A stretch of DNA of 64,000 nucleotides, taken from IMG/VR virus record IMGVR_UViG_3300035676_000001. One strand, written 5' to 3'. The position numbers and the translations under genes were made by a program. The notes under the pieces are model-generated. The model made no database searches, was not told the origin of the DNA, and saw nothing but the letters and a program-made list of their open reading frames with translations. Shown here one piece after another: positions 1 to 64,000 of this stretch. Numbering within the stretch: position 1 is the first letter of the stretch; every line of letters begins with the position of its first letter. The stretch is from a virus (lineage: Duplodnaviria > Caudoviricetes).

Positions 1-275
1 TTACCATTCTCCAAATTACCAGACTTGATATCATCATAGAGAAGGTTCAGTTGGTCTTTCCAATCTCCATACTCCGTTTCACGATTACGGGCATAGAGGT
101 AGTAATTATAAGTTTCTACATCCTTTTGAATTTGTGCTTCTACTTCTTCCCATTCAGGTGGTTCGGATCCGTTTGGACATTCCCAACGAGTAAAAGTCCT
201 ATTATATAAGTCAAACTTGGCATCAGGACGAAGATATTTAATAGCAGTATCAACACCAGGCAAACGAATATTCAT
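1..275 (-). CDS. Tail fibre assembly chaperone-like protein (3' truncated by window edge)
   Basis: Not in track. Hand translation MNIRLPGVDTAIKYLRPDAKFDLYN...ETEYGDWKDQLNLLYDDIKSG resembles small proteins that follow fibre genes. Confidence 0.6.
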   Translation of the reverse strand, partial: MNIRLPGVDTAIKYLRPDAKFDLYNRTFTRWECPNGSEPPEWEEVEAQIQKDVETYNYYLYARNRETEYGDWKDQLNLLYDDIKSGNLENG

Positions 276-300
276 TTCAGTAGTCTCCTAATATAAGGTA

Positions 301-705
301 TTATTCAGCGGCAGGTTCTGGGGTAATGAGATCCCACTCTCCGTTCTCTTCGTCCCACTGATAACGTGAACCTGCTTCAACTTCTGCTTCGGTCAGTTCA
401 GGTGCGGGACCAACAGGTGATTCCCAGTCAGCAGTTTCGTTATTCAGAACCCAAGACTCAAAAGGCTTTGGTGCAACGAAGGCATCCAGTCCAGCATTGT
501 ATGAGTAACCAATACCAGCATAACGCTTTCTGATGCTGCTGTTATAAGAGGTCTGAACCCACTTACCACCTAAAAGTTTCTTACAGAAAGCAATACCTAG
601 AATCTCATCTTCTTGACCAGTGTGAGGATCGGTAATATCTTTGTTGTCTACTACGATGACTTGTGTGACGACGTTGTTTTCGTCAAGTTGAGCAAAATGT
701 GCCAT
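301..705 (-). CDS. Small partner protein of Gly-rich fibre (MAHFAQLD family)
   Basis: Track ORF, paralogous N-terminus to 13311..13790. Late promoter CATAAATA at 746-753. Confidence 0.75.
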   Translation of the reverse strand: MAHFAQLDENNVVTQVIVVDNKDITDPHTGQEDEILGIAFCKKLLGGKWVQTSYNSSIRKRYAGIGYSYNAGLDAFVAPKPFESWVLNNETADWESPVGPAPELTEAEVEAGSRYQWDEENGEWDLITPEPAAE

Positions 706-756
706 AAGTCTTTATTCGTGAATATAATAAATGAATGGTATGTTTTTATTTATGTA

Positions 757-3198
757 TTATGAAGGATAAGCGATGATGACGATACCGGAACCACCAGCCG
801 TAGCACCGTTACCGTTAGTAGCACCAGCATCTCTACCGCCTCCGCCGCCTCCACCAAGATTTGTAGTTCCTTTTGTTCCTATCTGTATATCATTACCACC
901 ATTTCCACCACCACCAGGACCACCGATACCAATTGATGGAACGGAAGTACCTTCTCCACATCCTCCACCTCCACCAGCATAAGTTACTGATGAACCAGAT
1001 ATTGATGATGCTTGTCCTGCCCCACCATTACCACCCCTGGTGGGTGGCGCTGCTTCACCTGCAGCAGAAGCTCCACCACCTCCCCCACCATAAAATGCAG
1101 GACCTACTTTACCATTTCCTCCATTATTGCCTTGTGGTGGTGATGTTGGTGGAGTGTTTCCAGAACCACCTAAACCAGAACCTGGAGAATTAGCACTACC
1201 TCCGCCGCCAGAACCACCAGATCTTCCATTTGATACTGATGGATTTCCAGCACCTGGTCCGCCATAACCCCCACCTCCGCCGCCGCCAGCAGATGTTATT
1301 GTAGAAAATATGGAATTAGACCCATTGGAACCAAAAGCAGTTGGACTATTTGGTCCACGAGTTCCCTCTACTCCCCCACCACCAACAGTAATTGTATAAG
1401 AACCAGGATTAGCACTTACAGGAAAACCAGAACCAGTTCTAAAACCACCAGCACCTCCTCCACCACCAGTCTGTTGTCCACCTCCACCACCACCAGCAAC
1501 TACAAGGTAATCGACAGAAGTTAAACCAGGATCAAGAACATTAAATGACGCAGATGAAGTAAAAGTATGAATAGTCTTACCACTAGCATAAGAAACTGTT
1601 CCACCAGTGGCTTTAATTGCTTGCTGTCCTATTTGGTAGCGAACGATGACGATACCGGAACCACCGGAACCACCTGTTCCATAATGAGCTCCGCCACCGC
1701 CACCACCTGTGTTTGATGAACCAGCAGATATTCCAGTAGGGAATCCTCCACCATTTCCACCACCGCCTGCTGATGGTGCTGGTCCTGGTGGTATTGGTCC
1801 TCCATTACCTGGTCCACCAATATTACCACCTCCTCCACCACCACCAGCATAAGTTGTAGAAGTTCCACTAATTGAAAATACTGCTCCCGCACCTCCAGAT
1901 CCTCCTCGCCCATTACCAAATCCTATTGGACGCCCATCAATTCCATTCGTTCCACTGCCACCAGCACCACCACCACCGCCGCCAGCTTCCCATTGTCCAG
2001 GAACGTGCTGTCCACTTCCACCATTATTTCCCTCTACAGGAGTATATCCACCACTGTTACCACTACCCCCAGGAAAAATCGCCGCAGGTCCTGGAGGAGC
2101 ACTACCACCTCCACCGCCAGAACCACCCGGAGAACCTGGATCACTATTTGAACCACCTGCTCCACCACCAGATGAAGTTATTGATCCAAATACAGAATTA
2201 CTTCCATTATTTTCTTGCGCTCCACCAGAACCAACAGTGACTGTATAAGAACCAGGAGAAGTGCTTACTGTAAATCCAATACCAGTTCTAAATCCACCAG
2301 CACCTCCACCACCACTTGAATATGCACCAGGACCAGGATTACCATTACCGCCACCGCCACCGCCACCAGCAACTACAAGATACTCAACAGTATTATTTAC
2401 TGAAGTTACGTTTAATACTGTAAAAGTTCCTGATGAAGTAAAGGTGTGTGTCTGATATAATGCTCCGCCACTATAATAATTACTAATTGTACCACCAGAT
2501 GCTTGTATGTATGAAGAAGTATTTGATGCGATCCAAGATGTTCCGTTATAAATTTCTAACTGTTGGGTTGAACTATTGTATATGATAGTTCCAGTAGCAG
2601 TTCCTACGCCAGCATTACGTCCAGTGGTCGTTGTAGCACCTAAACCAATTTGATTATTTCTTATAAAACTATCACCGACAGTGATACTTGTTGTAGCACC
2701 AACTCGAATGCCACCAGAAAACGTAGAGACACCGGAAGATTGAAGTCCTTGTGACTGTAAAACTCCAAAGACCGTTGCACCATATCCAGTGGTTTCAAAT
2801 TTTCTGGAGTTATCAAAATAGAGTTCTACTGCACCATTACCTCTAAAAATAGCACTACTTTCTCCAGAAAGACCTTGGATGTAAACATTATTACCATTAT
2901 CGGTAATGTAGAGACTTCCTGTAGTATTATTAATGTAAGTATTAGATCCATCATGATAAATTCTTAAATCATTGCCATCACCAAAATAAGCAACATCACC
3001 ATCTCCCCAATATGATGATGATCCAAAGGTAGAAACTCCAGTAACATTTAATGTTTGGGCATTTACATTTCCAAAATCACTTAATGTCAGTGAAGAAGCA
3101 TTAATACTTCCAGTGATAGTTCCAGTAGCAGTTAAGTTTTGAATTAAAACTGTTCCTGTACTTCCAATACCAGCGGCAGCAATCTTGGTAAATGCCAT
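757..3198 (-). CDS. Glycine-rich tail fibre/adhesin-like protein with two Gly-rich domains
   Basis: Fibre-type N-terminal modules, then two copies of EYLVVAGGGGGG...GGGGAGGFRTG...GGSGIVI domain, Pro-rich loops. Confidence 0.8.
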   Translation of the reverse strand: MAFTKIAAAGIGSTGTVLIQNLTATGTITGSINASSLTLSDFGNVNAQTLNVTGVSTFGSSSYWGDGDVAYFGDGNDLRIYHDGSNTYINNTTGSLYITDNGNNVYIQGLSGESSAIFRGNGAVELYFDNSRKFETTGYGATVFGVLQSQGLQSSGVSTFSGGIRVGATTSITVGDSFIRNNQIGLGATTTTGRNAGVGTATGTIIYNSSTQQLEIYNGTSWIASNTSSYIQASGGTISNYYSGGALYQTHTFTSSGTFTVLNVTSVNNTVEYLVVAGGGGGGGNGNPGPGAYSSGGGGAGGFRTGIGFTVSTSPGSYTVTVGSGGAQENNGSNSVFGSITSSGGGAGGSNSDPGSPGGSGGGGGSAPPGPAAIFPGGSGNSGGYTPVEGNNGGSGQHVPGQWEAGGGGGGAGGSGTNGIDGRPIGFGNGRGGSGGAGAVFSISGTSTTYAGGGGGGGNIGGPGNGGPIPPGPAPSAGGGGNGGGFPTGISAGSSNTGGGGGGAHYGTGGSGGSGIVIVRYQIGQQAIKATGGTVSYASGKTIHTFTSSASFNVLDPGLTSVDYLVVAGGGGGGQQTGGGGGAGGFRTGSGFPVSANPGSYTITVGGGGVEGTRGPNSPTAFGSNGSNSIFSTITSAGGGGGGGYGGPGAGNPSVSNGRSGGSGGGGSANSPGSGLGGSGNTPPTSPPQGNNGGNGKVGPAFYGGGGGGASAAGEAAPPTRGGNGGAGQASSISGSSVTYAGGGGGCGEGTSVPSIGIGGPGGGGNGGNDIQIGTKGTTNLGGGGGGGRDAGATNGNGATAGGSGIVIIAYPS

Positions 3199-3223
3199 TA
3201 TTAACCGACTACTTTTTGTTTAT

Positions 3224-3754
3224 TTATCTGACTAACATATCCCAAGAAGTTACAACACGCTCTTTGTTACTTGAGTTTGACTGTGCGTAATGTAAAAGCA
3301 CACTTGGAACGATATACATCACTCCTTCTTTCGCATCAGGAGCAAAAGCAAGTTGTGTCGTATCACTTACAGGATCGTTCCAAGGACCAACGAAGACTGT
3401 TGGTTTATGAACTTTCTCATCATACTCAACATATAAGATGCCACTGTAACCGTGACTACGATGATTATGTACAGTCTGATAATCTTCTTTCTTATATTTG
3501 ATGGTCCAGATGTCGGTGATTTGATACTCGGAAACGCCTGCTTCCTCACAGAACTTTTTCAATTCATCATTGAAGAGCATATCAAAATCCAAAGCATAAC
3601 TTTTACCGTCCTTCTGGCGGTCTGTATAAAAGTGTTGAAGACCCTTCTTTTCGAAGTTCTTTCTTTCCATCTTTTTATACAGTGCCGCCTTTTTTCTGGA
3701 CCAGTCTTCTACCTCATAACGGTAGATGGGTACGAAGAATAAAGGGTGTATCAC
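3224..3754 (-). CDS. 2OG-Fe(II) oxygenase-like protein (HxH type)
   Basis: TVHNH...YSGILYV...PSVLLHY...ERVVTSWD motif pattern. Confidence 0.7.
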   Translation of the reverse strand: MIHPLFFVPIYRYEVEDWSRKKAALYKKMERKNFEKKGLQHFYTDRQKDGKSYALDFDMLFNDELKKFCEEAGVSEYQITDIWTIKYKKEDYQTVHNHRSHGYSGILYVEYDEKVHKPTVFVGPWNDPVSDTTQLAFAPDAKEGVMYIVPSVLLHYAQSNSSNKERVVTSWDMLVR

Positions 3755-4455
3755 GGACGAACTGCGTCAAAACTACAATGTACGAATGGACCATTGGCAT
3801 CAACATAATGAAGGAACACTTGATGGTGTGTTTGTACTATTTCTTTACCTCTTATTTTTGCGACTTTCTTTTTCCACCAGGGCACTTCATCAGGCATTGC
3901 GTCTCTCCAATGTTCTCGTTCGCATCCCTTATAAACCGCAGCATCACCATTATTCATTAATACATAAGACTCGCTACCATCAGGACGCTCAAACCAAATG
4001 GGCCAAGGATTTTTAAGTGTAGTGCTAATTTGTAATGTTACACTCACTTCACACGCAGGACGATCGCTATGCCTTTTTAATACTTGTCCTGGACTATAAA
4101 ATCTGTCGTAGAAATAAGTTGGATGTAAATCCATACCAAGACGCTTTTCAATTTCCTTCTTTACAAGAAAATGAAGTTCCCGATAGATAGGAATATTATA
4201 TCTTGCCAACGAACCTGGAACTTGTTTTTCATCGGGACAGTAATCATACTTATCCATTCTATTGTTGTAGTATGTGTATTGTCCAGACTCATTTGGTCTT
4301 GGAACATACAGATTTTCAGGGTCGGCAATGAGACCTGGAATGAATAAGTATCCATTTTTCTCAAAGGACTCATTCTTTGACATCTTACGGGTCGGCATCG
4401 CACAACGCTGATACCCTTCCTCATAAACTCCGCCTGTAGACTTATATTCTTTCAT
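3751..4455 (-). CDS. 2OG-Fe(II) oxygenase
   Basis: LKRHSDRPACEVSVTL...EHWR...QVFLHY (HxD...H). Start uncertain. Confidence 0.75.
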   Translation of the reverse strand: MKEYKSTGGVYEEGYQRCAMPTRKMSKNESFEKNGYLFIPGLIADPENLYVPRPNESGQYTYYNNRMDKYDYCPDEKQVPGSLARYNIPIYRELHFLVKKEIEKRLGMDLHPTYFYDRFYSPGQVLKRHSDRPACEVSVTLQISTTLKNPWPIWFERPDGSESYVLMNNGDAAVYKGCEREHWRDAMPDEVPWWKKKVAKIRGKEIVQTHHQVFLHYVDANGPFVHCSFDAVRP

Positions 4456-4470
4456 TTCTCATACCTCCAA

Positions 4471-5088
4471 TCAGCGCCAACGTTTTCCGACTACCCAACC
4501 TACAAGGCTCTTACGCATACCAGATTTAACCTTACGAACTCGGTGAGGAGTGCGTGAGTCAAACATAATCAAAGTGCCTCTCTGTTTGGGGGCAAAGTAA
4601 GTCTTGCGACTATTGTCCATAAACTGAACTTCGCCACCAGTATAGTCTTCTGGGTCTGAGAGTTGAAGTGAGAAGGAAAGTTTTCTTACATACTCACCCT
4701 GAACCGTCATCAGGTCCTGGGCAATGTTGGTGCCTGAACTGACGATTTGTTGAGGTTTATATGAAGTGTCAATACCAGCATCAATATGCCAGTCATAAAA
4801 CTGTCCAGCACCATATTGAGTATATTGAATGCTTTCACCATCAATCGCAGTCAGGTCATACAAAAAGTTTTCTCTGTTGGTTCTCTGAATATAATGCCAG
4901 ATGAAACCACCAATCCAATGAGAAGTCGGAATCCAGGCATTCTTGCTATCACGGATGACTTTATCTACTGCGTCTCCGTGAAGTCTGGACTCTTCTGCGA
5001 TTGAGTCAAACTTCTTGATATCCTCTTCAAGAATTTCTACAATATCTTTGGGTAAATCAGTCGTGTACCACGTCGTAAGAAATGACAT
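4471..5088 (-). CDS. 2OG-Fe(II) oxygenase, prolyl-4-hydroxylase-like
   Basis: YDWHID...RKLSFSLQLSDPEDYTGGE...PHRVRKVKSGMRKSLVGW (HxD...H...R). Confidence 0.85.
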   Translation of the reverse strand: MSFLTTWYTTDLPKDIVEILEEDIKKFDSIAEESRLHGDAVDKVIRDSKNAWIPTSHWIGGFIWHYIQRTNRENFLYDLTAIDGESIQYTQYGAGQFYDWHIDAGIDTSYKPQQIVSSGTNIAQDLMTVQGEYVRKLSFSLQLSDPEDYTGGEVQFMDNSRKTYFAPKQRGTLIMFDSRTPHRVRKVKSGMRKSLVGWVVGKRWR

Positions 5089-5140
5089 ATTTTAATAATG
5101 TTTTTCATCTCATTATATATCAGGATTAAAAGGAAGTCAA

Positions 5141-6295
5141 TTATGAAGGATAAGAGATGATGACGATACCGGAACCACCGGCACCTCCGTTTCCACCACC
5201 ACCAGATCCAGCGCCGCCACCACCTCCTCTGTTTGTTGTTCCAGCAGTTCCTGGGCTAGGAGATGGCCAAGTTCCTGCACCGCCAGCACCACCACCCCCA
5301 GGTCCACCAGGAGCTATAGCTGTTGGACCTCCAGTGTGACTGGATCCACCTCCACCACCAGCATAAGTTACTGATGATCCAGAAATTGAAGAAGATTGTC
5401 CAGATCCACCAGTGCCACCCAAACTTGCATTTGTAGTTCCTCCACCAGCACCACCAGCGCCGCCGCCGCCGCCACCAGCTCTAGAAGATCCATCGCCACT
5501 ATTTCCAACTCCGCCAGGATTTCCTTGTGGTGGTGATACTGGTGGAGTGTTTCCAGTTCCAGCAGGATTATTTACACTAGATCCTCCTCCAGATCCGCCA
5601 GGATTTCCAGATCCATTACTACTACATCCATATCCACCACCCGCAGAAGTTATAGATGAAAATATAGAAGAATTCCCATTCGTAGCATTTTGTGGTGTGT
5701 CACTTGTGCTACCATTCCCACCAGCACCTACAGTGACTGAATAAGGTCCGGGAACTACAGGTAATCCAGTTCCAGTTCTAAATCCTCCAGCACCTCCACC
5801 AGCGCCAGCATTATGACCCCCACCTCCTCCACCGGCAACTACAAGATATTCAACGTCACCAGCTCCAAAATTAACAGTAAATGTACCAGAACTTGTAAAG
5901 GTGTGAATAGTTTTACCACCAGAAAAAGTAATTGTTCCGCCAGTAGCATCAAAATTACTTTTTAATGGAATCCAAGTTGAACCATTGTAAAATTCTATTT
6001 TTAAATTTGTGATATTATAAATTAAAGCTCCGATAGCAGTGCCTACACCAGCATTGCGTCCTGTGGTTGTTGTAGCACCTAAACCAATTTGATTATTTCT
6101 TATAAAACTATTGCCTACTTGAATACCACCAGAAAACGTAGAGACACCAGAAGTACTTCCAGTAATGGTTCCACTTACATTTAAAGTTCCACTTACAGTC
6201 GTGACACCTGAAAGAATGACACCAGTATCGCTGAATGTTACGGTGCTTAATCCACTTCGGTTTTGTATTTGGTTGACACGAATCTCTGATGCCAT
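5141..6295 (-). CDS. Glycine-rich tail fibre/adhesin-like protein
   Basis: Single Gly-rich domain, shares >=40 identical nt with 757..3198. TATAAATA at 6315-6322. Confidence 0.8.
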   Translation of the reverse strand: MASEIRVNQIQNRSGLSTVTFSDTGVILSGVTTVSGTLNVSGTITGSTSGVSTFSGGIQVGNSFIRNNQIGLGATTTTGRNAGVGTAIGALIYNITNLKIEFYNGSTWIPLKSNFDATGGTITFSGGKTIHTFTSSGTFTVNFGAGDVEYLVVAGGGGGGHNAGAGGGAGGFRTGTGLPVVPGPYSVTVGAGGNGSTSDTPQNATNGNSSIFSSITSAGGGYGCSSNGSGNPGGSGGGSSVNNPAGTGNTPPVSPPQGNPGGVGNSGDGSSRAGGGGGGAGGAGGGTTNASLGGTGGSGQSSSISGSSVTYAGGGGGSSHTGGPTAIAPGGPGGGGAGGAGTWPSPSPGTAGTTNRGGGGGAGSGGGGNGGAGGSGIVIISYPS

Positions 6296-6317
6296 AGTTT
6301 AGGATACTTTTGAATAT

Positions 6318-6560
6318 TTATAGACCCAGAAGTTCTTTGAGTTCTTCTATTGAGAGTCCTGCTGCCTCTAACTTTTGTTGAGGTGTTAAAGGTTCTGGTT
6401 CGGGTTCTGGGTCTGGTGGAAGAGGTTCATTACCTTCTTCTAACCAGGCAGCATACTGACGCCATTCTGGTGTACCATTATCTTCTGGAGGGAAAAGCAT
6501 AATTACTCCATCCTCCAATTCAAGTTTAATATTTCCATTATTTGTAATTTGATAAGACAT
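6318..6560 (-). CDS. Tail fibre assembly-like small protein
   Basis: WRQYAAWLEEGNEPLPPD motif. Start moved to MSYQIT just after upstream stop. Confidence 0.65.
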   Translation of the reverse strand: MSYQITNNGNIKLELEDGVIMLFPPEDNGTPEWRQYAAWLEEGNEPLPPDPEPEPEPLTPQQKLEAAGLSIEELKELLGL

Positions 6561-6564
6561 AGTT

Positions 6565-7788
6565 TTATAATTCGGCAGAACCAACAATTGATAATGATGC
6601 TAAATCAATAACTCCACTACCCCCACCAGTATATTGCAAATCTATTATAAAATGTGTTGAAGTTGCACTAGTACCATTCGCATTTAAATTAACGCCACTT
6701 GCAGACATTGTTAATATTGGAATCCTTCTCATTGGCACTGCCATTTGTCTTTGATCTCGGTCTACGTTTGCAACATACCTACGCCATGGACCATTATACA
6801 AAACTTGATAATATCTTTGACATAATGCTAATTCTTGTCCGTACAATCTTCTTTCGAAAGGTGTTGCAACAGTTCCTGGTTCTAATTGAACTCCGGTGAT
6901 ATACCAAGTAGCACCGTTAGTAGCACATAAATTTACTGATCCAGTTGATGATGTTGTATTTGTAGTGACCCAAGATCCAGCAGTTGCATTTTGATATCCT
7001 GGACCATGTTCAAATAATAATCTAAGTCCAATTCCATTATCAGTCACCCAGGTGCCAGTTGTTTCTCCCCCAATATTAATTGTCTTATATTCCCAAGTAT
7101 TTTGGGAATTAATTGTATAAGCAAATGGGAAAGAACGTGTCGTACCATTATTTTGTATACTTCCACCATGCTGCCCAATTACACTCGAACGAACCCAGAA
7201 AGATAAAGTTGCTGGTTTAGCACTAGAAGTTCCCCACGCAAAATCGGATATATTATATCCTTCAATCGGTTGCTGTAAAAATTGTTGTGGACCAGATGTG
7301 TCAGTTGCAATTACAGTAACTGCCAGAGAACTTGTAAATCCAACGGGAGCAATTCCAGACCTTTGAATAGTTCTTTTTGAAACTACATCACTATAATAAA
7401 ACCACCTATCAAGGGTATAAGTGCCTGTCTGTAAAGCGGATGTTGTTACACTTGCCCCAGAATTTCTAACATCAATCTGCATATCCCCGTTGATTATTCT
7501 ATTCCGGGCACCAGAGATGGGACCGTCATTAACAGAACCAATATAAGCAGTCGTAATACCAGCAGTCGTTACTCCTACGATACTTGTTGCTCTTAATGTA
7601 GTAACTGTAGAAACTCCACTGGAATTTACATTACCAGTTAAATTACCTGTTACATTCCCAGTGATATTTCCACTTACACTTGCACCAATAGACAGAGTAC
7701 TTCCAGCAGTAGTATAAAAGTTCAGAGAGTTACTCTGAGCCGTAATACTATTAATACCACTAATACTATTAGGTGTAATAATCGTCAT
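6565..7788 (-). CDS. Tail fibre protein with putative carbohydrate-binding domain
   Basis: ARNRIINGDMQIDVRN...LDRW...TGVQLEPGTVATPFERR...ELALCQRYY fibre-tip signature. Confidence 0.75.
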   Translation of the reverse strand: MTIITPNSISGINSITAQSNSLNFYTTAGSTLSIGASVSGNITGNVTGNLTGNVNSSGVSTVTTLRATSIVGVTTAGITTAYIGSVNDGPISGARNRIINGDMQIDVRNSGASVTTSALQTGTYTLDRWFYYSDVVSKRTIQRSGIAPVGFTSSLAVTVIATDTSGPQQFLQQPIEGYNISDFAWGTSSAKPATLSFWVRSSVIGQHGGSIQNNGTTRSFPFAYTINSQNTWEYKTINIGGETTGTWVTDNGIGLRLLFEHGPGYQNATAGSWVTTNTTSSTGSVNLCATNGATWYITGVQLEPGTVATPFERRLYGQELALCQRYYQVLYNGPWRRYVANVDRDQRQMAVPMRRIPILTMSASGVNLNANGTSATSTHFIIDLQYTGGGSGVIDLASLSIVGSAEL

Positions 7789-7815
7789 TTTATCTTTCTC
7801 CCATTCTCATATTTA

Positions 7816-9081
7816 TCAGACCACAACATAATTACCATCAATCGTCAAAACTCCAGCAATATTTACAGGTCCTGCCATCAGACCATTAAAGTTTGTTCCG
7901 ATGTAATGATTGCCGTTTAGAGTATTATCCATTATCACCATACCATTTGAAACATATAGTCCATTAAACGAGTTACCAACACCAGTAAGTCCTGATACAT
8001 CAACACTTGTAGTATTAACTCCAACAGAACTTTGAGTTGTGATACCTGCAGTATTATTTCTCCACTTAGAAGAAACAACACCAGTCAGAAGTGAACCATC
8101 GCCAACAAACTTTGATGCCGTAACAATTCCTGCTCCAACATTACCCATTGAAACAGCAGCACCAGTTAGATTGATGCTAGCAACATTAATATTATCAGCA
8201 CTATTTAAACTAACGTTACCGACACGCCCATAAAAACCAGTTACATTACTGCTTGTTGCACCAGCAAATCCAATATGGCGAACTTGAATTGCAGTTCCAT
8301 TTCCAGGAGCACTTACAAAACTTAAGACATTCTCATAAAGTGTATATGCTCTTACAGTTGTAGCATCTGAAGGATACTGAACAACACCATCAATGGTTAC
8401 AAGAATATTTTGGTTGTTTGCAGGTGTCTTGGAAAGTGTAAAGTCAGTTGTTACATTATCACCAGTGAAACTATCAACAGTGTTATCTGCAATATCAAAG
8501 GTTGGGAAATTATTTGCAACCAGATTTCCCCAGAAAACATCAGTGACTAATGGTGCTGTTGAAAATATAATGACAGAATCTACATCAATACCAAATCCAT
8601 TTGCTGGTGTCGATGTATCATTTGGTTGCTGAATAACACCATTAATTGAGATTTGAAGTTGGGCAGCACGAGTCATCTGTGCTTTGGTGCCGTTATCATA
8701 AGTTGCTTTGAATCTTGTATTAATTCCATCAAAAGCAACGTTAAATGTATGATTTGTTCCTACTCCAGGTCCAGTGATTTGTATATAAGTTCCAGACAAT
8801 GCATTGACATAACTTAATGCAAGTTGAATGCTATTCTGGTCATATTTGATAATATAATAAACACTACCTGAAATTAAGTTACCAATTGCAGTTCCAGTAG
8901 TACTATAGGTAACTCTTTGTCCAGTAACAAATCGGTGATTGTTTAATGTAATTGTATCATTAGCAAGCGAAATGATACTCGAATCACTACCATCAAACGT
9001 CAGTGTGTATGATGTGATATCGTCAAGAATCTTGAACGAATTATTTTCTCCAGTTGCGGGTTGGTTGCCAAGATAACTCAT
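7816..9081 (-). CDS. Virion structural protein (baseplate/fibre-associated)
   Basis: MSYLGNQP start, repeated VTIDGVVQYP/ISINGVIQQP beta modules. Confidence 0.7.
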   Translation of the reverse strand: MSYLGNQPATGENNSFKILDDITSYTLTFDGSDSSIISLANDTITLNNHRFVTGQRVTYSTTGTAIGNLISGSVYYIIKYDQNSIQLALSYVNALSGTYIQITGPGVGTNHTFNVAFDGINTRFKATYDNGTKAQMTRAAQLQISINGVIQQPNDTSTPANGFGIDVDSVIIFSTAPLVTDVFWGNLVANNFPTFDIADNTVDSFTGDNVTTDFTLSKTPANNQNILVTIDGVVQYPSDATTVRAYTLYENVLSFVSAPGNGTAIQVRHIGFAGATSSNVTGFYGRVGNVSLNSADNINVASINLTGAAVSMGNVGAGIVTASKFVGDGSLLTGVVSSKWRNNTAGITTQSSVGVNTTSVDVSGLTGVGNSFNGLYVSNGMVIMDNTLNGNHYIGTNFNGLMAGPVNIAGVLTIDGNYVVV

Positions 9082-9098
9082 AGGAGCTTTTTAGGTAT

Positions 9099-9500
9099 TT
9101 AGTTTGGTTTTTCTGGCCAATCAACACCAGAGATACCTAAACGACTTGTATGGTCTAGAATTGGAGTCGCAGTGTCTGGAAGGTCTCTCAATTCTTGACG
9201 ATAACTTAACTGTTCTGGTGTTGGAGTTCTATCAGGAAGAACCCACCAATCAGTTTCCGAAATGAGACGGTCTCTTTCTATACGAAGAAGTCTCATTGGT
9301 TCTGCTGATTTCAGTTCTTCTATCTTTGATTCTACTTCTTCCTTTGTGGGTTTTGGAAATTCATTATCATTATGCCAGATTAGACCTTCGTAAGTTTCTC
9401 CATTACAAGCCCAACTTGCTCCTGGTCTTAATGATAGTAAAGCTCTTTGTATATCCATTATCCTGATACCTCCATTAATGTAATAGACGATGGTGGACAT
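9099..9500 (-). CDS. Phage tail assembly chaperone-like protein
   Basis: LRIERDRLISETDWWVLPD...YRQELRDLP motif. True start probably the internal MDIQRA. Confidence 0.75.
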   Translation of the reverse strand: MSTIVYYINGGIRIMDIQRALLSLRPGASWACNGETYEGLIWHNDNEFPKPTKEEVESKIEELKSAEPMRLLRIERDRLISETDWWVLPDRTPTPEQLSYRQELRDLPDTATPILDHTSRLGISGVDWPEKPN

Positions 9501-10423
9501 CCATCATAACCAGATGCGCCACCTTGCTGCCATTGATGAGTCCTATTAATATATGCTGGACCACTACCAGTATAAGAAGATAACTGAATTTTATAAGTTG
9601 TTGCTGCTGTCGTTGATGGAGAATCCAAGTAGTTTAATGCAACTGAAGTCATATTATATCCGCGAGTTGTTGATGCATTAGAATATGTGCTTACCCAACT
9701 ACTAACTCGAAGTCTATTTCCATTTAAATCTCCAAGATATATTGCAGTAGAATCTCTAACAAGTCTAAGATTTACGCCATAATCATTATCACTACCAACC
9801 TTAGTATCAACCATTATCATAATTTTACTACTAGTGCTTCTGGGAGTAATTGTAGCACTTAAACCAGTAACGTCCGCCCATAAAAAACCTGAGGTACTAA
9901 AAGTATCAGTCTTTACTGTTTGAACGCACTGTATAATACCCCCACCACTCGCACCTGCTGGAATGCCCCCTACTGGAACTATACTGTTGGTTTGCAATGA
10001 ACCAGAGGCATAAACTGTAACAACACCGACAGTGTTTACACCTACAATACTTGTTGCTCTTAAAGTTGCAGTAGTCGTAACACCAGTAGAGTTTACATTT
10101 CCATTAAAGGTTGTAGCAGTTACAATACCGCTGATACTTGCATTTCCAGTAATTACTGCGCTCGCAGCGGTAATGGCACCAACAGTAATATTTGGAGTTC
10201 CTGAAAGACCAGTTGCGTTTCCTGTTAAGTTTCCACTGAAAGTTGTGGCAGTTACAATACCACTATTAATATTAACAGATGCTCCTACTTTAAGTGTAGA
10301 GAAAGTAGAAACTCCCGTTGAATTTACATTACCGTTTATATCGCCATCAATTCTTGTCGCAGTAACAACACCAACATTAATAGTTCCCTGAATTACATCA
10401 CCACTAACTTTGGTAAGTCCCAT
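9458..10423 (-). CDS. Tail fibre protein
   Basis: GGIIQCVQTVKTDTFS...SSITLMEVSG C-terminal fibre domain followed by chaperone. Confidence 0.75.
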   Translation of the reverse strand: MGLTKVSGDVIQGTINVGVVTATRIDGDINGNVNSTGVSTFSTLKVGASVNINSGIVTATTFSGNLTGNATGLSGTPNITVGAITAASAVITGNASISGIVTATTFNGNVNSTGVTTTATLRATSIVGVNTVGVVTVYASGSLQTNSIVPVGGIPAGASGGGIIQCVQTVKTDTFSTSGFLWADVTGLSATITPRSTSSKIMIMVDTKVGSDNDYGVNLRLVRDSTAIYLGDLNGNRLRVSSWVSTYSNASTTRGYNMTSVALNYLDSPSTTAATTYKIQLSSYTGSGPAYINRTHQWQQGGASGYDGCPPSSITLMEVSG

Positions 10424-10424
10424 A

Positions 10425-10751
10425 TCAGGTCATCTCCAACAGAGTGACTGCTACATCAAGACTTGCAGTTACATCACTTTTTGCAGTGATGCTATCGCTT
10501 GGCTCTAGCACAATTTTATTACCTTGCATAACCTCAAGAGATGATCCTTGAGGAATTGGCACGTTTCTCAATATACTTACATCATCTGCAAGAGTTCTGG
10601 CAATTCCTACAGTTACATTAATTCCAGACCCACTAATGTTTGCTAGTGTAATCCCAATAATTGTCGAAGTTGCATTTAAGGGCGCAGTATAAATGCCAAC
10701 ACTTGTAACTCCAACGTTTGCTTTAGTTGCTAGTTTAAACGTATTTGCCAT
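10425..10751 (-). CDS. Small virion structural protein
   Basis: MANTFKL...GNKIVLEPSD...LLEMT, paralog of 21381..21719. Confidence 0.7.
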   Translation of the reverse strand: MANTFKLATKANVGVTSVGIYTAPLNATSTIIGITLANISGSGINVTVGIARTLADDVSILRNVPIPQGSSLEVMQGNKIVLEPSDSITAKSDVTASLDVAVTLLEMT

Positions 10752-10756
10752 TTATA

Positions 10757-11866
10757 CTATCCGAATACGATTGAATAAATCAAAGCGTCATCCAAAACGC
10801 TTCTGCCGCTGACTCTATAAGCTCCTGTGATATTTATATCCCCAACAGCATCTACCTTATAAGATGGTTGAGTACTTCCTAAACCGATATTTCCAGTTGA
10901 TGGTCTGAAAACAAAACTGTTTGTTCCAGTCGTTGCAATTCCGACCGAACTTACCCCAGTGTTATTTGCAAAAGTTGGAAATACAATATCAGTTGCAATC
11001 GGTTGATTTATAACCGAAAAAGCACTTACACCAAAAAGATTAGAACCATCACCATAATAAACAACTGTCGTAACTCCAGGATTTGCAGAAGTTACAATAC
11101 CAGATGTCGTAATCCTAACCTGACCAATTGTGGTGACACCAGTAATTCTAACTCTTTCAAGTTCTGTGTCACCAATAACATCAAAATCGGATCTTGGATA
11201 TTGAGTATTAATACCAAGATTTCCACTTGTTACATCATACCAAACTTGATTTGTTCCAGAAAATATACCGACACTATTAAATTGTAACTGACCACTTAAT
11301 CCTGCAGCGTTGGTTACGATTCCAATTCCACCCGCGCTTGTCCAAACAATATTTGCACCGTTTGAACTTAAAACATAACCAGAGTTTCCAGCACTATTAG
11401 TAGAATCATAAATTCCACCACGAACTCTTAAATTACCAAAGACATCTAATCTTTGAGTTGGTCCTGTTGTCCCAATACCCAAGAATCCAAAGTTTGGTAT
11501 ATAAGCAACTTGTGTGCTTGCAATTCCTACAGAAGTTACACCAATGTTTGATGCAAATGTTGGATAAACTGGATTAGAATTTAATGGTTGCCCAACAACA
11601 TTAAAGGCATTAACGCCAATTAGATTTGATCCATCACCATAATATTTGACAGTTGTTACACCAGGATTATTTGCAGTTACAATTCCTGCGCTTGTAATCT
11701 TTAGTTCTCCGATGATTGCATCAGAAACTACGTGAAGTTTTGCCTGGGGATTTGTGGTTCCTATACCTACAGAGGGAGCTGCTGTAGTTGCAATACCAAT
11801 GTTTCCATTGATATCATTAACTATCGTAAACGACCCTAGTTGCGATAGCTCCCTATTATTTGCCAT
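10757..11866 (-). CDS. Tail fibre-like structural protein
   Basis: Repeated VGIGTTNP and YYGDGSNL modules. Confidence 0.7.
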   Translation of the reverse strand: MANNRELSQLGSFTIVNDINGNIGIATTAAPSVGIGTTNPQAKLHVVSDAIIGELKITSAGIVTANNPGVTTVKYYGDGSNLIGVNAFNVVGQPLNSNPVYPTFASNIGVTSVGIASTQVAYIPNFGFLGIGTTGPTQRLDVFGNLRVRGGIYDSTNSAGNSGYVLSSNGANIVWTSAGGIGIVTNAAGLSGQLQFNSVGIFSGTNQVWYDVTSGNLGINTQYPRSDFDVIGDTELERVRITGVTTIGQVRITTSGIVTSANPGVTTVVYYGDGSNLFGVSAFSVINQPIATDIVFPTFANNTGVSSVGIATTGTNSFVFRPSTGNIGLGSTQPSYKVDAVGDINITGAYRVSGRSVLDDALIYSIVFG

Positions 11867-11908
11867 CAGATATTAAACTTTGTAGTTATTTATTAGGGTT
11901 GTAAAACG

Positions 11909-12637
11909 TCACTCTATAATTTTTTTTAATTTCTGAAAACTACTACCAACCCAAGAAACTATACTGTTGATTTCATTATCAAACATAATCAAATCATCTT
12001 CAACGATTCCATAAGATGGATATAAGGTTTTTACTTCTCCCAAATGAGGAATCACTGCTTCATTAATTGAGCTTTCTTTCCCAAGAAGACCAAATGATTT
12101 CACATAGAAATTGGAAAGGTCAAAGTTTTTTACTCGGTCAATTTCAAAGTAATCACAAACAATATCCATAGTTTCTTTCTTGCTACTCAAAAAAGAATTT
12201 GTTTCTATCCATAAGATATCGGGAGTCTCACTTATCCATTGAATGATATTCAACCATATAAAAGCAATTTTTTCTAAATCAGTATGAAACTGATATTCTT
12301 TTAATGATGGATGGCAATGATGTAGATGATACTCATACTTTGTAGATACTATATTATCAGTATAATTTGATGTCTTAATCTTATATAAATGATGCTTTAG
12401 TTTCCTATACAAGAATACTTTTTTTCCAGAAAGATGTCCAGAATAGTGGCATAAGGAACTTTGAAACTTTATAACTGTATTGTTAGTTAATTCTTCAACA
12501 AGTTTATCATTCTGTATGAGATTATAAATCCAAGATGGTTCGGCATACACAATTGTGGAATTTGCCAGTAATGTTGCCATTAAAGTTGAACCACAATGAG
12601 AGGTATGATATATTTGATGAATATTAGTTTTGCTCAT
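11909..12637 (-). CDS. Sulfotransferase-like protein
   Basis: N-terminal IYHTSHCGSTL resembles the PAPS 5'-phosphosulfate-binding loop. Confidence 0.55.
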   Translation of the reverse strand: MSKTNIHQIYHTSHCGSTLMATLLANSTIVYAEPSWIYNLIQNDKLVEELTNNTVIKFQSSLCHYSGHLSGKKVFLYRKLKHHLYKIKTSNYTDNIVSTKYEYHLHHCHPSLKEYQFHTDLEKIAFIWLNIIQWISETPDILWIETNSFLSSKKETMDIVCDYFEIDRVKNFDLSNFYVKSFGLLGKESSINEAVIPHLGEVKTLYPSYGIVEDDLIMFDNEINSIVSWVGSSFQKLKKIIE

Positions 12638-13277
12638 TTGTTCTTATACCATCATTGTGTATTCCAAAAAAGTGAGATATGCAATATCTTCCATAACCAG
12701 AATAATAATCAGTATCTTCTATTGATACATTTTTAACTCCGTGTTCAACATATGATGGTAATAGAATTAAACTATTATTCATACACTGAAACTCATAATC
12801 ACCATACTCTGGAAAATAAAGTTCTCCGCCAGAAAACTTTCTTGGTTCTTTGTGAAAGTAACTAAACGCTAAAAAGTCGTGTCTGATATCAGTATGTGGT
12901 TCGTAATAATCGCCATTGTGATAATATCTTGCTTTTGTTATACAATAATTGGAGTGTAGAATTTTTTTATTTTGAGGAAACTTATCATAAAAAATATTCA
13001 AAAATCCGTGATTGAATAATTTTTGTGTGACGGTTATGATATTAGAAAGATTTTTATCCGCATATGCAACATCCAGTTGTAAAGATCTGGATTTTGTCAT
13101 ATATTCTTGTTTTTCAAAATTCCAAGCCCCGTGATTATGTCCAGGGTCATATAATTTTCCAGGTTTGGTTAGAAACTTTAATTCTTCCCAAATTAATTCT
13201 AGTTCTTCTTCAGTATAAAAATTCTCAATGATTAAATGTGGGAATGGATCCTTTAGAATATTAATTCTTCTTTCCAT
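12624..13277 (-). CDS. 2OG-Fe(II) oxygenase, prolyl-4-hydroxylase-like
   Basis: YEPHTD...FSGGELYF...VEHGVKNV...GRYCIS. Confidence 0.8.
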   Translation of the reverse strand: MERRINILKDPFPHLIIENFYTEEELELIWEELKFLTKPGKLYDPGHNHGAWNFEKQEYMTKSRSLQLDVAYADKNLSNIITVTQKLFNHGFLNIFYDKFPQNKKILHSNYCITKARYYHNGDYYEPHTDIRHDFLAFSYFHKEPRKFSGGELYFPEYGDYEFQCMNNSLILLPSYVEHGVKNVSIEDTDYYSGYGRYCISHFFGIHNDGIRTNEQN

Positions 13278-13310
13278 AATATATCATCTATTCAAATCAT
13301 TATAATGTTT

Positions 13311-13790
13311 TTAATACCTTCTGTCAAATTCTGGTTGCTCCATATTAAGAGTCCAGAATCTTTCACCTTCTGATCCTTCAACTTGTCTCCAATTTGAAAT
13401 AGATTCATCCCATTCGTATTGATAAGTATCCCAAGGCTTTGGAAATGGTGGTCTCCATTTTAATCTATCTGGATCATACCACCAAAGTGAATATGGTTGT
13501 GGAGGAATAGGAGGTAAAAATCTTTTATATTCTTCATTATATGAATAACCATCAGGAACAAATGCATCATACTGTTCATCATAAGTATCTCCTATCGCAG
13601 CATACTTATATCTAAATTTGTTATTATAAGATGTTTGTACCCAGTTTTTATCTTGACCATATAAGTTTTTACAAAACTGAATACCTACTTCTTCGGATTC
13701 ATTTCCATTTTCATCAAGAATATCATCATTTGAAATGACAATAACTTGCGTTACTACATTATTTTGATCTAGTTCTGCGAAATGTGCCAT
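13311..13790 (-). CDS. Small partner protein of Gly-rich fibre (MAHFAELD family)
   Basis: Paralog of 301..705, directly downstream of a Gly-rich gene. Confidence 0.75.
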   Translation of the reverse strand: MAHFAELDQNNVVTQVIVISNDDILDENGNESEEVGIQFCKNLYGQDKNWVQTSYNNKFRYKYAAIGDTYDEQYDAFVPDGYSYNEEYKRFLPPIPPQPYSLWWYDPDRLKWRPPFPKPWDTYQYEWDESISNWRQVEGSEGERFWTLNMEQPEFDRRY

Positions 13791-13798
13791 TGTTATTA

Positions 13799-14674
13799 TT
13801 AATTTACAGTAAAGGTTCCACCAGCGGTAAAGTCGTGAATCACATAATCGGTTCCAGAAACATTTGCGGTGGTAATTGTTCCACCAGTTGCTTTTGTAGT
13901 TGTCCCAGCATATCTTACGATGACTCTTCCAGATCCTCCTGATGCGGTAGCTCCATTAGTATTAGAATTTCTGGCACCACCACCTGTATTAGCAGCAGGT
14001 GAACTGGTCGTTGATCCATCACCATTAAGACCAATTAAAGCACCTCCACTAGTATTGCCAGATCCGGCACCACCTCCACCAAATGCAACTGTCGAAGAAC
14101 TACCGCCTCTAAAAGTTGCTAAATTATATCCTGAACCTCCGGCACCGCCTGCTCCAACACCAGTACTTGGACTTGTTCCAGCAGATCCAGCACTACCTTT
14201 TCCTCCTCCACCACCTGCACTAAAATTTGGAGAGGTTCCAGTAGACCCACCACCAGAATTACCCTGCCCTGATGTTCCACTTCCTCCCCCTCCTCCACTT
14301 CTTCCCCCACCGCCAGATCCACCAGATAATCCAGATATGGCTCCAGGTGCTGCACCAGAACCACCTCCACCACCAACAGCATTAGTAGCACCCGTAAATG
14401 AAGTTACACCTCCATTAGCACTTCCACTTCCTCCTCCACCAATTGTTACAGTAGAATTAGTTCCAGGATTTAAAGTTGCTGAGTAAATATATAACCCACC
14501 AGCACCTCCTCCACCTCCACCATAGCGAAAACTACTAAACCAACTATCATCACCGCCGGCGCCGACCTGCCCGAACGCAGACAAAGCTCCTCCACCGCCT
14601 GCCATCATAAGGACTTCAACCGATACTGGTGATGTGGTGACTGTTGTTACAAAAAAGTTTTGAAGTATAGACAT
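13799..14674 (-). CDS. Glycine-rich domain protein
   Basis: VEVLMMAGGGG...GGGGAGG...GGSGRVIVRY domain. Confidence 0.75.
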   Translation of the reverse strand: MSILQNFFVTTVTTSPVSVEVLMMAGGGGALSAFGQVGAGGDDSWFSSFRYGGGGGGAGGLYIYSATLNPGTNSTVTIGGGGSGSANGGVTSFTGATNAVGGGGGSGAAPGAISGLSGGSGGGGRSGGGGGSGTSGQGNSGGGSTGTSPNFSAGGGGGKGSAGSAGTSPSTGVGAGGAGGSGYNLATFRGGSSSTVAFGGGGAGSGNTSGGALIGLNGDGSTTSSPAANTGGGARNSNTNGATASGGSGRVIVRYAGTTTKATGGTITTANVSGTDYVIHDFTAGGTFTVN

Positions 14675-14675
14675 A

Positions 14676-16229
14676 TTATGTTAATCCTCCTCCCATAATT
14701 ACAAATGTATTAGATGCAACACAAAGAATAGTAGCAACACCTCTTTGTGCCAGAGTTCTATTTCCAGTTGTTGCAGTCCCAACAAGATACATTGTTACAG
14801 AAGTTCCTTGAGTAATTGTTTGGTTACTTGCGGAATTATTGTATATAGACAATGTATCACCTACACTGAATATGCCAGAGTTAACTGTAACTCCGCCAGT
14901 GGTAATAGATATATGCTTTCCAACATCTGATGCAGCAAGAATGTATGCAGAGGTTTGAGCGTTTTGTGGAACTGCACGAACATTTCCACTAGAATCATTT
15001 ACAGTAGTTGCAGTAGAAACGCCAGAAATATTTACATTACCGACAACGTGAAGTTTTGATGTTGGATTTGTGCTTCCTATGCCTATATTAAAGTTCTCAT
15101 TGCCAACTAACCAATACTTACTATCATTAGCATCAGTTCTTATACCAACTGCAAATTGATTACTTTTAGTGGTGTCTGGAGAGTCAAAATAATTAGCAAG
15201 GTATCCACTACCAATTATAACTTTATAAGATGCTGATGCTGAAATACCATTTCTAGCTCCAATGAAAACATTATTGCTTCCAGTTTGGTTACTAACTCCA
15301 GCAGCAACACCAAAAAAGCTATTAGAACCTCCACTACTATTGTTCTGTCCTGCGGAAAAACCAATGAAGCTATTAGAAGATGCAGTGTTGAAGTATCCCG
15401 ATTGTTGTCCAAGGAAGACATTATTACTTCCAGTTTGGTTGTTAAATCCTGCGTAAAGACCTAAAAAGATATTAGTAGCACCACTACTATTAACGGCTCC
15501 TGCATTAGGACCAATAAAGATATTACTAGTACCACTAGTAATAACAGGACCAGTAGTACTATCGCCAATTCTTATGTTATTAGTTGCACCAAATCCCAAC
15601 ACTCCACTAATCTGAAGTTTCGTTTGTGGATTTGTAACTCCTATACCAATATTATCATTAACAGATAAAGTTCCATAAACAGTTGCACCATATCCAGTAG
15701 TTTCAAATTTTTTTGAGTTATCAAAATAAAGTTCTACTGAACCATTTGTGTTGAATTTTGCTTTATTTTCGGCATATGAAAGGTCTGTAACAATAAGACT
15801 ATTATCACCTGCAATATAAAGGTCTCCAGTTCCAGAATCTGCAATTGCACTAACAGATCCATTGTGTCCAATATATAAGTCGCTAGAATCACCAAAATAG
15901 ATGAAATCGTTATCACCAAGATATACATTGTTTTGGAATGTAGTGACACCAGATACTTGGAGTTGTGTAATCGAACCTATACCACCAATGACATTTGTAG
16001 AAACTCCGGCAGTCAAAGCATAAGTTGCTATGCCTGCAGTTGTAGCATAAGTAGAAATGCCACTTGAGGTTGCATAAGTTGCTATGCCTGCAGTTGTAGC
16101 ATAAGTGGATGATGTTGCATTTCCACTAAAGTTTCCACTAAAAGTTGTGGCGGTCACAATACCACTACTAATAGTAACGCCAGTTCCTACTTCAAGTCCA
16201 TTTTTGACTTTAAAATTTTGATTGGCCAC
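14676..16229 (-). CDS. Tail fibre protein
   Basis: GTG start MANQNFKVKNGL, NxFxG repeats, C-terminal GNRTLAQRGVATILCV domain. Confidence 0.75.
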   Translation of the reverse strand: MANQNFKVKNGLEVGTGVTISSGIVTATTFSGNFSGNATSSTYATTAGIATYATSSGISTYATTAGIATYALTAGVSTNVIGGIGSITQLQVSGVTTFQNNVYLGDNDFIYFGDSSDLYIGHNGSVSAIADSGTGDLYIAGDNSLIVTDLSYAENKAKFNTNGSVELYFDNSKKFETTGYGATVYGTLSVNDNIGIGVTNPQTKLQISGVLGFGATNNIRIGDSTTGPVITSGTSNIFIGPNAGAVNSSGATNIFLGLYAGFNNQTGSNNVFLGQQSGYFNTASSNSFIGFSAGQNNSSGGSNSFFGVAAGVSNQTGSNNVFIGARNGISASASYKVIIGSGYLANYFDSPDTTKSNQFAVGIRTDANDSKYWLVGNENFNIGIGSTNPTSKLHVVGNVNISGVSTATTVNDSSGNVRAVPQNAQTSAYILAASDVGKHISITTGGVTVNSGIFSVGDTLSIYNNSASNQTITQGTSVTMYLVGTATTGNRTLAQRGVATILCVASNTFVIMGGGLT

Positions 16230-16264
16230 AGGTTCACTTTCCCCCGTTGGTTTTTAGGTATTTA

Positions 16265-19200
16265 TTATGCCTTAATTGCAGTAAACTTAATCTTGTAAGT
16301 CATTGTTGAAGAACTATATGGTGTCGCAAGAAGTCTAATTGCTCCCCCAGATATATCAGTGTCAAATGTAGCGAGAACAGGTCCCGTTGAGATAGTTCCA
16401 TATTCAGTATTATATGCTGTAGTTCCATTGTGAAGAACTAATACTTTTGTCAAATGGTAATTAACACCATTTGTAACTTGAATCATATATTCGATAGAAC
16501 GATAATCAGTTGAAGAAATTGTATGAATGGGTACTTGTGATACTGTTGCCGTCGTAGTTGTAAATGTATAATCATTAATCCAATAAGTTCCATCAAATCC
16601 TAAAACTTCCCCAGCTTGAGGATTTGTAATTACTACGTCAGTTAAATTATCTAGCGATATAGATCCCCCTCCTCCGCTACCAGATCCAGTACTTAATGTG
16701 TTATATGAAACAAATTCAACAATATCATTTTCAAAAGCTGGCGAAACAAGAGTAACATTTGCGCCATTATTGGCAACATATTCACTACTTGTTAATTTTA
16801 CACCATTTACATAGACATCAAGAAATCCGACGTTATAAGCAAAGTTAAATACTGTCTGACCATAAATTGCAGTTGTAATTCCTGTTGTTCTCAATGTTGG
16901 GAATGAATCCCAGGTAACTCCAATACCAGTGGATCTTAGATACTGACCATCGTTTCCTGTCGTATTTCCAGCACTTACATTTCCATAGACTTGGAGATTA
17001 GTAACAGAAGTAATGCCCGAAACTCTAGCATTGCCGACGATTTCTAAATTATATCCTGGGTTAGTTGTTCCTATACCAAAATAATTTGATGATGGAATAT
17101 ATGCAATTTGAGTTGAAGATATTCCAACAGAAGATACTCCAGCATTCGTTGCAAATGTTGGATATACGGTGCTTGATGTTAGTGGTTGACTGATAACATT
17201 AAAAGCATTAACACCAATCAGATTAGATCCATCACCATAATATTTGACTGTTGTAACTCCAGGATTTGAGGAAGTTATAATTCCAGATGGATTAATTTGT
17301 ACTTGACCAATAGTAGTGAATCCTACAACATATAATGATGAAACAGTTGCAAATCCAAGAGTGGAGACTCCAGTTACATTTAATTGTGATACATTTGCGT
17401 TTCCACCATCTACACTTGTTGATACACCAGCAACTCCCGAGTAAGTTGAGACTCCTGCAGTCCAAGCGTAAGTTGCTATACCCGCATTATTGGAGTAATT
17501 GGCGAATGTAGATACACCTGAAGCATTAGCGTATCCAGAGAACGTAGAGAACCCAGAAGTATCAGAGTATCCAGAGAACGTAGATACACCAGAAGCATTA
17601 GCGTATCCAGAGAATGTTGAGAATCCAGATACGTTAGCATATCCAGAGAACGTAGAGAATCCTGCTACGTGAGCATAATTTGCTACACCAAGTAAGTCTC
17701 CAACAAATGTAGGTGCAGTTACAACACCACTAGAGTTAATAGTATTAGTTCTTACAATGTTAAGAGTGCTGATTCCACTAGAATTAATATTCTCTAGTGT
17801 CGAATGATTACTAGTAAGTGTAGTAACAATACCAGTAACTGCATAAAGATTATTTACATTTACATTTGAGAATGATGAATTGGTTACATTCAGGTTTGTA
17901 ATTGTAGAAGTAGTACTATTAAATGTTGCAATTGTGCCTACCCCAGTGATATTCAATCTTTCGGCAGTAAAGGCAGTTACAAATCCAACATTAGAAACAA
18001 TACTATCAACATAAGCATTCGCACTATACAAGTTGGTAATTGTACCAAACCCAGTATAATTTAATCTATTACCACTTAAATCAGTAATAATTCCTGACTG
18101 AGAGAATAAATTATTAGAATGTAGATTACCAATATCAGCACCCGTAAATGTAGCAATACCACTTGAAAGTCTTGAAACCTCAAAAGTATCTGCATTAATT
18201 TGCTTATCAGTAATTTGTACATTACCAACTGCAAGTCTCACATTGTTAGGGACCAGAGTTGAACCAATACCAACAGCATAATTAAACATCCAAGCATCAG
18301 TGGTTCCAACTCCATAAGAGTTTTTAGCAACCCACATTAACTGTTTATAAGTTGCTGGGAGACTACTGAATCCCACAAGAGCAAGGTCTACTAATGGATA
18401 TCCCTCTGTAGAAGCAATTGCAATACCACCATGAGATGCTGTAGTATCAGTTGAAACATCTTGATTTAAAGCATTAGTTGTAATACCAAGAATAATTTCC
18501 TTATCAAGAACTCTTAAGTCTTCGGCAGTAATGACCGATGTAGTTCCACCGATGCTTAAGTTTCCGGCAATATAAACATTATTATAAAATGTTGCTGTTG
18601 CATCATAAACATTAAAATCACTCTGAACATCAAGGCTCTGAATTGTTGCAATACCACTTACAGTTAAATCAGTATTTGTAAGATAATCAATTGTAGCATT
18701 TGTGGTATCTAAAGTTGCAATAGTGCCAACGCCAGTATAGTTAAGTCTTGTACCAGAAATATCAGTTACGACACCTACACTAATATACCCATAATCAGCA
18801 TTCAGATTAGTAAAATCAGAATTAGTTGAAATAATATTAGTGCTATTCAGAGTGGTAATTGTAGCGACACCACTTACATTAAGGAAAGTATTATTCAGAT
18901 TGGTAATTGTACCAATTCCACTGTTTAGAATTGCAGCAGTAGCAACACCAACATTAATATAATCACTAGATAGATTATTGATAGTGGCAGTATCAGTATC
19001 TAATGTTGCAATTGTACCAACACCAGTGTAATTAAGTCTGGTGCCAGAAATATCAGTTACGATACCGACATCAATATTGGCATTATTGGCATTCAGATTA
19101 ATAAAGTCTGAGTTGGTAGATACTAAATTAGTAATTGTACCAACACCAGATACATTCAAATATGGAGTTTCAAGAGTATCATAAACTGTAACACCATAAC

Positions 19201-20449
19201 CTGTGGTCTCAAGTTTCTTAGAGTTTCCATAGTAGAGTCTTACTTCTGCACCATTAATAAATGCAGCATATTGACTACCACCAGTATCTTGTAAGAAGAT
19301 ATTACTTGAAGACCTTAAGAATATATTTCCTAGATTTTCAAATAATACTCCTTCACTACCTACCGAACCAATATATACATTACTTCTTAAATATGCGTCA
19401 CTATCGGCGTTAAGAACTCCGTTGAATGTAGAAACACCAGAAACATTCAGCGTAGACGCCCTTACAATATTCTGAGTGCTGATGCCAGAAACATTCAGAT
19501 TGGTTAGATTAGTCTGAGTGCTATTCAGTGTGGTAATCGTACCAACACCAGTATAATTCAAATTTGTGCCACTGATATTAGTTATAATTCCACTATTAAT
19601 ATAAGCATTGGTAGAATATAATGTAGCGATACTACCAATACCACTGTTCAGAAGATTATTGGTTAGATTATTAATTGTACCAGTTGAACTATCTAAAGTA
19701 GTAATTGTAGCGATACCACTTGAAAGTCTTGTGTTTGTGAGGTCTGTTACGACACCAACATTAATATAACCATTCGATGCATAAAGATTGGTAATCGTGC
19801 TAGTACCAACAACTTCTCTAGTAACATCTAGATTTGTAATTGTACCGATACCAGTATAGTTAAGTCTTGTACCAGAAATATCAGTTACGATACCGACATC
19901 AATATTGGCATTATTGGCATTCAGATTAGTAAAATCAGAATTAATTGAAGTAATATTAGTGCTATTCAGAGTGGTGATTGTGGCAATACCACTCACCATT
20001 CTTAAATTATTAAGATCAAGAATTGTTGCAGTATTGGTGTTAAGAGTCGTAATAGTACCAACACCAGTATAATTCAGTCTTGTTCCTGAAATATCAGTTA
20101 CAATACCTACATCAATATTTCCAAAATTAGCATTTAAATGATCAAAATCATTATTAGTAGAAACAATTGTTGTAGCGTTGATTTGAGTGATGGTGGCAAT
20201 ACCACTCAACATTCTCAAATTATCAATATCAAGAATTGTCGCAGTATTACTATTAAAGGTTGTGATAGTACCAACACCACTTGTTAGTCTAGTATTGGTC
20301 AGATTGACAATAGTGCCAACCCCAGAGTTAATATTTCCGTTAAATGTCGTAGATGTAACTACACCAGTAACTAATACATCTCCAATAACGTGTAGAGAAG
20401 AAGTTGGATTGGTTGTACCTATACCAGTATTAGTCTTAAGTAGTGCCAT
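16265..20449 (-). CDS. Long tail fibre-like protein with internal repeats
   Basis: 1394 aa, repeated DISGTRLNYTGVGTI and FSGYANASGVST units. Confidence 0.8.
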   Translation of the reverse strand: MALLKTNTGIGTTNPTSSLHVIGDVLVTGVVTSTTFNGNINSGVGTIVNLTNTRLTSGVGTITTFNSNTATILDIDNLRMLSGIATITQINATTIVSTNNDFDHLNANFGNIDVGIVTDISGTRLNYTGVGTITTLNTNTATILDLNNLRMVSGIATITTLNSTNITSINSDFTNLNANNANIDVGIVTDISGTRLNYTGIGTITNLDVTREVVGTSTITNLYASNGYINVGVVTDLTNTRLSSGIATITTLDSSTGTINNLTNNLLNSGIGSIATLYSTNAYINSGIITNISGTNLNYTGVGTITTLNSTQTNLTNLNVSGISTQNIVRASTLNVSGVSTFNGVLNADSDAYLRSNVYIGSVGSEGVLFENLGNIFLRSSSNIFLQDTGGSQYAAFINGAEVRLYYGNSKKLETTGYGVTVYDTLETPYLNVSGVGTITNLVSTNSDFINLNANNANIDVGIVTDISGTRLNYTGVGTIATLDTDTATINNLSSDYINVGVATAAILNSGIGTITNLNNTFLNVSGVATITTLNSTNIISTNSDFTNLNADYGYISVGVVTDISGTRLNYTGVGTIATLDTTNATIDYLTNTDLTVSGIATIQSLDVQSDFNVYDATATFYNNVYIAGNLSIGGTTSVITAEDLRVLDKEIILGITTNALNQDVSTDTTASHGGIAIASTEGYPLVDLALVGFSSLPATYKQLMWVAKNSYGVGTTDAWMFNYAVGIGSTLVPNNVRLAVGNVQITDKQINADTFEVSRLSSGIATFTGADIGNLHSNNLFSQSGIITDLSGNRLNYTGFGTITNLYSANAYVDSIVSNVGFVTAFTAERLNITGVGTIATFNSTTSTITNLNVTNSSFSNVNVNNLYAVTGIVTTLTSNHSTLENINSSGISTLNIVRTNTINSSGVVTAPTFVGDLLGVANYAHVAGFSTFSGYANVSGFSTFSGYANASGVSTFSGYSDTSGFSTFSGYANASGVSTFANYSNNAGIATYAWTAGVSTYSGVAGVSTSVDGGNANVSQLNVTGVSTLGFATVSSLYVVGFTTIGQVQINPSGIITSSNPGVTTVKYYGDGSNLIGVNAFNVISQPLTSSTVYPTFATNAGVSSVGISSTQIAYIPSSNYFGIGTTNPGYNLEIVGNARVSGITSVTNLQVYGNVSAGNTTGNDGQYLRSTGIGVTWDSFPTLRTTGITTAIYGQTVFNFAYNVGFLDVYVNGVKLTSSEYVANNGANVTLVSPAFENDIVEFVSYNTLSTGSGSGGGGSISLDNLTDVVITNPQAGEVLGFDGTYWINDYTFTTTTATVSQVPIHTISSTDYRSIEYMIQVTNGVNYHLTKVLVLHNGTTAYNTEYGTISTGPVLATFDTDISGGAIRLLATPYSSSTMTYKIKFTAIKA
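17521..17690. repeat. 36-bp period tandem repeat inside fibre gene
   Basis: tatccagagaa at 17532, 17568, 17604, 17640 (12-aa units). Confidence 0.85.
19044..19928. repeat. 57-nt exact direct repeat (19044-19100 and 19872-19928)
   Basis: Identical ccagaaatatcagttacgatacc...attcagatta, 828 bp apart (in frame). Confidence 0.85.
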
Positions 20450-20498
20450 CTTATTTCTTTATATAAGGTTATTTATTTGCCGCATTATGACTAACAAT

Positions 20499-20750
20499 TT
20501 ATGGATTAGGAGGAGTTACATCACTTACACCAGTTAGTTCATCAAAATAATTATAAACTCTCAAATCTTTATTATTCACAATTCTCATAGGTGCATTGCT
20601 AGTCAATTCGGAAAATATTCCCTCCTTCATTGTATTGGAGTAAAAAACTCCATACTGGTCCACACTCACATTTCTACTTGGCGAAGAAAACTCATCAAAT
20701 AGATTTGTAAAGAGAACACCATCAGAGCGTAATCTAGCTACTGTATTCAT
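20499..20750 (-). CDS. Hypothetical virion-associated protein
   Basis: Track ORF filling the gap between structural genes. Confidence 0.6.
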   Translation of the reverse strand: MNTVARLRSDGVLFTNLFDEFSSPSRNVSVDQYGVFYSNTMKEGIFSELTSNAPMRIVNNKDLRVYNYFDELTGVSDVTPPNP

Positions 20751-21379
20751 TAGATAAAGATAAAGTCTAGAGAGTTAAGAGCAGCATTATGCTGTATCTC
20801 AAAGCGATTAGAAGAGCCACTTGCCTGAACTCCAACAGTACCAATTACATCTAAGGTCCCTCTTGGATTTGTGGTTCCCACACCAACCGCACCAGAAACA
20901 TAAGCACCACCAGTAACTTGAAGTCTCTGTGATGCTGTTCCCGTTGTTGTACCAGATCCAATGAATACAGGTCCATTATTGAATGTGGAAATACCACTGA
21001 CTTGCAACTGAGAAAATGATGTAGCAGCAGAAACAACACGACCGATTGTTGCAACGCCTGTGATATTGGCATTTCGTACCGTAAGAATACCAGTAAGATT
21101 CGCATTACGGGCAGTTAGTTCATCAAAGACTAAATCATCAGCAACATAAAGATCACCACCAACATAAAGGTCTCCACCAGTGGTCGTAATTCCACCAGCA
21201 GAGGCAAGTGTGGTAACACCTGTTGTTTGTATATCACCAATTACATATAAACTTCTACTTCCAGCATTTGTCGTTCCAATTCCGACTTTTCCAGTAACCT
21301 GTAATACTGTTTTACTTTCAGTACTTGAAGTTACTCCTACGTTTAGTTGTGATTGTCTGCCGGAAAGAAACTTTGACAT
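20750..21379 (-). CDS. Tail fibre-like structural protein
   Basis: VGIGTTN modules. Confidence 0.7.
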   Translation of the reverse strand: MSKFLSGRQSQLNVGVTSSTESKTVLQVTGKVGIGTTNAGSRSLYVIGDIQTTGVTTLASAGGITTTGGDLYVGGDLYVADDLVFDELTARNANLTGILTVRNANITGVATIGRVVSAATSFSQLQVSGISTFNNGPVFIGSGTTTGTASQRLQVTGGAYVSGAVGVGTTNPRGTLDVIGTVGVQASGSSNRFEIQHNAALNSLDFIFI

Positions 21380-21380
21380 T

Positions 21381-21719
21381 TTAGTTAAGTGTTTCTAGAA
21401 CGCTACCAATAAACTTAATATTTGAACTATCTGCCGATAACTGAAGAACATCACCAGATTCAAGAACTAATTTTCCAAATAGCAAATCTGTTGAATCATT
21501 TCCAGGCACTGATAAATCCTTAACAATCTCCGTTGTGACTGCAATTCCTGAGACTGTTCTCTTATGTGAAAAAGAAATTGTATGAGTTGCAGTGTCAATA
21601 TTTGCTGCTTGTGCTAACAGTACAACACCAGAATAACCAGTTGGTGCCGTATAAATTCCAACTGTACTTGCAGTTGCTACTTTAGTAATTGTTTTAAATA
21701 CGTTTAATGGTAAAGCCAT
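21381..21719 (-). CDS. Small virion structural protein
   Basis: MALPLNVFKT...KLVLESGD, paralog of 10425..10751. Confidence 0.7.
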   Translation of the reverse strand: MALPLNVFKTITKVATASTVGIYTAPTGYSGVVLLAQAANIDTATHTISFSHKRTVSGIAVTTEIVKDLSVPGNDSTDLLFGKLVLESGDVLQLSADSSNIKFIGSVLETLN

Positions 21720-21723
21720 TTTA

Positions 21724-23586
21724 TTAGTCTCCTCCTAATGCTAGAATGAATGGTGTCATTGTTGAGAACAAACTCTTAGAATAGAACGTACCGGAAATAG
21801 TTCCTGTTGTCTGATTAATTGCTACACCCTCACCAATTCTGAAATTACCAGATTGATCTGTGCTTGTGTAAACAACCAGACCGCCATTTTTCATATCAAC
21901 TTCATTGTCCTGAATTGGTACACCACCAGCAAAAGGAAGAGCAGTTGTAATATCTGTTCCTGAACCAATATATTCAAAAGAATGCCCAGAAGCTAAAATT
22001 CTACTTTGTTTAAAGAATGGAATTGAAACACCAGCACCCACAACATATGGCACATTTTCATTTGTTGTAATTGTACAAACACCTGCAGAAATTGGAGTAG
22101 AACTTTGGATCGTATAATATGAAGGCGTTAATTGTATAGTAGCAGTTGCTGTATTTATTCCAACATCTGGAGCACTAATTGTAATCGTTGGAACTGAAGT
22201 ATATCCTCTACCACTTGAAACAATTTCAAAATCAACTACACTTCCATCACTAATTTCCGCAACTGCTTGAGCAGCAACTCCCCAAGTTGAAACTGTACTT
22301 GGATCTTGAATCGTAACTGTTGGAGTGGTAAGATATCCAGTTCCACCAGATCCAACAGTAATTTTTCCAACAGTGTAATATAATGTATCAAAATAAATTA
22401 CTTGTCCGTCAAATGGGCGAATGAGATTTAGTTTTGCAGTTCCACCAGAGTTATAAGTATGAGGTAAAGTAGAAGTTCCAACATTAACACTAAAAGTATA
22501 TGTTGTTGGTGTACTTAATACTGTAAAGACATAACCATTATTTCCACTTGGATATGTTACAATTCCAGGTCCAGAAGGGCAAGTAAAATTAAGACCAGAT
22601 ATTGAAACACCCACACCAACATCGAATCCGTGCTCATTGTCAGTGGTAATCGTTACAATACCAGTCGTATTAGTATACGTTGCATTAGTTACATTAAATG
22701 TTGGATTATTAAATGCTACTCTGAATGTATCAGCATTAACATCACTAGAGGTTGAAAGTATTCCAGTATATTTTCTTTGCCCAACACCATCAGAAACTAA
22801 ACCATAATTACCAAAAGATGAGTTAGAGTTTGTAAGGTCGCAAGCACCACCAGAAGAACAATAAACAGCAATATTTGGACAAATTGTGAACAGAGATACT
22901 AACTGAGCATATCCTTCATTCGTAATTGAAACACCAACTCCAGCACTATTATATTGCGTAAATGAATCAGTAACCATACTCTTGAGTGGTCCAAGAGCGT
23001 GATTGCCATCAATCTTCATTCCAATACTATCGGGAATGAAATTTGTACAGTTTCTAATATAAGGTGATTGATTAAAATATCTTAATGTATCTGGGTCAAA
23101 TGCTACAATTGCACCACCACCAGTTGATGCTCCAGTGAATGAAACTTCAGTAATGTAATTTCCAGGAGCAACGTGAAATAAATCGCCAGGATTTTGTGGG
23201 GTAATTGAAACCTCTCTTAAACTATCACCAACAATACTAACTTGTGGTGGAAGTTTAATAGGATTATTTTCTATATAAGATCCAGCAGCAACTTTAATAA
23301 CTGTTCCTGTTGTTGAGATTGCAACTGCTCCTGCGATTGTTGCTTTGGCGTCTCCAAGTTTGAATCCTGTGTTTGTATCTTTTCCGTCTTTTGTGACATA
23401 TAAAATATTTGTAACTGTTGTACCTGAGCCAATTCTTACTACTTCTGATCCGATACCTACTCTATTTCTTACAGCATAGAGTTCTGCATCATTAAGATTA
23501 TAGGCTAATTCGCCGTATTGTAGGGCTCCTTGTGCTGGTATTTTTCCAGGTACAGCAGAGCGTTTAATCCTAATCGGAGTTCCCAT
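21724..23586 (-). CDS. Virion structural protein with beta-helix-like region
   Basis: IRIKRSAVPGKIP...GELAYN N-terminus, SPYIRNCTNF...SMVTDSFTQ region. Confidence 0.75.
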   Translation of the reverse strand: MGTPIRIKRSAVPGKIPAQGALQYGELAYNLNDAELYAVRNRVGIGSEVVRIGSGTTVTNILYVTKDGKDTNTGFKLGDAKATIAGAVAISTTGTVIKVAAGSYIENNPIKLPPQVSIVGDSLREVSITPQNPGDLFHVAPGNYITEVSFTGASTGGGAIVAFDPDTLRYFNQSPYIRNCTNFIPDSIGMKIDGNHALGPLKSMVTDSFTQYNSAGVGVSITNEGYAQLVSLFTICPNIAVYCSSGGACDLTNSNSSFGNYGLVSDGVGQRKYTGILSTSSDVNADTFRVAFNNPTFNVTNATYTNTTGIVTITTDNEHGFDVGVGVSISGLNFTCPSGPGIVTYPSGNNGYVFTVLSTPTTYTFSVNVGTSTLPHTYNSGGTAKLNLIRPFDGQVIYFDTLYYTVGKITVGSGGTGYLTTPTVTIQDPSTVSTWGVAAQAVAEISDGSVVDFEIVSSGRGYTSVPTITISAPDVGINTATATIQLTPSYYTIQSSTPISAGVCTITTNENVPYVVGAGVSIPFFKQSRILASGHSFEYIGSGTDITTALPFAGGVPIQDNEVDMKNGGLVVYTSTDQSGNFRIGEGVAINQTTGTISGTFYSKSLFSTMTPFILALGGD

Positions 23587-23639
23587 TTATAATATGCGGT
23601 ATCTACCAGAAAGCAGTATGTACTGCCTCATATATTTAT

Positions 23640-24011
23640 TCAACTTGCATTATTCCTTCTTGGGCGATAAGCGTAAAGATTTGTAGGTGCTTCTGGTTTC
23701 ATCCAATTTTTAATCTTCTCATAGTTATCATATGAAAAGAAATCCTGATTATAATACCATTCTTCCCAAGGAGTATGTCCCTTAGATTGATTGCAAGAAT
23801 GGCAACAAGCAACTACATTTCTTGTAGTATCAGACCCACCTTTTGATTGAGGAACAATATGGTCTAATGTGAGATTATCTTCAGACTCACAATAGGCACA
23901 TCGGTTTTCCCATTTCTCTCTTATACTTCGCCTCCACATTCGTTTTGCTTCTGCTGAACTTGTCGTCTTAAGATTGAACAAGTATTGCTGAGGCGAAGCG
24001 AAGAGATCCAT
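23640..24011 (-). CDS. HNH endonuclease
   Basis: CAYC...LTLDHIVPQSKGG...NVVACCHSCNQSKG. ATG at 24011 preferred over track start. Confidence 0.85.
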   Translation of the reverse strand: MDLFASPQQYLFNLKTTSSAEAKRMWRRSIREKWENRCAYCESEDNLTLDHIVPQSKGGSDTTRNVVACCHSCNQSKGHTPWEEWYYNQDFFSYDNYEKIKNWMKPEAPTNLYAYRPRRNNAS

Positions 24012-24038
24012 AAGCACTTGCGACTTACGATTATTTAT

Positions 24039-24359
24039 TCATACGACCACAGGTTTCCCTTGACCTTGTGGAAGTTTTTTAACTGGTTGCATCGGTTGCC
24101 TTCCCCTTAGGTTATAAGGATCAATACCTTCTGGAATTGGATCATCCCACTTGCCACCCACAATTTCATTCGTTGGAAGTGCTTTTGGAATCTCAACATC
24201 AATCACAGGACTCATCAGAATCTTATTGCGAGTATAAGTTCGATTCTGTGGATCAAAAGAAACCATAGCAAGAGCATCAAACTCTTCACCACAGTCTAAA
24301 AGTTTTCTTCCAGTCTTGGTCTCAATGACTGAATAATATTCTTCATTATACTTTTTCAT
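24039..24359 (-). CDS. Conserved cyanophage hypothetical protein
   Basis: Track ORF, YSVIETKTGRKLLDCG. Confidence 0.65.
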   Translation of the reverse strand: MKKYNEEYYSVIETKTGRKLLDCGEEFDALAMVSFDPQNRTYTRNKILMSPVIDVEIPKALPTNEIVGGKWDDPIPEGIDPYNLRGRQPMQPVKKLPQGQGKPVVV

Positions 24360-24586
24360 CTTCTATTTCTTTTTCTTCATTATAAGATGGTTCTGGTTTT
24401 CTGTAAAGACCAGGCCAAGTATCTCTAATAATTTCTGCGAGTTTATATGGAGTTGTGGACGATATCATAAGTCTTGTGTGATGGACAATATAAACATAAA
24501 AATTCCAAAGAGTTGAAAAAGTATGAGTATGAGAAGCATAAAAAAAGGAGTTCTTGTGGAACTCCCTTATTTATTTTTATAGGAGA

Positions 24587-24721
24587 TTAAGATCCTCCCT
24601 GTGAATAAACAGGTTGCAAAATTCCTCCATCTTGGTCATCGTCATCATCATGATTCTCAGTGAAAATAACGATAGCAGCGAATACAAAGATAACCAAGTA
24701 TAGAAGGTATTGTGTGGTCAC
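24587..24721 (-). CDS. Small membrane protein with acidic tract
   Basis: Hand translation [47 protein letters not shown] start overlapping the psbD stop. Confidence 0.55.
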
Positions 24722-25779
24722 AGTGCGTTGCCCCTTGGAAGAACTTCCTCTGGGAACACAAAGTTCTCATGAGGTTGGTCTACTGGAGCCATCCAAGCAC
24801 GAAGACCTTCATTCAGAAGAATGTTCTTAGTGTAGAAGGTTTCAAACTCAGGATCCTCTGCTGCACGAATCTCCTGACTTACGAAATCATAAGCGCGAAG
24901 ATTAAGAGCGAGACCAATAATACCAATAGATGATGTCCAAAGCCCCATGACAGGCACAAATAACATGAAGAAATGAAGCCAACGCTTGTTGCTGAAAGCA
25001 ATACCAAATATCTGCGACCAGAAGCGGTTCGCAGTAACCATCGAATAAGTCTCTTCTTCTTGCGTAGGTTCAAATGCTTTGAAAGTGTTCGCTTGTTCAC
25101 CGTCTTCAAATAGAGTGTTTTCTACAGTTGCTCCGTGAATTGCACAGAGCAGTGCTCCACCTAGTATACCAGCAACTCCCATCATATGGAATGGGTTGAG
25201 GGTCCAGTTGTGGAAACCCTGAAGGAAAAGAAGGAACCTGAAGATTGCTGCCACACCAAATGAGGGTGCAAAGAACCAACTGGATTGTCCCAGTGGATAC
25301 ATCAGGAATACAGAAACGAATACTGCAATAGGACCAGAAAACGCAATAGCATTATAAGGACGGATGCCGACCAGACGAGCAATCTCAAACTGGCGAAGCA
25401 TAAATCCAATCAAACTAAAGGCGCCGTGGAGTGCCACAAAAGTCCAGAGTCCCCCAAGTTGGCACCACCTGACGAAATCCCCCTGAGCTTCAGGACCCCA
25501 GAGCAGAAGAAGAGAATGACCCATAGAGTCTGCTGGAGTACTAACTGCCGCAGTAAGAAAGTTTGCACCCTCAAGATAGGAACTTGCCAACCCGTGAGTA
25601 TACCAACTCGTAACGAAAGTTGTCCCAGTAAGCCAACCGCCAAGAGCAAGGTAAGCAGTGGGAAAAAGAAGAAGTCCAGACCAGCCAACAAAAACGAAAC
25701 GATCTCGCTTAACCCAGTCGTCGAGTACATCAAACCATCCCCTTTGTTGAATAGGTTGTGAAAGTGTTGAAGAAGTCAT
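24718..25779 (-). CDS. psbD: Photosystem II D2 protein
   Basis: [21 protein letters not shown]...[10 protein letters not shown]. Confidence 0.98.
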
Positions 25780-25800
25780 AGCCTCCCTAGTGATTTCTCA

Positions 25801-25834
25801 TATTTATGTTAACATATCTTAACAGAGAGGTCAA
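25801..25834 (-). promoter_or_regulatory. psbD sigma70-like promoter plus late promoter
   Basis: TTGACC-17-TAACAT overlapping CATAAATA. Confidence 0.55.
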
Positions 25835-25840
25835 TGAGTA

Positions 25841-26278
25841 TTAGTGCTCATCCCTATGCCGTTTAACATACTCAATCATATTTCTAATTAATTCAACATC
25901 TTCATTTACATAACCAATAGTTCTGTTACAGACATTGCAGAGAAGTCCACGAACCTCACCAGTTTTATGATTGTGGTCAACATAAAAAACATCTACTCCA
26001 CCACCTCTACCAGATTTTCTACCTTTCGGGTCAGTGGAATTGCAAATAGCACACTTATGCCCTTGTTTTTCTAACAGAGTATTATATTCCTCAATACCAA
26101 TACCATAAACTCTTTTCAAATTTTCATCCCTCTTTTTTACTGGGTCGTAATTTTCTTGTTGCTTTTTTACATAACATTTTTTACATTTTCCGTGATGCCC
26201 ATATGGACTACCGTTTCTTACAGTTTGATAGAACTCCGTAAGTGGCTTTAACTGATTGCAGATTTTACAAGTTTTCAT
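25841..26278 (-). CDS. Free-standing homing endonuclease, Endonuclease VII family (F-CphI-like)
   Basis: CAIC...VDHNHKTGEVRGLLCNVCN motif. Position between psbA and psbD as known for F-CphI in S-PM2. Confidence 0.85.
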   Translation of the reverse strand: MKTCKICNQLKPLTEFYQTVRNGSPYGHHGKCKKCYVKKQQENYDPVKKRDENLKRVYGIGIEEYNTLLEKQGHKCAICNSTDPKGRKSGRGGGVDVFYVDHNHKTGEVRGLLCNVCNRTIGYVNEDVELIRNMIEYVKRHRDEH

Positions 26279-26330
26279 AGTCGGTTTAGTTGTTAAAGTT
26301 ATTATACCATAACTTTAAGTATTTAGCAAT

Positions 26331-26352
26331 AAAAAAGACCCCTTTCGGGGTC
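26331..26352 (-). terminator. psbA intrinsic terminator
   Basis: GACCCC-GAAA-GGGGTC-TTTTTT. Confidence 0.85.
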
Positions 26353-26374
26353 TCCGTTAGAAAAATCTAACTTA

Positions 26375-27457
26375 TCAACCAATCGCAGGAGCAGTCAAAG
26401 CAACAGGAGTTGCTTCGGCAGCAGCAAGGTCTAGTGGAAAGTTATGGGCGTTTCTCTCATGCATCACTTCCATTCCGAGTCCAGCACGGTTCAGGACATC
26501 TGCCCAAGTATTGAGCACACGACCCTGACTATCCAGAATACTCTGATTGAAATTCAGTCCGTTGAGATTAAAAGCCATGGTGCTAACACCAAGAGCAGTG
26601 AACCAAATACCAACTACTGGCCACGCCGCTAAAAAGAAGTGCAGCGAACGGGAATTATTAAAGGAAGCATATTGGAAAATAAGGCGTCCGAAATAACCGT
26701 GAGCAGCAACGATGTTGTAGGTCTCTTCTTCTTGACCGAACTTGTAACCATAGTTCTGCGACTCATTCTCAGTGGTTTCACGAACCAGCGAGGAAGTAAC
26801 CAGAGAACCGTGCATAGCACTGAACAGAGAACCACCGAAGACACCAGCAACTCCAAGCATGTGGAAGGGGTGCATCAGGATGTTGTGCTCTGCCTGGAAC
26901 ACAAGCATGTAGTTAAAAGTACCAGAGATACCCAGGGGCATCGCATCAGAGAAAGAACCTTGACCGAAAGGATAGACCAGGAATACAGCAGATGCAGCAG
27001 CAACAGGTGCCGAGTAAGCAACACAGATCCAAGGACGCATACCCAGGCGGTAGGAGAGTTCCCACTCACGACCCATGTAAGCGTAGATACCAATCAGGAA
27101 GTGGAACACAACCAGTTGGAACGGACCACCGTTGTAAAGCCACTCATCTAGGGAAGCAGCTTCCCAGATGGGGTAAAAGTGCAGTCCAATAGCATTGGAC
27201 GAAGGAATAACAGCACCAGAGATGATGTTGTTTCCGTACATGAGTGAACCAGCAACGGGTTCACGGATACCATCAATGTCCACAGGGGGAGCACCGATGA
27301 ATGCGATGATGAAACAAGTCGTAGCAGCAAGCAGGCAAGGAATCATCAGGACTCCAAACCAACCGACATAAAGACGATTATCGGTTGAAGTAACCCAATT
27401 GCAGAACTGTTCCCAAGTATTCGATTGTGATTTTTGACGTGAAAGTGTAGCAGTCAT
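26375..27457 (-). CDS. psbA: Photosystem II D1 protein, no intron
   Basis: Continuous 360-aa D1 ending [14 protein letters not shown]. Confidence 0.99.
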
Positions 27458-27469
27458 TTTTAATAAACA

Positions 27470-27545
27470 GGTAGTAAGACCATCAGGGAAATGGTGGAGT
27501 TACTATGCTCCCGCCACCCTCAGGCGGGATATGAGAGACGTAATT
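27470..27545 (-). ncRNA. psbA 5' leader RNA, PhotoRC-II-like
   Basis: Hairpins TCCCGCC/GGCGGGA and ACCAT/ATGGT between TATAAAT and the psbA start. Family name from recollection of the PhotoRC motifs. Confidence 0.6.
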
Positions 27546-27650
27546 TATACACCCATAGGTCTCGGTTAACGGGTGTTGACAATGTTAAGAAATATGAGTA
27601 TTTCGTAACATTTGTTTACCTATTTATCATACTACGGTCTGGTTCTGGTG

Positions 27651-27815
27651 TCAAGCCCTGTACTCTTCAATCTTATCCAGGACTTTGTTGAGATAATGAT
27701 GCGCCAACCACTTTGGATCGTACCCAGTCTTATTCATCCACTCGTTATCCAAGTCCTTTTTCAATTTAAGAACTTGAACTCTCATCTCATCTTTAGTTAG
27801 TTGATTTCTAGGCAT
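27651..27815 (-). CDS. Conserved cyanophage hypothetical protein
   Basis: Hand translation MPRNQLTKDEMRVQVLKLKKDL...LDKIEEYRA. Confidence 0.6.
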   Translation of the reverse strand: MPRNQLTKDEMRVQVLKLKKDLDNEWMNKTGYDPKWLAHHYLNKVLDKIEEYRA

Positions 27816-27862
27816 AAAAAAAGGACCCTCTTCTTTATATAGAAAAAGGTCCTCTTAATTTA

Positions 27863-28390
27863 TCAGACCTGTGCGGTTTCCCTCACAGTTGTTTTCACAT
27901 ATTCAAATACTGCTTCTGGAGTAGTTTCTTCATAAGGGTCAGTGTCGGCATTATCACGCTGCCCTGCTTCAACAAACAGTTTTTCAATAACACCGTTGTC
28001 TACCACAGCAGCGTAACGCCAACTGCGCTGACCGAAGCCAAGATTCGACTTGCTGACGAGCATACCCATCGAACGGGTGAAGTATGAGTTTCCATCGGGA
28101 ATCAGTTTTACATTTTGGATGTTTTGGTCTTGTGCCCAGGCATTCATTACAAATCCGTCATTAACAGAAATGCAGTAAATAGCATCCACACCAAGACTAA
28201 TAAAATCATCAAACTTCTCTTCAAAACCAGGCAGTTGATATGCACTGCAGGTAGGAGTAAATGCACCAGGAAGTGAGAAGATAACTACACGCTTACCATC
28301 AAAGAGTTCTGCGGAAGTGCGTGTTACAAATTCTCCATTTTCACGAAATTGAAATTGGACTTCGGGAATAGTATAACCTTCTTTACGCAT
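27863..28390 (-). CDS. Peroxiredoxin (PRX5-like)
   Basis: FSLPGAFTPTCS motif. GGAGG RBS before ATG 28390. Confidence 0.9.
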   Translation of the reverse strand: MRKEGYTIPEVQFQFRENGEFVTRTSAELFDGKRVVIFSLPGAFTPTCSAYQLPGFEEKFDDFISLGVDAIYCISVNDGFVMNAWAQDQNIQNVKLIPDGNSYFTRSMGMLVSKSNLGFGQRSWRYAAVVDNGVIEKLFVEAGQRDNADTDPYEETTPEAVFEYVKTTVRETAQV

Positions 28391-28401
28391 TTTAACCTCC
28401 A

Positions 28402-28521
28402 TCAGAACACACCAGGAATGATTTGTCCAGTGACCAGATACGAACCAGCAGCAGCAACGAATCCAATCATCGCAGCCCAACCATTAATGCGTTCTGCTTT
28501 TTCAGTAAAAATTTTGTTCAT
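28402..28521 (-). CDS. hli: High-light inducible protein
   Basis: Not in track. MNKIFTEKAERINGWAAMIGFVAAAGSYLVTGQIIPGVF (ExxNGxxAMxG). Confidence 0.9.
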   Translation of the reverse strand: MNKIFTEKAERINGWAAMIGFVAAAGSYLVTGQIIPGVF

Positions 28522-28820
28522 TTGTTTTCTCCTTTATAAGGGTGTTGTTGTTTAAGTTCTGGATTGGGTTGGGAGAAGACCATAGGACTTTTGGTTTTAT
28601 TTTTGATAACAATAAAAGCGTCGTTCTGATATGATACGGTCCCAAATGGCTTTGCCCACTTTGCATTTGCTTCTGGGTGAGTCGCAGTTCCAGTTACTGC
28701 TACACCACCGATTTCAACAGAGAGTTTATCATTTTTATCCCAAGTACCTTCTTCTATAAGTTGTTGAAGAGCAATACTAAGTTGCCCCAACATATCACCA
28801 GTTACCACAGCAGCATTCAT
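28518..28820 (-). CDS. Conserved cyanophage hypothetical protein
   Basis: Track ORF, start moved to MNAAVV. Confidence 0.6.
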   Translation of the reverse strand: MNAAVVTGDMLGQLSIALQQLIEEGTWDKNDKLSVEIGGVAVTGTATHPEANAKWAKPFGTVSYQNDAFIVIKNKTKSPMVFSQPNPELKQQHPYKGENK

Positions 28821-28906
28821 CAATAAGTTTCCGCAACTTTCTCTACAGCATAACACAGAAGCACAAAAAAGGCAACTGAGGTAATAGTGAAAATTGTTTC
28901 AGTCAT
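28820..28906 (-). CDS. Small membrane peptide
   Basis: MTETIFTITSVAFFVLLCYAVEKVAETY, start and stop overlap both neighbours. Confidence 0.5.
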   Translation of the reverse strand: MTETIFTITSVAFFVLLCYAVEKVAETY

Positions 28907-29100
28907 CAGAAGATACCGAAGAAGAAGTTGCCAGTGCTAACATAAGAAATGATGCCAGCAACAAAACCGACCATTGCCCAGCGCCCATTAGTCCTCTCCT
29001 TTACTTGATTAGGTGTGAGCATACCATAGTTCTCATAATACATGGTGGGCTCTTTGGCAAACATATTTTGTTGCCCATACTCATTAGTTGTTACAGTCAT
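28906..29100 (-). CDS. hli: High-light inducible protein with N-terminal extension
   Basis: KERTNGRWAMVG motif, start MTVTTNEYG. Confidence 0.9.
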   Translation of the reverse strand: MTVTTNEYGQQNMFAKEPTMYYENYGMLTPNQVKERTNGRWAMVGFVAGIISYVSTGNFFFGIF

Positions 29101-29127
29101 TGTACATTCATTAAGAATTGTTACACA

Positions 29128-29166
29128 ATTATATAGCAAAAATAAAGGGGCGTCAAGCCCCCTTTG
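29128..29166 (-). promoter_or_regulatory. Sigma70 promoter fused with terminator hairpin (hli operon)
   Basis: TTGACG-17-TATAAT, -35 in loop of GGGGC/GCCCC hairpin. Confidence 0.8.
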
Positions 29167-29169
29167 TGT

Positions 29170-29964
29170 TTATTTGTTTTCAAATCCTGGCGGTAGAGTT
29201 CCAAAATAAGGGTCATAGTCAAAGATTGCATTCCAGTCCTCAATGTTTGAGGAATCATTTCTCCAAAATTGCCAGAGACCTTCATAACTTGACTTATGGA
29301 AAACATCAATATGGTCAGTATGAATAGAAGACCCTAATTCAATCTTATAAAGAAACAGAGGAATCGCATAAGTATTCCCAGAATTGTAAATCAAGTCATC
29401 AGCGACTGCTCTTGGTTTAACTCCGTTATCAATCTTATACTTATCACCACGAACATGCAAATCAATTAATTTTTGTGCATGATGTCTTGTAATCAAGTAG
29501 CAAGCAGTAGAAAAGTCATTCACAAATCTACGATGCAATTTCAAATGAACCTGTGCAGGATTAATGATTGCAAGTTGAACTACATCATAAGCATAAGGAA
29601 TCTTAGAAAAGAAATCTTTCCAACTGAATCCCCAGTGCTTAACAGGTTCTAAATCACAATCATCCTCCATAATCAAAGCACAAGGAGAATCAGAGTTCTC
29701 TAAGAAGTGCTTCAGTGCCTTCAAATGAGATGTAGTGCAACCTACCTCACCAGAAGACATCATATCAGGATAACGACCTTTGAGGATGTCTCCAAGGTCT
29801 CTACCATCCCTACCATCATAAGCAGAGATGCGAGTATAGTTTTCAATCTCCCAATACTTAAATTGACCTTCCATATACTCTGCTCTTTCTGGTTGTTCAT
29901 CCAGATTGAGATAATAGATGGGAGGAAGACCCTTAAGTTTATATACTGCCTTATTTCTATCCAT
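29170..29964 (-). CDS. Glycosyltransferase family 25-like
   Basis: YYLNLDEQPER...GEVGCTTSHLKAL...IMEDD. Confidence 0.85.
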   Translation of the reverse strand: MDRNKAVYKLKGLPPIYYLNLDEQPERAEYMEGQFKYWEIENYTRISAYDGRDGRDLGDILKGRYPDMMSSGEVGCTTSHLKALKHFLENSDSPCALIMEDDCDLEPVKHWGFSWKDFFSKIPYAYDVVQLAIINPAQVHLKLHRRFVNDFSTACYLITRHHAQKLIDLHVRGDKYKIDNGVKPRAVADDLIYNSGNTYAIPLFLYKIELGSSIHTDHIDVFHKSSYEGLWQFWRNDSSNIEDWNAIFDYDPYFGTLPPGFENK

Positions 29965-30770
29965 TAGATTCTAGCCCAACGCTCAGGAATTAAATCTTTA
30001 GTGTCTTTATCTTGATTACCTTCACCAAACCACTTTTCAGGAGCCACAACATCATCAGATTCAGATAACCAGGCACCCCACCAACTGAAAGAAGAGTTAG
30101 CAATAATGTGTTGTTTACAAAGACTCATCAGACACAAATCAACATATTGGTCACCAGATTCAGAAATCATAAACCTATCATCGGAGAATAGGTCTTGTTC
30201 TTTACACCATTCAGGGTCATCAGAAAATACAATGACTGTTGAAGTATCATTAAAATGCTTAAGTGCCTTTTGATAATACTCCAAATCAAGTGCGGTATGA
30301 TTTGGATTCTGAAGATAATCTGTGCGACGAACATGAAGACTGATTGCTTCTCCAACTGAACCAATCATTTCTTTACAAGGTTCTAGAATCTCATCCTTAA
30401 ACGAAAAGTCCGCACGAATCTCATCCTCAATATGTTTGAAGTATTTTTCAGATTGAAAGAATCCAGCAAGACTAATCTCATCAGGGCACATCGTGAAGAG
30501 TGTTTCATCAAAATGAAAATATCTTTCTTCTGCTACTGGTGCATATCCCCTATCTAAAAGTTTAATATTATGAGGGAGAACATGTAACATTTTGAATGGA
30601 TAGAAGAGTTCAATCTTCAAATCAAATCCATAAGGATCTTTAGTTACTTGATTGTGATTGGGAATACAAAAATCATATCCGCGACGACGAGCAATACCTC
30701 TCAGAGAAGCATATTGGAACATTTGATTTCCAAGTCTTCCAAGTTGCCCAAGATAATTAAACGCTAGCAT
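29964..30770 (-). CDS. Alpha-1,2-fucosyltransferase (GT11)
   Basis: GRLGNQMFQYA...SLHVRRTDY...IIANSSFSWWGAWL. Confidence 0.9.
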   Translation of the reverse strand: MLAFNYLGQLGRLGNQMFQYASLRGIARRRGYDFCIPNHNQVTKDPYGFDLKIELFYPFKMLHVLPHNIKLLDRGYAPVAEERYFHFDETLFTMCPDEISLAGFFQSEKYFKHIEDEIRADFSFKDEILEPCKEMIGSVGEAISLHVRRTDYLQNPNHTALDLEYYQKALKHFNDTSTVIVFSDDPEWCKEQDLFSDDRFMISESGDQYVDLCLMSLCKQHIIANSSFSWWGAWLSESDDVVAPEKWFGEGNQDKDTKDLIPERWARI

Positions 30771-31581
30771 TCAGTTGATTCCTCCTCCTCTTAACATAGT
30801 CTTGATCCTCATAATACCTTATTATAGCATCTTTGTCCAGTGTTCGGATTACCTGCCAAAGATTATGATTATCCATAAACTTTGGATTATGATAATGAGA
30901 ATTAAATGTTCTACCGTGCTCAAGATGATAGACAACATCCTTAACACGACCGACTCGATATCCTAGAGCCTGAAGACGATAGTAATATTCACAATCCTCG
31001 GCACCCCAGGAAATAAAGTTCTCATTCCACATATAAGAGTCAATATAAACTTGACGCTTAATCATTTGACCCCAACCCATTACGGAGGGTTGGAGATTGC
31101 AATTAGGTTGAAGAACAGTCAAATCAAACTCAGATTTGATAAAGGCATCAAACAAAGGCACTGGATAATCAACTGCCCATTGATAGACACCACAACCATA
31201 AGGATAGACAGCATCAAAACCACCTTGAGTAATCATCTCATAGGCAGTGCGATAACTGGTTACGGGATAAACAACATCCACATCGTAATTATAAACAACC
31301 TCAGTATTTGCTGCTAGAAGCAAATCGTTCAGGATTTTAGTTTTATAAAAGAACTTATTGTCTGATTGTTCGAAAATATGTCGAATATTATCAGGAACTT
31401 TACCAAATATTTTTACTAATATGGGAACTACTCTCTCCCGAAAAATAGATTGAGTATCATTCTCCTTTATAATAATAGGACATTGTGGGAAATGATAGGA
31501 AAGATAACTGACTGAAGTAATTACATTTTTCAGTCGGTCTTCCGATTCAATCCGACAAGGCATTAAGAAACTTAAGTTCAT
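30757..31581 (-). CDS. Glycosyltransferase (GT2/GT7C-like)
   Basis: YNYDVD (DxD) and WGAED motifs. Confidence 0.75.
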   Translation of the reverse strand: MNLSFLMPCRIESEDRLKNVITSVSYLSYHFPQCPIIIKENDTQSIFRERVVPILVKIFGKVPDNIRHIFEQSDNKFFYKTKILNDLLLAANTEVVYNYDVDVVYPVTSYRTAYEMITQGGFDAVYPYGCGVYQWAVDYPVPLFDAFIKSEFDLTVLQPNCNLQPSVMGWGQMIKRQVYIDSYMWNENFISWGAEDCEYYYRLQALGYRVGRVKDVVYHLEHGRTFNSHYHNPKFMDNHNLWQVIRTLDKDAIIRYYEDQDYVKRRRNQLNASV

Positions 31582-32426
31582 AGTTCAACCTCAACCCAAG
31601 ATTCAGGAAGAAGGTCACCCATATAATAATCATTATATTGAGGACCAAACCAAGGCTTAGGAGCAATAATAGGTTGTACTGGATTACGAATTAACCAGGC
31701 ACCCCACCAACTCATAGAACTATTCGCAATGATACCTCCAGAACAAAGAGACATCATACACAAATCAAAATATGGAATCAAAGAATTTTGTCTCCCATCA
31801 TTCGTATCACAAGTCTGAGGATATTTTTCTTGATACTCAGACATCATAAAGCGGTCATCAGAGAATAGTTCTTGCTCTTTACACCACTCAATATCGTCAG
31901 AGAAAACAAGAACGGGAGAAGTGCTGTTGAAATATTCTAATGCCTTTTGATAATACTCAATCGAACATACTGGATGTGCGTTTTGACTATTCACATAATC
32001 ACCACGACGAACATGAAGAAAAATTGGATTGTCCAGTTCAGATACAATCTCTTTACAAGGATTCAAAACCTCTTTCTTAAAGGTAAAGTCTTTACGAATA
32101 GTATTACTTACATTCAAAAAGTATTTCTCAGACTGAAAGTAATCGTGAAGATTTACATTGTCGGGACATTTATCAAAGAACTCTTGACTGAAATGAAATT
32201 GTCCAGTTTGAATACTCTGAGCATTTAAATACCCAAAGTTCTTTTCCTTGACTGAACTCATTTCAAAACAATCGAAGAGTCCATAGTTGGAATCCCCATA
32301 ACTTTCTGGACGAGGAATTACCCAATCAAATCCACGATTGGCGGCAATTCCACGAAGACCAGCATACTGAAACATTTGGTTCCCTAAACGACCATTGGAA
32401 CCTAGCCGATTATAACTTATAGTCAT
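31578..32426 (-). CDS. Alpha-1,2-fucosyltransferase (GT11)
   Basis: GRLGNQMFQYAG...FLHVRRGDY...IANSSMSWWGAWL. Confidence 0.9.
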   Translation of the reverse strand: MTISYNRLGSNGRLGNQMFQYAGLRGIAANRGFDWVIPRPESYGDSNYGLFDCFEMSSVKEKNFGYLNAQSIQTGQFHFSQEFFDKCPDNVNLHDYFQSEKYFLNVSNTIRKDFTFKKEVLNPCKEIVSELDNPIFLHVRRGDYVNSQNAHPVCSIEYYQKALEYFNSTSPVLVFSDDIEWCKEQELFSDDRFMMSEYQEKYPQTCDTNDGRQNSLIPYFDLCMMSLCSGGIIANSSMSWWGAWLIRNPVQPIIAPKPWFGPQYNDYYMGDLLPESWVEVEL

Positions 32427-33229
32427 TTGTTAAAATAATTCAGATAGATAAAGTCTTCAAGAATCTCATATTGTTTTACTCTCTCAAGATTGTCTTTGAC
32501 TGCATCGATTTTACTAAAGTAGATTTCTTCAGATACATCAAACTCTTCACTCAAGTCAATAATTCCATCCTTGTTGAAGTATTTACCAATATCAGGAGAA
32601 CCCATATAAACTGGAATAGTACCAGTAGCAAAACAATCAAGAATCTTCTCTGTAAAATATGATTCGTAGAATCCATTTTCAATAACTACAGAAAACATGT
32701 AATCACACAAACCTTCTTCCTTCAGGGCAATCTCATTGAATCCACGACCATAAAGATCAATTTGGTCTCCAATCATTTCAACCCAACGAAGACGAAGACG
32801 CTGCCCTTCAGTCATTGTCTTATTTGATGAAATCATAGAAATCATCTTTGTCTTCTCATAAATCTCTGGTTCTTGAATCCAAAACCCTTGAGCGGGGCAC
32901 CACTTGAACTTAGAGTCAAGAGTAAGTAATTCTTGACTATGAGTAAAAATAGTTTCAAAAGTATCAAGATATTGTTGGAGGTTTCTTTTCACATCTTCAA
33001 CAATACCAGGTTTAATATATTTGGATTCCAAAATCCAAGCATACTTTTTTCCTTCAATATTATCAGTGAAAGCACGAGCAATCGTATCATCAACATAAAA
33101 GGTTTCACCAATAGAATTATCGTGAATCCATTCAATATATTTTGATTCCTTTCCGTGTACAGAATACCCCTTATTTCCTCCAGTGAGGTGAGTGAAGGTA
33201 TCTCCAACTAAATTGAACTTTTTTTTCAT
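32423..33229 (-). CDS. GT10-like fucosyltransferase
   Basis: YMFSVVIEN...YFTEKILDCFATGTIPVYMG. Confidence 0.7.
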   Translation of the reverse strand: MKKKFNLVGDTFTHLTGGNKGYSVHGKESKYIEWIHDNSIGETFYVDDTIARAFTDNIEGKKYAWILESKYIKPGIVEDVKRNLQQYLDTFETIFTHSQELLTLDSKFKWCPAQGFWIQEPEIYEKTKMISMISSNKTMTEGQRLRLRWVEMIGDQIDLYGRGFNEIALKEEGLCDYMFSVVIENGFYESYFTEKILDCFATGTIPVYMGSPDIGKYFNKDGIIDLSEEFDVSEEIYFSKIDAVKDNLERVKQYEILEDFIYLNYFNK

Positions 33230-33268
33230 AGGTGATATAATATATAAATCTGATGTTGAATTAAAAAA

Positions 33269-33949
33269 ATGCGAGTCATATCCTTTTCATTATACGGCAA
33301 TAATCCAAAATACACAATAGGTGCGATCAGAAACTCAGAATTAAAACAATTATTCTTTCCCGATTGGGAAATGAGAGTTTATCACAATGACTCCGTACCA
33401 AATTATGTATTAGATGAACTGGATGGAAAAGGAGTTGTTCTAGTTAATACCGGAGTTGATCAGGGAGTATGCAACGCTATGTGGCGTTTTGCTCCAGCAT
33501 CAGAAAAAGTAGAATGCTTCATTTCAAGAGATTGTGATTCCCGTCTCTCTGAGCGCGATGCTGTAGCAGTAGAAGAATGGTTAGAATCTGGAAAATGTTT
33601 TCATATTATTCGGGACCATCCTGGTGGTCACGCTTGGGAAATTAATGCTGGTATGTGGGGAGCAAGAGGATGTTTTGTCGAAAATATTCAGGAGAAAATT
33701 GATGAATACATCAGAACCAGTTCTTGGGTAACAGATAGAGCAGTGGATCAAAGATTCTTACAAGAAATCATTTATCCTAGAGCTCTTGAGAGTTTATTCC
33801 TTCACGATGAATATTTTAATTATGAAGGTATTGGTGTCGCTATTAAGAGAGACCGCCAATTAGATGACTTTGCTTTTATTGGAGAACCTTTTGACGAAAA
33901 TGATAATCAGTTAGAAGATCACAGAGCGATGATTATTCAAAGATATTGA
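33269..33949 (+). CDS. Conserved glycosyltransferase-like hypothetical protein
   Basis: ISFSLYGNNPKY...WRF...ISRDCDSR. Only plus-strand gene in the island. Confidence 0.75.
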   Translation: MRVISFSLYGNNPKYTIGAIRNSELKQLFFPDWEMRVYHNDSVPNYVLDELDGKGVVLVNTGVDQGVCNAMWRFAPASEKVECFISRDCDSRLSERDAVAVEEWLESGKCFHIIRDHPGGHAWEINAGMWGARGCFVENIQEKIDEYIRTSSWVTDRAVDQRFLQEIIYPRALESLFLHDEYFNYEGIGVAIKRDRQLDDFAFIGEPFDENDNQLEDHRAMIIQRY

Positions 33950-34647
33950 AGACTTTCTGGAAGAATCTTCTGCTTATAGAGTGAAAGATTCTTCTCATAG
34001 ATTGCTTGATCTTCAGGATAAGGTGTTGCTACCTTATCTGCTGGAAGAGAACAAACTTTAATGTGTCTAAGGTCTTTTACCTTATACCCAAAGGACCAAG
34101 CACGATACGCCATATCAGCATCAGCATAATAGTATCGATAATCGGGATTGTACATTCCAATCTCTCTGAAAATCTTTTTGCGATAGAGACCATAATTCAT
34201 TACAATCTCTCCACCAGAATCAGCAATATTACACAAACACCAACCTTCCGTATGGTCTCTTCCTTTTAACCAATCCGGATTTTTAGTGTCTTCATAAGTT
34301 CCATACTTCCAATTAAAAAGATAAAAGTCGTGATTTGATTGAAGTTCTAGAAATACTTCAGACCAATCATTACACAAAAATACATCATCGTTCCACTGAC
34401 AAATAACTTCGTGAGTTGCTTCTTGAATGCCCAGATTCATAAAGTGGGGATAAGAGCTACGACCACCAACCTCAATTAGTTTAATTCTAGGATGATTTAC
34501 ATCTTTAATAAGAGAGATAGTTCCATCAGTACTTCCACCATCAACCAATACAAGTTCCAATCTTTCATCAGCAAGAACAGTATTTGCGATTAAAGTCGGA
34601 AGCATTCCTGCACGATTTAAAGTACCAGTTACAATACTAATCATCAC
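33937..34647 (-). CDS. Glycosyltransferase family 2
   Basis: ISIVTGTLNR...LVDGGSTDGT...QWNDD. Confidence 0.85.
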   Translation of the reverse strand: MMISIVTGTLNRAGMLPTLIANTVLADERLELVLVDGGSTDGTISLIKDVNHPRIKLIEVGGRSSYPHFMNLGIQEATHEVICQWNDDVFLCNDWSEVFLELQSNHDFYLFNWKYGTYEDTKNPDWLKGRDHTEGWCLCNIADSGGEIVMNYGLYRKKIFREIGMYNPDYRYYYADADMAYRAWSFGYKVKDLRHIKVCSLPADKVATPYPEDQAIYEKNLSLYKQKILPESLQYL

Positions 34648-35321
34648 TCTACCTCAATAAATGAGTTCAGACCAGATGAATTCATTTCTGGTCCATAATT
34701 TCTTACATAGTTATGTTGATAAAGAACTGGTTTATCTAACTTATAAGAACAGATTAATTCTTTGAATGAAGACTGCATAAAATGAACTTCTTCTGCATTT
34801 TCAATCAGAGTCAGATAATCAAAAACATTAAATTGCTTATCGTTCATAATAATCTTATGCTCTGTTTGAATCTTACTCATATCAATTGAAAATCCACGAG
34901 CGGCATCATCGTGAACAAATACATAAGACTCACCATTTGGATTCAAGGTCTTCATTACCTCTTGCTCTTTTTCTAAATCTCTTTGAAGATAGAACTCATC
35001 AAATCGCACAGAAAAATCAAGTCCAGCAAGTTTGTAGAATGCCTTATCAAAAGGAAGTTCAGGCATCACACCACTCAAATCACTGAAACCAATTTTGATA
35101 CAATCCAGATTATTATTTGAAATGTATTGGTCTGCCTGAGGGTCACTTTCAATACCAATGACTTGAAACTTTTCTAAGTCACGATACATATACTGCACAT
35201 TTTTTACATTATGCTTATAGGCAAATAAAGTCAATGCACCATATTCATTGTAAAAATGACGCACCATACCATTATTAATGATATGGTCCCCAAGACCTAA
35301 GTGGTGATAAATGTATTTCAT
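34644..35321 (-). CDS. Glycosyltransferase-like hypothetical protein
   Basis: HHLGLGDHII start typical of GT-B-like island genes. Confidence 0.6.
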   Translation of the reverse strand: MKYIYHHLGLGDHIINNGMVRHFYNEYGALTLFAYKHNVKNVQYMYRDLEKFQVIGIESDPQADQYISNNNLDCIKIGFSDLSGVMPELPFDKAFYKLAGLDFSVRFDEFYLQRDLEKEQEVMKTLNPNGESYVFVHDDAARGFSIDMSKIQTEHKIIMNDKQFNVFDYLTLIENAEEVHFMQSSFKELICSYKLDKPVLYQHNYVRNYGPEMNSSGLNSFIEVE

Positions 35322-36088
35322 TGATTCAAATTCATTATTGTTTTAAAATCATTTGCTCCTAATATTAGCGCAAGGAAGCTAACATTTGAGAAACTATACA
35401 AAAAGTGACTACACCTTGAAAGAATATAAACGCTCGATAATACTTCTTCATTTATTCGGTCCCTATCTGGTAAATTATGTAATGGGGTATCATCAGAACT
35501 GATTAAAAGTGACTTATCATATACAAGCAAGTCACCATATTTTTCGCTAAGTGAATTCAAGTATTTGATATCATCGGTCGCTAAAAATATATTTTGAACA
35601 TCTGTCGTTTCAAAGTAATAATCAATCTTTTTAATTATATTATCTATACTTGGTTCAGGTATCTCATTTTTCTTATCGGTTCCACGAATCTGAACTGCAA
35701 GAGTTTTATCAGTAACATTGAGTTGTGAATATTTTTCTTCAAACTTTTTAAGTTTATCGGGTTTGATTTTTAAAATAGAGTTTAATACTTTGTTTTTAAG
35801 TTTTATATCTTCAAGGTTTGCAATCGTATGAGCATTATATTTTGAATGGTGAAGTTGATGTTGAAAGAATCTATCTAACCACCAAGACCCCGAATCATAT
35901 TCATTATCACCATCCTCATAAACATTATCAAATAGTTTAAGAGTTTGTGATTCAAAAACAGAACAGTTTAAATTATCATAAACTTCATAATGTTCAAGTG
36001 CTATATCAATTATAGCACAGACAATCGAACAGAATCCTTTATAAGAGTAATTAAATCTTGAATCTTTGAGTGTGATGCAAGCATTCAT
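35318..36088 (-). CDS. NodZ/O-fucosyltransferase-like (GT23-like)
   Basis: AVQIRGTDK...IFLATDD...LSRCSHFLYSFSNVS. Confidence 0.7.
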   Translation of the reverse strand: MNACITLKDSRFNYSYKGFCSIVCAIIDIALEHYEVYDNLNCSVFESQTLKLFDNVYEDGDNEYDSGSWWLDRFFQHQLHHSKYNAHTIANLEDIKLKNKVLNSILKIKPDKLKKFEEKYSQLNVTDKTLAVQIRGTDKKNEIPEPSIDNIIKKIDYYFETTDVQNIFLATDDIKYLNSLSEKYGDLLVYDKSLLISSDDTPLHNLPDRDRINEEVLSSVYILSRCSHFLYSFSNVSFLALILGANDFKTIMNLNQ

Positions 36089-36426
36089 AGTCCTTTATCT
36101 CTGATTAAATTATAGGCATATGCGGTTTTAAGACCACTTGGTTTCTCATCATTGAATAATATTCTTTCACCTATAGGTAAATCATAAATGATATAATCAA
36201 AACGAATTTTATTTTGAATTAGAAACTCCTCAGTCTCTTGCTTAGATTCAGAAGAGCGGGCAGTCAAAATAATAATTTTGTCGTCTTCCGAAATAGTGTT
36301 AAAGAACTCAATAACTCCTGGTAACAATACATCACCACCATTCTTATATCCATTATGTTTGACTAGTGTTCCATCCAAATCAAACAACCAAGTTTTGGTT
36401 AAATCAGAGTAATTGCTTCTGTCCAT
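36085..36426 (-). CDS. HAD-superfamily phosphatase
   Basis: FDLDGT motif I, ILTAR motif II. Confidence 0.8.
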   Translation of the reverse strand: MDRSNYSDLTKTWLFDLDGTLVKHNGYKNGGDVLLPGVIEFFNTISEDDKIIILTARSSESKQETEEFLIQNKIRFDYIIYDLPIGERILFNDEKPSGLKTAYAYNLIRDKGL

Positions 36427-37922
36427 AATTCACAACCTTTGTAGAATGAGTATAATACTGCGTCAATATCTTCCTTCACATAACCAGACAGAGAGAACCA
36501 AATACTTGCATGAATAAGATTCATTTCAACTTCAGTCATTTTTGACCTTTGAAGAATGTACTTACCAAGATGTTGATATCCATTGGATTTGATTTCCAAC
36601 TTAATGCCTTGAGTTCGGTCTACACTAAACTCCTTGGAGTTTATTCTATCATAGTTTCCTACTGCAGAATAGTATAACTTAGCCCAATCATATCTTGGGT
36701 CACCGTAAATATTAGAACCACCAAAAGTTCCTCTTGGGTCGATAAACCAGATTTGATTTTTATCATCAACTATAGTATTACTAAAGGTACAGTCTCCGTG
36801 AATGATTGTATATTTGATATCTTTAAGTATATGTTTCTCCATAATCTCTTCAAAACTTCTCATATCACAAAAAGGATTGCGACAAGACTTTCCATTAATT
36901 TGAAGAACTGGTTTTGAAAAATCTTCAATAATATGACGAACCTGCATTACCCTCTGATAGGGTTTAAACATATAAGTATCGGCACAATCATAATCACTAA
37001 GTGGTTCGCAACCATTGATAGAATGTAATTGTTGAAGAGCATCACAATAGTTTTCAATCACCCAATCTTTATTTGTTTTTACATTCCAAGCGTGGTTTCC
37101 TTCAACCTTAGACATCACCAAAGGTTCGGTAGAATAAATCTTAGGTATTCTGTAGAAATCATCCTTCACATAAGCATACCAATTCTTTTCTGCTTGATGA
37201 ACTTTATCATATTTGGAATCGATGCATCTCTTATAAACTTTATCTCCTTCAATCTTAACTTCATTAAAGAAACGATGATTAACTGCTTGACTGAGAAGTT
37301 CTTCATACTTTTCTATTGTACCAACCTCAAAGCAATTATGATTGGTAAAAGAAGTAATCTCGTAAGGTAGATAATTATCAGACAAAAATCCCCTCACTAA
37401 GGACTTATCAGTTTTTAAATCTACAAATCTTTCTTTATTTTTAAAGGCAAAGAATCCAGAAACTCCCTTTTCTTGAGAAGGAATATTTTTGAATGTACCA
37501 TTCTCTAGGGACCAACGACAATCAAAGTTTCCAGCCAGACCCACCAACATTTCAGTATCAAACTCAAACTCCTGCTCCTTCTCAAAGAACAAATCAGACC
37601 AGGTGACGATAAATGGTTCACCATCTGGAACATTTTGAAGTGCTGCTTGAATACCTGCACCCGTACCATCTTCGTCTGTCTGAAGAAGAATGTAATTATC
37701 AAAACTAGTAATCTCACAAATATAATGCAGAAGCATCTTAAAGTGAGCATCTCCTATAATAATTACAGTCTTATCTCGATAGATATCCAGAGTCTGCTCA
37801 ATCATGGGTCGTCCCTTAACTGGAACTAAACACTTTGGACGATTGAGTGTATATTTTCCAAGGCGAGTACCTTTACCACCAGCTTGGACAATCACATACT
37901 TAATGTCTTTATGAGTAATCAT
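36399..37922 (-). CDS. Nucleotidyltransferase fused to APH/choline-kinase-like domain
   Basis: QAGGKGTRL...PKCL N-terminus, IHGDCTFSN...FIDPRG C-terminus. Confidence 0.85.
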   Translation of the reverse strand: MITHKDIKYVIVQAGGKGTRLGKYTLNRPKCLVPVKGRPMIEQTLDIYRDKTVIIIGDAHFKMLLHYICEITSFDNYILLQTDEDGTGAGIQAALQNVPDGEPFIVTWSDLFFEKEQEFEFDTEMLVGLAGNFDCRWSLENGTFKNIPSQEKGVSGFFAFKNKERFVDLKTDKSLVRGFLSDNYLPYEITSFTNHNCFEVGTIEKYEELLSQAVNHRFFNEVKIEGDKVYKRCIDSKYDKVHQAEKNWYAYVKDDFYRIPKIYSTEPLVMSKVEGNHAWNVKTNKDWVIENYCDALQQLHSINGCEPLSDYDCADTYMFKPYQRVMQVRHIIEDFSKPVLQINGKSCRNPFCDMRSFEEIMEKHILKDIKYTIIHGDCTFSNTIVDDKNQIWFIDPRGTFGGSNIYGDPRYDWAKLYYSAVGNYDRINSKEFSVDRTQGIKLEIKSNGYQHLGKYILQRSKMTEVEMNLIHASIWFSLSGYVKEDIDAVLYSFYKGCELWTEAITLI

Positions 37923-38494
37923 ATAATTGTCTTTCCGATACTACCGCCTGGGTGATTGCGAACAAACTCTTGAAGTGTAAGATTTTTTTGTCTTGCTATC
38001 TCACAAGCAATCGATTGAAGAAATATTGTAAAGATAGCAATTGAAGAAGTTGGAACAATATTTAAATGATCCGCTTCTTTACTTACATGAAGGTTAATAT
38101 CCAGATAAGAATACTTTTGAGATTGATTTCCGCTGTTAGAATGAATGGAAACAATCTTACAATTCTTATGATTAACATGATGTAAGAAATTAATTAACTC
38201 ATCGGTGTTTCCACTTTTAGATACAGCAATTAGGAGGTCATTCTCATCAATGACTCCCATATCTCCATGAACGCTATCTACAGCATCAATAAAGAAGCAA
38301 GGAACTCCAATTGAAGACATTGTAGAAGTTGCCTTAGCAGCAACATGTCCATTTTTACCGATACCAGTAAAAAGAACTTTACCTTTACAATTTAAGATTA
38401 GATTTACAAGTTCTTCTACTTTATCTTCCTCTAAGTGGTCAAAGGAATCTACAATTGCTTCAATATGAGATTTATAAAAATTACTTACCGACAT
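37919..38494 (-). CDS. SIS-domain sugar-phosphate isomerase, KpsF/GutQ-like, no CBS domains
   Basis: TGIGKNGHVA...HGDMG...SKSGNT...HPGGSIG. Confidence 0.85.
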   Translation of the reverse strand: MSVSNFYKSHIEAIVDSFDHLEEDKVEELVNLILNCKGKVLFTGIGKNGHVAAKATSTMSSIGVPCFFIDAVDSVHGDMGVIDENDLLIAVSKSGNTDELINFLHHVNHKNCKIVSIHSNSGNQSQKYSYLDINLHVSKEADHLNIVPTSSIAIFTIFLQSIACEIARQKNLTLQEFVRNHPGGSIGKTII

Positions 38495-39416
38495 TCTCTT
38501 TATACCACTTATAAGTTTCCTCAATACCTTCGCGGAGACCAATCTTTGGTTCCCATCCCAGAGATTTAATTTTATCTACATTCAGAACTTTTCGTGGAGT
38601 ACCATTTGGTTTTGTAGTGTCCCAATTAATATTACGAGTATATCCAGTAACATCAGCAATGGTTTCTGCAAGTTCCTTAATCGTCACATCCTCACCAGTA
38701 CCGACATTGATATGTTCTGCTTCATTATAGACCTGCATACAAGTATAACACGCCTCTGCAAGGTCATCAACATGCAAAAACTCTCTCATCGCAGATCCAT
38801 CGCCCCAGAGTTTAACCTCATAATACTCACTATGATTAAGAGTACCGTAAAACTTGGCAATCATAGCAGGGAGAACATGTGATGTTTCCAAATCAAAATT
38901 GTCGTTAGGACCATAAAGATTTGTAGGCATCAAAGATATTGCATTAAATCCATACTGTTGACGATATGCCTGACACAACATAATCCCAGCAATCTTTGCA
39001 ATCGCATAAGCATCATTTGTTGGTTCCAGAGGACCTGTCATCAACTGGTCTTCGGTGATAGGTTGAGTTGCAAACTTAGGATAGATGCAGGAAGAACCAA
39101 GAAACAGGAGTTTCTTCACACCAAAATTATAAGACTGTTGAATGATGTTCGTTTGGATTTGAAGATTCTCAGTGAGAAACTCTGCCTTGTAGTTACTGTT
39201 TGCCATAATACCACCAACTTTAGCAGCAGCAACAAAAACATACTCAGGTTCTTCTGAGCAAAAATATCTTTCTACTTCTTCCTGATTTGTAAAATCTACA
39301 TCTTGACGAGTTCCTTTAATGATATTTGTATATCCTTTCTCTTCAAGATTTCTAACAATTGCTGAACCAACCATTCCGTTAGCACCAGCAACTAATACTC
39401 TAGAATCACTGTCCAT
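38481..39416 (-). CDS. fcl: GDP-L-fucose synthase
   Basis: GANGMVGSA...[10 protein letters not shown]...YAIAK...[12 protein letters not shown]. Confidence 0.95.
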
Positions 39417-40407
39417 AAATGCACATATCCTCAACTAATTGTTTAAAAGAAGTCTTAGGTTCCCAACCTAGTTTTTCCTTTGCCTTAGTGGCATCACCTA
39501 ATAAAGTCTCTACTTCAGCAGGTCGAAAATATTTAGGGTTTACCTTAATAACGGTTCTACCAGTATTTTTATCAATACCAATCTCATCTAGCCCTTCACC
39601 TTCCCATACAATATTCATATTAAAATAAGGTGCTGCTTCCTCTACAAACTCACGAACAGAATACTGAACACCAGTAGCAATTACATAATCTTCTGGTTCG
39701 TCTTGTTGAAGCATCAACCACATTGCTTCTACAAAGTCTTTGGCGTGTCCCCAATCACGCTTTGCATTTAGATTACCAAGCTCAAGAACATCTTGAAGAC
39801 CACAAGAAATGCGTGAAAGACCTCTTGTAATTTTGCGAGTTACAAAAGTTTCTCCTCGTCTTGGAGATTCATGATTAAACAGAATACCTGTGCAAGCATA
39901 CATTCCATAGGATTCACGATAGTTCTTTGTAATCCAATAACCATAAATCTTTGCTACACCATAAGGAGAACGGGGATAAAAAGGAGTAGTTTCACGCTGA
40001 GGAATTTCTTGAACCAAACCATAAAGTTCGCTAGTAGACGCCTGGTAGATGCGTACACGGTCTTCCAGACCCAAGAGACGCACTGCTTCAAGAACACGAA
40101 GAGTTCCCACAGCATCGACATCAGCAGTGTATTCAGGCATCTCAAAGGATACCTTAACATGACTTTGAGCACCAAGATTATAAATTTCATCTGGTTGGAC
40201 TTTTTGTATAACTCTGACTATATTAGTCGAGTCTGTTAAATCTCCGTAATGTAACTTAATATTTTGATACAAATGGTCAATTCTATCAGTATTAATTGAT
40301 GAAGAGCGACGAATAATGCCGTGAACTTCATAACCTTTTTCTAAAAGAAGTTCAGCAAGATAAGAACCATCTTGACCCGTAATACCAGTAATTAGTGCTC
40401 TTTTCAT
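39406..40407 (-). CDS. gmd: GDP-mannose 4,6-dehydratase
   Basis: [14 protein letters not shown]...QASTSE...PRSPYGVAK. Confidence 0.97.
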
Positions 40408-41228
40408 ACTTCGCAATTTGTAAAATCAATTTGACCATTTCTAGTAGCCCAGATTGGATACTCTCTACCATAAGTATTCCAGACTCTCGCTTGTTCTGAC
40501 CCTACAGGAACACCAGATAATCCAGCAGAATTCCAGATAGTTTCATAAGTATCATCTTCGTGAAATGTAAAGTCGTAACTTTCAGAATAAATTTTAAGAA
40601 TAAGAGAGAGAATAGATTGATCGTGCCTATTCTCTCTAAAGATAGAATCGTTAGGAAGTTCTGAAGGACTATCATCTAAGTAATGCCCATCATCTTCCAG
40701 ACAAATATTTTTCCATTTATCAACAATTTCTCTCATCAAAGAGTTATTCTTTATAAGAAAGATACCAGAAATAATCTGCCTGGTCATCAAATACTCATCG
40801 TTTTCGTCAATAATTCTACGATAGGTATCCATCTTTGTCCATTGGATTTCAGGAAGATCCAATGTAAAAAACACGCCGTTATTATCCAAACACTCCTGAT
40901 AATATTGTTGAAGTTTTTCTAATCCGTTCTTGTTAAGTTCGCATCCAGAATCGACATAAAGAAGGACATCATCTTCAGGAATATTGGAAAGTGCCTTACC
41001 AACAAAATAAGACTTAGCAGCATAATATCCATAATACTTGCTAGGCATTCCCACACGAGGAATCATTAGAAGCTTAGCGTGTTCTTCCCAAAATTCAGTT
41101 CCTTCTAAATCACTTTCACCGAACTCTTGAATAGATTTGAATACTCCAAAATTCTCTGCTTGTTTGCGTATCCTATTCTTACCAATAGAGAAGTTATTAT
41201 CTCCAAAATAAGTCAAGTGTATATTCAT
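40404..41228 (-). CDS. Glycosyltransferase-like hypothetical protein
   Basis: LLYVDSGC and RHDQSILS motifs. First gene of island. Confidence 0.6.
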
Positions 41229-41250
41229 ACAATTAATTTAATATCAAGTC

Positions 41251-41285
41251 ATTATACCAAAAAAGGAGAGTTTATGCAACTCTCC
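41251..41285 (-). promoter_or_regulatory. Terminator fused with sigma70 promoter for glycosylation island
   Basis: GGAGAGTT/AACTCTCC + T6 overlapping TTGCAT-17-TATAAT. Confidence 0.75.
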
Positions 41286-41289
41286 CATC

Positions 41290-41420
41290 AGGTCTTTCAT
41301 GCACGCCACCAATTCTTTGGCTGGAAATTGGAAACCAGGCGGGAGAGAGTCCCATCCGCACCACTTACTTTTGAGAAAAGCAAGAAAACAATAGGGTCAT
41401 ATTTGACTCCACCACTTGAT
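41290..41420 (-). ncRNA. manA-like RNA motif
   Basis: Non-coding GGTGGAGTCAA...CTTGCTTTT/AAAAGTAAG...GGTGCGGATGGGA/TCCCGCC...GGTGGCGTGCATG upstream of sugar genes. Resembles manA RNA as I recall it, needs Rfam check. Confidence 0.6.
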
Positions 41421-41421
41421 T

Positions 41422-41649
41422 TTAATAAACCAAGAAAAGTTGGGTTAGTTTTGAAATCTCAGTAAAGGTAAAGAATGCACATAAGAATAGCACATCCCAT
41501 AATTTTAACTTGATTGCAAAAGGTACTGTAAGTAATCCTCCAATACATTTTATAAGTAACCCATTTTTAAAATCTCCCCACAACATAATTTGATAACCAA
41601 TTATGAGAAAGAGATTTCCAAGATATCGTAAGATACTTGTGTTAGACAT
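41422..41649 (-). CDS. Small membrane protein
   Basis: Track ORF, three hydrophobic stretches. Confidence 0.6.
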   Translation of the reverse strand: MSNTSILRYLGNLFLIIGYQIMLWGDFKNGLLIKCIGGLLTVPFAIKLKLWDVLFLCAFFTFTEISKLTQLFLVY

Positions 41650-41694
41650 AAGGGGTTTGCTCCCGACCAGTGCGCTTTTATAGTCATCCCGAGA

Positions 41695-41928
41695 CTAATC
41701 ATCGTCTCTCACATAACAAGGAACTCTATCTGAATCAAGCCAACGAGCATAGTCGATGTCTTCCATTGCTAGAGAACATTGCATTACATTATCAAAGAGA
41801 TAAATGTCGTTCCAGCGTTTCGTATAATAATTTTGTTTTTGCATACGATAATCTGGTTTTCCATTTATTTCAAGGATACCTGCCTCAATGAAGCGGTATC
41901 CTTCGCGTTCAAGAAGAACTTTTGTCAT
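41695..41928 (-). CDS. Conserved cyanophage hypothetical protein
   Basis: Track ORF in coupled operon. Confidence 0.7.
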   Translation of the reverse strand: MTKVLLEREGYRFIEAGILEINGKPDYRMQKQNYYTKRWNDIYLFDNVMQCSLAMEDIDYARWLDSDRVPCYVRDDD

Positions 41929-42140
41929 GCCACTTCAACAGATTCCAGGTCGTGTGCTACATATTCCATTAGCATTTCGTAGTCATCCAGAGGGTCTCCA
42001 GAAAATACTACACCTTCGTTCTCATAGAAGCGACGAACCTTTTTATAAAGTTTCGGATTCTTTACATCAAGGTAGAATTCACCGTTAGCAGCAGAGCGTA
42101 GAGTGCTAACATCTTTCTTGAATTTTGCGGTCAGAGACAT
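41925..42140 (-). CDS. Conserved cyanophage hypothetical protein
   Basis: Track ORF. Promoter TTGACT-17-TATAAT upstream (42164-42192). Confidence 0.7.
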   Translation of the reverse strand: MSLTAKFKKDVSTLRSAANGEFYLDVKNPKLYKKVRRFYENEGVVFSGDPLDDYEMLMEYVAHDLESVEVA

Positions 42141-42217
42141 TGTTTTGAATTGTTTGCTCTAGTATTATAAGGTGTTGGGTTTGTTTAGTCAAGTGGTCCA
42201 GATTAGAAACTGGACAG

Positions 42218-42293
42218 TCGGAGTATTCGGATTTGAACCGAAATTATTCCTGCTCCCAAAGCAGGTGCCATGACCAAGTTAGGCGATACTCCG
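42218..42293 (-). tRNA. tRNA-Pro(UGG)
   Basis: CGGAGTA/TACTCCG acceptor, CCTGC-TTTGGGA-GCAGG anticodon arm. Confidence 0.93.
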
Positions 42294-42299
42294 TTACCG

Positions 42300-42416
42300 T
42301 TATTTATTTCGGTGTATAAGCATTATACCCATAATTGGAGCAATCGTCAAGCCCAACCCACAAAGACCCAACCAAACTGGACTATTCGCAAGTGCCTCTA
42401 CAATATGAAAAATCAT
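42300..42416 (-). CDS. Small membrane protein
   Basis: Hand translation MIFHIVEALANSPVWLGLCGLGLTIAPIMGIMLIHRNK. Confidence 0.5.
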   Translation of the reverse strand: MIFHIVEALANSPVWLGLCGLGLTIAPIMGIMLIHRNK

Positions 42417-42502
42417 TGTGGATATGCGTTATTGAGTGCCCAAATAATGAATAGTCCGATTATACCAAATATAGTCATTGCTGCAAAAATCGTGTTAGTC
42501 AT
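42413..42502 (-). CDS. Small membrane protein
   Basis: Hand translation MTNTIFAAMTIFGIIGLFIIWALNNAYPQ, ATGA overlaps. Confidence 0.5.
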   Translation of the reverse strand: MTNTIFAAMTIFGIIGLFIIWALNNAYPQ

Positions 42503-42785
42503 CTTCTTCGTCCTCATAAGTTGAAGGTTCTTCAAATAATTCGTCTATCTTCTGTTGTAAAACTCTTTTTTGGAGTTCTTGTAAATCTTTTTCTGTAAAT
42601 CTTACCACTAGTAGAGGGTCTCCTGCCTTAACGCCATTTAATTCTGGATGTTTAACTTTTGGACTTTTTGAATACCCGTAACGAGCATTCATTAGCATCC
42701 AACCTTGAATAAACATTGATAGTGCAATGCCTACAAGAACAAACCAAGGAACTAAAAAGATTAGTTCAGAGTGATTTTGAGCCAC
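42495..42785 (-). CDS. DUF2973-like membrane protein
   Basis: TM segment then KVKHPEL...GDPLLVVRF. GTG start chosen. Confidence 0.55.
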   Translation of the reverse strand: MAQNHSELIFLVPWFVLVGIALSMFIQGWMLMNARYGYSKSPKVKHPELNGVKAGDPLLVVRFTEKDLQELQKRVLQQKIDELFEEPSTYEDEEDD

Positions 42786-42976
42786 GGTAATAGGGGTGGA
42801 ATGACCCCAATAAGTCGTAGAAGTCCTTCTGCAAATAATGCGAGAACTACCCAACCGACACACATACTGATGATAGAAGCATTACGATTGTGTCGTCGTA
42901 TTGCTGCTGCGATGGATTCATCAATCATCGACTGAACTTCTTCCTTATCCATAGGTAGTAAATTTATGGAACTCAT
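42761..42976 (-). CDS. Conserved cyanophage membrane protein
   Basis: HNRNASIISMCVGWVVLALFAEGLLRL. Confidence 0.65.
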   Translation of the reverse strand: MSSINLLPMDKEEVQSMIDESIAAAIRRHNRNASIISMCVGWVVLALFAEGLLRLIGVIPPLLPWLKITLN

Positions 42977-43136
42977 TACGAATCATTCTATCAAGTTCAT
43001 CCAAGTCTTCTGGTAAAATCCAGTTTTCTTTAATGATTTTATCAGCAAATCTGTAAGAATCAGTAGCAATCTGAATTTTTAATCTAGAAAATGAACTGAG
43101 AATAAACGCTCTCTTTTGAAAGTGTTCGTCTTTCAT
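42945..43136 (-). CDS. Hypothetical protein
   Basis: Track ORF in coupled operon. Confidence 0.55.
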   Translation of the reverse strand: MKDEHFQKRAFILSSFSRLKIQIATDSYRFADKIIKENWILPEDLDELDRMIRNEFHKFTTYG

Positions 43137-43330
43137 TTTTCATCACCAAGAAACTTCGCCAGAGGGTCTCTCCTCGTTTTAGCAATTTCAACTGCTCTCT
43201 TGTAAAACATATTATCTGTATTACCAGAGGCTTCAAAAGTCTCCTTGATCTTCACCCAATTGTCGTAGGTGTGCTGATCCATAGGGGTTTTAGGTTGAAT
43301 ACTACTAGTTATGCTAGCGAGTAGTTTCAA
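43133..43330 (-). CDS. Conserved cyanophage hypothetical protein
   Basis: YDNWVKIKETFEASGNTDNMFYKRA. True start likely the internal MDQHTY. Confidence 0.65.
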   Translation of the reverse strand: MKLLASITSSIQPKTPMDQHTYDNWVKIKETFEASGNTDNMFYKRAVEIAKTRRDPLAKFLGDEK

Positions 43331-43371
43331 CCTGTCAACTGTGTGTGGGTTTGGTGATAGTGTTTAAGAGA

Positions 43372-43632
43372 TTATAAAGAAGGTGTATCGCTTGATACTT
43401 CTAACGATGCTTGATAAGCAGAAATGACTTCTGGTGTCCAGGTTGCTTCTGCGATTGCTACGACTCTTGGGTCTTCGTTTGTGAGGTCATCACCAGGTGA
43501 TAGAACGTGACGGTGATAAGTTGCTGCAACTTCTACACCATCTTTAAGAATTTGGTCTCTTCTACGAACTTGTATTTGTCCTAGTAGTAGAACTTCAATC
43601 TTATCTACGACTGATTTTTCTTCAAGTGCCAT
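43372..43632 (-). CDS. Fibre-associated small protein
   Basis: VVDKIEV...IQVR...YHRHVLSPGDD...DPRVVAIA. Confidence 0.7.
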   Translation of the reverse strand: MALEEKSVVDKIEVLLLGQIQVRRRDQILKDGVEVAATYHRHVLSPGDDLTNEDPRVVAIAEATWTPEVISAYQASLEVSSDTPSL

Positions 43633-43685
43633 TAGGATAATCCTCCGGATGAAACAGATTTAGGCTTAGATATTTATTAGATATT

Positions 43686-44636
43686 TCAAATTCTATAGAA
43701 TACTCCACCACTAATATCTGTTCCACCGCTACTACAATCAGTTAATGCTACGCTAGCAGCACTACCTCCAGATCTATTTTTAGCAAAATTAATAGTAGTA
43801 CCGCCCGAAGAAGCACTCATATCCAAATAGGTAAAACCAGTATATGTAATATTATCCTGTTGAGGAGTAGTTTTTGCTTGAACTATATTTGCCGCAGTGA
43901 AAGGCAATCCAGCTATTTGAACGCCTCCACTACCAGTTCCATTTGTAAATGTAAAAGTTGCTCTAAAAGAAACATAAACCATATTACCTATCTTAGTGTA
44001 ACTGCCAGTCTGAATTGAGTAACTAATACCAGTTGGAGCTCCACCAGAAGCGGTAAGTGTTGGTGTCCAAGTTCCTGTTTCATAATCACTCAAAACTTCA
44101 GAAGACATTGTTCCTGAACTATTAGCAGTCGCAGAGAAGTCTATACCATATCCACTACTCATTATAATATTTTGACTATTCATTGATAATGGTCTATCCA
44201 TCTGGATATTTCCAGAACTAGCATTATCACTAAATCTTAAGTTTGCTCCATTACCATAGATATCCCATTGTCCACTACTAGCGGCAGCATACATTCTTAC
44301 ATAAGCACCTGCTGTTGTGCTTTGACTTTTAAAATGATTGTTGATTAATGCTGGAGTCTCATATTTAAAAGCGGTCATTATTCCCGCAGTATTCACAAGA
44401 TTAAAGTTACCACTGGAATCTATACGAACTTTTTCTGTGTTATTGGTTCCCAGAGATAATACATTAGTCGCTGGAGAATACACAGAAGCACCAGTACCGA
44501 CTACAATACCTCCAGTAGCAGTAACAATACCAGTCGCATTTAAGTTTGTTACAGTAGGTAGTTCGGCACCACTGACAGTCAAACTCCCATCAATCGCTGT
44601 AATAGTATCAGTTTGCCCGTTTATCTGAATACCCAT
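43686..44636 (-). CDS. Tail fibre/receptor-binding-like protein (moron)
   Basis: LSDYETGTWTPTL...GSYTKIGNMVYV...GLPFT tip domain. TATAAATA at 44658-44665. Confidence 0.75.
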   Translation of the reverse strand: MGIQINGQTDTITAIDGSLTVSGAELPTVTNLNATGIVTATGGIVVGTGASVYSPATNVLSLGTNNTEKVRIDSSGNFNLVNTAGIMTAFKYETPALINNHFKSQSTTAGAYVRMYAAASSGQWDIYGNGANLRFSDNASSGNIQMDRPLSMNSQNIIMSSGYGIDFSATANSSGTMSSEVLSDYETGTWTPTLTASGGAPTGISYSIQTGSYTKIGNMVYVSFRATFTFTNGTGSGGVQIAGLPFTAANIVQAKTTPQQDNITYTGFTYLDMSASSGGTTINFAKNRSGGSAASVALTDCSSGGTDISGGVFYRI

Positions 44637-44669
44637 TCGTCACAAAGACTTTTCTGGTATTTATAAGAA

Positions 44670-44756
44670 CGGAAGGTGGGAGAGTCGAACTCCCAAGGGC
44701 TTTAACACCTCAACGCTTTTCAAGAGCGGTTCCGTCGCCAATCGGATTGACCTTCC
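44670..44756 (-). tRNA. tRNA-Ser(UGA)
   Basis: GGAAGGT/ACCTTCC acceptor, CTTGAAA loop, long variable arm. Confidence 0.9.
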
Positions 44757-44766
44757 AAATAAGTCC

Positions 44767-45024
44767 TCAGCGGACTTCGAAATCAAGACGCTTTACTTTA
44801 CGCTGGCGTCTTGCTTCTTGAAATGCAAGGTCTTCATTGGTAAGAACACCAGACCTTGAATTATTACTATAAGAGTTTAGCATAACAACCTTAGATAAGT
44901 CAATAGCTGAGATTCTATCTCCACGAACAGTCGCCATATTTGGACAACCACACGACACAGTTTTAGTAGGATGCCCCTCTAACTCCCTGTTACAGGAGCG
45001 GCATCTGATTTTTAAATTTTCCAT
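44767..45024 (-). CDS. Conserved Zn-binding hypothetical protein
   Basis: CRSC...CGCPN motifs. Confidence 0.7.
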   Translation of the reverse strand: MENLKIRCRSCNRELEGHPTKTVSCGCPNMATVRGDRISAIDLSKVVMLNSYSNNSRSGVLTNEDLAFQEARRQRKVKRLDFEVR

Positions 45025-45033
45025 TGTCTTAAA

Positions 45034-45525
45034 TTACTCTTCTACCGTTTCTTCAATAACTTCAATTTGTTCGTCAACCTTTTGCGTTGGTTTATCTGAA
45101 AATGAACGCAACATCCATACAAACTTGCCGTGAGACTCCATCAAATCTTGGACCAGATTTGCGGTAGCATATGACTTTTGAGTTTCTGCTTCTTCTGAAA
45201 TCTTGGACATCATATCGCAGAACTCAATATTAGATTTCAATAAGTCTGAAATCATACCTTCAGCGTTTACTGAACTATTTCCTTCAGCAATACCAGACAC
45301 TTCAAGAACTCTCTTTAAGCTACTGAGAGGTTTAACATTCAAATATCTCATATGTTCTGAGAGACGGTCAATCTCTTCAAACATAGTCTCATACTGTCCA
45401 CCAAAAAGGGTATGAAGTTGTTGGAAATCTTCTCCTACAACATTCCAATGATAGACCCAAGTTTTATGAAAAAGGACAAAAAGAGACGCTTGTGCATCAC
45501 TCAATAGTTTAAATAACTTTTCCAT
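45034..45525 (-). CDS. dps: Dps family ferritin-like protein
   Basis: YHWNVVG..F..LH...EIDRLSEH ferroxidase ligands, HGKFVWMLRS end. Confidence 0.85.
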   Translation of the reverse strand: MEKLFKLLSDAQASLFVLFHKTWVYHWNVVGEDFQQLHTLFGGQYETMFEEIDRLSEHMRYLNVKPLSSLKRVLEVSGIAEGNSSVNAEGMISDLLKSNIEFCDMMSKISEEAETQKSYATANLVQDLMESHGKFVWMLRSFSDKPTQKVDEQIEVIEETVEE

Positions 45526-45549
45526 TATACCAATACTTTTTTCAAGTAT

Positions 45550-45984
45550 TTATAAAGTGGGCATTACAGTATGTTTGGGATGTTTGCATCCTCTTGAATA
45601 TCTTCCATTTCCAATATTTTTTGATCCAAAAGTTTCAGTTAATGAATGGCAGTTTGGACACAAAACTCTAAGATTACTTGAAGTATGATTAAATGGGTCA
45701 CCATCAATGTGGTCTATATGGAGTGGAACTTTTCCAGTATTAGAATTAATTTCCGACCAACCACATTCAGAACACTTACTATTAGATTGCTCTATCAAAT
45801 AATTTCTAACATATTGCGATAGTTGAAATCCATTTCCACCCAATTCTTTACCATTCAACCATCCAAATATATATTCTTTACTTCTATAATCAGAAGAACA
45901 TCTACAAGAGCAATATTTTCCAGATTTATTTGCTGGATTATATTTAAATTGCTTATTACAATTCAAACAATTTGAAATCGCCAT
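45550..45984 (-). CDS. HNH homing endonuclease
   Basis: CSECG...LHIDHIDGDPFNH...NLRVLCPNCHSLT, N-terminal CxxC...CSxxC. Confidence 0.88.
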   Translation of the reverse strand: MAISNCLNCNKQFKYNPANKSGKYCSCRCSSDYRSKEYIFGWLNGKELGGNGFQLSQYVRNYLIEQSNSKCSECGWSEINSNTGKVPLHIDHIDGDPFNHTSSNLRVLCPNCHSLTETFGSKNIGNGRYSRGCKHPKHTVMPTL

Positions 45985-46037
45985 AGTAATGTAGAGTATT
46001 TTTTGTTATTTATACAACTCTACATTAAAATTTAAAA

Positions 46038-46109
46038 TGGGCAATCGCAGATTCGAACTGCGGACTTTCTGAATGTAAATCAGACACTCTACCGCTGAGT
46101 TAATCGCCC
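46038..46109 (-). tRNA. tRNA-Val(UAC)
   Basis: TCTGA-TTTACAT-TCAGA anticodon arm, GTTCGAAT T-loop. Confidence 0.93.
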
Positions 46110-46116
46110 GATAAAG

Positions 46117-46281
46117 TCAAGATTGACTTAACATATATTCTACAGTATTTGCTACATCGTTCATAGCATCACGAAGGTCTGGTCTTTGTCCAGACTCCAT
46201 TTTAATAATGGGTCGGTGGTCGTCAACCAAAGTCCAACGCCACTGTTTCATATCTTCACAATACCAGAGATTAATTTTCAT
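46117..46281 (-). CDS. Conserved cyanophage hypothetical protein
   Basis: Hand translation MKINLWYCEDMKQWRWTL...ESGQRPDLRDAMNDVANTVEY. Confidence 0.6.
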   Translation of the reverse strand: MKINLWYCEDMKQWRWTLVDDHRPIIKMESGQRPDLRDAMNDVANTVEYMLSQS

Positions 46282-46474
46282 TCTTTTGATATTCTAATTT
46301 AATCCAATTAAGAAGAGCATAAGTTTCTGGCAACTCTGCCTTACAATTTAGATAGTCAGTATCATCAAGCATTTCTTCTGCTTCATAATGCTCTATCTCA
46401 CTTGAGAGATAATCTGCATAATGTCTGAAAGCAGTGATAGCAAGTTGTCTATCTCGTTGGGAAATAAGAGACAT
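46271..46474 (-). CDS. Hypothetical protein
   Basis: Track ORF with RBS. Promoter TTGACG-17-TATTAT (46496-46524). Confidence 0.65.
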   Translation of the reverse strand: MSLISQRDRQLAITAFRHYADYLSSEIEHYEAEEMLDDTDYLNCKAELPETYALLNWIKLEYQKNEN

Positions 46475-46538
46475 AACCCTCCTAACTCGTTATCTATAAT
46501 ACACCAAAAAGGGGGTTTCGTCAACCCCCTTATGTATA

Positions 46539-47510
46539 TCAGTCTCCCAGACCAATCTGATTGACGGCAATTCGTGCCTTATTCAGAATAGAACCTGAAA
46601 GAGGTACATAACCCAAATCATCAGCAATCATCTGTGCCTTAGAACTGAGAGCATACTTCAGAGCATTTCTGACTGCCTCTGCCTTACCAGGGGCATAACC
46701 ACTCTTATAAGCAAGAATCCAGGTCAGAGTGGAGATAGGATATGCACGAGGATTGGAAGGATTGGGGTCTTCACCAGCAAGATTCTTATCCAGAACAATA
46801 CTGTTCAGAGCAGCGGCACCAGTCACAGCAGAAGGTCCGACGAACTTACCTGCCTTATTTTGAAGAACTGCTGCTTGGAGTTTATTCGAACGAACAAATC
46901 CAGTATTCACATAACCAATCGCACCAGGAGTGTTCTGGATTGTACCAGCAACACCTTCATTACCCTTTGCACCGACTCCAACAGGCCAATTGATGGATTT
47001 ACCGACACCAGCAGTCCAACCACCGAAGGCATCCAGAGAGTTCGTGAAAGCAAAAGTAGTACCAGAACCATCAGCACGATGAACCACACTAACTTTACCA
47101 GCAGCACAACCGACTTGTTTCCAGTCTTTAATACGACCAGCAAAGATATCGACAGTTTGCTTCTGAGTCAGTTTCAGTTTGCAACCAGGTTTGTTATAGG
47201 CAACAGCAATCGTTCCACCCACCATAGGAATCTGAACGACACCACGCTTTACTTTTGCTGCTTCTTTTGTCTTGATGGGTTCGTCGCTTGCTCCGAAGTC
47301 AACTGTGCCCGCAACAAATTGACGAACACCAGCACCAGAACCAACGGACTGATAATTAACCCTGTTCCCAGTAGTTCGTGCATAATCTTGGAACCATCGT
47401 TGATAGATTGGTGCGGGGAAGGTAGCACCAGCACCATTAAGAGTAGGTCCAGCAAGTGCAGAGGTAGGAGCAAGAGCAAGACCGATTGTAGCAATATGTT
47501 TGAGTTTCAT
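46539..47510 (-). CDS. pstS: Phosphate ABC transporter substrate-binding protein
   Basis: LNGAGATFP...YQSVGSGAG...DFGASD...HRADGSGTT. Confidence 0.95.
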   Translation of the reverse strand: MKLKHIATIGLALAPTSALAGPTLNGAGATFPAPIYQRWFQDYARTTGNRVNYQSVGSGAGVRQFVAGTVDFGASDEPIKTKEAAKVKRGVVQIPMVGGTIAVAYNKPGCKLKLTQKQTVDIFAGRIKDWKQVGCAAGKVSVVHRADGSGTTFAFTNSLDAFGGWTAGVGKSINWPVGVGAKGNEGVAGTIQNTPGAIGYVNTGFVRSNKLQAAVLQNKAGKFVGPSAVTGAAALNSIVLDKNLAGEDPNPSNPRAYPISTLTWILAYKSGYAPGKAEAVRNALKYALSSKAQMIADDLGYVPLSGSILNKARIAVNQIGLGD

Positions 47511-47532
47511 AAGAATTAAGAACTTCGTAAGT

Positions 47533-47577
47533 ATTCTAAAATAGGAATAAAGTAAAGTCCACTAAGAATTGGTTAAG
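47533..47577 (-). promoter_or_regulatory. Putative pho box promoter of pstS
   Basis: CTTAACCA-3-CTTAGTGG-2-TTTACTTT, 10 nt, then TAGAAT, no -35. Confidence 0.6.
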
Positions 47578-47590
47578 GTTTTGATTTCAT

Positions 47591-47617
47591 AAAAAACCAC
47601 CCCAAAAAGGGGTGGTT
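47591..47617 (-). terminator. Porin terminator
   Basis: AACCACCCC/GGGGTGGTT + T-run. Confidence 0.8.
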
Positions 47618-47640
47618 CCACTCAACTTATGAGTAGTTTA

Positions 47641-49137
47641 TCAGAACCTGAACTGAGTCTGAATCACACCACCGTAGTTAGAAGAAGCATTCTTGAAACC
47701 TTGGTTGTTAGACACATAGAACACAGAAGGAGTGATGCTGATGTTATCGCTAACCTTGTAACGATAGAAGGTTTCCCACATCACAGCATCCTTGGTCAGG
47801 GAAGCAGCGTTACCAGGAGCACCGATGGCGAATCCAGCGGCATTACCCTTGGCGAACACGTCTGCCCACTGAAGACCAGCAAACCAAGTGGTAGAGTTAG
47901 TAGCACCAGTAGGAGTGCTACGACCAGCAGCATTCTTGCTCACTTCGTTCCAACCATAAGCACCAGAGATGGAAGGAACAATACCTGCCTTCTTAGGTTG
48001 CCAGTATGCGTTCAGAGCATAGTTGTTAGAGGTTTGTCCTGCAACAAGAGAACCAGAACCACCGTTCACAGCGTTAAAGTTGCGAACACGAGTTCCTTCA
48101 GTACCATAACGGTAACCGAATGCAGCACCGAACTGAGGAGCACGGTAACCGACCTGAGCAAGCAGGTTCAGAGCACCAGTCTCATCAAATTGACCCTTGG
48201 TAGAATCAGAACCGTTCTGAGCAACATAGTTCACACCAGCAACGAAACCACCCTTACCTTTCTTAACAGGTTGTGCCCACTGAGCACCGAAACCAGAACC
48301 CGTTGCCTTGTTGTAGACACCAGGAGCACCAGCAACTTGGAAGAAGTCAAGAATGTCCGACTTGTATGCAGAAGGAACCCATGCCATTTCGGTGTTACGA
48401 ACGATAGCACCAGCAGTCAGAGTTACGCCCTTTGCAAGACCAGGGAACTGGTAGTACAGACGGTCAAGTTTCACAGCATCAGCATAAGATTCTGCCTTGT
48501 CCAGTTTGAACAGTGAGGAAGAAGAACCAAAGGGTTGACTGGAGAAGTTACCCGAACGCAGACGAGTGCGGAGAAGGTCCTTACCAGTGAAGGAAGTATC
48601 GAAGTTCAGACGAACATCATAGTTGAATGCAGTATTACCAACATTAGTATTGTTAGCAAGACGAGCACCTTCTACACCACCAAGAACGAAGGTTGCTTCA
48701 CCACGCAGTTTGGTGGTAGTGGAGAACTGGGTTGCTTCCAGTTGTCCGACCTTGCTTTCAAGGTTGGTAACACGACCACGAAGAACGGCGAGTTCACCAG
48801 CAAATTCCTTTTGAAGGCGGCGGAGTTCATCGGTAACTTCCGTCACACGGTCAAGGCAAGCATTGAGAAGAGCAGCGGCTTCGTAACGAGTCATTGCCTT
48901 AGAACCACCAAAGGTGCCGTTAGGATAACCAGCAACGCAACCATAGTTTTCTACAAGGTTTGCGAGTGCCTGATATGCCCAATCACCAGGTTGAACATCT
49001 GTAAATTGGGAAACACTTGTAACCTGTTCATTGGAATATTGATTGACTGCTGCAATGTTAAGGTCTGCGGCATTTGCAACAGCAGGAGCAATCATACCAA
49101 GAGCAACAGGTGCAAGCATCAGTTGTTTGATTTTCAT
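47641..49137 (-). CDS. Cyanobacterial SLH-domain outer membrane porin (Som/OprB-like)
   Basis: Signal peptide, FTDVQPGDWAYQAL SLH domain, FSTTTKLRGE barrel start, C-terminal Phe. Confidence 0.9.
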   Translation of the reverse strand: MKIKQLMLAPVALGMIAPAVANAADLNIAAVNQYSNEQVTSVSQFTDVQPGDWAYQALANLVENYGCVAGYPNGTFGGSKAMTRYEAAALLNACLDRVTEVTDELRRLQKEFAGELAVLRGRVTNLESKVGQLEATQFSTTTKLRGEATFVLGGVEGARLANNTNVGNTAFNYDVRLNFDTSFTGKDLLRTRLRSGNFSSQPFGSSSSLFKLDKAESYADAVKLDRLYYQFPGLAKGVTLTAGAIVRNTEMAWVPSAYKSDILDFFQVAGAPGVYNKATGSGFGAQWAQPVKKGKGGFVAGVNYVAQNGSDSTKGQFDETGALNLLAQVGYRAPQFGAAFGYRYGTEGTRVRNFNAVNGGSGSLVAGQTSNNYALNAYWQPKKAGIVPSISGAYGWNEVSKNAAGRSTPTGATNSTTWFAGLQWADVFAKGNAAGFAIGAPGNAASLTKDAVMWETFYRYKVSDNISITPSVFYVSNNQGFKNASSNYGGVIQTQFRF

Positions 49138-49212
49138 AAAAGATTTGTGTTTTGTACTAAACGACAATGTAAAGATTTCCTACAGAAGAGAAAACCTTCG
49201 TATATAGGGGAA

Positions 49213-49314
49213 CTTAACCGAATCTTAAGAAACTATTAAGTTGGGAGTATCATAGCACAACAGTATCGGTTGTGTCAATTAAGATACGGTTAAGACTTTT
49301 TACGGATAGTTAAG
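49213..49314 (-). promoter_or_regulatory. Porin promoter with 11-bp-spaced TTAA repeats
   Basis: TTGACA-18-TATGAT, CTTAACCG-3-CTTAATTG over the -35, triple repeat at 49213/49224/49235. Confidence 0.6.
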
Positions 49315-49316
49315 AA

Positions 49317-49388
49317 AGCGGCTGACCCGATTCGAACGGGCGACATCCAACTTGGAAGGATGGCGTTCTACCACTGAACTACAACCGC
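49317..49388 (-). tRNA. tRNA-Gly(UCC)
   Basis: CCATC-CTTCCAA-GTTGG arm, U73. Confidence 0.92.
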
Positions 49389-49389
49389 A

Positions 49390-49460
49390 ATGTGGAGGAT
49401 TTACCCAGCCTCAGAGTTTCCTCTTCATAGGCACGGAACCTCCGGCACTTCCTTCACACA
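49390..49460 (-). ncRNA. Candidate structured RNA with K-turn (unassigned)
   Basis: Own promoter TTGACA-17-TATACT (49466-49494), fold GGAGG/CCTCC enclosing GCC-TAT-GA-AGAG-GAAA-CTCT-GA-GGC. Confidence 0.6.
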
Positions 49461-49495
49461 AGAGAAGTATAGGACATAATGAGTATTATGTCAAG

Positions 49496-49568
49496 AGCCC
49501 CCGACAAGATTCGAACTTGCGACAAATGGTTTACAAAACCATTGCTCTACCAACTGAGCTACAAGGGC
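49496..49568 (-). tRNA. tRNA-Thr(UGU)
   Basis: ATGGT-TTTGTAA-ACCAT arm. Confidence 0.93.
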
Positions 49569-49570
49569 AA

Positions 49571-49642
49571 CTGGGGTGACTGGATTCGAACCAGTAACCT
49601 GCGAGTTAACAGCTCGACGCACTGCCGTTGTGCTACACCCCA
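49571..49642 (-). tRNA. tRNA-Asn(GUU)
   Basis: TGGGGTG/CACCCCA acceptor, CTGTTAA loop, G73. Confidence 0.92.
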
Positions 49643-49679
49643 TTGTTTATTCAGTTAAACTTGGAGAATAAATCTCCAA

Positions 49680-49753
<74 letters not shown>

Positions 49754-49757
49754 ATAA

Positions 49758-49823
49758 GTAGGTTCCTATCGCCGCCACTCCTGAACCTACCGAAGGGGAG
49801 TACCGCAGTTGATTTCTCAACTC
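49758..49823 (-). ncRNA. Candidate pseudoknotted RNA (unassigned)
   Basis: Own promoter TTGACG-17-TATAAT (49828-49856), GAAA hairpin plus H-type pseudoknot. Confidence 0.6.
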
Positions 49824-49858
49824 TGATATTATACCAGTCCTTGAGAAAGTCGTCAAGG

Positions 49859-49940
49859 TGGGCAGGGAGGGATTTGAACCCCCGTAGGCAGAGCCAGTGG
49901 ATTTACAGTCCACCTCCATTAACCACTCGGACACCTACCC
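49859..49940 (-). tRNA. tRNA-Tyr(GUA)
   Basis: GTGGA-CTGTAAA-TCCAC arm, long variable arm. Promoter TTGACG-17-TACAAT upstream. Confidence 0.93.
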
Positions 49941-49999
49941 GACTTCTTTATTGTATCATTCTTTAGGGTAGTCGTCAACTAAAGAGATGCAGATTAAAC

Positions 50000-50683
50000 T
50001 TAACCATTGGAAACTATAGAAATTCCATCTAATGATTGTTCAGTTTTAAAAAGTTCAATAATATTACTATCGATAACATTTGGATCTACATACCAATCTT
50101 CAAAAGCGTGACCACAATTAAGAACATTTTTAGCAATTGATTCATATCCATAATCTCTAAAAATTTTTCTAGATTCCTCTACACATTCTGAAGAGGATCT
50201 ATAAGCATCAGTCTCATATGTAATCACAGAAAATCTGTAAGTATCTAATGGAAGATTTTTAAGGCAAGCAAGTGTTTGTTCTGCAGGATCAATGTCAAGT
50301 TGAAGATAATCAATCTGAGTTGAGAAATTATTTTCCTCAAAAATTTTACTATAATCTGCAGTAATTGCATTTGCACATATGCAATTATTTTTTCTAACTG
50401 AATTATAATGATTTACTTTCTCTGATTCAATTTCGAAAGAAACACCTTTCCAATCATATTCTGACTCTAAAAGATAGGTGTTATTAATCACAATTGGATC
50501 GTCTCCTCCAATTTCAATATAAGTTCCATTCTTCTTCCCATTCAGCATACTCAAAACAAACATATCCTGAAATGCTTGTGAGTAATTATTTTTAATGAGA
50601 TTTATATTTTTAAATTTATATTTTAAACTATTTGCATTTTCGGCAAAATATCTATGGCAATCATAGTCGGAAAAACTAGACAT
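50000..50683 (-). CDS. FkbM-like methyltransferase
   Basis: QAFQD...GTYIEIGG...NNTYLLE...IDYLQLDIDP. Confidence 0.65.
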   Translation of the reverse strand: MSSFSDYDCHRYFAENANSLKYKFKNINLIKNNYSQAFQDMFVLSMLNGKKNGTYIEIGGDDPIVINNTYLLESEYDWKGVSFEIESEKVNHYNSVRKNNCICANAITADYSKIFEENNFSTQIDYLQLDIDPAEQTLACLKNLPLDTYRFSVITYETDAYRSSSECVEESRKIFRDYGYESIAKNVLNCGHAFEDWYVDPNVIDSNIIELFKTEQSLDGISIVSNG

Positions 50684-50753
50684 AATACTAAAAATAATTT
50701 TTAATAATAAAAAAGGGAGTATCGTAGCACTCCCCCTTATTTATTCTATTTTA

Positions 50754-51386
50754 TCAAACCTCTACCGTGATCAGTTTGGAAGCATACTCATGTGCATAAG
50801 ATGTACGGGCACCATGATGCCCCCAACCAATCCAACTATACGCATAGTCCATATAACGATTGATAGATTTACCAGGAGTCTTCATACGCTCCTCAATCTC
50901 CTTCCACTGGACTTCATTCGTAAGATAACGAAGTTGCGTGTGAAGTGATGATGGCGAACCACCAAACTTCTTAGCAAAATCACCCAATCCATAATAACGG
51001 TTGGCAGATGTCCATTGAATCAGTCCGTAACCACGTCCGCAGTTACCCCAACTGGTTCTACTACCACCTTCGCAAATATTAGGAACGAATGTTGATTCTT
51101 GTCTAATATTGCCCATAATGGTAGCAAGGGCGTTTCTGTCTTTAATTCCAATGTCCTGAAAATAATTCAGGGCTACATTTTCATTTTCATTACACCCTTT
51201 ACAAATTAGCCTTTTCTCTTTTGGCTTTTCGGGAGCAACCTCTTTGGTCGCTGTCGGCGTTTCAAACTCCTTAATAACAGAAAACGGCGCTGGGGGAGTC
51301 GTCAAAGGAGGAAATATCGGCAGTGTTGCCATATTGGTTGTAACCGATGCCAGGAGAGGCAGGGCTACAGTAAAGAAGTTTTGCAT
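50754..51386 (-). CDS. Lysozyme-like cell wall hydrolase (tail-tip lysozyme type)
   Basis: ATIMGNIRQES...GYGLIQWT motif, hydrophobic N-terminus. Confidence 0.8.
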   Translation of the reverse strand: MQNFFTVALPLLASVTTNMATLPIFPPLTTPPAPFSVIKEFETPTATKEVAPEKPKEKRLICKGCNENENVALNYFQDIGIKDRNALATIMGNIRQESTFVPNICEGGSRTSWGNCGRGYGLIQWTSANRYYGLGDFAKKFGGSPSSLHTQLRYLTNEVQWKEIEERMKTPGKSINRYMDYAYSWIGWGHHGARTSYAHEYASKLITVEV

Positions 51387-51396
51387 TTAATCGATT

Positions 51397-51505
51397 GAAC
51401 TCTACATCCGTATAGAGAAAGCGCACTTCCCTCTTCTCAGAGGGCAATCTCCACGGCTCTAAAATCACATCAAAATCTCATGATGTAATCCCTGTTATGG
51501 GATTT
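51397..51505 (-). ncRNA. Structured 5' leader of hydrolase gene
   Basis: Two hairpins plus three-way junction between TTGACA-17-TATTAT and the ATG. Confidence 0.5.
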
Positions 51506-51533
51506 TTCATAATAAGTTAATATTTAGTATTTG

Positions 51534-51737
51534 TCAAGCGCCCTCAGACACTTCTTCAACTGTCTCTTCAGGTTCGGGAAGCACCACACCTATTTGCTGC
51601 AGATACTCAATAGCACCCTGAACTTTAAGAAAAAGTTCTCTTTTAGATGTTAATTGTCCGTTCAAACCATCAAGTTCTTGAGCAAGAGTTTGACGCTGTT
51701 GAATAAGATTTGCAAGATGTTGTTGTTGTTCGGTCAT
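51534..51737 (-). CDS. Small coiled-coil protein
   Basis: Track ORF, heptad pattern. Confidence 0.65.
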   Translation of the reverse strand: MTEQQQHLANLIQQRQTLAQELDGLNGQLTSKRELFLKVQGAIEYLQQIGVVLPEPEETVEEVSEGA

Positions 51738-51807
51738 TTCTATTATTAAAATATAATCTATTATACCATATATTTTACTAAATACTTACACACCATATTT
51801 TAGAACG

Positions 51808-52269
51808 ATGAAAAGATTAGCACTTATCTTTTCGTTATTCCTTACCACTCCTGCTTTTGCTGGCGAAATCACATCAAAAATCACTGACTCAATTCAATTA
51901 GGCGTTCAGGGTGCAGCGGTACAAACCGAAAGAGTTGGTGCCTCGTATGCGGTCTCAGGCACCAATATCAATGTAACAACTCTTGGAGGAGTTGGCGGCG
52001 CAGGTTCTTATGATATCAACACAAACGGACAAGCATTTAGTTTCTCTGAAACATCAATTACTGCAGATGTTGATGTTACCTCTCAGTCGGCAGCTTCTGG
52101 AACAATTGCTTCTCCCAACCTTTATGGCAACTCTACTACTCAGTTAGGTGGCTCTGCAGGTTCTCTTTCTGGTTCTCTAAGTGGAACTGGAGTTCCTAGC
52201 GTCACTGCTGGTGGTCCTGGAAGCACAGGAACAGCACAAAGAACCGTTGAGTTAAGCGTATTCAAGTGA
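51808..52269 (+). CDS. Secreted hypothetical protein
   Basis: Signal peptide ending PAFA. CTAAATA late promoter at ~51778. Confidence 0.75.
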   Translation: MKRLALIFSLFLTTPAFAGEITSKITDSIQLGVQGAAVQTERVGASYAVSGTNINVTTLGGVGGAGSYDINTNGQAFSFSETSITADVDVTSQSAASGTIASPNLYGNSTTQLGGSAGSLSGSLSGTGVPSVTAGGPGSTGTAQRTVELSVFK

Positions 52270-52628
52270 GACACATAACTCTCGGACTGCTTGCAGTTCT
52301 GGGAGTTATAAGTCCTTCATACGCTGGACCAGTAACTCCCAACTTCACCAGTGGGACCATTACCTCAGAGACTAAAACACGCACTGAAGTTATTGAAACT
52401 ATCAGGCAAGTAGAGTATTCTACTGGAACATCTTACACAGTCACTGGCACCAACATCAATATACCAGGAACTCCTGCTCCTGGTATGAATTACACCATTC
52501 AAACTCAAGGTGCTCCATTCCAATTTAGTGAGACTTATTTGACTCCTGGAGTGGCAAAAGAAACATGGATAGACAGAAAAACCACCGAAGATTCTGTAAC
52601 AAATACTATATCGGTCTTTACACAATAA
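52266..52628 (+). CDS. Secreted hypothetical protein
   Basis: Signal peptide ending PSYA, VTPNFTSG start. Confidence 0.7.
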   Translation: MRHITLGLLAVLGVISPSYAGPVTPNFTSGTITSETKTRTEVIETIRQVEYSTGTSYTVTGTNINIPGTPAPGMNYTIQTQGAPFQFSETYLTPGVAKETWIDRKTTEDSVTNTISVFTQ

Positions 52629-53179
52629 TCGCATTAGCAACTCCAGCATTCGCAGAGTCTCCTTCTAATACGAATATTGCAGGACCCTCAGCATCTGCAA
52701 CTGGTAATGTAACTAACCAGGCAGTTCAGGTGCTTCAGGGTCCTTTTGCTTTGAATACTTATGGTGGTGGAGTCTCCTGCCAAGGTCCAACACTTAACTT
52801 TCAAACCTTTGGATATAATAACACCAATATGAATAATGATCCAGCAACTTATCAAACTGGATCAGTAAATGTTGGTGTTTCTGCAGGATTTTCAATTCCT
52901 CTTGATGGGTCTCTACAAGAACTTTGTAAAGCAAGAGCTCGCACAGAAATTACCAGACAGCAAGCAGAAGCAGATAAAGCAAGACTTGACTTTGAACTAG
53001 TGAGACTTTTGAAGTGTGGTGAAGCAAAGAAATCTGGAATTGACTTTCATCCTCTTTCACCTTACGCAAAAGTATGTGCTGATATCATCGTGCAACCACC
53101 CAAAATTGTTACAATTGACCCAGTAGGTTCAATAAATACTAAGTTACCGCAACAATCAAATGTCAAAGTCACCAAATAA
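52565..53179 (+). CDS. Secreted hypothetical protein
   Basis: PAFA signal cleavage site, several Cys. Start uncertain. Confidence 0.7.
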   Translation: MDRQKNHRRFCNKYYIGLYTIIALATPAFAESPSNTNIAGPSASATGNVTNQAVQVLQGPFALNTYGGGVSCQGPTLNFQTFGYNNTNMNNDPATYQTGSVNVGVSAGFSIPLDGSLQELCKARARTEITRQQAEADKARLDFELVRLLKCGEAKKSGIDFHPLSPYAKVCADIIVQPPKIVTIDPVGSINTKLPQQSNVKVTK

Positions 53180-53273
53180 GGGTAAGAAAGGTTCTGCTGG
53201 AGGAAAGCAATCCAAACAGAATCAGGGTAACGCAACCGCCAAAAAGGCTAAAAACGGCGGCAAGAAAAAATAA
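53160..53273 (+). CDS. Small Lys/Gly-rich basic protein
   Basis: Hand translation MSKSPNKGKKGSAGGKQSKQNQGNATAKKAKNGGKKK. Confidence 0.55.
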   Translation: MSKSPNKGKKGSAGGKQSKQNQGNATAKKAKNGGKKK

Positions 53274-53282
53274 TGAGGTTTT

Positions 53283-53483
53283 ATGCCTAGAGAATGGAAC
53301 ACTCCAAAGAGGGAGTGTTGGAATGCTCCAATCCATCAAATACTCAAGGCAATAGATAATCACACAAGACTCTGGATGGAGACTGGTGATTACTGGCACG
53401 AAGAACAAGCAAATATATTAAGAAAATATGTAAAAGATTTAAAAGTATGGATTCACAAGCAGGAAGGATGTTGGGATGAATGA
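53283..53483 (+). CDS. Conserved cyanophage hypothetical protein
   Basis: Track ORF with GAGG RBS. Confidence 0.7.
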   Translation: MPREWNTPKRECWNAPIHQILKAIDNHTRLWMETGDYWHEEQANILRKYVKDLKVWIHKQEGCWDE

Positions 53484-53581
53484 GTTTCCTTGGGGTGTTT
53501 TTATAATTCTTTCTTCTGGATTAGTTTTTACTGCCTATGTGATTTACTACATATTAAGACTAGCCTATTTGGAGATGAACG

Positions 53582-53794
53582 ATGAAACAAGTAGCACTGA
53601 TTCTATCAACAACAAGTCTTCTCATTAGTGGTGCTCTTTGTGTGGGTGCTTATATGACCTACAAGAAAGCAGAAGCAATTCTCAACAATCCAGAACAATT
53701 TGTTGGTGCTGTTGTAGAGAAGCAAGTAAATAAAGCATTTGAGAGATTACCTATCCCCAAACTAAATACTGGGAAGTTTCAATTACCTTTCTGA
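53582..53794 (+). CDS. Membrane-anchored hypothetical protein
   Basis: N-terminal TM segment. Confidence 0.6.
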   Translation: MKQVALILSTTSLLISGALCVGAYMTYKKAEAILNNPEQFVGAVVEKQVNKAFERLPIPKLNTGKFQLPF

Positions 53795-54207
53795 TGGACA
53801 ATAAAGACCCCTATATCTACAGAATTCGTGAGATTCATAAGGTTGTAGATGGTGACACTATTGACGCTGATATTGATTTGGGGTTTGATATTTCTCTTAC
53901 TAAAAGGATTCGTCTTGCTGGTGTTGATACTCCTGAGTCACGCACAGCAGATACAAACGAAAAGAAATACGGACTTGAATCAAAAGAATGGTTGAAGCAT
54001 CGTTGCGAGAACGCTAAAAACATTCTGATCAAGACCGAACTTCCAGATTCTACAGAGAAGTATGGTCGCATCATCGGTCATCTGTTTATTAATGGTGAAG
54101 AGACTTCACTGAATAATCAGATGATTATTGAAGGTTATGCTTGGGAATATGATGGTGGAACAAAGAAAAAGAATTTCGCAGAACTAGACGCGAAGCGTAA
54201 GAAGTAA
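53794..54207 (+). CDS. Thermonuclease (SNase-like) protein
   Basis: VVDGDTID...IRLAGVDTPE...EKYGRIIG. Confidence 0.85.
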   Translation: MDNKDPYIYRIREIHKVVDGDTIDADIDLGFDISLTKRIRLAGVDTPESRTADTNEKKYGLESKEWLKHRCENAKNILIKTELPDSTEKYGRIIGHLFINGEETSLNNQMIIEGYAWEYDGGTKKKNFAELDAKRKK

Positions 54208-54966
54208 TCACTTTGAGTGAAATCTTTTGTATTGTTCTTTCTTTTCCTTCTTCTGTTCTTTCTTGAGTAACTTATTGACTTTCTTAAGAGACTGATTCTT
54301 TTCAAATGCAAAGAATATCTGCGTCTCATAAGGTGTTAAATCTTTATTCAGAAGTTTCTTACCGCGAACAAATAATTGATTTGCTATTGGTTTAAAGAAC
54401 TTGAGAAGAAACTCTACAGCAGATTTTCCCAGAATCGCAGCAGCAGTTGCAGCAACAGCAGTTGTTCCTGCTAATGCAACTTCTTTATTTGTTGGTACAG
54501 GAACCGCACCCAATATAGGAACTTGAATTTCAGGTGCTCCCATTTGAGTATTTGTAGTGGGTTGATCGGATAAATTCCGATTATCCTGAGTATTTTGAGC
54601 AGGAACTTGGACTTGAGGTAGTACCGGAGTTGTATCAGGAAGTCCTCTAGACTTTTCTTCCTTCTCCTCTTCTTTCTTTGGTTGTCCTGCTTTCACGGCA
54701 GCATTAAACTCTTCCTGTGTTGGAACATCAATCACAGGATAATTTAATGTGGGGTCTGGTACATTAAAAATAGGAAGCGACAGACCCCTTATAACAGGAA
54801 GTTCAGGTTTAGACCGTTGTATTTGCTCTACTATAGTCTGGGGAATCTCCTGGATCGCAGTTTGGGCAACCTGCGGTTGCTTCTGCAGCGATACCTGGCT
54901 CGACTGGAGCTGGGGTATCGACGACGAGTTCAGGTTCTGGAGTTCTTTCAGTTGGTTTATTGGCAT
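54208..54966 (-). CDS. Pro/Gln-rich membrane-anchored hypothetical protein
   Basis: Track ORF, late hydrophobic segment. Confidence 0.65.
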   Translation of the reverse strand: MPINQLKELQNLNSSSIPQLQSSQVSLQKQPQVAQTAIQEIPQTIVEQIQRSKPELPVIRGLSLPIFNVPDPTLNYPVIDVPTQEEFNAAVKAGQPKKEEEKEEKSRGLPDTTPVLPQVQVPAQNTQDNRNLSDQPTTNTQMGAPEIQVPILGAVPVPTNKEVALAGTTAVAATAAAILGKSAVEFLLKFFKPIANQLFVRGKKLLNKDLTPYETQIFFAFEKNQSLKKVNKLLKKEQKKEKKEQYKRFHSK

Positions 54967-55162
54967 CTTCTTTATCGTCCCCCTTCTTTAGGGTATCAAC
55001 TCCAAAGGTTGCTGCTGCAGCAGTGAATACTGTAGCAATAAAGGTGGGGTCCATCTTAGCAAGAAGACCAGCATAACTAGCGGTAAGTAATGCAGCACTC
55101 CAACTCAAAACAGAAATTCTAATGATTGTGCTCATACATTTTTCTCTTTTATTATCGCTCAT
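54809..55162 (-). CDS. Two-TM membrane protein (holin-like, tentative)
   Basis: Two hydrophobic segments then charged tail. Late promoter CTAAATA upstream. Confidence 0.55.
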   Translation of the reverse strand: MSDNKREKCMSTIIRISVLSWSAALLTASYAGLLAKMDPTFIATVFTAAAATFGVDTLKKGDDKEDANKPTERTPEPELVVDTPAPVEPGIAAEATAGCPNCDPGDSPDYSRANTTV

Positions 55163-55197
55163 TGGTCGTGAGTGAAGTTTCCCCAGTATTTAGGTTT

Positions 55198-57066
55198 TTA
55201 GAACCTAAACTTGACCTTACCAGCAATAGAATTGTTAGTAACTCCATTGTTTACACCGTGAGAACCTTCAACAAATAACACTTCTTTATAATCCACAGCA
55301 GCAGTCACACCATAAGAACTATCAGTTCCATAAGCACCTTCTACCTTCACACCAAAGAGGTTATTTTTCTTACCACCAAAACGAGTTTCTAGTTTGAGTC
55401 CTACCTCACCAACATGTGTTGTTTGATTAAACTCATCGACACTTCTAGCAGATTCTGAAGAACCAGTTTCAGTGTATGCGTTTCTCTTTACATTCTGAAC
55501 AGTATAACCAACAAATGGTTTTACTGATTTATTGAGATGCCAATATAAACGATTAGAAACCCACCACTCAGTTCCAGTTGTTTCACCAGCATTATTAAAG
55601 ACACCTTCTACATTTCTGTTATACTTGTAATTACTATTCGCAATCGCGGCATTAGTATTCAGAGTAAGTGTATTACCTCTCAATTCACTGAATACACCGA
55701 AGTGGTCTTTATTCTGTTGTGTGCTTGAGTCAACACCATTAAGGTTTATGTTAACTCTATTATACTGGAAACCAACAGTCCAACCTTTGGTTGCATCAAA
55801 CTCAAATCCACCACCGAAGATCTTAGAGTCAGCAGTGTATCCATCAGCATTGTATGACTGAACGAATCTGTTGTTCTCAAATACTCTCAATCTTTGCTTA
55901 CCTGCAGTTGGTTCGTGATTCAGAAGTCTATTGATACCAGTATTAATTCCATCAAGAACTTCTAACTGGTCAATGCGTCCAAAGTAATCTCTGTAAGTGT
56001 TAGCAACTTCAACAGTGGCCGCACCAAATGTAACTTGAGTAGCAGCACCGTTGGTGAATACTCTTGTGTACACAGGAGTAGTTGTAGTTGTGGTAGTTGT
56101 ATGTGCATGGATTTTCTGTCTTCCACCACTTTCAGATGCAGTGTGATTTACTGCAGAAACAGGAACAACACTAAAAGTTCTGGTTCTTACCCAATCAGAT
56201 ACAGTTGCTTGAGTTATAACAGAAGTTCCAGCATTATCATCAGTTGTTACTGTAGTTACAACTGGAGTTCCATTTGTTGTGGTAGTAGAATTATCAGACC
56301 AAGTTGTAACTGTTACTGGAGTTGTTGTAGTAGTAACTGTGGTTGTTGGAATCGTAATAACTTCTGTATCGGTATAATGAGTTTCAGTTTGATTTCCATT
56401 CGCATCAGTTCCCATCACATGTCTGTGAGGATTATTTGTTACAGTTCTGGTTCCAGCAGTTGTGCTAGTCGTAACAATATTAGAACCAGCAGCAGTTGAT
56501 ACTACTGTTGGTGCTGGTGGAGGTGTTCCACCAGTTTCGTAAATATCAAGAATACCATTCAGGTTAGCGTCACCAGAAAGAAGACCAGCAGAAAGACTTA
56601 CTGTACCTGTACGAATAACTTGCGATGATGGATCCCAGTCCATCGTTGGTTGTGCGATTGGGTTATAAGTAAACTGATAATCTCCCGCAGCAAGTCCCGT
56701 GAATGTAACACCCTGCCAAGTGTAACTATCCATTCCATATAATCTGGTAGGATCCCCATAAGGAATAAGATTAGTTCCATCAGACTGGAAATAGTTTGTA
56801 CCAGAAATTAGTCCGTCTGGCGTTGTATTTTGAAGAAGTGTCCAGTTGACGGTTGTTGGTGTAAATGTGGTTCCATTGACTCCCTCTAAAGTCATAGAAC
56901 CTTCTGTAAAGGTAGTTCCAGCGTGCCAAGAACCATACCAAAATGTAACTGTTCCACCGCTAGCACCAACATATCCTATAGAGTTGGTGTGAGATAATGC
57001 TGCTGTTGGCACTCCAAAAAGAAGCGCAGACGCTGCAGCCAGCGCCTTTTGCGTGTTAGTAGACAT
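55198..57066 (-). CDS. Autotransporter-like outer membrane protein with Thr-rich stalk
   Basis: Signal peptide, Thr-rich region, amphipathic beta-strand C-terminus ending KVKFRF. ATG 57066 preferred. Confidence 0.7.
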   Translation of the reverse strand: MSTNTQKALAAASALLFGVPTAALSHTNSIGYVGASGGTVTFWYGSWHAGTTFTEGSMTLEGVNGTTFTPTTVNWTLLQNTTPDGLISGTNYFQSDGTNLIPYGDPTRLYGMDSYTWQGVTFTGLAAGDYQFTYNPIAQPTMDWDPSSQVIRTGTVSLSAGLLSGDANLNGILDIYETGGTPPPAPTVVSTAAGSNIVTTSTTAGTRTVTNNPHRHVMGTDANGNQTETHYTDTEVITIPTTTVTTTTTPVTVTTWSDNSTTTTNGTPVVTTVTTDDNAGTSVITQATVSDWVRTRTFSVVPVSAVNHTASESGGRQKIHAHTTTTTTTTPVYTRVFTNGAATQVTFGAATVEVANTYRDYFGRIDQLEVLDGINTGINRLLNHEPTAGKQRLRVFENNRFVQSYNADGYTADSKIFGGGFEFDATKGWTVGFQYNRVNINLNGVDSSTQQNKDHFGVFSELRGNTLTLNTNAAIANSNYKYNRNVEGVFNNAGETTGTEWWVSNRLYWHLNKSVKPFVGYTVQNVKRNAYTETGSSESARSVDEFNQTTHVGEVGLKLETRFGGKKNNLFGVKVEGAYGTDSSYGVTAAVDYKEVLFVEGSHGVNNGVTNNSIAGKVKFRF

Positions 57067-57166
57067 AAAAATAGGTGAGTTGGTGTGGTAGAAATTCCTA
57101 AGAACTACCAAACACAACTCACCTTGGTGTGGGTTCGAGTTGCAGTTTCAACTCACTGGGTGAAAC
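57067..57166 (-). ncRNA. Structured late 5' leader
   Basis: AGGTGAGTTG/CAACTCACCT + TGGTAG/CTACCA hairpin ending 6 nt before the ATG. Confidence 0.5.
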
Positions 57167-57173
57167 TATTTAT

Positions 57174-57839
57174 CTATCCTTTCTTCCAAGCTTCACCTTC
57201 TGCCTTTCTTCTACGAGCAAGTCCTGCTTCTACATTTGAACCAGGATTACGGTAGAGGTATAAAGCATCAGGAACTAAATCCCATTCTTTATTCTTCAAC
57301 CGTTTAGTAATAGTATTAAAGTTATCGCCACCGTAAAAACCGGCACCAAGATTATAAGCAAAGCTGAGCAGAGCGCCTCTTTGTCCATCTGACATTTCAC
57401 CCCAATGTGGAATTTTGCGTAATGAAGGAAGAAACTGATTCTTACACTGACTAATCAGTAGTTCATCTGCTTCTGCCTGAGTAATGGTATCGCCCATATG
57501 AAATGGAGAACCATCCTTCTTACGAGTGGAACCCCAACCGATTGTGATTGGGAGACCTCCTGTAAGTGGGTCAGGATATGCTTTGAGATGACATCCTTCA
57601 AACTCTTTAATAAGTTTGATGCCCATCATCGGCATATCATCACCACTAACTGCAGGAGCTGCAGCAGCAGAAACTGGTGCAGCACTAGTCTTTTTTCCGC
57701 GATAAATCTCCGCCCACTCTACATTATCTTCTAGGAACTTAACTGGAAGATTATCTTCTAACCACTGAACTCCCTTAATATGATTGGGGTTCTTTTCATC
57801 ATAGAACTTGAAAAAGTTGTGTAAATCTACTTTTGCCAT
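57174..57839 (-). CDS. Phage lysozyme (GH24) endolysin
   Basis: LIKEFEGCHLKAYPD...TIGWGST triad, GLARRRKAE end. Confidence 0.9.
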   Translation of the reverse strand: MAKVDLHNFFKFYDEKNPNHIKGVQWLEDNLPVKFLEDNVEWAEIYRGKKTSAAPVSAAAAPAVSGDDMPMMGIKLIKEFEGCHLKAYPDPLTGGLPITIGWGSTRKKDGSPFHMGDTITQAEADELLISQCKNQFLPSLRKIPHWGEMSDGQRGALLSFAYNLGAGFYGGDNFNTITKRLKNKEWDLVPDALYLYRNPGSNVEAGLARRRKAEGEAWKKG

Positions 57840-57853
57840 TGTACTATCTCCTA

Positions 57854-58525
57854 TCAGTGAAAAATACGACCCCAACCATCATTGCCACCTGGGCACCAAC
57901 GATGCTTAAGCATTGCTTTTGTATAAATGGTCTTCTTACCATTCGTTACTGGACCAGTGTAGTTATCATTGCATGAACCATAAGGATCATTGCAATAGTA
58001 ACCTTTACCATCTGGAGTCTTACCGATGACTACAACCATGTGCCCGCCAGTAGGTGCAGATAGAGGACCACGGTGCAGGATACCAATAACGACAGGCTTC
58101 CCAGCATCAAGACTCTTATCAATATCAGAGAAAGAAAGATTGTAGCTAAAGTGTGACTTAACTCCATACCCTTCAAGAACACGAGTCTGTACCGCATGGT
58201 CAGTCGTGTCGCCAATCGCAAATACTTTCTTAACATACTCATCGTCGCCTTTAATTGAACCTGGCTTAAGGAAAGCAAGACACATGGCGCAAGATGAACT
58301 GTTGCAAGTTCTATGTGCGTCTCTATAATTATCTACTTGATTAAAATATGGAACATTTAGAACTGATGGTGTAGGGGGTTTCGTTCTAAAAATTCCTACC
58401 CAATCTGATTCAGAATCATCCAAGTATTGAGCAGGCAGATTGTCTTCTAACCACTGAACTGCTGCTACATGATTCTGATTATTTTCATCATAAAACTTAA
58501 AAAAGTTATGAAGATCTAAGGTCAT
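57854..58525 (-). CDS. C39-like peptidase
   Basis: CNSSSCAM...GHMVVVIG...NDPYG triad. Confidence 0.8.
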   Translation of the reverse strand: MTLDLHNFFKFYDENNQNHVAAVQWLEDNLPAQYLDDSESDWVGIFRTKPPTPSVLNVPYFNQVDNYRDAHRTCNSSSCAMCLAFLKPGSIKGDDEYVKKVFAIGDTTDHAVQTRVLEGYGVKSHFSYNLSFSDIDKSLDAGKPVVIGILHRGPLSAPTGGHMVVVIGKTPDGKGYYCNDPYGSCNDNYTGPVTNGKKTIYTKAMLKHRWCPGGNDGWGRIFH

Positions 58526-58706
58526 TTTCTTCTCCTATGAATTCTAATGAAAAAACATCATGCTCTGGAATTTCTGGATCCATCCATTCACGAAATTCGG
58601 ACTGAATCGCTTGAGCATTTTCATAATTCTTTTCTTCACAAAGAGAATGAATTCGATCAACTGCCCAGTCATGTGATTGGCGAAGAGTCTTTTCCAAAGT
58701 TTCCAT
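58506..58706 (-). CDS. Conserved cyanophage hypothetical protein
   Basis: Track ORF. Confidence 0.6.
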   Translation of the reverse strand: METLEKTLRQSHDWAVDRIHSLCEEKNYENAQAIQSEFREWMDPEIPEHDVFSLEFIGEENDLRSS

Positions 58707-59118
58707 AATCTTTTCGCATATAGCGTCCTAGAATATTGCTATTATAGTACGCTGGCGAACCATCGTCAAGAGACTCAATCAACACATTATTTAGGAAAAG
58801 CTGTTTGGTTTCTTCGTAATTACACTGTCCTTTTGTTCGATGGAGGCTAAGTATCGTTCTGTTGCAGGATGCTTTGCCCCAAATGTGAATATCGGATTTG
58901 AGTTCAGGGCAGGATCCATAATACTTTTTCCAATCAGACTCTGATTTAACTTTTCTAGATTTGCCCTTTGGTGTGCGGAAACTCCAGAAATATTTTCTAC
59001 CAATATATGAACGACCAGTTGCAGTGCAGTGGATATGATAAACGAAACCAAAATAATCTTGGATGTCGTCTGATTCAAAAACCTTTGAATTATACAACCA
59101 AGGATTCTCATAACTCAT
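58669..59118 (-). CDS. GIY-YIG family nuclease (Seg-like)
   Basis: FGFVYHI...SYIGRKYF...DWKKYYGS...YYNSNI. Confidence 0.8.
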   Translation of the reverse strand: MSYENPWLYNSKVFESDDIQDYFGFVYHIHCTATGRSYIGRKYFWSFRTPKGKSRKVKSESDWKKYYGSCPELKSDIHIWGKASCNRTILSLHRTKGQCNYEETKQLFLNNVLIESLDDGSPAYYNSNILGRYMRKDYGNFGKDSSPIT

Positions 59119-59167
59119 ATTAAGTAATCTTATGAGCTATTATTTATCCTTCAACCTTAGCAAAGCG

Positions 59168-59206
59168 ATTCTAGCAATAAAAAAGCACCCCGTCAAGAGG
59201 TGCTTT
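59168..59206 (-). promoter_or_regulatory. Terminator fused with sigma70 promoter
   Basis: AAGCACC/GGTGCTT + T-run with TTGACG-17-TAGAAT. Confidence 0.75.
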
Positions 59207-59225
59207 AAGTTATGTTAGAATTGAA

Positions 59226-60482
59226 TCACTTAGTTGCAGGTTTTGGTGCTGGAGCTGGAGCTGGTTTACCCTTCATAAATCCTTGAATTTTGGAAGGAAG
59301 TTCATCAACGAACTTATAAACACTTGGGGGGACATTTGGTGCAGAACCGCCACCACGAGGTTCAGCTGCCTCAGAAACGATGTCCTGAATGACTTCTGCA
59401 TCCATCTCCATCATTACATAAAGTGCCTCTTCTACGGTCTCTACATGCCCCTGTGAGAGGAGATACTCAAGAACTAGGTCATAGGCATCATACTCTTCTT
59501 TCTTGACTTTTGATGCTTGAACTCCAGCTTTAACTGCTGATAATTCTTGTTTTGGTTTTGATTCTCCTGATACTTTTGCTGCCTCTCTTGCTGCTTGTGC
59601 TGCTTTGAGTTCAGCAGAAGTTGCTGCTCTTCTTTCAAACTTAACTCCACCTACAGAACCTACAGCATAACCTGCAGGAGATTTTTCAATCTTTGGTTGT
59701 GGAGATGTTTTTACTGCTGGTGATAAAGATGGGCGAGTAGGAGCAGACGTAACAGGAGGTTTTTGTACAGGAGGTTTTTGTACAGGAGATCTATAAAACT
59801 CAGGATCTTTACCGGGTGGAGTTGCTGCAATTTGTCTATTCATAGCAGCAACGTCTTTATTCAATTGCTTATCAGTTTTAAGTTGCGATGGACCTCTTTT
59901 CTCTTTATATCTTTTAAGAAGTTCTGGATCTGTCGAAGGTTTCCAAGTACTTGGTTTTCCAGGTTCTTGAGTTCCAAGATCTCCTCCCTTTGGAGCAGCA
60001 ATTCTTGTATTAGTAGGTTTACTTTTTGATTTATATCCCTTTATCGCTTTTGCATTAATTGCATCTTTTTCTTGTTGACTAAGAAAAGGACCCCACCCCT
60101 CCACTTTAAGACCTCCAGTAGGTCCTACTTTTAGTTTTTCTGGTTTATGTTGCTTCACTGCAGCTGGTTTTTCTGGTTCTTGAGGTTTTGTTGTTCTACC
60201 TTTACCCCCAGAACCTAGTAACTTTTCTGCGCTTTTTCCAATTTTTTCTAAATCTACTGCACCATCAGTAGCAGCTCTAACTACTCCAGATGCTGCTTGA
60301 CCAGCATAGTCAGATGCGGATTTAAGTGGTGCTGAGATATACTTAGATACATTACGATCCGTCCATCTAGAAAATTGTTTAGCACCTTTCTCCCATTCTT
60401 TTGATACATCACTTTGCTCATTTAAAATAGATTTATACAATTCATCTATCTTGTTAATATCCTTACTGGAAAAATCTGTCAT
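59226..60482 (-). CDS. Low-complexity late protein with conserved cyanophage C-terminal domain
   Basis: Lys/Pro-rich body, EEYDAYDLVLEYLLSQGHVETVEEALYVM domain. Confidence 0.7.
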   Translation of the reverse strand: MTDFSSKDINKIDELYKSILNEQSDVSKEWEKGAKQFSRWTDRNVSKYISAPLKSASDYAGQAASGVVRAATDGAVDLEKIGKSAEKLLGSGGKGRTTKPQEPEKPAAVKQHKPEKLKVGPTGGLKVEGWGPFLSQQEKDAINAKAIKGYKSKSKPTNTRIAAPKGGDLGTQEPGKPSTWKPSTDPELLKRYKEKRGPSQLKTDKQLNKDVAAMNRQIAATPPGKDPEFYRSPVQKPPVQKPPVTSAPTRPSLSPAVKTSPQPKIEKSPAGYAVGSVGGVKFERRAATSAELKAAQAAREAAKVSGESKPKQELSAVKAGVQASKVKKEEYDAYDLVLEYLLSQGHVETVEEALYVMMEMDAEVIQDIVSEAAEPRGGGSAPNVPPSVYKFVDELPSKIQGFMKGKPAPAPAPKPATK

Positions 60483-60539
60483 TTTTTCAAAACGTTTGCC
60501 TTATATTTTTATTTATAAAAAAAGAGGGTCAAAAGACCC

Positions 60540-60701
60540 TCACTTCACATCATCATTCTTCTTACCTAACCACTCCTTCTCATAATCATAATCACCGAAT
60601 AGGTATTCATCTGATTCTGCAGCATCTTTGTATGCGTTCAGGATTTCCTGTTCGCACCATTCATCATAATTGGAATCCTGTGAAAGAATCTTTGGTAACA
60701 T
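60540..60701 (-). CDS. Small acidic hypothetical protein
   Basis: Hand translation MLPKILSQDSNYDEWCEQEILNAY... Confidence 0.5.
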   Translation of the reverse strand: MLPKILSQDSNYDEWCEQEILNAYKDAAESDEYLFGDYDYEKEWLGKKNDDVK

Positions 60702-61848
60702 CTTGCTTAATTCCTCCTACGATGTAACTTTCAACTTCTGTTTCCTGTGGAGCAACTTGAAGTCCCTTAGAGGAAATCCAATGTTCAGTCCAAGGCAATG
60801 GGTTGTTCTTTGCTGGAATATCATAAAGTGGGCGAAGTCCGATTGCCTTCATTCTACGGTTCGCAATCCATTCGACATACTGTTGTAACAATTTGTCGTT
60901 AAGACCAATCATTGAACCATCCTTAAACAGATACTCTGCCCAAAGTTTTTCCTGATTCACAGCGTTCTCAAAGGTCTTATAAACCCACTGTTCTTCTTCC
61001 TGTGAGATTTTCTTCATATCAGGGTCATCACCTTCCTTCCACTTATTCAGGATGTTCTGAGTGATAACCAGGTGCTGATTCTCATCTCTAGCAATCAGTG
61101 AGATGATTTTTGCACTTCCTTCCATAAGTTTGAGTTCGCCAAATGCAAAACTGCAAGCGAAACTGACGTAAAAGCGAATACCTTCAAGAATATTAACGTT
61201 TGCAATTGCTCTGAAAAGTTTGCGTTTGAGTTCATACCTTTCTGCCTGGGCGTAGGGAACTTGTTCTTGGGCGTGTTTCCAAAGTTCAGAAGTCCCATAA
61301 TGCTGAGCACTATTGATGAAGTCATTATATGCCTCAGTCACACTGACGGCACGTTCTAAAATACGGTCATCTCTGAGAATTGTATCAAAGACCTCAGAAG
61401 GGTCTGGATAAACATTTTTGATGATATAGGTGTAAGAACGGGAGTGAATCATTTCCATAAACTCCCAAACCTTCATACAAGCTTCCAGTTCAGGAAGCGA
61501 ACAGTATGGAGCGAAAGCCATTCCAGGACCACGACCCTGAACAGAATCAAGCATCACCTGATACTTCAAGTTGGAAGTAAAAATATGCTTTTGCTCAGGA
61601 CGAAGAGACTGATAATCTCCCCTATCTTTTTGAAGGGAGACTTCTTCTGGTCTCCAGAAATATCCCAATTGTTGTGTTGTGAGTTTATCAAAGATTGGAT
61701 ACTTATAAGAATCATATCTCTGAATTCCAAGAGGTTGCCCAAAAAACATTGGTTGTTTCTTAGTATCAACCTCTTCAGAATTGAAAACGGTCATCTGATT
61801 AATCACTCTCACATCCTCTAAACCTGTTTTAAATCTTACAAGACTCAC
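60664..61848 (-). CDS. nrdB: Ribonucleotide reductase class Ia beta subunit
   Basis: FWRPEEV, DSVQG, EMIHSRSY, LEGIRFY, RDENQH diiron motifs. Confidence 0.96.
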   Translation of the reverse strand: MSLVRFKTGLEDVRVINQMTVFNSEEVDTKKQPMFFGQPLGIQRYDSYKYPIFDKLTTQQLGYFWRPEEVSLQKDRGDYQSLRPEQKHIFTSNLKYQVMLDSVQGRGPGMAFAPYCSLPELEACMKVWEFMEMIHSRSYTYIIKNVYPDPSEVFDTILRDDRILERAVSVTEAYNDFINSAQHYGTSELWKHAQEQVPYAQAERYELKRKLFRAIANVNILEGIRFYVSFACSFAFGELKLMEGSAKIISLIARDENQHLVITQNILNKWKEGDDPDMKKISQEEEQWVYKTFENAVNQEKLWAEYLFKDGSMIGLNDKLLQQYVEWIANRRMKAIGLRPLYDIPAKNNPLPWTEHWISSKGLQVAPQETEVESYIVGGIKQDVTKDSFTGFQL

Positions 61849-64000
61849 AATCTTCCTCCTCTGAATCTAGAATATCGGAAATTAAATTTTCAAGAGACTG
61901 TTTGGTTTCTTCAACCTCGTCAGTCTTATGATCATAAGTATTTTGATAGTAGCTGGTTTTCCAACCGTACTTATATGTAGTCAAAAGGTCCTGCGCCATT
62001 ACTGAAGTAGGAACTTCATTATCGGGATAATTTTCTGGATTATATGACCAGTTTCCAGAAATCGCTTGATCAAAGAACTTCTGCATAACAGCAACAATAT
62101 TAATATACCCACGATTGCTAGGCATATCCCACAGAAGCGTATAATTGTTCTTAAGTGTTTGATACTGAGGAACAATCTGCTTGAGAGGTCCTTTCTTGGA
62201 CTTCTTAACGGACAAGTATCCGCGAGGTGGTTCGATTCCATTGGTTGCATTTGACACAACGGAACTGCTCTCCGATGGCATCTGTGCAGACAATGTTGAG
62301 TTCCGTACCCCGTACTGCTTGACCTGTGCTCTAAGACCTTCCCAATCATACTTCAGATTATTTGGAACGATTTCATCAACATCTTTCTTGTAAGTATCTA
62401 TGGGGAGAATACCATTACCATACTTGGTTCTATTAGAGTATTCACAAGCACCCTTTTCTTTAGCAAGATCGACAGTTGCCTGAATCAGATAATACTGGAA
62501 TGCTTCTGTCAGGTCGTGAACCAGTTTCCAAGAACCAGGATCGTCATAGTGCTCCCCGTGCTTGGCGAGATAGTGAGCAAGACCAATATAACCTACCCCA
62601 ATCGAACGACGCGCTCTGGTGGCGATTTCTGCTGCTTTAACGGGGTATCCCTGAAAATCAATGAGTTCGTCAAGAGACCTAACAGCAAGATCACAAAGAA
62701 CCTCAAGGTCCTCATTATCCCGAATCTTTCCAACATTAATAGCAGAAAGTATGCATAGAGCAATCTCACCATTTGGATCATCAATATGTTGAATGGGTTT
62801 GGTGGGTAGAGTAATTTCTTGACATAGATTACTCATCTCAACTTTATCCATAAAGGATGAGTGAGAGTTGCAGTGGTCAATGTTCATAATGTAAACACGA
62901 CCAGTTTCTGCGCGTTCTTTCAGGAGGTCCAAAAAGAGTTCTTGAGCTCCGATAGTCTTTCTTGGAATAGACTCATCTCGTTCATAACGAACATACAACT
63001 CGTCAAAAGCATCAGTTCCAAAAGCATCATACAGACCAGGAACTGCGTGTGGAGAGAAGAGTGAAACTTCTTCGTTCTTGATGAATCGTTCATAGAACAG
63101 TTTAGAGATTTGGATACTGTAGTCTAACTTACGAACACGGTTATCTTCGGTTCCTTTATTATTTTTCAATACCAAGATATCTTCTATTTCTTGGTGCCAG
63201 ATGGGGAAGTGGACAGTTGCTGATCCACCTCTGATGCCATTTTGAGTGCAGCATCGGACAGTTGCTTCAAACTTTTTGAGGAAAGGGACAACACCTGTGT
63301 GCTGAACTTCTCCGCCTCTGATTTTAGCGTTGATGCCACGGATTCGACCTGCGTTGATACCGATTCCCGCCCTTTGTGCAACATATTTGCCGATAGCCAT
63401 ATCAGAACTAAAGATGCTATCGAGGGTGTCATCAACATCAACAAGAACACAGCTAGCATATTGTCGAAGTGGAGTTCTAACCCCCGCCATGATAGGTGTG
63501 GGAATGTTGATTTTGTGTTTGGAGATTGCATCGTAGTACTTCCTAACGTAGTCTAAACGTGTTTCTTTAGGATACTTGGAAAAGATTGTCGCCGCAATCA
63601 AAAGGTACATAAACTGTGGCGTTTCATAAAGTGCCCCAGTGCTTCTATCTTGCACAAGGTACTTATCAACGACTTGACGTAGACCTGCATAAGTAAACAG
63701 ATAGTCACGACTATGATCAATAAACGACTGAAGTTTATCAAATTCTTCTGCTGTATAAAGATCCAAAATTTCTGGATCGTAAACACCTCTACCAACACAA
63801 CGCTCAACATGTTGAAGAACAGTTGGGCATTCGTGCATACGACCAAACAACTGCTTACGAAGAGCAAACAGAAGCAGACGAGCAGCAACGAACTGATAAT
63901 TGGGATGCTCAAGATCAATTAGGTCGCTAGCAGAACGAATCAGAATCTCCTGAATCTCTGCAGTTGTGATACCATCATAAAATTGAATACCAGATTGCAT
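61829..64000 (-). CDS. nrdA: Ribonucleotide reductase class Ia alpha subunit (5' truncated)
   Basis: ASCVL, MSNLCQEI, QMPSESSS, C-terminal CESCKI. Confidence 0.97.
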   Translation of the reverse strand: MQSGIQFYDGITTAEIQEILIRSASDLIDLEHPNYQFVAARLLLFALRKQLFGRMHECPTVLQHVERCVGRGVYDPEILDLYTAEEFDKLQSFIDHSRDYLFTYAGLRQVVDKYLVQDRSTGALYETPQFMYLLIAATIFSKYPKETRLDYVRKYYDAISKHKINIPTPIMAGVRTPLRQYASCVLVDVDDTLDSIFSSDMAIGKYVAQRAGIGINAGRIRGINAKIRGGEVQHTGVVPFLKKFEATVRCCTQNGIRGGSATVHFPIWHQEIEDILVLKNNKGTEDNRVRKLDYSIQISKLFYERFIKNEEVSLFSPHAVPGLYDAFGTDAFDELYVRYERDESIPRKTIGAQELFLDLLKERAETGRVYIMNIDHCNSHSSFMDKVEMSNLCQEITLPTKPIQHIDDPNGEIALCILSAINVGKIRDNEDLEVLCDLAVRSLDELIDFQGYPVKAAEIATRARRSIGVGYIGLAHYLAKHGEHYDDPGSWKLVHDLTEAFQYYLIQATVDLAKEKGACEYSNRTKYGNGILPIDTYKKDVDEIVPNNLKYDWEGLRAQVKQYGVRNSTLSAQMPSESSSVVSNATNGIEPPRGYLSVKKSKKGPLKQIVPQYQTLKNNYTLLWDMPSNRGYINIVAVMQKFFDQAISGNWSYNPENYPDNEVPTSVMAQDLLTTYKYGWKTSYYQNTYDHKTDEVEETKQSLENLISDILDSEEEDCESCKI

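Follow-up and report, generated by a model that had tools for sequence, protein, structure and literature searches.

Tail fibre tips and their assembly partners have been described for several phages. In cyanophage Pam3, the fibre gp24 carries a receptor-binding tip and gp25 acts as a fibre chaperone (PMC9608196), and the fibre-binding N-domain of Tfa-type chaperones has been called non-conserved (PMC9608196). The host recognition cluster is known as a non-syntenic island in which fibres are mixed with unrelated genes, and genes of a fucose-type glycan operon are typical there (PMC7029224). Oxygenases that use iron and 2-oxoglutarate (2OG) have been read in cyanophages as functioning in DNA repair and 2OG/NtcA modulation (PMC3037559), and the oxygenase array of Syn9 as serving secondary-metabolite synthesis (PMC2938197). 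For bacteria, Iyer et al. (2010) predicted that co-encoded tail-collar and glycine-rich proteins are first hydroxylated and then sulfated (PMC2938197).

The window, that is, the whole 64,000-nt stretch of DNA analysed here, derives from a freshwater T4-like cyanophage. On its minus strand, positions 1-16229 hold three PF21722 glycine-rich genes (G) encoding proteins of 813, 384 and 291 aa, two paralogs of a partner (P) starting with MAHFA, four oxygenase-type genes (Oa to Od) and one divergent sulfotransferase-like gene (S) (Table 1). Every gene named in a preliminary description of this DNA was present at the coordinates given there, in each case on the minus strand. The region belongs to the host-recognition (tail-fibre) module and contains two copies of a modular cassette, in which a glycine-rich tail-fibre tip and a small putative chaperone are followed by iron/2OG oxygenases and a sulfotransferase-like enzyme. 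A fucose-type glycan operon of 12 kb is also found in the window.

Table 1. Genes and promoter elements at positions 1-16229 of the window.
Feature	Position	Strand	Evidence or remark
Small conserved fibre-module protein	3..275	-	phrog_9114, E 3e-12; cut by window edge
P134, MAHFAQLD partner paralog, probable chaperone	301..705	-	134 aa; phrog_7759, E 5e-42
G813, two tandem glycine-rich tip domains	757..3198	-	PF21722, 110 bits, two stretches; phrog_2295, E 2e-112
Oa, PF13759-type oxygenase	3224..3754	-	176 aa; PF13759, 38.8 bits; phrog_81, E 7e-31
Ob, probable double-stranded beta-helix oxygenase	3751..4455	-	234 aa; phrog_2954, E 1e-56
Oc, P4H-like 2OG-Fe(II) oxygenase	4471..5088	-	205 aa; PF13640, 56.7 bits
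Sigma70-type promoter TTGACT-17-TATAAT	5112..5140	-	directly after G384 stop, 23 nt ahead of Oc
G384, N-terminal fibre segment and one glycine-rich tip domain	5141..6295	-	PF21722, 78 bits; phrog_2295, E 2e-70
T4-type late promoter motif TATAAATA	6315..6322	-	20 nt ahead of G384 start codon
S, divergent sulfotransferase-like protein	11909..12637	-	242 aa; remote evidence only; overlaps Od by 14 nt
Od, P4H-like 2OG-Fe(II) oxygenase	12624..13277	-	217 aa; phrog_61, E 1e-14
Sigma70-type promoter TTGACA-17-TATAAT, perfect	13299..13327	-	22 nt ahead of Od start codon
P159, MAHFAELD partner, probable fibre chaperone	13311..13790	-	159 aa; phrog_7759, E 6e-35
G291, stand-alone glycine-rich (polyglycine-II type) fibre-tip protein	13799..14674	-	291 aa, 32% Gly; phrog_2295; PF21722, 22.2 bits
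Fibre shaft gene	14676..16229	-	517 aa; phrog_8745 tail fiber protein, E 4e-26

Glycine-rich fibre tips

The three Gly-rich-domain genes of the preliminary description were recovered by family searches: all match phrog_2295, and two exceed the PF21722 (Gly_rich_2) cut-off of 24.3 bits, with G291 slightly below it. G813 contains 30% Gly and, like G384, has proline-rich loops. An AF2 model of G291 (pLDDT 88) was most similar to the Bxb1 tail tip (9d93_Qa; Z 11.9, 175 residues, 33% identity) and to Pam3 fibre gp24 (7ypx_A; Z 10.7, 161 residues, 27% identity). The next structural matches scored well under these two, at Z 5 or less, among them polyglycine-II (PGII) antifreeze proteins and the ALK glycine-rich domain (Z 4-5). 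The G291 family profile likewise found 7ypx_A as its best PDB match (E 0.014). The glycine-rich distal domain has the same fold as the Pam3 gp24 receptor-binding tip and the Bxb1 tail tip, a likeness that, as modelled, is new here. Homology and fold together show that the glycine-rich genes encode fibre tips with a distal lattice of polyglycine-II-like strands, so that the polyglycine-II kinship proposed earlier was borne out, with gp38 itself reaching Z 3.

The stop of the 517-aa shaft gene lies 1 nt ahead of the G291 start, an order like that of gp37 and gp38 in T2 and S16, and a long fibre gene followed by a short glycine-rich gene also occurs in loci L004, L162 and L163. G291 is a separate cap protein, encoded directly behind the shaft.

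Oxygenases and a sulfotransferase-like enzyme

Characterised members of PF13640 are protein prolyl hydroxylases. The description of the enzymes as P4H-type oxygenases applies to two of them, which fall in the P4H-like Pfam family and have intact iron/2OG residues; Ob had no match in a Pfam search of its translation. For Oc, HxD...H...R is invariant, and the nearest solved relatives, Sbal_3634 and PiuC, are hydroxylases of the PKHD type (E 9e-5). Od scored 26.2 bits against PF13640 (cut-off 27), and its family alignment (A7) shows the residues H, D, H and R of HxD...H...R to be invariant. In the Oa family alignment (A5), H, H, H and R are invariant, and the family profile matches the uncharacterised structures 2rg4 and 3bvc (E 2e-12). 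Ob has the conserved motifs HxD...H and RHxDR...EHWR and aligned weakly with the PF13640 set in hhalign (E 0.002, probability 13%), with metal motifs in register. Its family, phrog_2954, bears a historical 'ferrochelatase' label in cyanophage records, and Ob corresponds to T4-GC615, 'Hyp. with ferrochelatase domain' (PMC3037559).

A Pfam search of the S translation gave no direct match. The sulfotransferase relationship suggested earlier holds as a remote one: 4 of 22 S relatives match PF00685 (best E 2.8e-6), the family profile has four PDB matches, all of them cytosolic sulfotransferases (E 0.02-0.6), and the language-model neighbours are Sulfotransfer_3 clusters. Against it, the P-loop-like motif reads HCGST, the usual form being a basic residue followed by S/T-G. 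The probable assignment is strengthened by a related phage, L161, in which an S homologue abuts an APS-kinase-like gene; this locus interleaves three G-like genes, at least two (probably three) oxygenase genes, three S-like genes and the one APS-kinase-like gene. Od lies directly ahead of the sulfotransferase-like gene in every distinct context examined, a constant pairing that is new here. L004, L162 and L163 also show fibre, G, P, Od and S in this order, with S only 33-61% identical. The Od-S pair also occurs beside RCC1 propeller proteins (L001), and a fusion of RCC1 with Gly_rich_2 in L162 ties both to one adhesin class.

Proline in the glycine-rich proteins had been proposed as what the oxygenases hydroxylate. 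The proline-rich loops PPGPAPS, TPPVSPPQGNPG and WPSPSPG are indeed found in the translations, and G813 and G384 have 37 (4.6%) and 19 (4.9%) prolines, compared with six (2.1%) in G291. Glycine-rich proteins with nearby enzymes contain more proline than those without (4.0% vs 2.8%, raw p 1.7e-5), an association that was not significant after phylogenetic pairing (four independent pairs), and a search for an X-Pro-Gly excess in these proteins found none. The distribution of the loops was thus as described, and the proline-oxygenase link is at most suggestive.

Gene linkage, promoters and the target of the enzymes

Neighbourhood enrichment had been set beforehand as a test of post-translational modification of the receptor-binding appendages, and it was strong. 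In partner-anchored loci, 36 of the 38 oxygenase or sulfotransferase-like genes lie no more than two genes from G or P, compared with 291 of the 1335 remaining genes (odds ratio 65); the loci are not independent, as the seeds of the families came from this window and from related phages. Recurring across many unrelated viral contigs, the arrangement goes beyond chance, and this clustering of enzymes near fibre-tip and partner genes in partner-anchored loci is a new observation. A four-gene unit of G, a protein of ~84 aa, Oa and P, in which the fibre gene and its chaperone flank the oxygenase, is present in 14 loci of the P-anchored set and in phage DSL-LC04 (complete genome, 61.5 kb). In many cassettes, homologues (84-122 aa) of the small protein at the window edge lie between a glycine-rich gene and an oxygenase or partner (L020, L027, L054, L080, L083, L156, L006 and L086). 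The earlier interpretation as a whole is partly supported: modification of the phage's own fibre is the leading explanation, unproven and drawn from gene linkage, and we give the full account a probability of about 45%.

Rather unlikely, in our judgment, is that the fibre tip and chaperone are real and the enzymes are early-expressed accessory genes acting on a host envelope precursor or a host protein, for example by sulfation of LPS or a glycan or by hydroxylation of a surface or translation protein. Such remodelling would stop superinfection or re-adsorption of progeny, and the enzymes would be kept beside receptor-binding genes since both must match the same receptor, with a parallel in T5, where llp lies beside oad. 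Consensus sigma70-type promoters stand at both enzyme blocks, as against a late-type motif at G384, so the enzymes may be early 'moron' genes with another target. The late motif occurs six times in the whole window, with 5.3 expected, which is not above chance, so only the position of the G384 motif is suggestive; GATAAATA lies 21 nt upstream of the G813 start. The Od promoter, whose -35 hexamer falls inside the last codons of P159, is kept in L163 (12/12) and L006 (11/12) and is absent in L004 and L162, where a short P overlaps the oxygenase, and at the position of the promoter ahead of Oc, relatives retain a promoter-like TGGTATAAT. Host remodelling also accords with the PHROG category of the enzyme families, 'moron, auxiliary metabolic gene and host takeover', and with the glycan operon in the same window. 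Close relatives share the Oc-Ob-Oa block at 81-99% identity, and the fibre genes flanking it are replaced (41-60% identity, other sizes, sometimes not glycine-rich); a conserved trio amid swapped fibres is equally compatible with a self-contained accessory block and with a general tailoring block. Against host remodelling, the first oxygenase of most phages has no promoter of its own and follows G or P at a median of 2 nt, and most are thus transcribed together with G and P; in the four-gene unit, an oxygenase is enclosed by a structural gene and the chaperone of that gene's product; and neither envelope-targeting features nor host-target information was found. The enzyme-block promoters, the conserved trio amid exchanged fibres and the enzyme-free fibre-partner pairs were left unweighed in the preliminary description.

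It is likewise improbable that the oxygenases target small molecules, nucleic acids or the 2OG pool, in roles such as secondary metabolism, DNA repair or nitrogen-status signalling, and merely gather alongside fibre genes in a hypervariable host-recognition island. The published small-molecule and DNA-repair readings (PMC3037559; PMC2938197) and the mixed, non-syntenic nature of the host recognition cluster (PMC7029224) favour this explanation, as do the nearest solved relatives (PiuC/YbiX type, 2rg4 and 3bvc), which have no known protein substrate. G or P lies within two genes in 26 of 55 oxygenase-anchored loci; about half of these loci, many of them short, have an oxygenase array with no fibre-tip or partner gene nearby. 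The microsynteny is, however, much tighter than island co-residence (36/38 within two genes in the seeded loci, and overlapping genes), and the cassette is also found in small genomes and contigs (DSL-LC04 and contigs of 30-60 kb). Moreover, Od-S follows differing adhesin types, and a Pfam search found no AlkB-type family match among the four enzymes.

The MAHFA partner and a proposed course of tip modification

P134 and P159 are 46% identical and both belong to phrog_7759, in agreement with the paralogy noted earlier. The view of the MAHFA protein as a dedicated partner also stood: a glycine-rich gene lies directly upstream of P in 44 of 80 viral loci and within three genes in 69, with a median G-P gap of 8 nt, and the pair is present in myo-, podo- and other phages of cyanobacteria, SAR11 and roseobacters. 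P134 is 89-96% identical in close relatives, even with a different preceding glycine-rich gene. Relatives of P159 form more than 3888 clusters, and across thousands of sequences the N-terminus and ~17 positions are invariant (M1 A2 H3 F4, E31, E33, Q52, S54, Y55, R60).

The AF2 model of P159 (pLDDT 88) has a conserved N-terminal beta-sandwich and C-terminal Trp/Pro-rich beta-hairpin repeats. Residues 1-93 resemble the N-domain of the Pam3 chaperone gp25 (7ypx_a; Z 5.5, a range in which chance fold resemblance occurs; rmsd 2.6 Å, 58 residues) and, at Z 2.6, Mu Tfa; these two fibre chaperones were the only ones of Foldseek's 88 top chains with Z ≥2. Unlike Tfa proteins, P159 lacks a helical C-domain or trimerisation domain. 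Given its fold, position and conservation, the MAHFA protein is most likely a fibre chaperone, and its modelled likeness to gp25 is new here. A structural tip component, or a substrate or adaptor presenting the fibre to the enzymes, is quite unlikely: the ~17 invariant positions, compared with the non-conserved N-domain of Tfa-type chaperones (PMC9608196), the lack of a helical trimerisation domain and the oxygenases often found immediately before or after P would suit such a role, but the place directly behind the fibre gene, the fold match to two fibre chaperones and the small size without fibre-like repeats argue against it.

In the fibre-modification model, the MAHFA beta-sandwich would grip the glycine-rich or an adjacent domain during folding, a step modelled on the 'tentacle' domain of Pam3 gp25, and the Trp/Pro-rich hairpins would stand in for the helical trimerisation domain found in classical Tfa proteins. 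An oxygenase or sulfotransferase-like gene lies within three genes of P in 25 of 77 loci and is missing there from about two thirds, and a T7-like pelagiphage carries G-P but no oxygenase; these common enzyme-free pairs indicate that the enzymes are not needed for folding. In this phage lineage, the enzyme blocks have sigma70-type promoters of their own, and the enzymes would therefore have been made by the time of late fibre-gene expression. As gene linkage suggests, the oxygenases may hydroxylate side chains of the fibre tip in the cytoplasm, with proline a possible target and Asn, Asp and Lys equally so, and the Od-S pair may then turn a hydroxyl into a sulfate ester, using PAPS. If so, hydroxylation and sulfation would give the receptor-binding surface a different charge and shape or make the tip more stable. 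The recurrence of the cassette in many aquatic phages suggests, short of proof, that such phages alter the chemistry of the tips with which they recognise their hosts.

Gene layout and the glycine-rich fibre tips

The window is T4-like cyanophage DNA with a GC content of 32-47%. Its closest isolate, Synechococcus phage S-SRM01, matches it only over 10172-11894 (84.7% identity), a match of no help for the cassette itself. All genes within 1-20449 are on the minus strand. The preliminary description had picked out three glycine-rich genes in this region (G291, G384 and G813, numbered by length in amino acids), two paralogous partners beginning with MAHFA (P159 and P134), an oxygenase trio behind G384 (Oc, Ob and Oa), and an oxygenase with a sulfotransferase-like neighbour behind P159 (Od and S). 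That observation was confirmed in every particular: genes, families, paralogy and the contrast in proline content among the glycine-rich proteins.

Genes of the fibre region in transcription order (descending coordinates)
Feature	Coordinates	Strand
1394-aa fibre	16265-20449	-
517-aa fibre	14676-16229	-
G291	13799-14674	-
P159	13311-13790	-
Od	12624-13277	-
S	11909-12637	-
Seven fibre-type or small fibre-module genes	6318-11866	-
G384	5141-6295	-
Oc	4471-5088	-
Ob	3751-4455	-
Oa	3224-3754	-
G813	757-3198	-
P134	301-705	-
Small phrog_9114 gene	3-275	-

The window also carries psbA/psbD-type genes. Two such photosystem II reaction-centre genes and a peroxiredoxin gene (24718-25779, 26375-27457 and 27863-28480) lie between the fibre module and a glycan operon of about 12 kb (29170-41228), which is on the minus strand except for one plus-strand gene (33269-33949). 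The operon encodes GT25, two GT11, GT7C-like, GT10 fucosyltransferase-like, GT2 and FUT8-like proteins, as well as an NTP-transferase/kinase fusion, a SIS isomerase, an epimerase/reductase and a GDP-mannose 4,6-dehydratase. Through it, the phage can probably synthesise GDP-fucose and assemble a fucosylated glycan, which could bear on the earlier suggestion that the fibres are glycosylated.

Two of the three glycine-rich proteins match PF21722 above its gathering cut-off of 24.3 bits (G813 with 110.3 bits over two stretches, G384 with 78.1 bits), G291 falls just under it (22.2 bits), and all three match phrog_2295. An alignment with 35 relatives on viral contigs spans the whole of G291, and its scaffold is well conserved across the family (VEYLVVAGGGGGG, YTVTVGAGG, GGSGGGG, GTxGQGN, NTGGGGGG and GGSGxVIIRY). 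Its AlphaFold2 model (pLDDT 88, pTM 0.87) has, according to DSSP, nearly no regular secondary structure in the glycine-rich core. Exhaustive structural comparison matched the model to the tail tip of Bxb1 (9d93_Qa; Z 11.9, rmsd 3.7 Å over 175 residues, 33% identity) and to gp24 of the cyanophage Pam3 (7ypx_A; Z 10.7, rmsd 3.1 Å over 161 residues, 27% identity). The next matches, at Z 3-5, were further polyglycine/polyproline-II bundles: at Z 4-5 the PGII antifreeze proteins of springtail and snow flea and the glycine-rich domain of ALK, and lower down gp38 of PP01 and S16 (6F45, Z 3.0). Foldseek with the G291 and P159 models returned nothing at E 0.001, and usable scores came only from VIA-align re-scoring. 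Because direct searches with S and G384 gave nothing useful (a sequence search of the PDB with G384 found no match), family profiles were used against the PDB instead. For the G291-family profile, the best match in the whole PDB was again Pam3 gp24 (7ypx_A, E 0.014), in which the first and the last motif line up.

In the Pam3 study (PMC9608196), the glycine-rich domain of gp24 is the distal, receptor-recognising end of the fibre. Judged by this homology and by the fibre shaft genes upstream, the glycine-rich proteins would be receptor-binding distal tips in the virion. The preliminary description had likened them to gp38 adhesins of the T4 family. That analogy is right in kind, although Pam3 gp24, not gp38, is the nearest solved relative. 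G291 lacks a fibre shaft, and only 1 nt separates its gene from the stop of the 517-aa fibre gene. A long fibre gene followed by a glycine-rich gene of about 290 aa is also found in three other viral loci (L004, L162 and L163), an arrangement that recalls gp37-gp38. In one of these loci (L162:3743-5809), a single 688-aa protein combines RCC1 propeller repeats with Gly_rich_2; behind it come an 84-aa MAHFA gene, Od and S.

The MAHFA partner

P159 and P134 are 46% identical, and both belong to phrog_7759. Their family is large (more than 3888 clusters at 90% identity) and occurs in the cultured cyanomyoviruses S-RSM4, S-SSM5, P-RSM4, S-CAM8 and Bellamy, and beyond them in SAR11 podoviruses and other SAR11 phages, in roseophages and in an actinobacterial phage. 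The N-terminal 80 residues are very conserved, with M1, A2, H3, F4, E31, E33, Q52, S54, Y55 and R60 invariant among 20 sequences. Such strictness is unusual for a chaperone. The C-terminus consists of one or two Trp/Pro-rich repeats, and some members comprise the N-domain alone (84 aa), with no C-terminal part at all. Pfam and NCBIfam gave no match, nothing relevant came from searching the PDB with a profile, and PHROG matches were to families without assigned function only; by these searches the partner does not belong to a described Tfa family.

The P159 model (pLDDT 88) shows a small β-sandwich and two helices, followed by β-hairpins. It matches Pam3 gp25, the chaperone of the gp24 fibre, with Z 5.5 and rmsd 2.6 Å over 58 residues that make up exactly the whole fibre-binding N-domain of gp25, a Z score in the range (below 8) where a chance arrangement is possible. 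The tail-fibre assembly protein Tfa of Mu followed at Z 2.6, and these were the only two chains with Z of at least 2 among the 88 top Foldseek chains after re-scoring. The C-terminal α-helical trimerisation domain of the Tfa type is absent from the model, which after residue 44 consists of β-hairpins only. Complex prediction for G291 with P159 gave scores of 0.02, 0.80 and 0.02 against a mark of 0.32, which weigh neither way on binding.

On viral contigs, a glycine-rich gene lies directly upstream of 44 of 80 partner genes and within three genes of 69, with a median gap of 8 nt. Given this consistent gene position together with the fold match, which at Z 5.5 is not decisive alone, our best reading of the modelled partner is a putative fibre-tip chaperone. 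The structural part of the earlier interpretation, a fibre tip with a dedicated partner, is well supported. The window would have at least two kinds of fibre chaperone, given that one of the seven genes within 6318-11866 is a 133-aa Tfa-like gene (9099-9500; phrog_4912, 'tail fiber assembly'), present besides the MAHFA genes; it overlaps the end of a 321-aa fibre gene (9458-10423), and its product has the classical Tfa-like ending ...DWPEKPN. On L161, a 57-kb ENA metagenome contig, genes of 101 and 103 aa behind glycine-rich genes start with MAKKALVS and may form another partner family whose C-terminus is similarly rich in Trp.

Enzymes and their linkage to the fibre cassette

Oc matches PF13640 with 56.7 bits, and Od, at 26.2 bits, is marginally under the cut-off of 27 bits but aligns jointly with Oc-type proteins. 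The iron triad HxD...H and the 2OG-binding basic residue (H101, D103, H182 and R192 in Oc) are invariant in 17 sequences. The nearest solved relatives of Oc are the PKHD-type hydroxylases PiuC and Sbal_3634, for neither of which we know of an established substrate. Oa matches PF13759 (38.8 bits; cut-off 27 bits), a family without a function to our knowledge; H96, H98, H155 and R166 are invariant, and the family profile finds 2rg4 and 3bvc in the PDB at E 2e-12. Ob has no Pfam match and is a member of T4-GC615, a cyanophage family labelled 'ferrochelatase' (PMC3037559). We regard this as a historical label and reject it on the basis of the HxD...H motifs and of cross-matches to oxygenase PHROGs. 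The RHxDR...EHWR motif of the Ob family aligns in register with HxD...H of the PF13640 set at a weak score (E 0.002, probability 13%), and Ob is probably an oxygenase. None of the four oxygenase-type enzymes matches the AlkB family, and we discount DNA repair of the AlkB type.

S (242 aa) has no direct family match, and a direct sequence search of the PDB gave noise only. Four of its 22 relatives match PF00685 (best E 2.8e-6) and one matches PF13469; the family profile has four PDB matches, all cytosolic sulfotransferases, albeit weak at E 0.02-0.6; and the language-model neighbours of S are Sulfotransfer_3 clusters. An invariant HTSHCGSTL loop and a FLYRKL...K segment resemble the two PAPS-binding motifs (5'-phosphosulfate and 3'-phosphate), with His-Cys where Lys/Arg usually precedes S/T-G. 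In L161, an S homologue is directly followed by a 137-aa gene (7723-8136) with a PF01583 APS_kinase match, a function in sulfate-donor supply, which lies between the sulfotransferase-like gene and an oxygenase. Another viral locus, L001, has a canonical PF00685/PF13469 gene in the same island as an Od-S pair; the window cassette contains neither an APS-kinase gene nor a canonical PF00685/PF13469 gene. Since three weak lines of evidence (language-model neighbours, PF00685 relatives and PDB profile matches) agree and the L161 context adds independent support, we treat S as a probable divergent sulfotransferase.

The preliminary description had proposed gene-neighbourhood statistics as a check, and the enrichment is there. 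When 80 partner-anchored loci from related phages were scored for these enzyme families only, with profiles seeded from the window's own proteins, 36 of 38 oxygenase or sulfotransferase-like genes lay within two genes of a glycine-rich or partner gene, compared with 291 of 1335 other genes (odds ratio 65, p 3e-21). Fourteen of the 80 loci, as well as the complete 61.5-kb genome of phage DSL-LC04, contain a four-gene unit of a glycine-rich gene, a phrog_9114-type protein of about 84 aa, Oa and the partner, so that an oxygenase gene separates the structural gene from that of the presumed chaperone; in DSL-LC04 the glycine-rich protein has 561 aa and the small protein 94 aa. Counted from the other side, 26 of 55 PF13759-anchored loci have a glycine-rich or partner gene within two genes of an oxygenase; the commonest order was glycine-rich gene, partner, and then a single oxygenase or several. 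The median gap before the first oxygenase is 2 nt. In the contexts examined, Od and S are always adjacent and mostly overlap, and the order fibre, glycine-rich gene, partner, Od, S is kept even where the S protein is only 33-61% identical. The pair in L001 is located beside RCC1-repeat propeller proteins instead, which the RCC1-Gly_rich_2 fusion of L162 places in one adhesin class with the glycine-rich tips. The island of L161 has three G-like genes, three S-like genes, the APS-kinase-like gene and at least two (probably three) genes for oxygenases in interleaved order. In the marine phage S-SSM5 (34202-38267), the partner homologue T4-GC616 lies inside a run of genes that are annotated, in the deposited record, as a 2OG oxygenase, a 'ferrochelatase', a TPR protein, two PhyH-domain proteins and a 'leprecan-like' protein (prolyl 3-hydroxylase family).

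This linkage would be explained most economically if the enzymes modified the fibres, a reading to which we give a probability of roughly 45%. Several observations argue against a simple tailoring operon. A sigma70-type promoter, TTGACA-17-TATAAT (13327-13299, minus strand), lies inside the last codons of P159 ahead of Od and is conserved in the loci L163 and L006, and a second, TTGACT-17-TATAAT (5140-5112, minus strand), comes right after the G384 stop ahead of Oc. Consensus sigma70-type promoters of T4-like cyanophages are usually taken as early. With both enzyme blocks carrying their own promoters of this type, the enzymes may be made before the fibres, a timing read from promoter motifs alone; it would be compatible with tailoring and also with accessory 'moron' genes. 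An 11/12 sigma70-type match, TTTACA-16-TATAAT, also occurs at 7252-7279 (minus strand) inside a 407-aa fibre gene (6565-7788), possibly by chance. Upstream of G813 we found GATAAATA, and upstream of G384 TATAAATA; as the latter occurs six times in the window against 5.3 expected, it is not statistically informative, and only its placement 20 nt before the gene is noted.

The Oc-Ob-Oa block is 81-99% identical in close relatives, and the fibre genes on both of its sides are swapped for others of different size. In IMG/VR contigs with an Oa 95-98% identical to that of the window (L086-L096), glycine-rich genes of 699-731 aa stand in place of G384, and one of 534 aa or non-glycine-rich genes in place of G813; extra genes of 215-245 aa lie within or beside the block in L086, L087, L088 and L092. 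These contigs show clearly how cassettes are shuffled in the host recognition cluster. Enzymes are present in only 25 of 77 partner loci, and a T7-like pelagiphage has the glycine-rich gene and partner alone. That the enzymes remodel the host envelope, or that they carry out unrelated chemistry in a shared island, seems to us fairly unlikely, each to about the same degree.

A further point concerns the residue that would be modified. The proline contrast noted earlier holds for the window (G813 4.6% and G384 4.9% versus G291 2.1%), and glycine-rich proteins with enzymes nearby contain more proline in a raw test (4.0% versus 2.8%, p 1.7e-5); phylogenetic pairing, with only four independent contrasts, did not keep this enrichment, and the collagen-type X-Pro-Gly context is not over-represented. 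The marked residue may therefore be proline, but just as well Asn, Asp or Lys.

Comparison with known systems and significance

We class the part of the cassette made up of fibre and probable chaperone as a new member, or a variant, of the Pam3 gp24-gp25 type (7YPX; PMC9608196). Both have a glycine-rich lattice tip, a small gene directly downstream of the fibre gene and a cyanobacterial host, and the N-terminal β-sandwich of the partner may correspond to that of gp25. The MAHFA partner differs in lacking sequence similarity to gp25 or Tfa families, in having Trp/Pro-rich β-hairpin repeats in place of the helical trimerisation domain, and in the extreme conservation of its N-domain; the glycine-rich proteins differ from gp24 in their N-terminal parts, and two tip domains occur in G813. 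Oxygenase or sulfotransferase genes beside the Pam3 fibre genes are not mentioned in the results section of that study. As in gp37-gp38 of T2/S16 (6F45), a shaft gene (for the 517-aa fibre) has a short, separate glycine-rich cap gene (G291) behind it, with a PGII-type receptor-binding domain. The structural match is only distant, however, a larger lattice and a different attachment domain set the two apart, and the gp37-gp38 system has neither a dedicated downstream partner nor linked enzymes. Bxb1 (9D93, chains Qa/Qb) provides the best structural match of G291 but is a siphovirus of an actinobacterium.

On the enzyme side, tandem, distantly related 2OG-Fe(II) dioxygenases occur in T4-like cyanophages in the Syn9/Syn10 dioxygenase-halogenase array, which was read as secondary-metabolite enzymes and not linked to fibre genes (Iyer, Abhiman, de Souza, Aravind 2010; PMC2938197). 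The window has no halogenase and no JmjC member, and its arrays, with fibre-tip genes on either side, are short, comprising three genes, or one gene and a sulfotransferase; in S-RSM4 and S-SSM5, dioxygenase arrays stand directly behind a partner gene. The same study predicted, for bacteria, that operons of 2OG dioxygenases and sulfotransferases modify the tail-collar or glycine-rich proteins encoded with them, first by hydroxylation and then by sulfation (PMC2938197). The combination of oxygenase, sulfotransferase and phage-fibre-like or glycine-rich presumed substrate, and the proposed logic, are the same, but those operons have β-hydroxylase and PhyH oxygenases and often a PAPS synthetase, whereas here PF13640 and PF13759 enzymes occur with a divergent sulfotransferase; their presumed substrates, moreover, are cellular and not virion proteins. 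The host recognition cluster of cyano- and pelagimyophages (Zaragoza-Solas et al. 2020; PMC7029224) resembles the present region as a hypervariable island in the structural region with fibres and glycosyltransferases or other enzymes, as the window has fibres and the glycan operon. It was described as a whole, and no cassette of glycine-rich gene and partner, oxygenase-sulfotransferase pair or microsynteny was reported.

For the oxygenases of cyanophages, roles in DNA repair or 2OG/NtcA signalling were proposed by Sullivan et al. (PMC3037559). In the literature searched, we found no experimental support for any of the roles proposed in print (DNA repair, 2-oxoglutarate signalling, secondary metabolites) and no experimental test of the bacterial operons or of the present system. 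Nor did we find a paper linking phage oxygenases or sulfotransferases to fibre-tip genes, one on cyanophage, oxygenase, tail fibre and glycine-rich combined, or a report of hydroxylated or sulfated phage fibres or of hydroxyproline in them. New here are the structural identification of the glycine-rich and partner proteins, the Od-S module (with APS kinase), the two-way quantified microsynteny, and the caveats from promoters and block conservation.

The cassette is a widespread three-part unit: a tip whose fold has been solved, a family of probable chaperones that counts thousands of unannotated members, and enzymes between or directly behind both. It gives a directly testable substrate hypothesis, with DSL-LC04, S-RSM4 and S-SSM5 as cultured carriers. 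In its full form, which we put forward tentatively, aquatic phages of several families would hydroxylate and O-sulfate polyglycine-II fibre tips, with the MAHFA chaperone holding the unfolded tip for the enzymes. If this form were refuted, the MAHFA protein as a candidate fibre-tip chaperone and the link between PF21722 and Pam3 gp24 would stay useful. 2OG-Fe(II) oxygenases are among the commonest unexplained genes of marine and freshwater cyanophages; if our hypothesis is true, a substrate would have been found for them and, by extension, for linked halogenases, and the modification would be a new class of virion post-translational modification tuning host range. If confirmed, the editing of receptor-binding tips by enzymes would be a new layer both in how phage host range is determined and in the engineering of phage fibres.

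Follow-up and report, generated by a model that had tools for sequence, protein, structure and literature searches.

The psbA gene of the window, by which is meant the whole 64,000-nucleotide stretch of viral DNA that was analysed, carries near its 3' end a patch of unusual codons that coincides exactly with the sole mapped target of the F-CphI enzyme family and with the site of the psbA intron of S-PM2. The patch is an inherited, circulating haplotype and not a recoding event of this phage, and the way in which it is distributed among related alleles suggests that it is probably a resistance allele. The fuller statement, that it would resist cleavage by either the resident or a competing enzyme, is one on which we are evenly balanced. 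The CAT and AGA codons that make the patch conspicuous are individually ordinary, and the TTT codon for Phe340 appears to be the better candidate for the determinant. An open reading frame (ORF) directly downstream of psbA encodes, as judged from its motifs and position, a free-standing member of the F-CphI family of homing endonucleases (DHHRN, EndoVII motif), and occupies the psbA-psbD slot of a T4-like cyanophage. The locus, in the order in which it would be read, is made up of the following features.

27626-27654, minus strand: promoter-like TTGACA-17-TATGAT, upstream of the PhotoRC-II motif
27495-27587, minus strand: PhotoRC-II leader of psbA (RF01717, 82 bits)
26375-27457, minus strand: psbA (D1), a single uninterrupted ORF of 360 codons, with 82-87% nucleotide identity to cyanomyovirus psbA (the psbA genes of Synechococcus myoviruses)
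26334-26355, minus strand: terminator-like hairpin and T run, 3' of psbA
26301-26329, minus strand: sigma-70-like promoter, TTGCTA-17-TATAAT, TG-extended, ahead of the endonuclease gene (consensus match only)
25841-26278, minus strand: free-standing F-CphI-family (EndoVII motif) endonuclease, 145 amino acids (Pfam, BLASTP, catalytic residues, dN/dS)
25852-26371, minus strand: optional cassette of terminator, promoter and endonuclease (spacer comparison with endonuclease-free relatives)
25806-25834, minus strand: promoter-like site ahead of psbD
24718-25779, minus strand: psbD (D2)
23640-24017, minus strand: HNH endonuclease ORF (Pfam HNH_5, E 6e-15)

An earlier, sequence-only reading of this DNA had described psbA as having no protective intron and as being followed directly by an EndoVII-family gene, and on both counts it was right. 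The gene is one ORF of 360 codons, no group I intron was found in window positions 23000-29000 by a search in which S-PM2-type introns are detectable in relatives, and the next ORF (25841-26278) is a match to PF02945.

The match to Pfam PF02945 (Endonuclease_7) extends over residues 52-139 of the ORF product (E 2.8e-22), and BLASTP aligns the protein at full length with F-CphI of S-PM2 (residues 2-142 on 10-142, 39% identity, E 9e-30), including the N-terminal, putative DNA-binding part. The protein contains an N-terminal CxxC...CxxC arrangement (C4/C7...C32/C35), whilst in its C-terminal part C76/C79, D101, H102, H104, R110, C114/C117 and N118 are all kept. The DHHRN residues and both Zn motifs of F-CphI are hence conserved, and it is by these residues that the DHHRN family is defined (PMC6083498). 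The best database matches are EndoVII-type genes of T3/T7-like phages, at 41-43% identity (e.g. phiYeO3-12 gp13.5); like their intron-encoded relatives, these share with the window enzyme the endonuclease clade of PMC6083498, but the phages are of other types, and their loci and presumed targets are different. No endonuclease more than 60% identical to that of the window was found in the phage collection isolates.

Copies of the gene that are 66-99% identical occur in around 38 IMG/VR contigs, always directly 3' of psbA and with all ORFs intact. The dN/dS ratio is 0.03-0.2, with synonymous sites saturated between lineages, and together with the intact ORFs this low value indicates that the gene is old and maintained, and is not decaying. 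The cassette is replaced by 43-165 unrelated bases in the endonuclease-free contigs L291, L242, L227 and L283, and the endonuclease region is an optional cassette under purifying selection. In the last three of these contigs the psbA-psbD slot that holds the endonuclease here is filled by a conserved ORF of about 38 amino acids with a hydrophobic sequence (MSHN...IYWG). Within a quasi-random sample, 9/104 psbA contigs among those listed have an EndoVII-family gene downstream; at least six lineages, with mutual identities of 30-50%, are represented by these genes and have been swapped at the one locus. All frequencies from the psbA contig scans are sample estimates among the matches listed, and related contigs are non-independent.

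Several other endonuclease lineages have left traces of how their cassettes are bounded. In L002 (1145-1797), L007 and L096 (3710-4289) a second copy of the psbA tail (...LAAASTTPVAMTAPSIG, followed by the stop codon) forms the end of the endonuclease ORF, and in L002 a perfect direct repeat of 56 nt brackets the cassette. The psbA-tail copy and the terminator of L096 are common to the L002 cassette, although its endonuclease is only 34% identical. The L009 sequence is that of L002 minus exactly 556 nt, such that the two form a natural pair without and with the endonuclease. A similar isogenic pair was sought for the endonuclease lineage of the window, as a source of a conversion tract, but none closer than about 92% was found, L002/L009 being a pair for another lineage. 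The HNH ORF at 23640-24017 also has mobile relatives, in that homologues with 48-72% identity are located at varying positions around psbA and psbD in other contigs, and in some of them (L042, L059, L201, L295) directly 3' of psbA.

The codon patch itself, with the known sites that fall on it, is made up as follows.

26432-26464, minus strand: patch, codons M332-L342, ATG CAT GAG AGA AAC GCC CAT AAC TTT CCA CTA
26424-26483, minus strand: equivalent of the 60-bp F-CphI substrate, with 11/60 differences, all synonymous, 7 of them in M332-P341
26450-26455, minus strand: codons R335 and N336, between which lies the S-PM2 group I intron insertion point, unoccupied here
26438-26440, minus strand: F340 TTT, the patch codon whose link with an EndoVII-family gene downstream is strongest, in several endonuclease lineages

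The patch encodes the D1 segment MHERNAHNF, a motif of Mn-cluster ligands. The eleven codons noticed in the sequence-only reading are present, although they span 26432-26464; the bound of 26429 given there takes in one further codon (GAC). Its observation that CAT and AGA are confined to the patch, with earlier His codons all CAC and earlier Arg codons all CGY, was borne out by a codon count. CAC is used for each of the first eight His codons of psbA (93-273), and the gene has CAT only at His333 and His338, whilst the first 11 Arg codons are all CGT or CGC and Arg335 is the sole AGA. When three rare codons are placed randomly among the 22 His/Arg codons, 1/1540 triples lie within six codons, a result that is nominally significant in a test that is post hoc.

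What that reading stated of S-PM2 also proved accurate. The 212-nt group I intron of S-PM2 splits psbA between CGT and AAT, which correspond to R335 and N336 of the window, and the 60-mer substrate of F-CphI, taken from S-BM4 psbA and published in Table S3 of PMC6083498, falls on the patch. In relatives, inserts of 202-258 nt occupy three points that all fall in a stretch of some 20 nt (psbA codons 331-338; L182, L193, L191, L241, L183, L238). Those after R335 (L182 and L193) and the one after A337 (L191) are group I introns confirmed with Rfam, and those at V331/M332, of about 254 nt, are below the Rfam threshold. The patch segment is thereby marked as a place where mobile elements concentrate, a hot spot. 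Intron-protected alleles retain CGT335 and CAC338, and for CGT335 a splicing constraint may be responsible. In one contig, L216, an intron of the S-PM2 type is accompanied by an endonuclease from a further lineage, which has 95% identity to the L102 enzyme. Further upstream, the psbA genes of some endonuclease-carrying contigs are split by inserts of 700-900 nt, at codon ~62 in L156 and L157 and at codons ~184-232 in L164 and L163, and the L156 insert is a group I intron by Rfam. The hot spot also contains non-synonymous change, as Met332, which stands beside a Mn ligand His, is replaced by Val or Ser in L166-L168, L181, L186, L215, L243 and L252, in alleles both with and without an endonuclease.

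The exact patch haplotype (24/27-mer; CAT or CAC at 338) is found in only 19 IMG/VR contigs. An EndoVII gene lies directly downstream in 14/19 of these against 9/104 of the background, among the contigs listed (Fisher 7e-9), and when counted by lineage about 7/11 haplotype carriers have such a gene (p 9e-6). The remaining five carriers (L009, L300, L304, L404, L405) have the haplotype without the endonuclease. The carriers include two endonuclease lineages that are mutually only 43% identical, and although the patch is identical in them, 25-30% divergence separates their psbA flanks and tails, which makes simple linkage hard to invoke. The sharing of the haplotype with a second endonuclease lineage and among psbA genes of diverged background overturns the earlier suggestion that the recoding was carried out by this phage. 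The broader suggestion of immunity by synonymous recoding survives in part: the haplotype is enriched beside EndoVII genes, but CAT and AGA are common codons elsewhere and one enzyme is found with four haplotypes. Those four are seen in L146, L150, L169 and L170, whose endonuclease genes are 94-97% identical in nucleotides; CGT/CGC, CAC338 and TTC340 are among the codons of the haplotypes beside them, and recombination junctions lie between patch and endonuclease. In the well-sampled L123/L147-155 lineage, with an enzyme that is 93% identical, the site reads CAC GAG CGC AAT GCT CAT AAC TTC.

The individual codons differ in how closely they follow the endonuclease. TTT340 is present in 33/39 (about 85%) of the intron-less endonuclease-linked alleles from unbiased scans, covering at least four endonuclease lineages, and in 11/79 random and 18/50 same-clade endonuclease-free alleles among those listed; within the clade, F340 is the most differentiated codon of 262-360. 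The idea that the patch codons are unique to endonuclease carriers had to be rejected, since psbA alleles without an endonuclease often have CAT, AGA or AGG, and for CAT and AGA this tells directly against the sequence-only reading. Among distinct endonuclease-free alleles listed in a quasi-random sample, AGR335 is found in 24/79, CAT338 in 22/79 and CAT333 in 38/79, and in endonuclease-free alleles of the closest clade AGR335 reaches 37/50 (74%) and CAT338 35/50 (70%). The alleles linked to the window's own endonuclease lineage have AGR335 in 24/26 and CAT338 in 23/26, and within the closest clade neither codon differs significantly between alleles with and without the endonuclease (p 0.07 and 0.09). 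Special conservation of the patch in carriers was likewise rejected, the ratio of patch codon diversity in endonuclease-linked to that in endonuclease-free alleles being 0.98.

When alleles with and without the endonuclease are compared codon by codon, Fst against the random sample forms two sharp islands, at codons 295-302 and 335-340. Both weaken in a same-clade or whole-gene comparison, and when the whole gene is scanned inside the clade, some codons of the 5' half are as differentiated as F340. Carriers differ from the validated F-CphI substrate at 6.7 of 30 nt, and are thereby farther from it than random alleles, which differ at 4.1 (p 1.5e-4), but they are not clearly farther from it than same-clade alleles (n=5).

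The psbA gene of the window has a mosaic history in its 3' part. Over codons 40-250 it has an identity of about 95% with L019, L028 and L102; from codon ~255 (~26690) to the stop the genes are 17-37% diverged. The milder codon drift that had been reported back to about 26720 is real as divergence, but is explained as a mosaic junction near codon 255. The 5' two-thirds of the window psbA match contigs that have other endonuclease lineages, which fits with exchange of the cassette along with the psbA 3' end. A tract of near-identity surrounds the endonuclease gene.

25448-26588, minus strand: block of about 1.1 kb, spanning psbA from codon ~293, the endonuclease, and psbD as far as codon ~110, near-identical to L008, with flanks 10-25% diverged

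This block is a candidate co-conversion tract. Where other pairs of contigs share a near-identical endonuclease, the block ends at codons 241, 272 and 295; in four pairs altogether the edges fall at codons 241-295, whereas in further pairs they are at codons 350-359, between patch and endonuclease. The earlier view that the 3' psbA allele spreads by intron-less homing gains from the near-identical block that takes in the endonuclease, but not from the pairs with edges at codons 350-359.

The other Fst island is located upstream of the patch and alters the protein.

26540-26572, minus strand: second island, codons 296-306, including L301 (usually F) and N302 AAT

Residue 301 of D1 is Leu here and a near-universal Phe elsewhere. 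All 26/26 distinct alleles linked to the window's endonuclease lineage have changes in the NGFNFN sequence (GLNFN 15, GFNYN 8, GWNFN 2, GMNFN 1), as against 0/79 random endonuclease-free alleles changed at 301/303 among those listed, and in unbiased samples GFNFN is unaltered in alleles with endonucleases of other lineages. The N302 AAT codon has the highest Fst in psbA (0.62-0.73). A change at 301/303 that is exclusive to the window's endonuclease was nevertheless rejected, because 66/97 GLNFN contigs in a targeted scan are without the endonuclease. The variants may be a marker of the clade, or a resistance allele that has outlived its endonuclease. HNH genes are also commoner in the GLNFN/GFNYN clade (14/48 against 4/79).

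Three other accounts of the patch have to be set against resistance. In the strongest of them, which we see as possible although clearly the weaker account, the patch is part of a neutral mosaic: the 3' third of psbA would have recombined in from a family of alleles with lower GC3, the patch codons would be old polymorphisms, and the association with the endonuclease would reflect linkage and clade structure. The junction at codon ~255, in a gene whose comparisons are patchy throughout, is what such an account predicts, and the high frequencies of AGR335 and CAT338 in same-clade endonuclease-free alleles, the fading of the random-sample Fst islands under clade control, the undiminished diversity of the patch among endonuclease-linked alleles and the occurrence of one enzyme with several haplotypes all point in the same direction. 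Linkage, however, would be expected to act on the psbA tail, situated as it is between patch and endonuclease, no less than on the patch, and it is the tail that is 25-30% diverged and the patch that is identical. Neutral descent is also hard to reconcile with the recurrence of the haplotype beside two endonuclease lineages that have so little identity, with the position of F340 as the top codon of 262-360 within the clade, and with the exact coincidence with the sole mapped F-CphI site.

It is rather unlikely, though still worth weighing, that the endonuclease lineage targets codons ~296-306 (NGFNFNQS) instead, in which case protection would come from the change of F301 to L, M or W or of F303 to Y, and the 332-342 patch would provide immunity to other F-CphI-like competitors for the slot or would be a passenger. 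The change at 301/303 in every lineage-linked allele, in four forms, and in none of the random endonuclease-free alleles agrees with such a target, as do the peak of Fst at N302 AAT, the edges of identity blocks at codons 293 and 295 in two pairs and the fact that the patch haplotype is typical of B-type enzymes, which are those closest to F-CphI. Against this, the many GLNFN alleles without an endonuclease and the parallel enrichment of HNH genes suggest that the variant may just mark the clade in which the enzyme circulates, and the position is without biochemical or intron-site precedent. Very improbable, finally, is that the ORF is not a psbA homing endonuclease at all, but a resolvase, a general nuclease or a decayed element, with the rare codons serving translation or roles at the RNA level. 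Its catalytic motif is indeed common to the T4 EndoVII resolvase, and an S-PM2 antisense RNA spans the psbA 3' end and F-CphI (PMC2984593). The motif is, however, C-terminal, as in the endonuclease clade as opposed to the resolvase clade, the distribution is sporadic and cassette-like with at least six lineages swapped at one locus, and purifying selection is strong; most psbA genes are without the rare codons, which are consequently dispensable for D1 synthesis.

The preferred reading remains that of a resistance haplotype. The haplotype covers the MHERNAHNF-coding segment, which is targeted by F-CphI-type enzymes as well as by three group I introns, and it moves by recombination among psbA alleles that bear such endonucleases. 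It most likely persists through resistance to cleavage, whether by resident or by competing F-CphI-like enzymes, the latter of which would otherwise displace the cassette. The base most consistently involved would be the third position of F340 (TTT), and not those of CAT or AGA. We infer only, from comparison of natural alleles, that the enzyme may cut psbA, where it would do so and that the haplotype may protect against it. Protection of the carrier by target polymorphism is a textbook expectation for free-standing endonucleases. Among free-standing phage endonucleases, polymorphisms in the target are the accepted means by which the host allele is spared, as stated for MobE (PMC2790892).

The closest known system is that of F-CphI (S-PM2 ORF177). 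As with F-CphI, the window enzyme has the C-terminal CX2C, DH(D/N)H, R, CX2C and N together with the N-terminal CxxC...CxxC, aligns at full length, is encoded directly 3' of psbA and ahead of psbD, and is accompanied by a patch on the mapped F-CphI target and intron insertion site. Unlike F-CphI, with which it has only 39% identity, its target is putative. Unlike the collaborative homing of S-PM2, the psbA of the window is intron-less, so that S-PM2-type intron protection is absent, and there is no extra ORF between endonuclease and psbD. The gene is, on its sequence and setting, a new intron-less member of the F-CphI family in a classical intronless homing arrangement. It resembles T4 SegF, SegG and MobE in being optional and in lying between conserved genes, and the co-conversion of flanking markers in those systems has a possible counterpart in the near-identical 1.1-kb block. 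SegF, SegG and MobE differ in being GIY-YIG or HNH enzymes with genetic and biochemical proof, whereas the present case is comparative.

The psbA gene is the best-known host-derived gene of marine phages, and its patchwork evolution has been described without a mechanism being tied to its cause. If selfish endonucleases next to psbA select certain variants of their target, silent ones or even changes of amino acid, and drag psbA 3' ends between phages, then part of this mosaicism would be explained. The locus would also offer a natural case in which intron-based and polymorphism-based protection occur at one site, and its alleles would serve as natural substrates with which the specificity of the F-CphI family, so far little studied, could be defined. 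In practical terms the claim is a modest one, because protection by target polymorphism is already expected of free-standing endonucleases. As a more tentative and on balance doubtful extension, the 30-bp stretch that codes for the Mn-cluster ligands of D1 (MHERNAHNF) could be viewed as a battleground, in which one locus is contested by at least six lineages of EndoVII-family enzymes, by HNH genes and by group I introns with three insertion points, psbA alleles carry layered scars of resistance (the silent haplotype, and F301L/M/W and F303Y, which go with one endonuclease lineage) and endonuclease-driven co-conversion is a main cause of the long-known psbA mosaicism.

A comparable arrangement exists in cultured phages. 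The isolates S-B05 (MK799832) and RB11-B (PV261925) also have an intron-less psbA followed by an EndoVII-family ORF and then psbD, but their endonuclease is of another lineage (~50% to B type) and their site reads CAC GAA AGG AAC GCA CAC AAT TTC. This endonuclease is annotated as 'hypothetical protein' (S-B05) or 'recombination endonuclease VII'. In S-B05 (L402, where the locus is at 927-2399) and RB11-B (L403), psbA is annotated from an internal Met, as a protein of 323 amino acids, with the full N-terminus present upstream.

What the first reader, a model, noticed from the sequence alone, without database searches (positions are those of the whole stretch)
49390..49494. Promoter-driven RNA with a canonical kink-turn placed directly ahead of tRNA-Gly
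Seen: TTGACA-17-TATACT starts a ~70-nt non-coding stretch that ends 2 nt before tRNA-Gly. It folds as one long hairpin (GGAGG/CCUCC) whose tip GCC-UAU-GA-AGAG-GAAA-CUCU-GA-GGC matches the K-turn consensus exactly: C-stem, 3-nt bulge, tandem G.A/A.G, NC-stem, GNRA cap. Established: K-turns are protein-binding or architectural motifs of rRNA and riboswitches, and T4 carries two stable non-tRNA RNAs in its tRNA cluster. Inference: this is a phage ncRNA released by tRNA 5' processing, or a leader controlling tRNA output. I cannot assign it to a family.
Basis: partly seen in the sequence, partly recalled or inferred. Interest (0 to 1): 0.78.

Follow-up and report, generated by a model that had tools for sequence, protein, structure and literature searches.

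The report
Conserved kink-turn hairpin in cyanophage tRNA arrays
The hairpin just ahead of this freshwater cyanophage's tRNA-Gly gene is a real, conserved RNA module with a kink-turn signature. It recurs in well over a hundred related phage contigs, always a few bases ahead of a tRNA, matches no described RNA family, and its function is unknown.

Summary
TTGACA-17-TATACT (49494-49466) lies between tRNA-Thr and tRNA-Gly(UCC). It is followed by a leader whose hairpin (49443-49394) reads P1 / UUCCGU / GCC-UAU-GA-AGAG-GAAA-CUCU-GA-GGC / UGGGUAAAU / P1'. The hairpin ends 5 nt before the tRNA, not 2.

In one sequence this is unremarkable. The fold z-score is -1.23, and bare K-turn-consensus hairpins occur at chance frequency in the window. 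Comparison makes it real:
- There are 49 distinct versions from 164 copies in freshwater, wetland and estuarine viral and metagenome contigs.
- Compensatory changes occur in P1 and the NC stem.
- The G.A/A.G pairs are kept in all but one of the 49 versions.
- Position 3b.3n varies among A-U, U.U, G.U and A.A.

The same module also fills the tRNA-Ile(UAU)-tRNA-Met(CAU) spacer without a promoter, and it precedes tRNA-Leu(UAA). Pattern and model searches found no convincing copy in cellular genomes. Rfam has no family for it, and the papers searched do not describe it.

The Thr-Gly slot is a swappable cargo site. It holds nothing, a short GNRA hairpin, this module, a tRNA-like cloverleaf or an HNH-like ORF.

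Best reading (about 0.5): a small structured RNA embedded in the tRNA array, freed by RNase P (and RNase Z), whose K-turn needs a bound protein to fold. No L7Ae-family gene was found in the phage or host genomes searched, so the partner is unknown. This scan had noted K-turn hairpins beside E. coli prophage tRNAs; that was not re-tested here.

The parts
49495..49568 (-). tRNA-Thr(UGU), upstream neighbour; no encoded CCA
   Evidence: ARAGORN; Rfam tRNA 69 bits
49489..49494 (-). -35 hexamer TTGACA, starting 1 nt after the tRNA-Thr 3' end as ARAGORN places it
   Evidence: Promoter scan. TTGAC[A/G] is kept in all related promoters, whatever the spacer sequence.
49473..49492 (-). Hairpin embedded in the promoter: GACAUAAU-ACUC-AUUAUGUC, running from inside the -35 to 1 nt before the -10
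   Evidence: Perfect palindrome, unique in the window. A 7-9 bp hairpin is kept in 30 of 42 distinct related spacers, with at least 5 arm sequences. Wobble pairs work only on the tRNA-sense strand.
49466..49471 (-). -10 hexamer TATACT
   Evidence: Relatives have TATACT, TATAAT, TACACT or TATATT at a 16-18 nt spacing.
49445..49459 (-). Conserved purine-rich 5' end of the leader, GUGUGAAGGAAGUGC. The likely start is G49459, 7 nt after the -10.
   Evidence: Present in all three hairpin types and also before tRNA-Leu under a different promoter. Absent when the module is an internal spacer. Occurs once in the window. The TSS is inferred.
49394..49443 (-). K-turn hairpin module, from P1 5' strand GGAGG (49443-49439) to P1 3' strand CCUCC (49398-49394)
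   Evidence: Covariance model R1 scores 80 bits here. P1 has 4 pairs with compensatory changes.
49433..49438 (-). 5' side of the conserved internal loop, UUCCGU. CCG probably pairs with UGG of the 3' side; U49433 is bulged.
   Evidence: Two alleles only, UUCCGU with UGGGUAAAU or UUUCGU with UGUGUAAAU, changing together. U to C opposite the G in L111 gives G-C.
49425..49432 (-). Bulged strand of the K-turn: C-stem GCC (49432-49430), bulge UAU (49429-49427), G1b A2b (49426-49425)
   Evidence: GCC is invariant. The bulge is U-R-U (one UGC). GA is kept in 48 of 49 distinct versions.
49413..49424 (-). NC stem AGAG/CUCU capped by GAAA (49420-49417)
   Evidence: Relatives have AGG/CCU, AGA/UCU, AGGA/UCCU, UGGA/UCCU or GGAG/CUCU. 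Loops are mostly GAAA but also UUCG, AAAA, GAAU and UCAUAA.
49408..49412 (-). Non-bulged strand of the K-turn: G2n A1n (49412-49411) and C-stem GGC (49410-49408)
   Evidence: GA is invariant. GGC to GGU occurs in 2 versions, giving G.U.
49399..49407 (-). 3' side of the conserved internal loop, UGGGUAAAU
   Evidence: Kept in samples drawn without reference to it. A second allele is UGUGUAAAU.
49389..49393 (-). Linker ACAUU between the hairpin and tRNA-Gly; holds the expected RNase P site after U49389
   Evidence: A 4-5 nt linker ending in U appears in all contexts. Cleavage is inferred.
49317..49388 (-). tRNA-Gly(UCC), no encoded CCA
   Evidence: ARAGORN; Rfam 64 bits

Best explanation
The hairpin is a small structured RNA module carried in the tRNA array of a freshwater T4-like cyanophage. 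It is transcribed by host sigma-70-type polymerase from the consensus promoter at 49494-49466, and also by read-through from tRNA-Thr. It folds as P1, a conserved asymmetric internal loop, a 3-bp C-stem, a standard K-turn core (3-nt bulge plus tandem G.A/A.G) and a short capped NC stem. RNase P cutting at tRNA-Gly +1, 5 nt downstream, frees it as a leader RNA of about 70 nt. In relatives where it lies between tRNA-Ile and tRNA-Met, RNase Z and RNase P would free a piece of about 55-60 nt. Its K-turn belongs to the sequence class that does not kink in metal ions alone. The K-turn and the invariant loop beside it therefore most likely form a composite binding site for a protein that is not of the L7Ae family. 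The RNA acts through that complex, not through the particular tRNA it precedes. What is shown: the sequence anatomy, RNA-level conservation and covariation, the fixed position before tRNAs, its independence from the promoter and from tRNA identity, and the absence of L7Ae genes in the genomes searched. What is inferred: promoter activity, processing, accumulation, kinking, protein binding and any effect.
For: A search anchored only on the promoter gave 95 contigs, and 20 of them carry the module. A pattern blind to the K-turn core gave 69 true copies in IMG/VR loci, including the window, and 83 in metagenome contigs. A pattern blind to the internal loop revealed a second allele. On 49 distinct versions, 96.1% of cells pair and P1 and the NC stem carry 6 pairs with compensatory changes. 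0 of 500 shuffles reach the covariation score, and slid registers collapse to 33-62% paired (RNAalifold agrees). G.U wobbles fall on the tRNA-sense strand, which points to RNA-level selection. GA/GA is kept in all versions but one. Position 3b.3n varies among A-U, U.U, G.U and A.A while 4b.4n stays G-C, the pattern expected after the sheared pairs of a K-turn. Contexts were 57 before tRNA-Gly, 9+16 in the Ile-Met spacer with 0-2 nt and 4 nt linkers, and 2+4 before tRNA-Leu, always 4-5 nt from the tRNA 5' end. There is one copy per contig. Watson-Crick or G.U at 3b.3n makes a poor Mg-folder, as in U4 and box C/D K-turns that fold only on protein binding (PMC4382518). The loop can be UUCG, AAAA or a hexaloop, so the cap is not the functional part.
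Against: No transcript end, abundance or processing was observed; the RNA contigs were uninformative. No partner protein was identified. PF01248 gave no match in two near-complete and two partial module-bearing phage genomes, in S-SRM01, or in five picocyanobacterial genomes. The middle of the module never varies by compensatory change, so its pairing and the kink itself are not proven. U(L1) could pair with A1n, which would give an ordinary 4x1 internal loop. One version has G1b changed to A (4 copies). Related phages do without the module: they carry a short hairpin, a tRNA-like insert or no leader, so it is accessory. Copies are related and partly come from the same samples, so the counts overstate independent events.
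Confidence: 0.5

Rival explanations
1. A purely cis-acting structural spacer. The hairpin only keeps the leader or spacer from mispairing with the neighbouring pre-tRNAs and sets the single-stranded 4-5 nt that RNase P needs. The K-turn-like loop has no role of its own, and the excised piece is simply degraded.
For: Simple GNRA hairpins with similar G-rich P1 stems occupy the same place in 53 of 97 promoter-anchored loci. A similar hairpin follows tRNA-Arg in the window. The distance to the tRNA is constant at 4-5 nt. Some phages have no leader hairpin at all (L075, L088).
Against: An insulating hairpin does not need about 30 invariant unpaired or non-canonical nucleotides while its helices drift. 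It also would not be expected to keep the GA/GA signature in three tRNA contexts and two alleles.
Confidence: 0.2
2. A selfish or neutral cassette. The sequence is conserved because it spread recently among phages by recombination or homing-endonuclease co-conversion in a hot spot of the tRNA region, not because it does anything.
For: Identical tRNA-Gly alleles are found behind hairpin types A, B and C. The same slot holds an HNH-like ORF in four contigs (the Pfam HNH hit is below its cut-off).
Against: P1 and the NC stem have had time to change at 6 pairs, always keeping pairing, and two coupled alleles of the internal loop exist in all three tRNA contexts. That is purifying selection, not recency.
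Confidence: 0.12
3. A self-folding tertiary module. The K-turn bends the NC arm back so that the GAAA loop docks on the UUCC/GGUAAAU internal loop (a look-alike of the 11-nt receptor), giving a compact nuclease-resistant RNA without any protein.
For: GAAA is by far the commonest loop. The two arms on either side of the kink are of similar length. The internal loop has a UAAA run next to two G-C pairs. This reading rests on inspection only.
Against: Versions exist with UUCG, AAAA, GAAU and UCAUAA loops, and the NC stem is 3 or 4 bp. The 3b.3n class is the one that does not fold in ions alone. The C-G pair of the putative receptor is replaced by U.U in allele 2.
Confidence: 0.07
4. A regulatory leader (attenuator, riboswitch or thermometer) that tunes the output of tRNA-Gly.
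For: It lies between a promoter and the tRNA. K-turns occur in several riboswitch classes (PMC4382518).
Against: No U-tract follows P1 and no terminator-like site is called there. No conserved alternative pairing was found. The module also sits in an internal spacer without a promoter and before other tRNAs. It is exchangeable for a plain hairpin on the same tRNA allele.
Confidence: 0.05

Closest known systems
K-turns of the U4 snRNA 5' stem-loop and of box C/D RNAs (L7Ae/15.5K sites)
   Same: Same local sequence logic: GCC, a 3-nt bulge ending in U, GA, a short capped NC stem, then GA-GGC. 3b.3n is Watson-Crick or U.U, the class that stays unfolded until a protein binds (PMC4382518).
   Different: No L7Ae-family gene in the phage or host genomes searched. 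There is no guide or snRNA function. An extra conserved internal loop sits on the C side. The element lies in a bacterial virus's pre-tRNA.
RNAs cut out of tRNA operon spacers and trailers (3'ETS-leuZ and internal spacers of E. coli tRNA operons; from my own knowledge)
   Same: A non-tRNA RNA segment lies inside a tRNA transcript, and its ends would be made by the tRNA-processing enzymes.
   Different: Those act by base-pairing as sponges for sRNAs and have no K-turn. Here no target complementarity was seen and stability was not tested.
Phage T4 stable RNAs species 1 and 2 (rnaC, rnaD) in the T4 tRNA cluster (from my own knowledge)
   Same: Non-tRNA RNAs encoded within the tRNA cluster of a T4-like phage, of unknown function.
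   Different: They are about 120-140 nt. No sequence match turned up in the phage collection. No K-turn is reported for them.
Plant dicistronic tRNA-Gly/box C/D snoRNA genes processed by RNase Z (from my own knowledge)
   Same: A K-turn RNA co-transcribed with a tRNA and released by a tRNA-processing enzyme.
   Different: They are eukaryotic, the snoRNA lies downstream of the tRNA, and they bind L7Ae-family proteins. This is an analogy only.
Orphan bacterial RNA motifs with K-turns (drum, RAGATH-18, HOLDH, Actinomyces-1; PMC8191799)
   Same: Conserved structured RNAs of unknown function found by comparative genomics, each containing a standard K-turn with -1b.-1n = C-G in most.
   Different: Those have 3b.3n = A.G or C.C and fold in Mg alone. 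This one has A-U, U.U or G.U. Rfam models of those families do not match here.

Membership tests
Standard K-turn motif | Canonical C helix ending in a Watson-Crick -1b.-1n pair | tested here: met
   GCC/GGC has C-G at -1b.-1n in all 49 versions. The outer pair is G-C, G.U in 2 and G.A in 1. There is no compensatory change, so pairing is inferred from complementarity.
Standard K-turn motif | Three-nucleotide bulge on the 5' strand | tested here: met
   U-R-U in all versions but one (UGC in L409), and never changed in length.
Standard K-turn motif | Tandem G.A and A.G pairs (GA on both strands) directly after the bulge | tested here: met
   Kept in 48 of 49 distinct versions and in all allele-2 copies. 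The searches were blind to these positions. The exception is G1b to A (4 copies).
Standard K-turn motif | NC helix continuing after the G.A pairs, with a tolerant 3b.3n position | tested here: met
   3b.3n is A-U, U.U, G.U or A.A. 4b.4n is G-C throughout. Further pairs covary.
Standard K-turn motif | Kinked geometry with A-minor contacts of A1n and A2b | not testable with these tools
   Needs FRET, crystallography or probing. U(L1)-A1n pairing is a possible extended alternative.
L7Ae-type ribonucleoprotein (box C/D, U4, archaeal and Firmicute K-turn binders) | An L7Ae-family protein (PF01248) available in the system | tested here: not met
   No match at E <= 1 in 5 phage records, two of them at least 96% complete and module-bearing. 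None either in 5 picocyanobacterial genomes. The same search rang in 8 of 14 control genomes.
Any Rfam 15 family | A match to a curated covariance model | tested here: not met
   Nothing falls in 49389-49494 at the gathering thresholds or at E <= 10. The tRNA-like variant in L010 also gave nothing.
tRNA-operon spacer or trailer RNA (3'ETS-leuZ class) | Lies within a tRNA transcript between processing sites | tested here: met
   It sits between tRNA-Thr and tRNA-Gly here, and between tRNA-Ile and tRNA-Met in 25 relatives.
tRNA-operon spacer or trailer RNA (3'ETS-leuZ class) | Accumulates as a stable RNA and pairs with target RNAs | not testable with these tools
   Only assembled contigs of RNA libraries were available.
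Intrinsic terminator or attenuator | G+C-rich hairpin followed by a U-tract | tested here: not met
   P1 is followed by ACAUU and then the tRNA. No terminator-like site is called there.
Sigma-70-type promoter | -35 and -10 hexamers at 17 +/- 1 nt, conserved among relatives | tested here: met
   11 of 12 matches. Both hexamers and the spacing are kept while the spacer sequence changes. Activity was not tested.

The most novel reading that the evidence does not exclude
Phages of freshwater picocyanobacteria carry a K-turn RNA gene hidden in their tRNA arrays. It is matured by RNase P and RNase Z acting on its neighbours, and it assembles with a K-turn-binding protein of a new, non-L7Ae kind, from host or phage. 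It might, for example, titrate or redirect a host factor of tRNA processing, translation or defence. The tRNA-like cloverleaf and the short hairpin that replace it in sister phages would then be alternative payloads of one RNA cargo slot.
Probability: 0.2. Interest if true: 0.8.

Novelty: new variant of a known kind. Interest (0 to 1): 0.6.

Why it matters
K-turns are usually read as protein-binding or architectural elements of ribosomes, snRNPs and riboswitches. This one is a free-standing, strongly conserved K-turn hairpin placed like a gene inside phage tRNA arrays. Neither virus nor host shows the classical K-turn binder, and its sequence class predicts that it cannot fold without a partner. 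If that partner exists, it would be a new kind of bacterial or phage K-turn RNP and a new use of the tRNA-processing machinery to make a viral small RNA. Even if it turns out to be only a processing spacer, the family is a clean, testable case: about 50 nt, two alleles and three genomic contexts. The Thr-Gly slot also shows how phage tRNA clusters trade small RNA cassettes.

Tried and rejected
- **Rfam.** No family matched at gathering thresholds or at E <= 10 on the window region. The same held for the tRNA-like variant of L010.
- **Literature.** Six full-text searches and three papers read gave no description of this element.
- **Isolated phages.** BLAST found only the tRNAs, plus the promoter and the start of the leader in S-SRM01. 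No isolate carries the module.
- **RNA libraries.**
  - Four metatranscriptome runs held only small shares of the stretch.
  - Laid as contigs, one aquatic run has a 182-nt contig of a relative spanning tRNA-Thr through the leader.
  - Another run has a contig of a short-hairpin relative that includes the promoter.
  - Contigs cannot show ends or exclude DNA, so nothing was concluded.
- **L7Ae as partner.** PF01248 gave no match in the phages and hosts searched.
- **Host copy.**
  - The exact pattern gave 2 chance hits in 185,579 species genomes.
  - Model R1 on 101 picocyanobacterial genomes gave one 33.8-bit hit overlapping an ORF's stop codon and one 22-bit hit.
  - Neither lies near a tRNA, and both were treated as chance.
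- **Partner by local gene association.**
  - ORF clusters were compared between 69 module-bearing and 67 other loci.
  - They gave only small unknown ORFs and an inverse link with an Hc1-like gene.
  - This is confounded by relatedness and was not used.
- **Tetraloop-receptor docking.** Rejected as the main model because of UUCG, AAAA and hexaloop variants and the variable NC length.
- **Small ORF.** The window has AUG-AAG-AGG-AAA-CUC-UGA behind GGAGG. The AUG is GUG in most relatives, and the 2-nt stem indel shifts the frame, so it is not coding.
- **T-box-like specifier.** GGA in GAAGGAAG is not kept; relatives have GAAGUGAAG, GAAGGCAAG or GAAGCGAAG.
- **Outer helix GUGU/ACAU.** Not kept in relatives.
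- **Structure and complex prediction.** Not used, because there was no candidate protein.

Full report
**What is there.** The feature lies on the minus strand, inside a tRNA cluster.
- ARAGORN and Rfam place the genes in this order: Tyr 49940-49857, Arg 49754-49679, Asn 49642-49571, Thr 49568-49495, Gly(UCC) 49388-49317.
- The 106-nt Thr-Gly spacer begins with TTGACA (49494-49489), a 17-nt spacer and TATACT (49471-49466). That is 11 of 12 consensus positions.
- The spacer then reads UCUCUU GUGUGAAGGAAGUGCC GGAGG UUCCGU GCC UAU GA AGAG GAAA CUCU GA GGC UGGGUAAAU CCUCC ACAUU, followed by G+1 of tRNA-Gly.
- The window is a T4-like cyanophage. It carries PhotoRC-II and wcaG RNAs and is about 77% identical over parts to freshwater Synechococcus phage S-SRM01.
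- Runs holding the DNA are wetland, freshwater and lake metagenomes.

**Is it more than chance?** Not on this sequence alone.
- The leader's MFE z-score is -1.23.
- My own scan for the minimal K-turn hairpin consensus finds 14 matches in the window, against 11.8 +/- 3.7 in dinucleotide shuffles.
- The case rests on relatives.

**Relatives.**
- The 22-nt -35-plus-spacer string occurs exactly in 95 IMG/VR contigs.
- Downstream of it, the 97 loci held at that point split as follows:

| Occupant after the conserved 5' segment GUGUGAAGNNAAGUG | Loci |
|---|---|
| Short hairpin such as UGGGAGA-GAAA-UCUCCCA | 53 |
| K-turn hairpin | 20 |
| Insert of about 75 nt that folds as a tRNA-like cloverleaf; ARAGORN does not call it | 16 |
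| Other, including no leader at all (L075, L088) or a 184-aa HNH-like ORF (L030, L031, L071, L090) | 8 |

- A pattern fixed only on the internal loop, and so blind to the K-turn core, gave 69 true copies among the loci held, including the window. It gave 83 in metagenome contigs, which are partly the same DNA.
- In 185,579 prokaryote species genomes that pattern gave only 2 hits, both chance.
- A pattern fixed on the K-turn core, and so blind to the internal loop, uncovered a second allele, UUUCGU ... UGUGUAAAU. In it a C and a G have both become U, always together. A search for that allele gave 25 true copies.
- Model R1 finds one copy per contig and no diverged extra copies.

**Structure.** The alignment holds 49 distinct versions.
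- The proposed structure pairs 96.1% of cells.
- Four P1 pairs and two NC-stem pairs show changes on both sides.
- 0 of 500 shuffles reach the covariation score, and sliding the 3' partners drops pairing to 33-62%.
- RNAalifold predicts the same helices on its own.
- G.U wobbles work only on the tRNA-sense strand.
- The GA dinucleotides on both strands are kept in all versions but one, which has G1b changed to A (4 copies). The bulge is U-R-U, and -1b.-1n is C-G.
- The pair after the sheared pairs is A-U, U.U, G.U or A.A, while the next pair is always G-C. This is the pattern of a standard K-turn.
- The cap is usually GAAA but can be UUCG, AAAA, GAAU or UCAUAA, and the NC stem is 3 or 4 bp. 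The distal end is therefore just a cap.
- The C-side loop and the 3-bp helix inside it vary only as two coupled alleles, plus one G.U to G-C change. They are constrained beyond what pairing needs.
- Caveat: the central pairs never covary, and U(L1) could pair with A1n. The kink itself is inferred.

**Context.**
- Of the 69 allele-1 copies, 57 precede tRNA-Gly(UCC) behind the promoter. Nine fill the tRNA-Ile(UAU)-tRNA-Met(CAU) spacer with no promoter, and two precede tRNA-Leu(UAA).
- Of the 25 allele-2 copies, 16 are in the Ile-Met spacer, 4 precede Leu and 5 precede Gly.
- P1 always ends 4-5 nt before the tRNA. The exception is a subgroup with one more small hairpin in between.
- In the Ile-Met spacer, P1 starts 0-2 nt after the upstream tRNA. 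The module thus sits like one more bead in the array.
- None of these tRNAs encodes CCA, so RNase Z is expected at their 3' ends (established knowledge; inference here).
- Identical tRNA-Gly alleles follow all three hairpin types. The slot is therefore a shuffled cargo site.

**How it most likely works.** The module is independent of promoter and of tRNA identity, is dispensable for tRNA-Gly, and yet is under strong sequence constraint.
- It therefore looks like a payload released by the tRNA-processing enzymes, not a device for the tRNA.
- Lilley's rules say that Watson-Crick or G.U at 3b.3n gives K-turns that do not fold in metal ions alone. U4 and box C/D K-turns are of this kind and fold on protein binding (PMC4382518).
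- Other orphan bacterial K-turn RNAs instead have A.G or C.C at that position and fold in Mg alone (PMC8191799).
- I therefore favour a protein-bound K-turn RNA.
- The classical partner is missing. PF01248 gives nothing in two near-complete and two partial module-bearing phage genomes, in S-SRM01, or in five picocyanobacterial genomes of the likely host group. The control genomes did respond.
- The partner, if any, is unknown, and a local gene-association test gave nothing usable.

**Promoter.**
- The -35 and -10 hexamers and their spacing are kept while the spacer changes, so a promoter is likely.
- The spacer is also an RNA hairpin. A 7-9 bp stem starting at GAC of the -35 is kept in 30 of 42 distinct spacers. 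It uses at least five arm sequences, and its wobbles work only on the sense strand.
- Transcription from tRNA-Thr must therefore also cross this region.

**Novelty and verdict.**
- There is no Rfam family, no match among isolated phages, and no description in the papers searched.
- It is a new RNA family built on a known motif, in a known kind of place (a tRNA operon spacer). Its unusual traits are a protein-dependent K-turn class without L7Ae, three tRNA contexts, two coupled alleles and a swappable slot.
- Function is unproven.
- Earlier notes of this scan report K-turn hairpins beside E. coli prophage tRNAs (e1-207089, e1-504298). I did not re-test them, but they suggest a wider theme.

Noticed in passing
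window 49473-49492 (minus strand): The promoter spacer is itself a conserved RNA hairpin, GACAUAAU-ACUC-AUUAUGUC, running from inside the -35 to 1 nt before the -10. Relatives keep a 7-9 bp stem with at least five different arm sequences, and the wobble pairs work only on the tRNA-sense strand. It is a promoter and a transcribed hairpin (possibly a weak terminator or 3' trailer of tRNA-Thr) in the same DNA.
   Followed up: partly
L010 2391-2493 (minus strand), and 15 other loci: In the same slot before tRNA-Gly, some relatives carry an insert of about 75 nt. It folds as a cloverleaf: an 8-bp closing stem, a 4-bp arm with loop AAAAGUAA, a 3-bp arm with a 5-nt loop, and a 5-bp arm with a T-loop-like AUGCGAAA. 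ARAGORN and Rfam do not call it.
   Followed up: partly
L031 4363-4917 (also L030, L071, L090): A 184-aa ORF with an N-terminal HNH-like motif fills the Thr-Gly slot behind the same promoter and ends 1 nt before tRNA-Gly. The Pfam HNH hit has E 0.0013, below its cut-off. It may drive cassette exchange here.
   Followed up: partly
window 49451-49459 and 49423-49429 (minus strand); relatives: The 7-mer UGUGAAG occurs at the very 5' end of the leader (GUGUGAAGG). In most relatives it also forms the bulge and GA part of the K-turn (CCUGUGAAGG); the window has UAUGAAG there. This is either coincidence or a shared recognition element, and it is unexplained.
   Followed up: no
window 49659-49677 (minus strand): The hairpin UUGGAGA-UUUAU-UCUCCAA lies directly after tRNA-Arg. 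It closely resembles the short hairpin that L013 and L038 carry before tRNA-Gly.
   Followed up: no
L298 1501-1553 (minus strand; Vulcanococcus limneticus genome): A 33.8-bit match to the module model keeps GCC-GCU-GA-AGG..CCU-GA-GGC and a CUGGGG/CCCCAG closing stem. It overlaps the stop codon of an ORF and has no tRNA nearby. It is probably chance, but it is the only host-side look-alike in 101 genomes.
   Followed up: partly
window 49755-49856 (minus strand): A second consensus promoter, TTGACG-17-TATAAT with a TG extension, lies right after tRNA-Tyr and is followed by a structured leader before tRNA-Arg. A third, TTGACA-18-TATGAT, follows tRNA-Gly at 49278-49249 with an inverted repeat (CACAAC/GUUGUG) in its spacer. 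tRNA genes here seem to be individually re-promoted.
   Followed up: no
window 46539-49167 and 50000-51386 (minus strand): The neighbours of the tRNA cluster are PstS, an SLH/OprB-type porin, an FkbM-like methyltransferase (weak hit) and a phage tail lysozyme.
   Followed up: partly

Follow-up and report, generated by a model that had tools for sequence, protein, structure and literature searches.

The spacer between two tRNA genes of a T4-like cyanophage harbours a member of an RNA family that is widespread in cyanophages and that consists, as predicted from sequence comparison, of a promoter-driven, pseudoknotted RNA of about 68 nucleotides. The family is new, yet the general kind to which it belongs is known, namely the orphan structured RNAs of cyanophages and the stable RNAs of T4-like tRNA clusters.

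Cyanophages are responsible for the daily death of a large part of the main primary producers in the ocean, and to our knowledge the control of early gene expression in these phages is poorly understood. The RNA described here is an abundant and sharply defined fold in the model phages P-SSM2, S-SKS1 and ACG-2014f, and its core of about 60 nucleotides, with strong covariation and near-invariant loops, is a good target for structural and biochemical work. A role, if found, would place an element of known function beside the orphan cyanophage RNAs manA and wcaG and could explain the folded RNAs in phage tRNA arrays, a question that has been open since the discovery of the T4 species 1 and 2 RNAs. 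In addition, the link to tRNA-Arg(UCU) and tRNA-Pro(UGG) could then reveal a new layer of phage tRNA biology.

Location and layout of the tRNA-Tyr/tRNA-Arg spacer

The DNA analysed is a stretch of 64,000 nucleotides (IMG/VR record IMGVR_UViG_3300035676_000001), here called the window. It is T4-like cyanophage DNA whose closest isolates are Synechococcus phages, for example S-SRM01 and DSL-LC02/03. A full-length wcaG RNA, an orphan cyanophage motif, is present at 41295-41392 on the minus strand (RF01761, 99.1 bits; gathering score 42) and likewise marks the window as cyanophage DNA. All eight tRNA genes identified in the window with ARAGORN are encoded on the minus strand, and the motif lies on the same strand in a 102-nt spacer between tRNA-Tyr (49940-49857) and tRNA-Arg(UCU) (49754-49679). 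The features of this region are, in the direction of transcription:

49940-49857 (3' end 49857/9), minus strand: tRNA-Tyr, found with ARAGORN and RF00005; upstream neighbour of the -35 hexamer
49856-49851, minus strand: -35 hexamer TTGACG, directly after the 3' end of tRNA-Tyr (promoter scan, 11/12)
49833-49828, minus strand: -10 hexamer TATAAT with an upstream TG (extended -10), 17-nt spacer to the -35 hexamer (promoter scan)
49822-49807, minus strand: hairpin P1, AGUUGA-GAAA-UCAACU, 6 bp (AGUUGA 49822-49817, UCAACU 49812-49807)
49808-49803, minus strand: linker CUGCGG, overlapping the 3' end of P1; C4 and G5 predicted to pair with G3 and C2 of L3
49802-49797, minus strand: 5' strand of S1, UACUCC, partner 49781-49776
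49796-49791, minus strand: L1, CCUUCG; CCUU invariant, the last 0-2 nt may lengthen S2 in relatives
49790-49783, minus strand: 5' strand of S2, GUAGGUUC, partner 49765-49758; the three junction-proximal UUC/GAA pairs are invariant
49782, minus strand: L2, a single A at the S1/S2 junction, an invariant alignment column
49781-49776, minus strand: 3' strand of S1, GGAGUG, partner 49802-49797
49775-49766, minus strand: L3, GCGGCGAUAG; first three nt opposite the CUGCGG linker, remainder GCKAUAG nearly invariant
49765-49758, minus strand: 3' strand of S2, GAACCUAC, partner 49790-49783
49754/3-49679, minus strand: tRNA-Arg(UCU), found with ARAGORN (Rfam tRNA 71.7 bits), separated from S2 by UUAU (4 nt)

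The earlier note had described a TTGACG-17-TATAAT promoter followed by P1, S1, L1, S2, L2 and L3, and each of these elements is found at the place claimed for it when the minus strand is read. Its statement that the motif ends four nucleotides before tRNA-Arg was borne out as well, since UUAU is followed there by tRNA-Arg(UCU).

Behind tRNA-Arg a 36-nt spacer (49643-49678, minus strand) contains the hairpin UUGGAGA-UUUAU-UCUCCAA, which could be a processing site or a weak terminator; a similar spacer start, GUUGGAGAUUGA, is located behind the tRNA-Arg of RB11-B.

Covariation and architecture of the pseudoknot

In an alignment of six isolates, compensatory changes are present in P1, S1 and S2, whereas TATAAT, CUGCGG, CCUU, UUCAGG and GCGGC-AUAGGAA are invariant. 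The nested minimum free energy fold of the single sequence gives a z of -0.45, a value that is uninformative because a nested fold cannot represent a pseudoknot. The proof of the pseudoknot therefore rests on the comparison of homologues. In an alignment of 108 distinct homologues, 99.5% of the S1 cells are paired, with compensatory changes in four of six pairs, and 96.6% of the S2 cells (up to 99.5% across alignments), with compensatory changes in six of ten pairs. A second alignment of 150 sequences, covering all subfamilies, gave the same picture; overall, 94-98% of the cells are paired and 10-11 pairs carry compensatory changes. When the partner columns were slid by 1-3 positions, pairing in the 108 homologues fell to 21-50%, and no column shuffle of this alignment reached the observed covariation. 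The H-type pseudoknot, for which the earlier note had proposed covariation analysis as a check, is thus real and under selection: the S1 and S2 pairings are conserved in the homologues, and compensatory changes occur in 10 of their 16 pairs. G.U pairs are frequent (42 of 108 sequences at one S1 pair, for example), and since they would be C.A mismatches on the opposite strand, the fold belongs to the minus-strand transcript.

The hairpin P1 is found in nearly all copies, with at least ten different stem sequences and a loop of 3-43 nt. Its stems covary (GUUGA/UCAAC, GUCAG/CUGGC, GUGGUU/GACCAC, GUCGG/CCGAC and others), and its 3' strand terminates in the first C, or CU, of CUGCGG.

For S1, the pairing UACUCC/GGAGUG stated in the earlier note holds but its length has to be revised, because two more pairs (C4-G3 and the covarying N5-N2) link CUGCGG to the start of L3. 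Linker position 5 is paired with L3 position 2 throughout the 150 sequences, as G-C in 83, U-A in 57 and U.G in 10, with no mismatch, and this pair is a newly found extension of S1, predicted from its covariation. C4-G3 is invariant in the same 150 sequences and is a candidate for a further S1-extending pair. A search for variants of it returned 104 pattern matches, of which only one (L350) is a true motif; the change of G3 in this locus is uncompensated. Between S1 and these pairs, linker position 6 faces L3 position 1, mostly as G.G and in 12 of the 150 sequences as C-G. The register C4-G3, N5-N2 agrees with 150 of 150 sequences. The subfamilies show the same coupling: L3 GCGGCG occurs with linker CUGCGG, GAGGCG with CUGCUG and GGGGCG with CUGCUC. 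An alternative extension of S1, CUGC/GCGG with a two-nucleotide bulge, was rejected: L3 position 2 varies between C, A and G while the G3 that would be its partner is invariant.

The architecture thus comprises an S1 of 6 bp, the G.G (sometimes C-G) apposition and the two further linker pairs, together with an S2 of 8-10 bp. With the added linker-L3 pairs, S1 would span nine stacked positions, and only seven nucleotides of L3 would be left unpaired. The conserved loops are CCUU in L1, the single A of L2 and GCKAUAG in L3 beyond its paired part. About 30 loop and junction nucleotides are invariant across myoviruses of Prochlorococcus and Synechococcus and the siphovirus S-SKS1. Such invariance is typical of a specific tertiary fold or a binding surface. 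The CCUU of L1 lies opposite the invariant UUC/GAA pairs of S2 and the purine-rich L3 opposite S1, an arrangement that is compatible with base triples. The length of L1 is not fixed, as seen at locus L250 (3346-3409, plus strand), where L1 is 6 nt longer (CCUUUAUGCU) and S2 could be re-drawn with 10 bp (AACGGGUUUC/GAAACUCGUU).

Coupling to a sigma-70-type promoter

The promoter of the window, TTGACG-17-TATAAT, scores 11/12 in the promoter scan and carries a TG extension. Among 106 distinct homologues, 97 have a -10 element 3-6 nt before P1 as detected (5-6 nt if it is read as TATAAT), and in 90 of those 97 a -35 element is located 16-19 nt from the detected -10. About 90% of the copies thus keep a sigma-70-type promoter, and the promoter call of the earlier note proved sound. 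The coupling is kept where a tRNA lies directly upstream and also where the promoter is embedded in the end of a coding sequence. Its conservation despite these upstream constraints suggests that a 5' end at P1 matters. We infer that transcription starts at the base of P1, at about 49822-49820.

Four sigma-70-like promoters (10-11 of 12) lie within 730 nt (49249-49978, minus strand), starting at 49978, 49856, 49494 and 49278, and would divide the short tRNA array into several transcription units. One of them, TTGACA-17-TATACT (11/12), opens a second spacer, between tRNA-Thr and tRNA-Gly (49494-49389, minus strand), and is followed by about 75 nt of non-tRNA sequence. The earlier note had called the RNA of this second spacer a K-turn RNA and had seen in the cluster a repeated design of promoter, non-coding RNA and tRNA. 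The promoter-like site agrees with such a design, but the RNA itself has a match, and only a partial one, in just one of the phage isolates, S-SRM01, so that the repeated design is weakly supported.

Distribution of the RNA family

When 50,697 phage records were searched with BLAST at high sensitivity, the region from the -10 box through S2 was recovered in the isolates S-SKS1 (92% identity), SynMITS9220M01, P-SSM2, P-SSM5, S-SCSM2R, all ACG-2014f isolates and the S-B43/RB11-B group, and in addition in two marine viral single-cell amplified genomes. All other matches were spurious and 22 nt long, so that within these records the real matches are confined to cyanophages and marine viral amplified genomes. 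The motif is unannotated in all isolate records examined. A covariance model of the core has one match in the window (82 bits) and exactly one strong match each in S-SKS1, SynMITS9220M01, P-SSM2, ACG-2014f, S-SCSM2R and RB11-B. The same model gave no match in S-PM2, S-RSM4, Syn1 and S-BM3. The element is therefore single-copy and accessory. A weak second match of the model in SynMITS9220M01 (MT408532.1, 177497-177541, minus strand; 18.8 bits, E 0.005) is either a diverged relative or due to chance.

In IMG/VR, a pattern of the invariant core matched at least 120 contigs, with one chance match among the matches listed, and a second pattern for the L3 variant also matched at least 120 contigs, with 114 true ones among the matches listed. 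Both patterns together yield at least 233 true loci. The first pattern (GCGGC subfamily) was also searched in 185,579 prokaryotic genomes, one genome per species. It had 33 matches, 32 of them by chance, and the sole true copy is located on a stray 832-nt low-coverage contig of a metagenome-assembled genome. This near-absence from prokaryotic genomes identifies the GCGGC subfamily as a phage and not a host element. Relatives of the motif are also present, with small word shares, in contigs of two RNA-library runs, and one of these contigs continues into the promoter.

A full-text literature search returned no description of the motif. In PMC10690425, about 10,000 viral RNA candidates from IMG/VR are catalogued without names, for example one overlapping a tRNA-Arg, and the motif may already be among these unnamed candidates.

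Genes downstream of the motif

Among the matches listed, 222 IMG/VR loci could be scored, and in 124 of these (56%) a tRNA begins 2-6 nt after the eighth S2 pair. In these matches the tRNA is always tRNA-Arg(UCU) (110 loci) or tRNA-Pro(UGG) (14 loci). At 80% identity the tRNA-Arg genes behind the motif form 12 clusters, the lowest identity being 53%, and the pseudoknot cores have a median identity of 86%. The exclusive association with these two tRNAs, including much-diverged Arg genes, hints at a functional tie to the tRNA.

The remaining 99 loci among the matches listed precede protein genes or a second promoter and are mostly AT-rich and Prochlorococcus-phage-like. The designation of the RNA as a tRNA leader in the earlier note consequently fits only the first group. 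At the protein-gene loci the motif ends 16-38 nt before the start codon, and the AU-rich linkers contain no Shine-Dalgarno sequence. The proteins encoded there are unrelated to each other and comprise two DUF6561 types, PurM, a tryptophan-halogenase-like protein, a phosphomannomutase, phrog_3704, a Phd-like antitoxin and small unknown proteins. No terminator was found after the motif in the loci preceding protein genes, and nothing terminator-like follows it in the window. S-SKS1-type loci have a second consensus promoter directly after the motif, and the RNA there looks like a unit of its own.

Two loci deserve a remark. At L042 (about 2020-2100, plus strand) the tRNA-Arg behind the motif breaks off in the D-arm region, and 80 nt further on lies a CxxC-rich open reading frame that resembles a zinc-finger or HNH-type endonuclease; this may be the insertion of a homing endonuclease or intron into the tRNA. 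In P-SSM2 (L003; AY939844.2, 504-882) the annotation of the gene behind the motif reads purM (phosphoribosylaminoimidazole synthetase). A near-identical homologue of this protein from IMG/VR (L050, 228 aa) lacks a Pfam AIR-synthase domain, and its match is phrog_3704, which is labelled ferredoxin, so that the annotation in P-SSM2 looks doubtful. A true PurM is encoded behind the motif in other loci (L056).

Relation to known RNA classes

The Rfam search that the earlier note had proposed was carried out with Rfam 15 (cmscan, E up to 10) on positions 40000-52000 of the window and on eight homologous loci. No match overlapped the motif, while the same search recovered the tRNAs, wcaG and manA; no Rfam family thus explains the RNA. 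A tRNA or tRNA-like structure was rejected, as the only tRNAs recognised here by ARAGORN and RF00005 are the neighbouring tRNA-Tyr and tRNA-Arg. A type III antitoxin RNA of the ToxI kind was likewise dismissed: the motif is present in a single copy per genome, without tandem repeats and without an adjacent toxin gene. The P3-P7 core of a miniature group I intron, mimicry of the 16S 530 loop, an anticodon-loop decoy for tRNA-Arg or tRNA-Pro and an intrinsic terminator formed by S2 were also dropped, since the likeness extends over a few nucleotides, lies in variable positions or is without an Rfam match. A read-through or frameshift pseudoknot was discarded because most copies have no upstream open reading frame reading into the motif.

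The closest parallel in position is found in T4, whose tRNA cluster yields the stable species 1 and 2 RNAs (rnaC, rnaD), with ends set by the tRNA-processing enzymes. We know of no function for these RNAs to date. Like them, the RNA between tRNA-Tyr and tRNA-Arg is a small folded non-tRNA RNA inside the tRNA array of a T4-like phage, encoded on the strand of the tRNAs and presumably co-transcribed with them. This likeness applies to part of the family only, as 44% of the loci, among the matches listed, are located outside tRNA arrays. The cyanophage RNA further differs in being driven by a promoter of its own and in forming an H-type pseudoknot, and a sequence relation to rnaC and rnaD is not expected.

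Possible functions of the RNA

The earlier note had named a ligand-binding aptamer, a nuclease decoy and a processing signal as roles that the RNA could have, and the first of these is weakened by the lack of space for an expression platform ahead of the tRNA. As a tentative reading, which falls somewhat short of being probable, we propose a discrete stable RNA that is released by RNase P and binds a conserved partner. A sigma-70-type early promoter would generate a transcript beginning at the base of the variable hairpin P1, and P1, the CUGCGG linker and the compact H-type pseudoknot would together form a small structured RNA gene module. RNase P defines the 5' ends of tRNAs, and from this established enzymology a cut 2-6 nt after S2 is expected in the window and in just over half of the family, so that the RNase P site of tRNA-Arg would set the 3' end of the pseudoknot RNA. 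The product, of about 68 nt with a flush hairpin at its 5' terminus, would be of a design that favours stability, and during early infection the released fold would bind its partner, either a small molecule or a protein of the host or the phage. The RNA probably does not regulate the adjacent gene. With a tRNA only 2-6 nt away, an expression platform has no space, and cleavage by RNase P would part the RNA from everything downstream. At the protein-gene loci without a terminator the RNA would stay part of a 5' UTR unless it is cut, which fits a role in cis equally well; the same-strand adjacency to the downstream gene and the tight promoter coupling are also expected of a cis-acting leader.

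The restriction to tRNA-Arg(UCU) and tRNA-Pro(UGG) is explained neither by a discrete stable RNA nor by the alternatives discussed below. The RNA could also be the first example of a new functional class, in which a pseudoknot confined to phages and coupled to a promoter has an activity of its own, which we consider possible but doubtful. Such an activity might lie in the reprogramming of the cyanobacterial RNA polymerase by RNA alone, in ligand binding or catalysis by a new fold, or in controlling how tRNA-Arg(UCU) and tRNA-Pro(UGG) mature or are used. The last of these would explain why only these two tRNAs follow the motif, with Arg genes down to 53% identity.

A leader acting in cis in the manner of the HK022 put sites is unlikely. 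The nascent pseudoknot would bind the host RNA polymerase and allow read-through of pause or termination signals in the tRNA array or the early operon. The RNA polymerases of the hosts of these phages are nearly identical, and the motif is phage-only and very highly conserved across phages. It is promoter-proximal in about 90% of the copies, always on the strand of the following genes, without a terminator behind it, and indifferent to whether a tRNA or a protein gene follows. With putL and putR it shares that it is phage-encoded and heads early transcripts, close to the promoter and whatever the downstream genes, with a fold of about 70 nt. However, put consists of two adjacent stem-loops with conserved internal loops and without a pseudoknot, whereas the cyanophage RNA is built from one hairpin and an H-type pseudoknot. 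Moreover, put occurs once per early operon, but the motif is present in one copy per genome despite the many early promoters of cyanophages, four within 730 nt here. The Rfam search also revealed no sequence relation to known antiterminator RNAs.

We regard it as quite unlikely that the motif is a portable stabiliser or expression cassette at the 5' terminus of transcripts, in which the flush hairpin and the robust pseudoknot would protect against 5'-end-dependent RNase E or RNase J and the loops would serve only to build the tertiary fold. In most copies transcription is predicted to start where the pairing of P1 begins, which would fit such a device, as would the facing of CCUU with S2 and of L3 with S1, which is compatible with stabilising base triples like those of other compact pseudoknots. 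The motif precedes unrelated auxiliary genes, followed by AU-rich linkers without a Shine-Dalgarno sequence. However, a stabiliser is of no obvious use before a tRNA, since RNase P removes the motif there, and yet this is its commonest context. The single copy per genome also argues against it, and about 30 invariant nucleotides across distant phages are rare for a simple stabiliser.

An aptamer of the riboswitch type, which would sense a metabolite and control either the gene behind it or the processing of the downstream tRNA by RNase P, is improbable. The SAM-II, preQ1-II and guanidine-III aptamers are compact H-type pseudoknots. The cyanophage RNA resembles SAM-II, SAM-V, preQ1-II and guanidine-III in size and topology, in that a short L1 lies opposite S2 and a purine-rich L3 opposite S1, and in its invariant loop nucleotides, and its position at the 5' end of the transcript would suit a riboswitch. 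Some copies precede a purM or phosphomannomutase gene and in this resemble the contexts of the orphan manA motif (PMC2864571). In contrast to these riboswitches, however, the RNA has no match to an Rfam 15 riboswitch model at E up to 10, and neither an expression platform nor a set of related genes was found: the motif ends 2-6 nt before a tRNA in 124 of 222 loci among the matches listed, no terminator or Shine-Dalgarno-sequestering alternative structure is visible, and the downstream tRNAs and unrelated proteins have no pathway in common.

A self-cleaving ribozyme or dedicated processing signal that frees the 5' end of the downstream RNA is highly improbable: the pseudoknotted fold, its highly conserved unpaired nucleotides and the fixed short distance to the tRNA 5' end would be in line with it, but RNase P is still needed to remove the 2-6 nt, many copies have no tRNA behind them, and no twister, pistol, hatchet, hammerhead or HDV model matches. 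HDV-like theta ribozymes have reportedly been described beside tRNAs in gut phages. This particular class was rejected, as only A 49782 lies between the 5' strand of S2 and the 3' strand of S1, where HDV-like ribozymes have the P3 hairpin, and L3 contains no hairpin either.

Other folded RNAs in cyanophage tRNA arrays

Two orphan RNAs of the same phage group, manA (RF01745) and wcaG (RF01761), occur in a similarly mixed genomic context, which comprises auxiliary metabolic genes, genes of nucleotide synthesis and hsp20 neighbourhoods (PMC2864571). Both differ from the cyanophage pseudoknot in sequence and fold, and the latter is much smaller, with its core of about 60 nt, and is tied to a promoter. 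The 192-position model of manA had no match in the window region or in the P-SSM2 locus. Identity with manA was ruled out by ACG-2014f (L004; KJ019093.1), in which the motif (401-482) and a manA match (566-776, Rfam 90 bits) are separate. The manA RNA of this phage is located between two tRNAs (491-564 and 778-849) with gaps of 1 nt, showing that folded RNAs within tRNA arrays recur in cyanophages. It would be excised free by tRNA processing, which fits badly with the usual description of manA as a cis-regulatory element.
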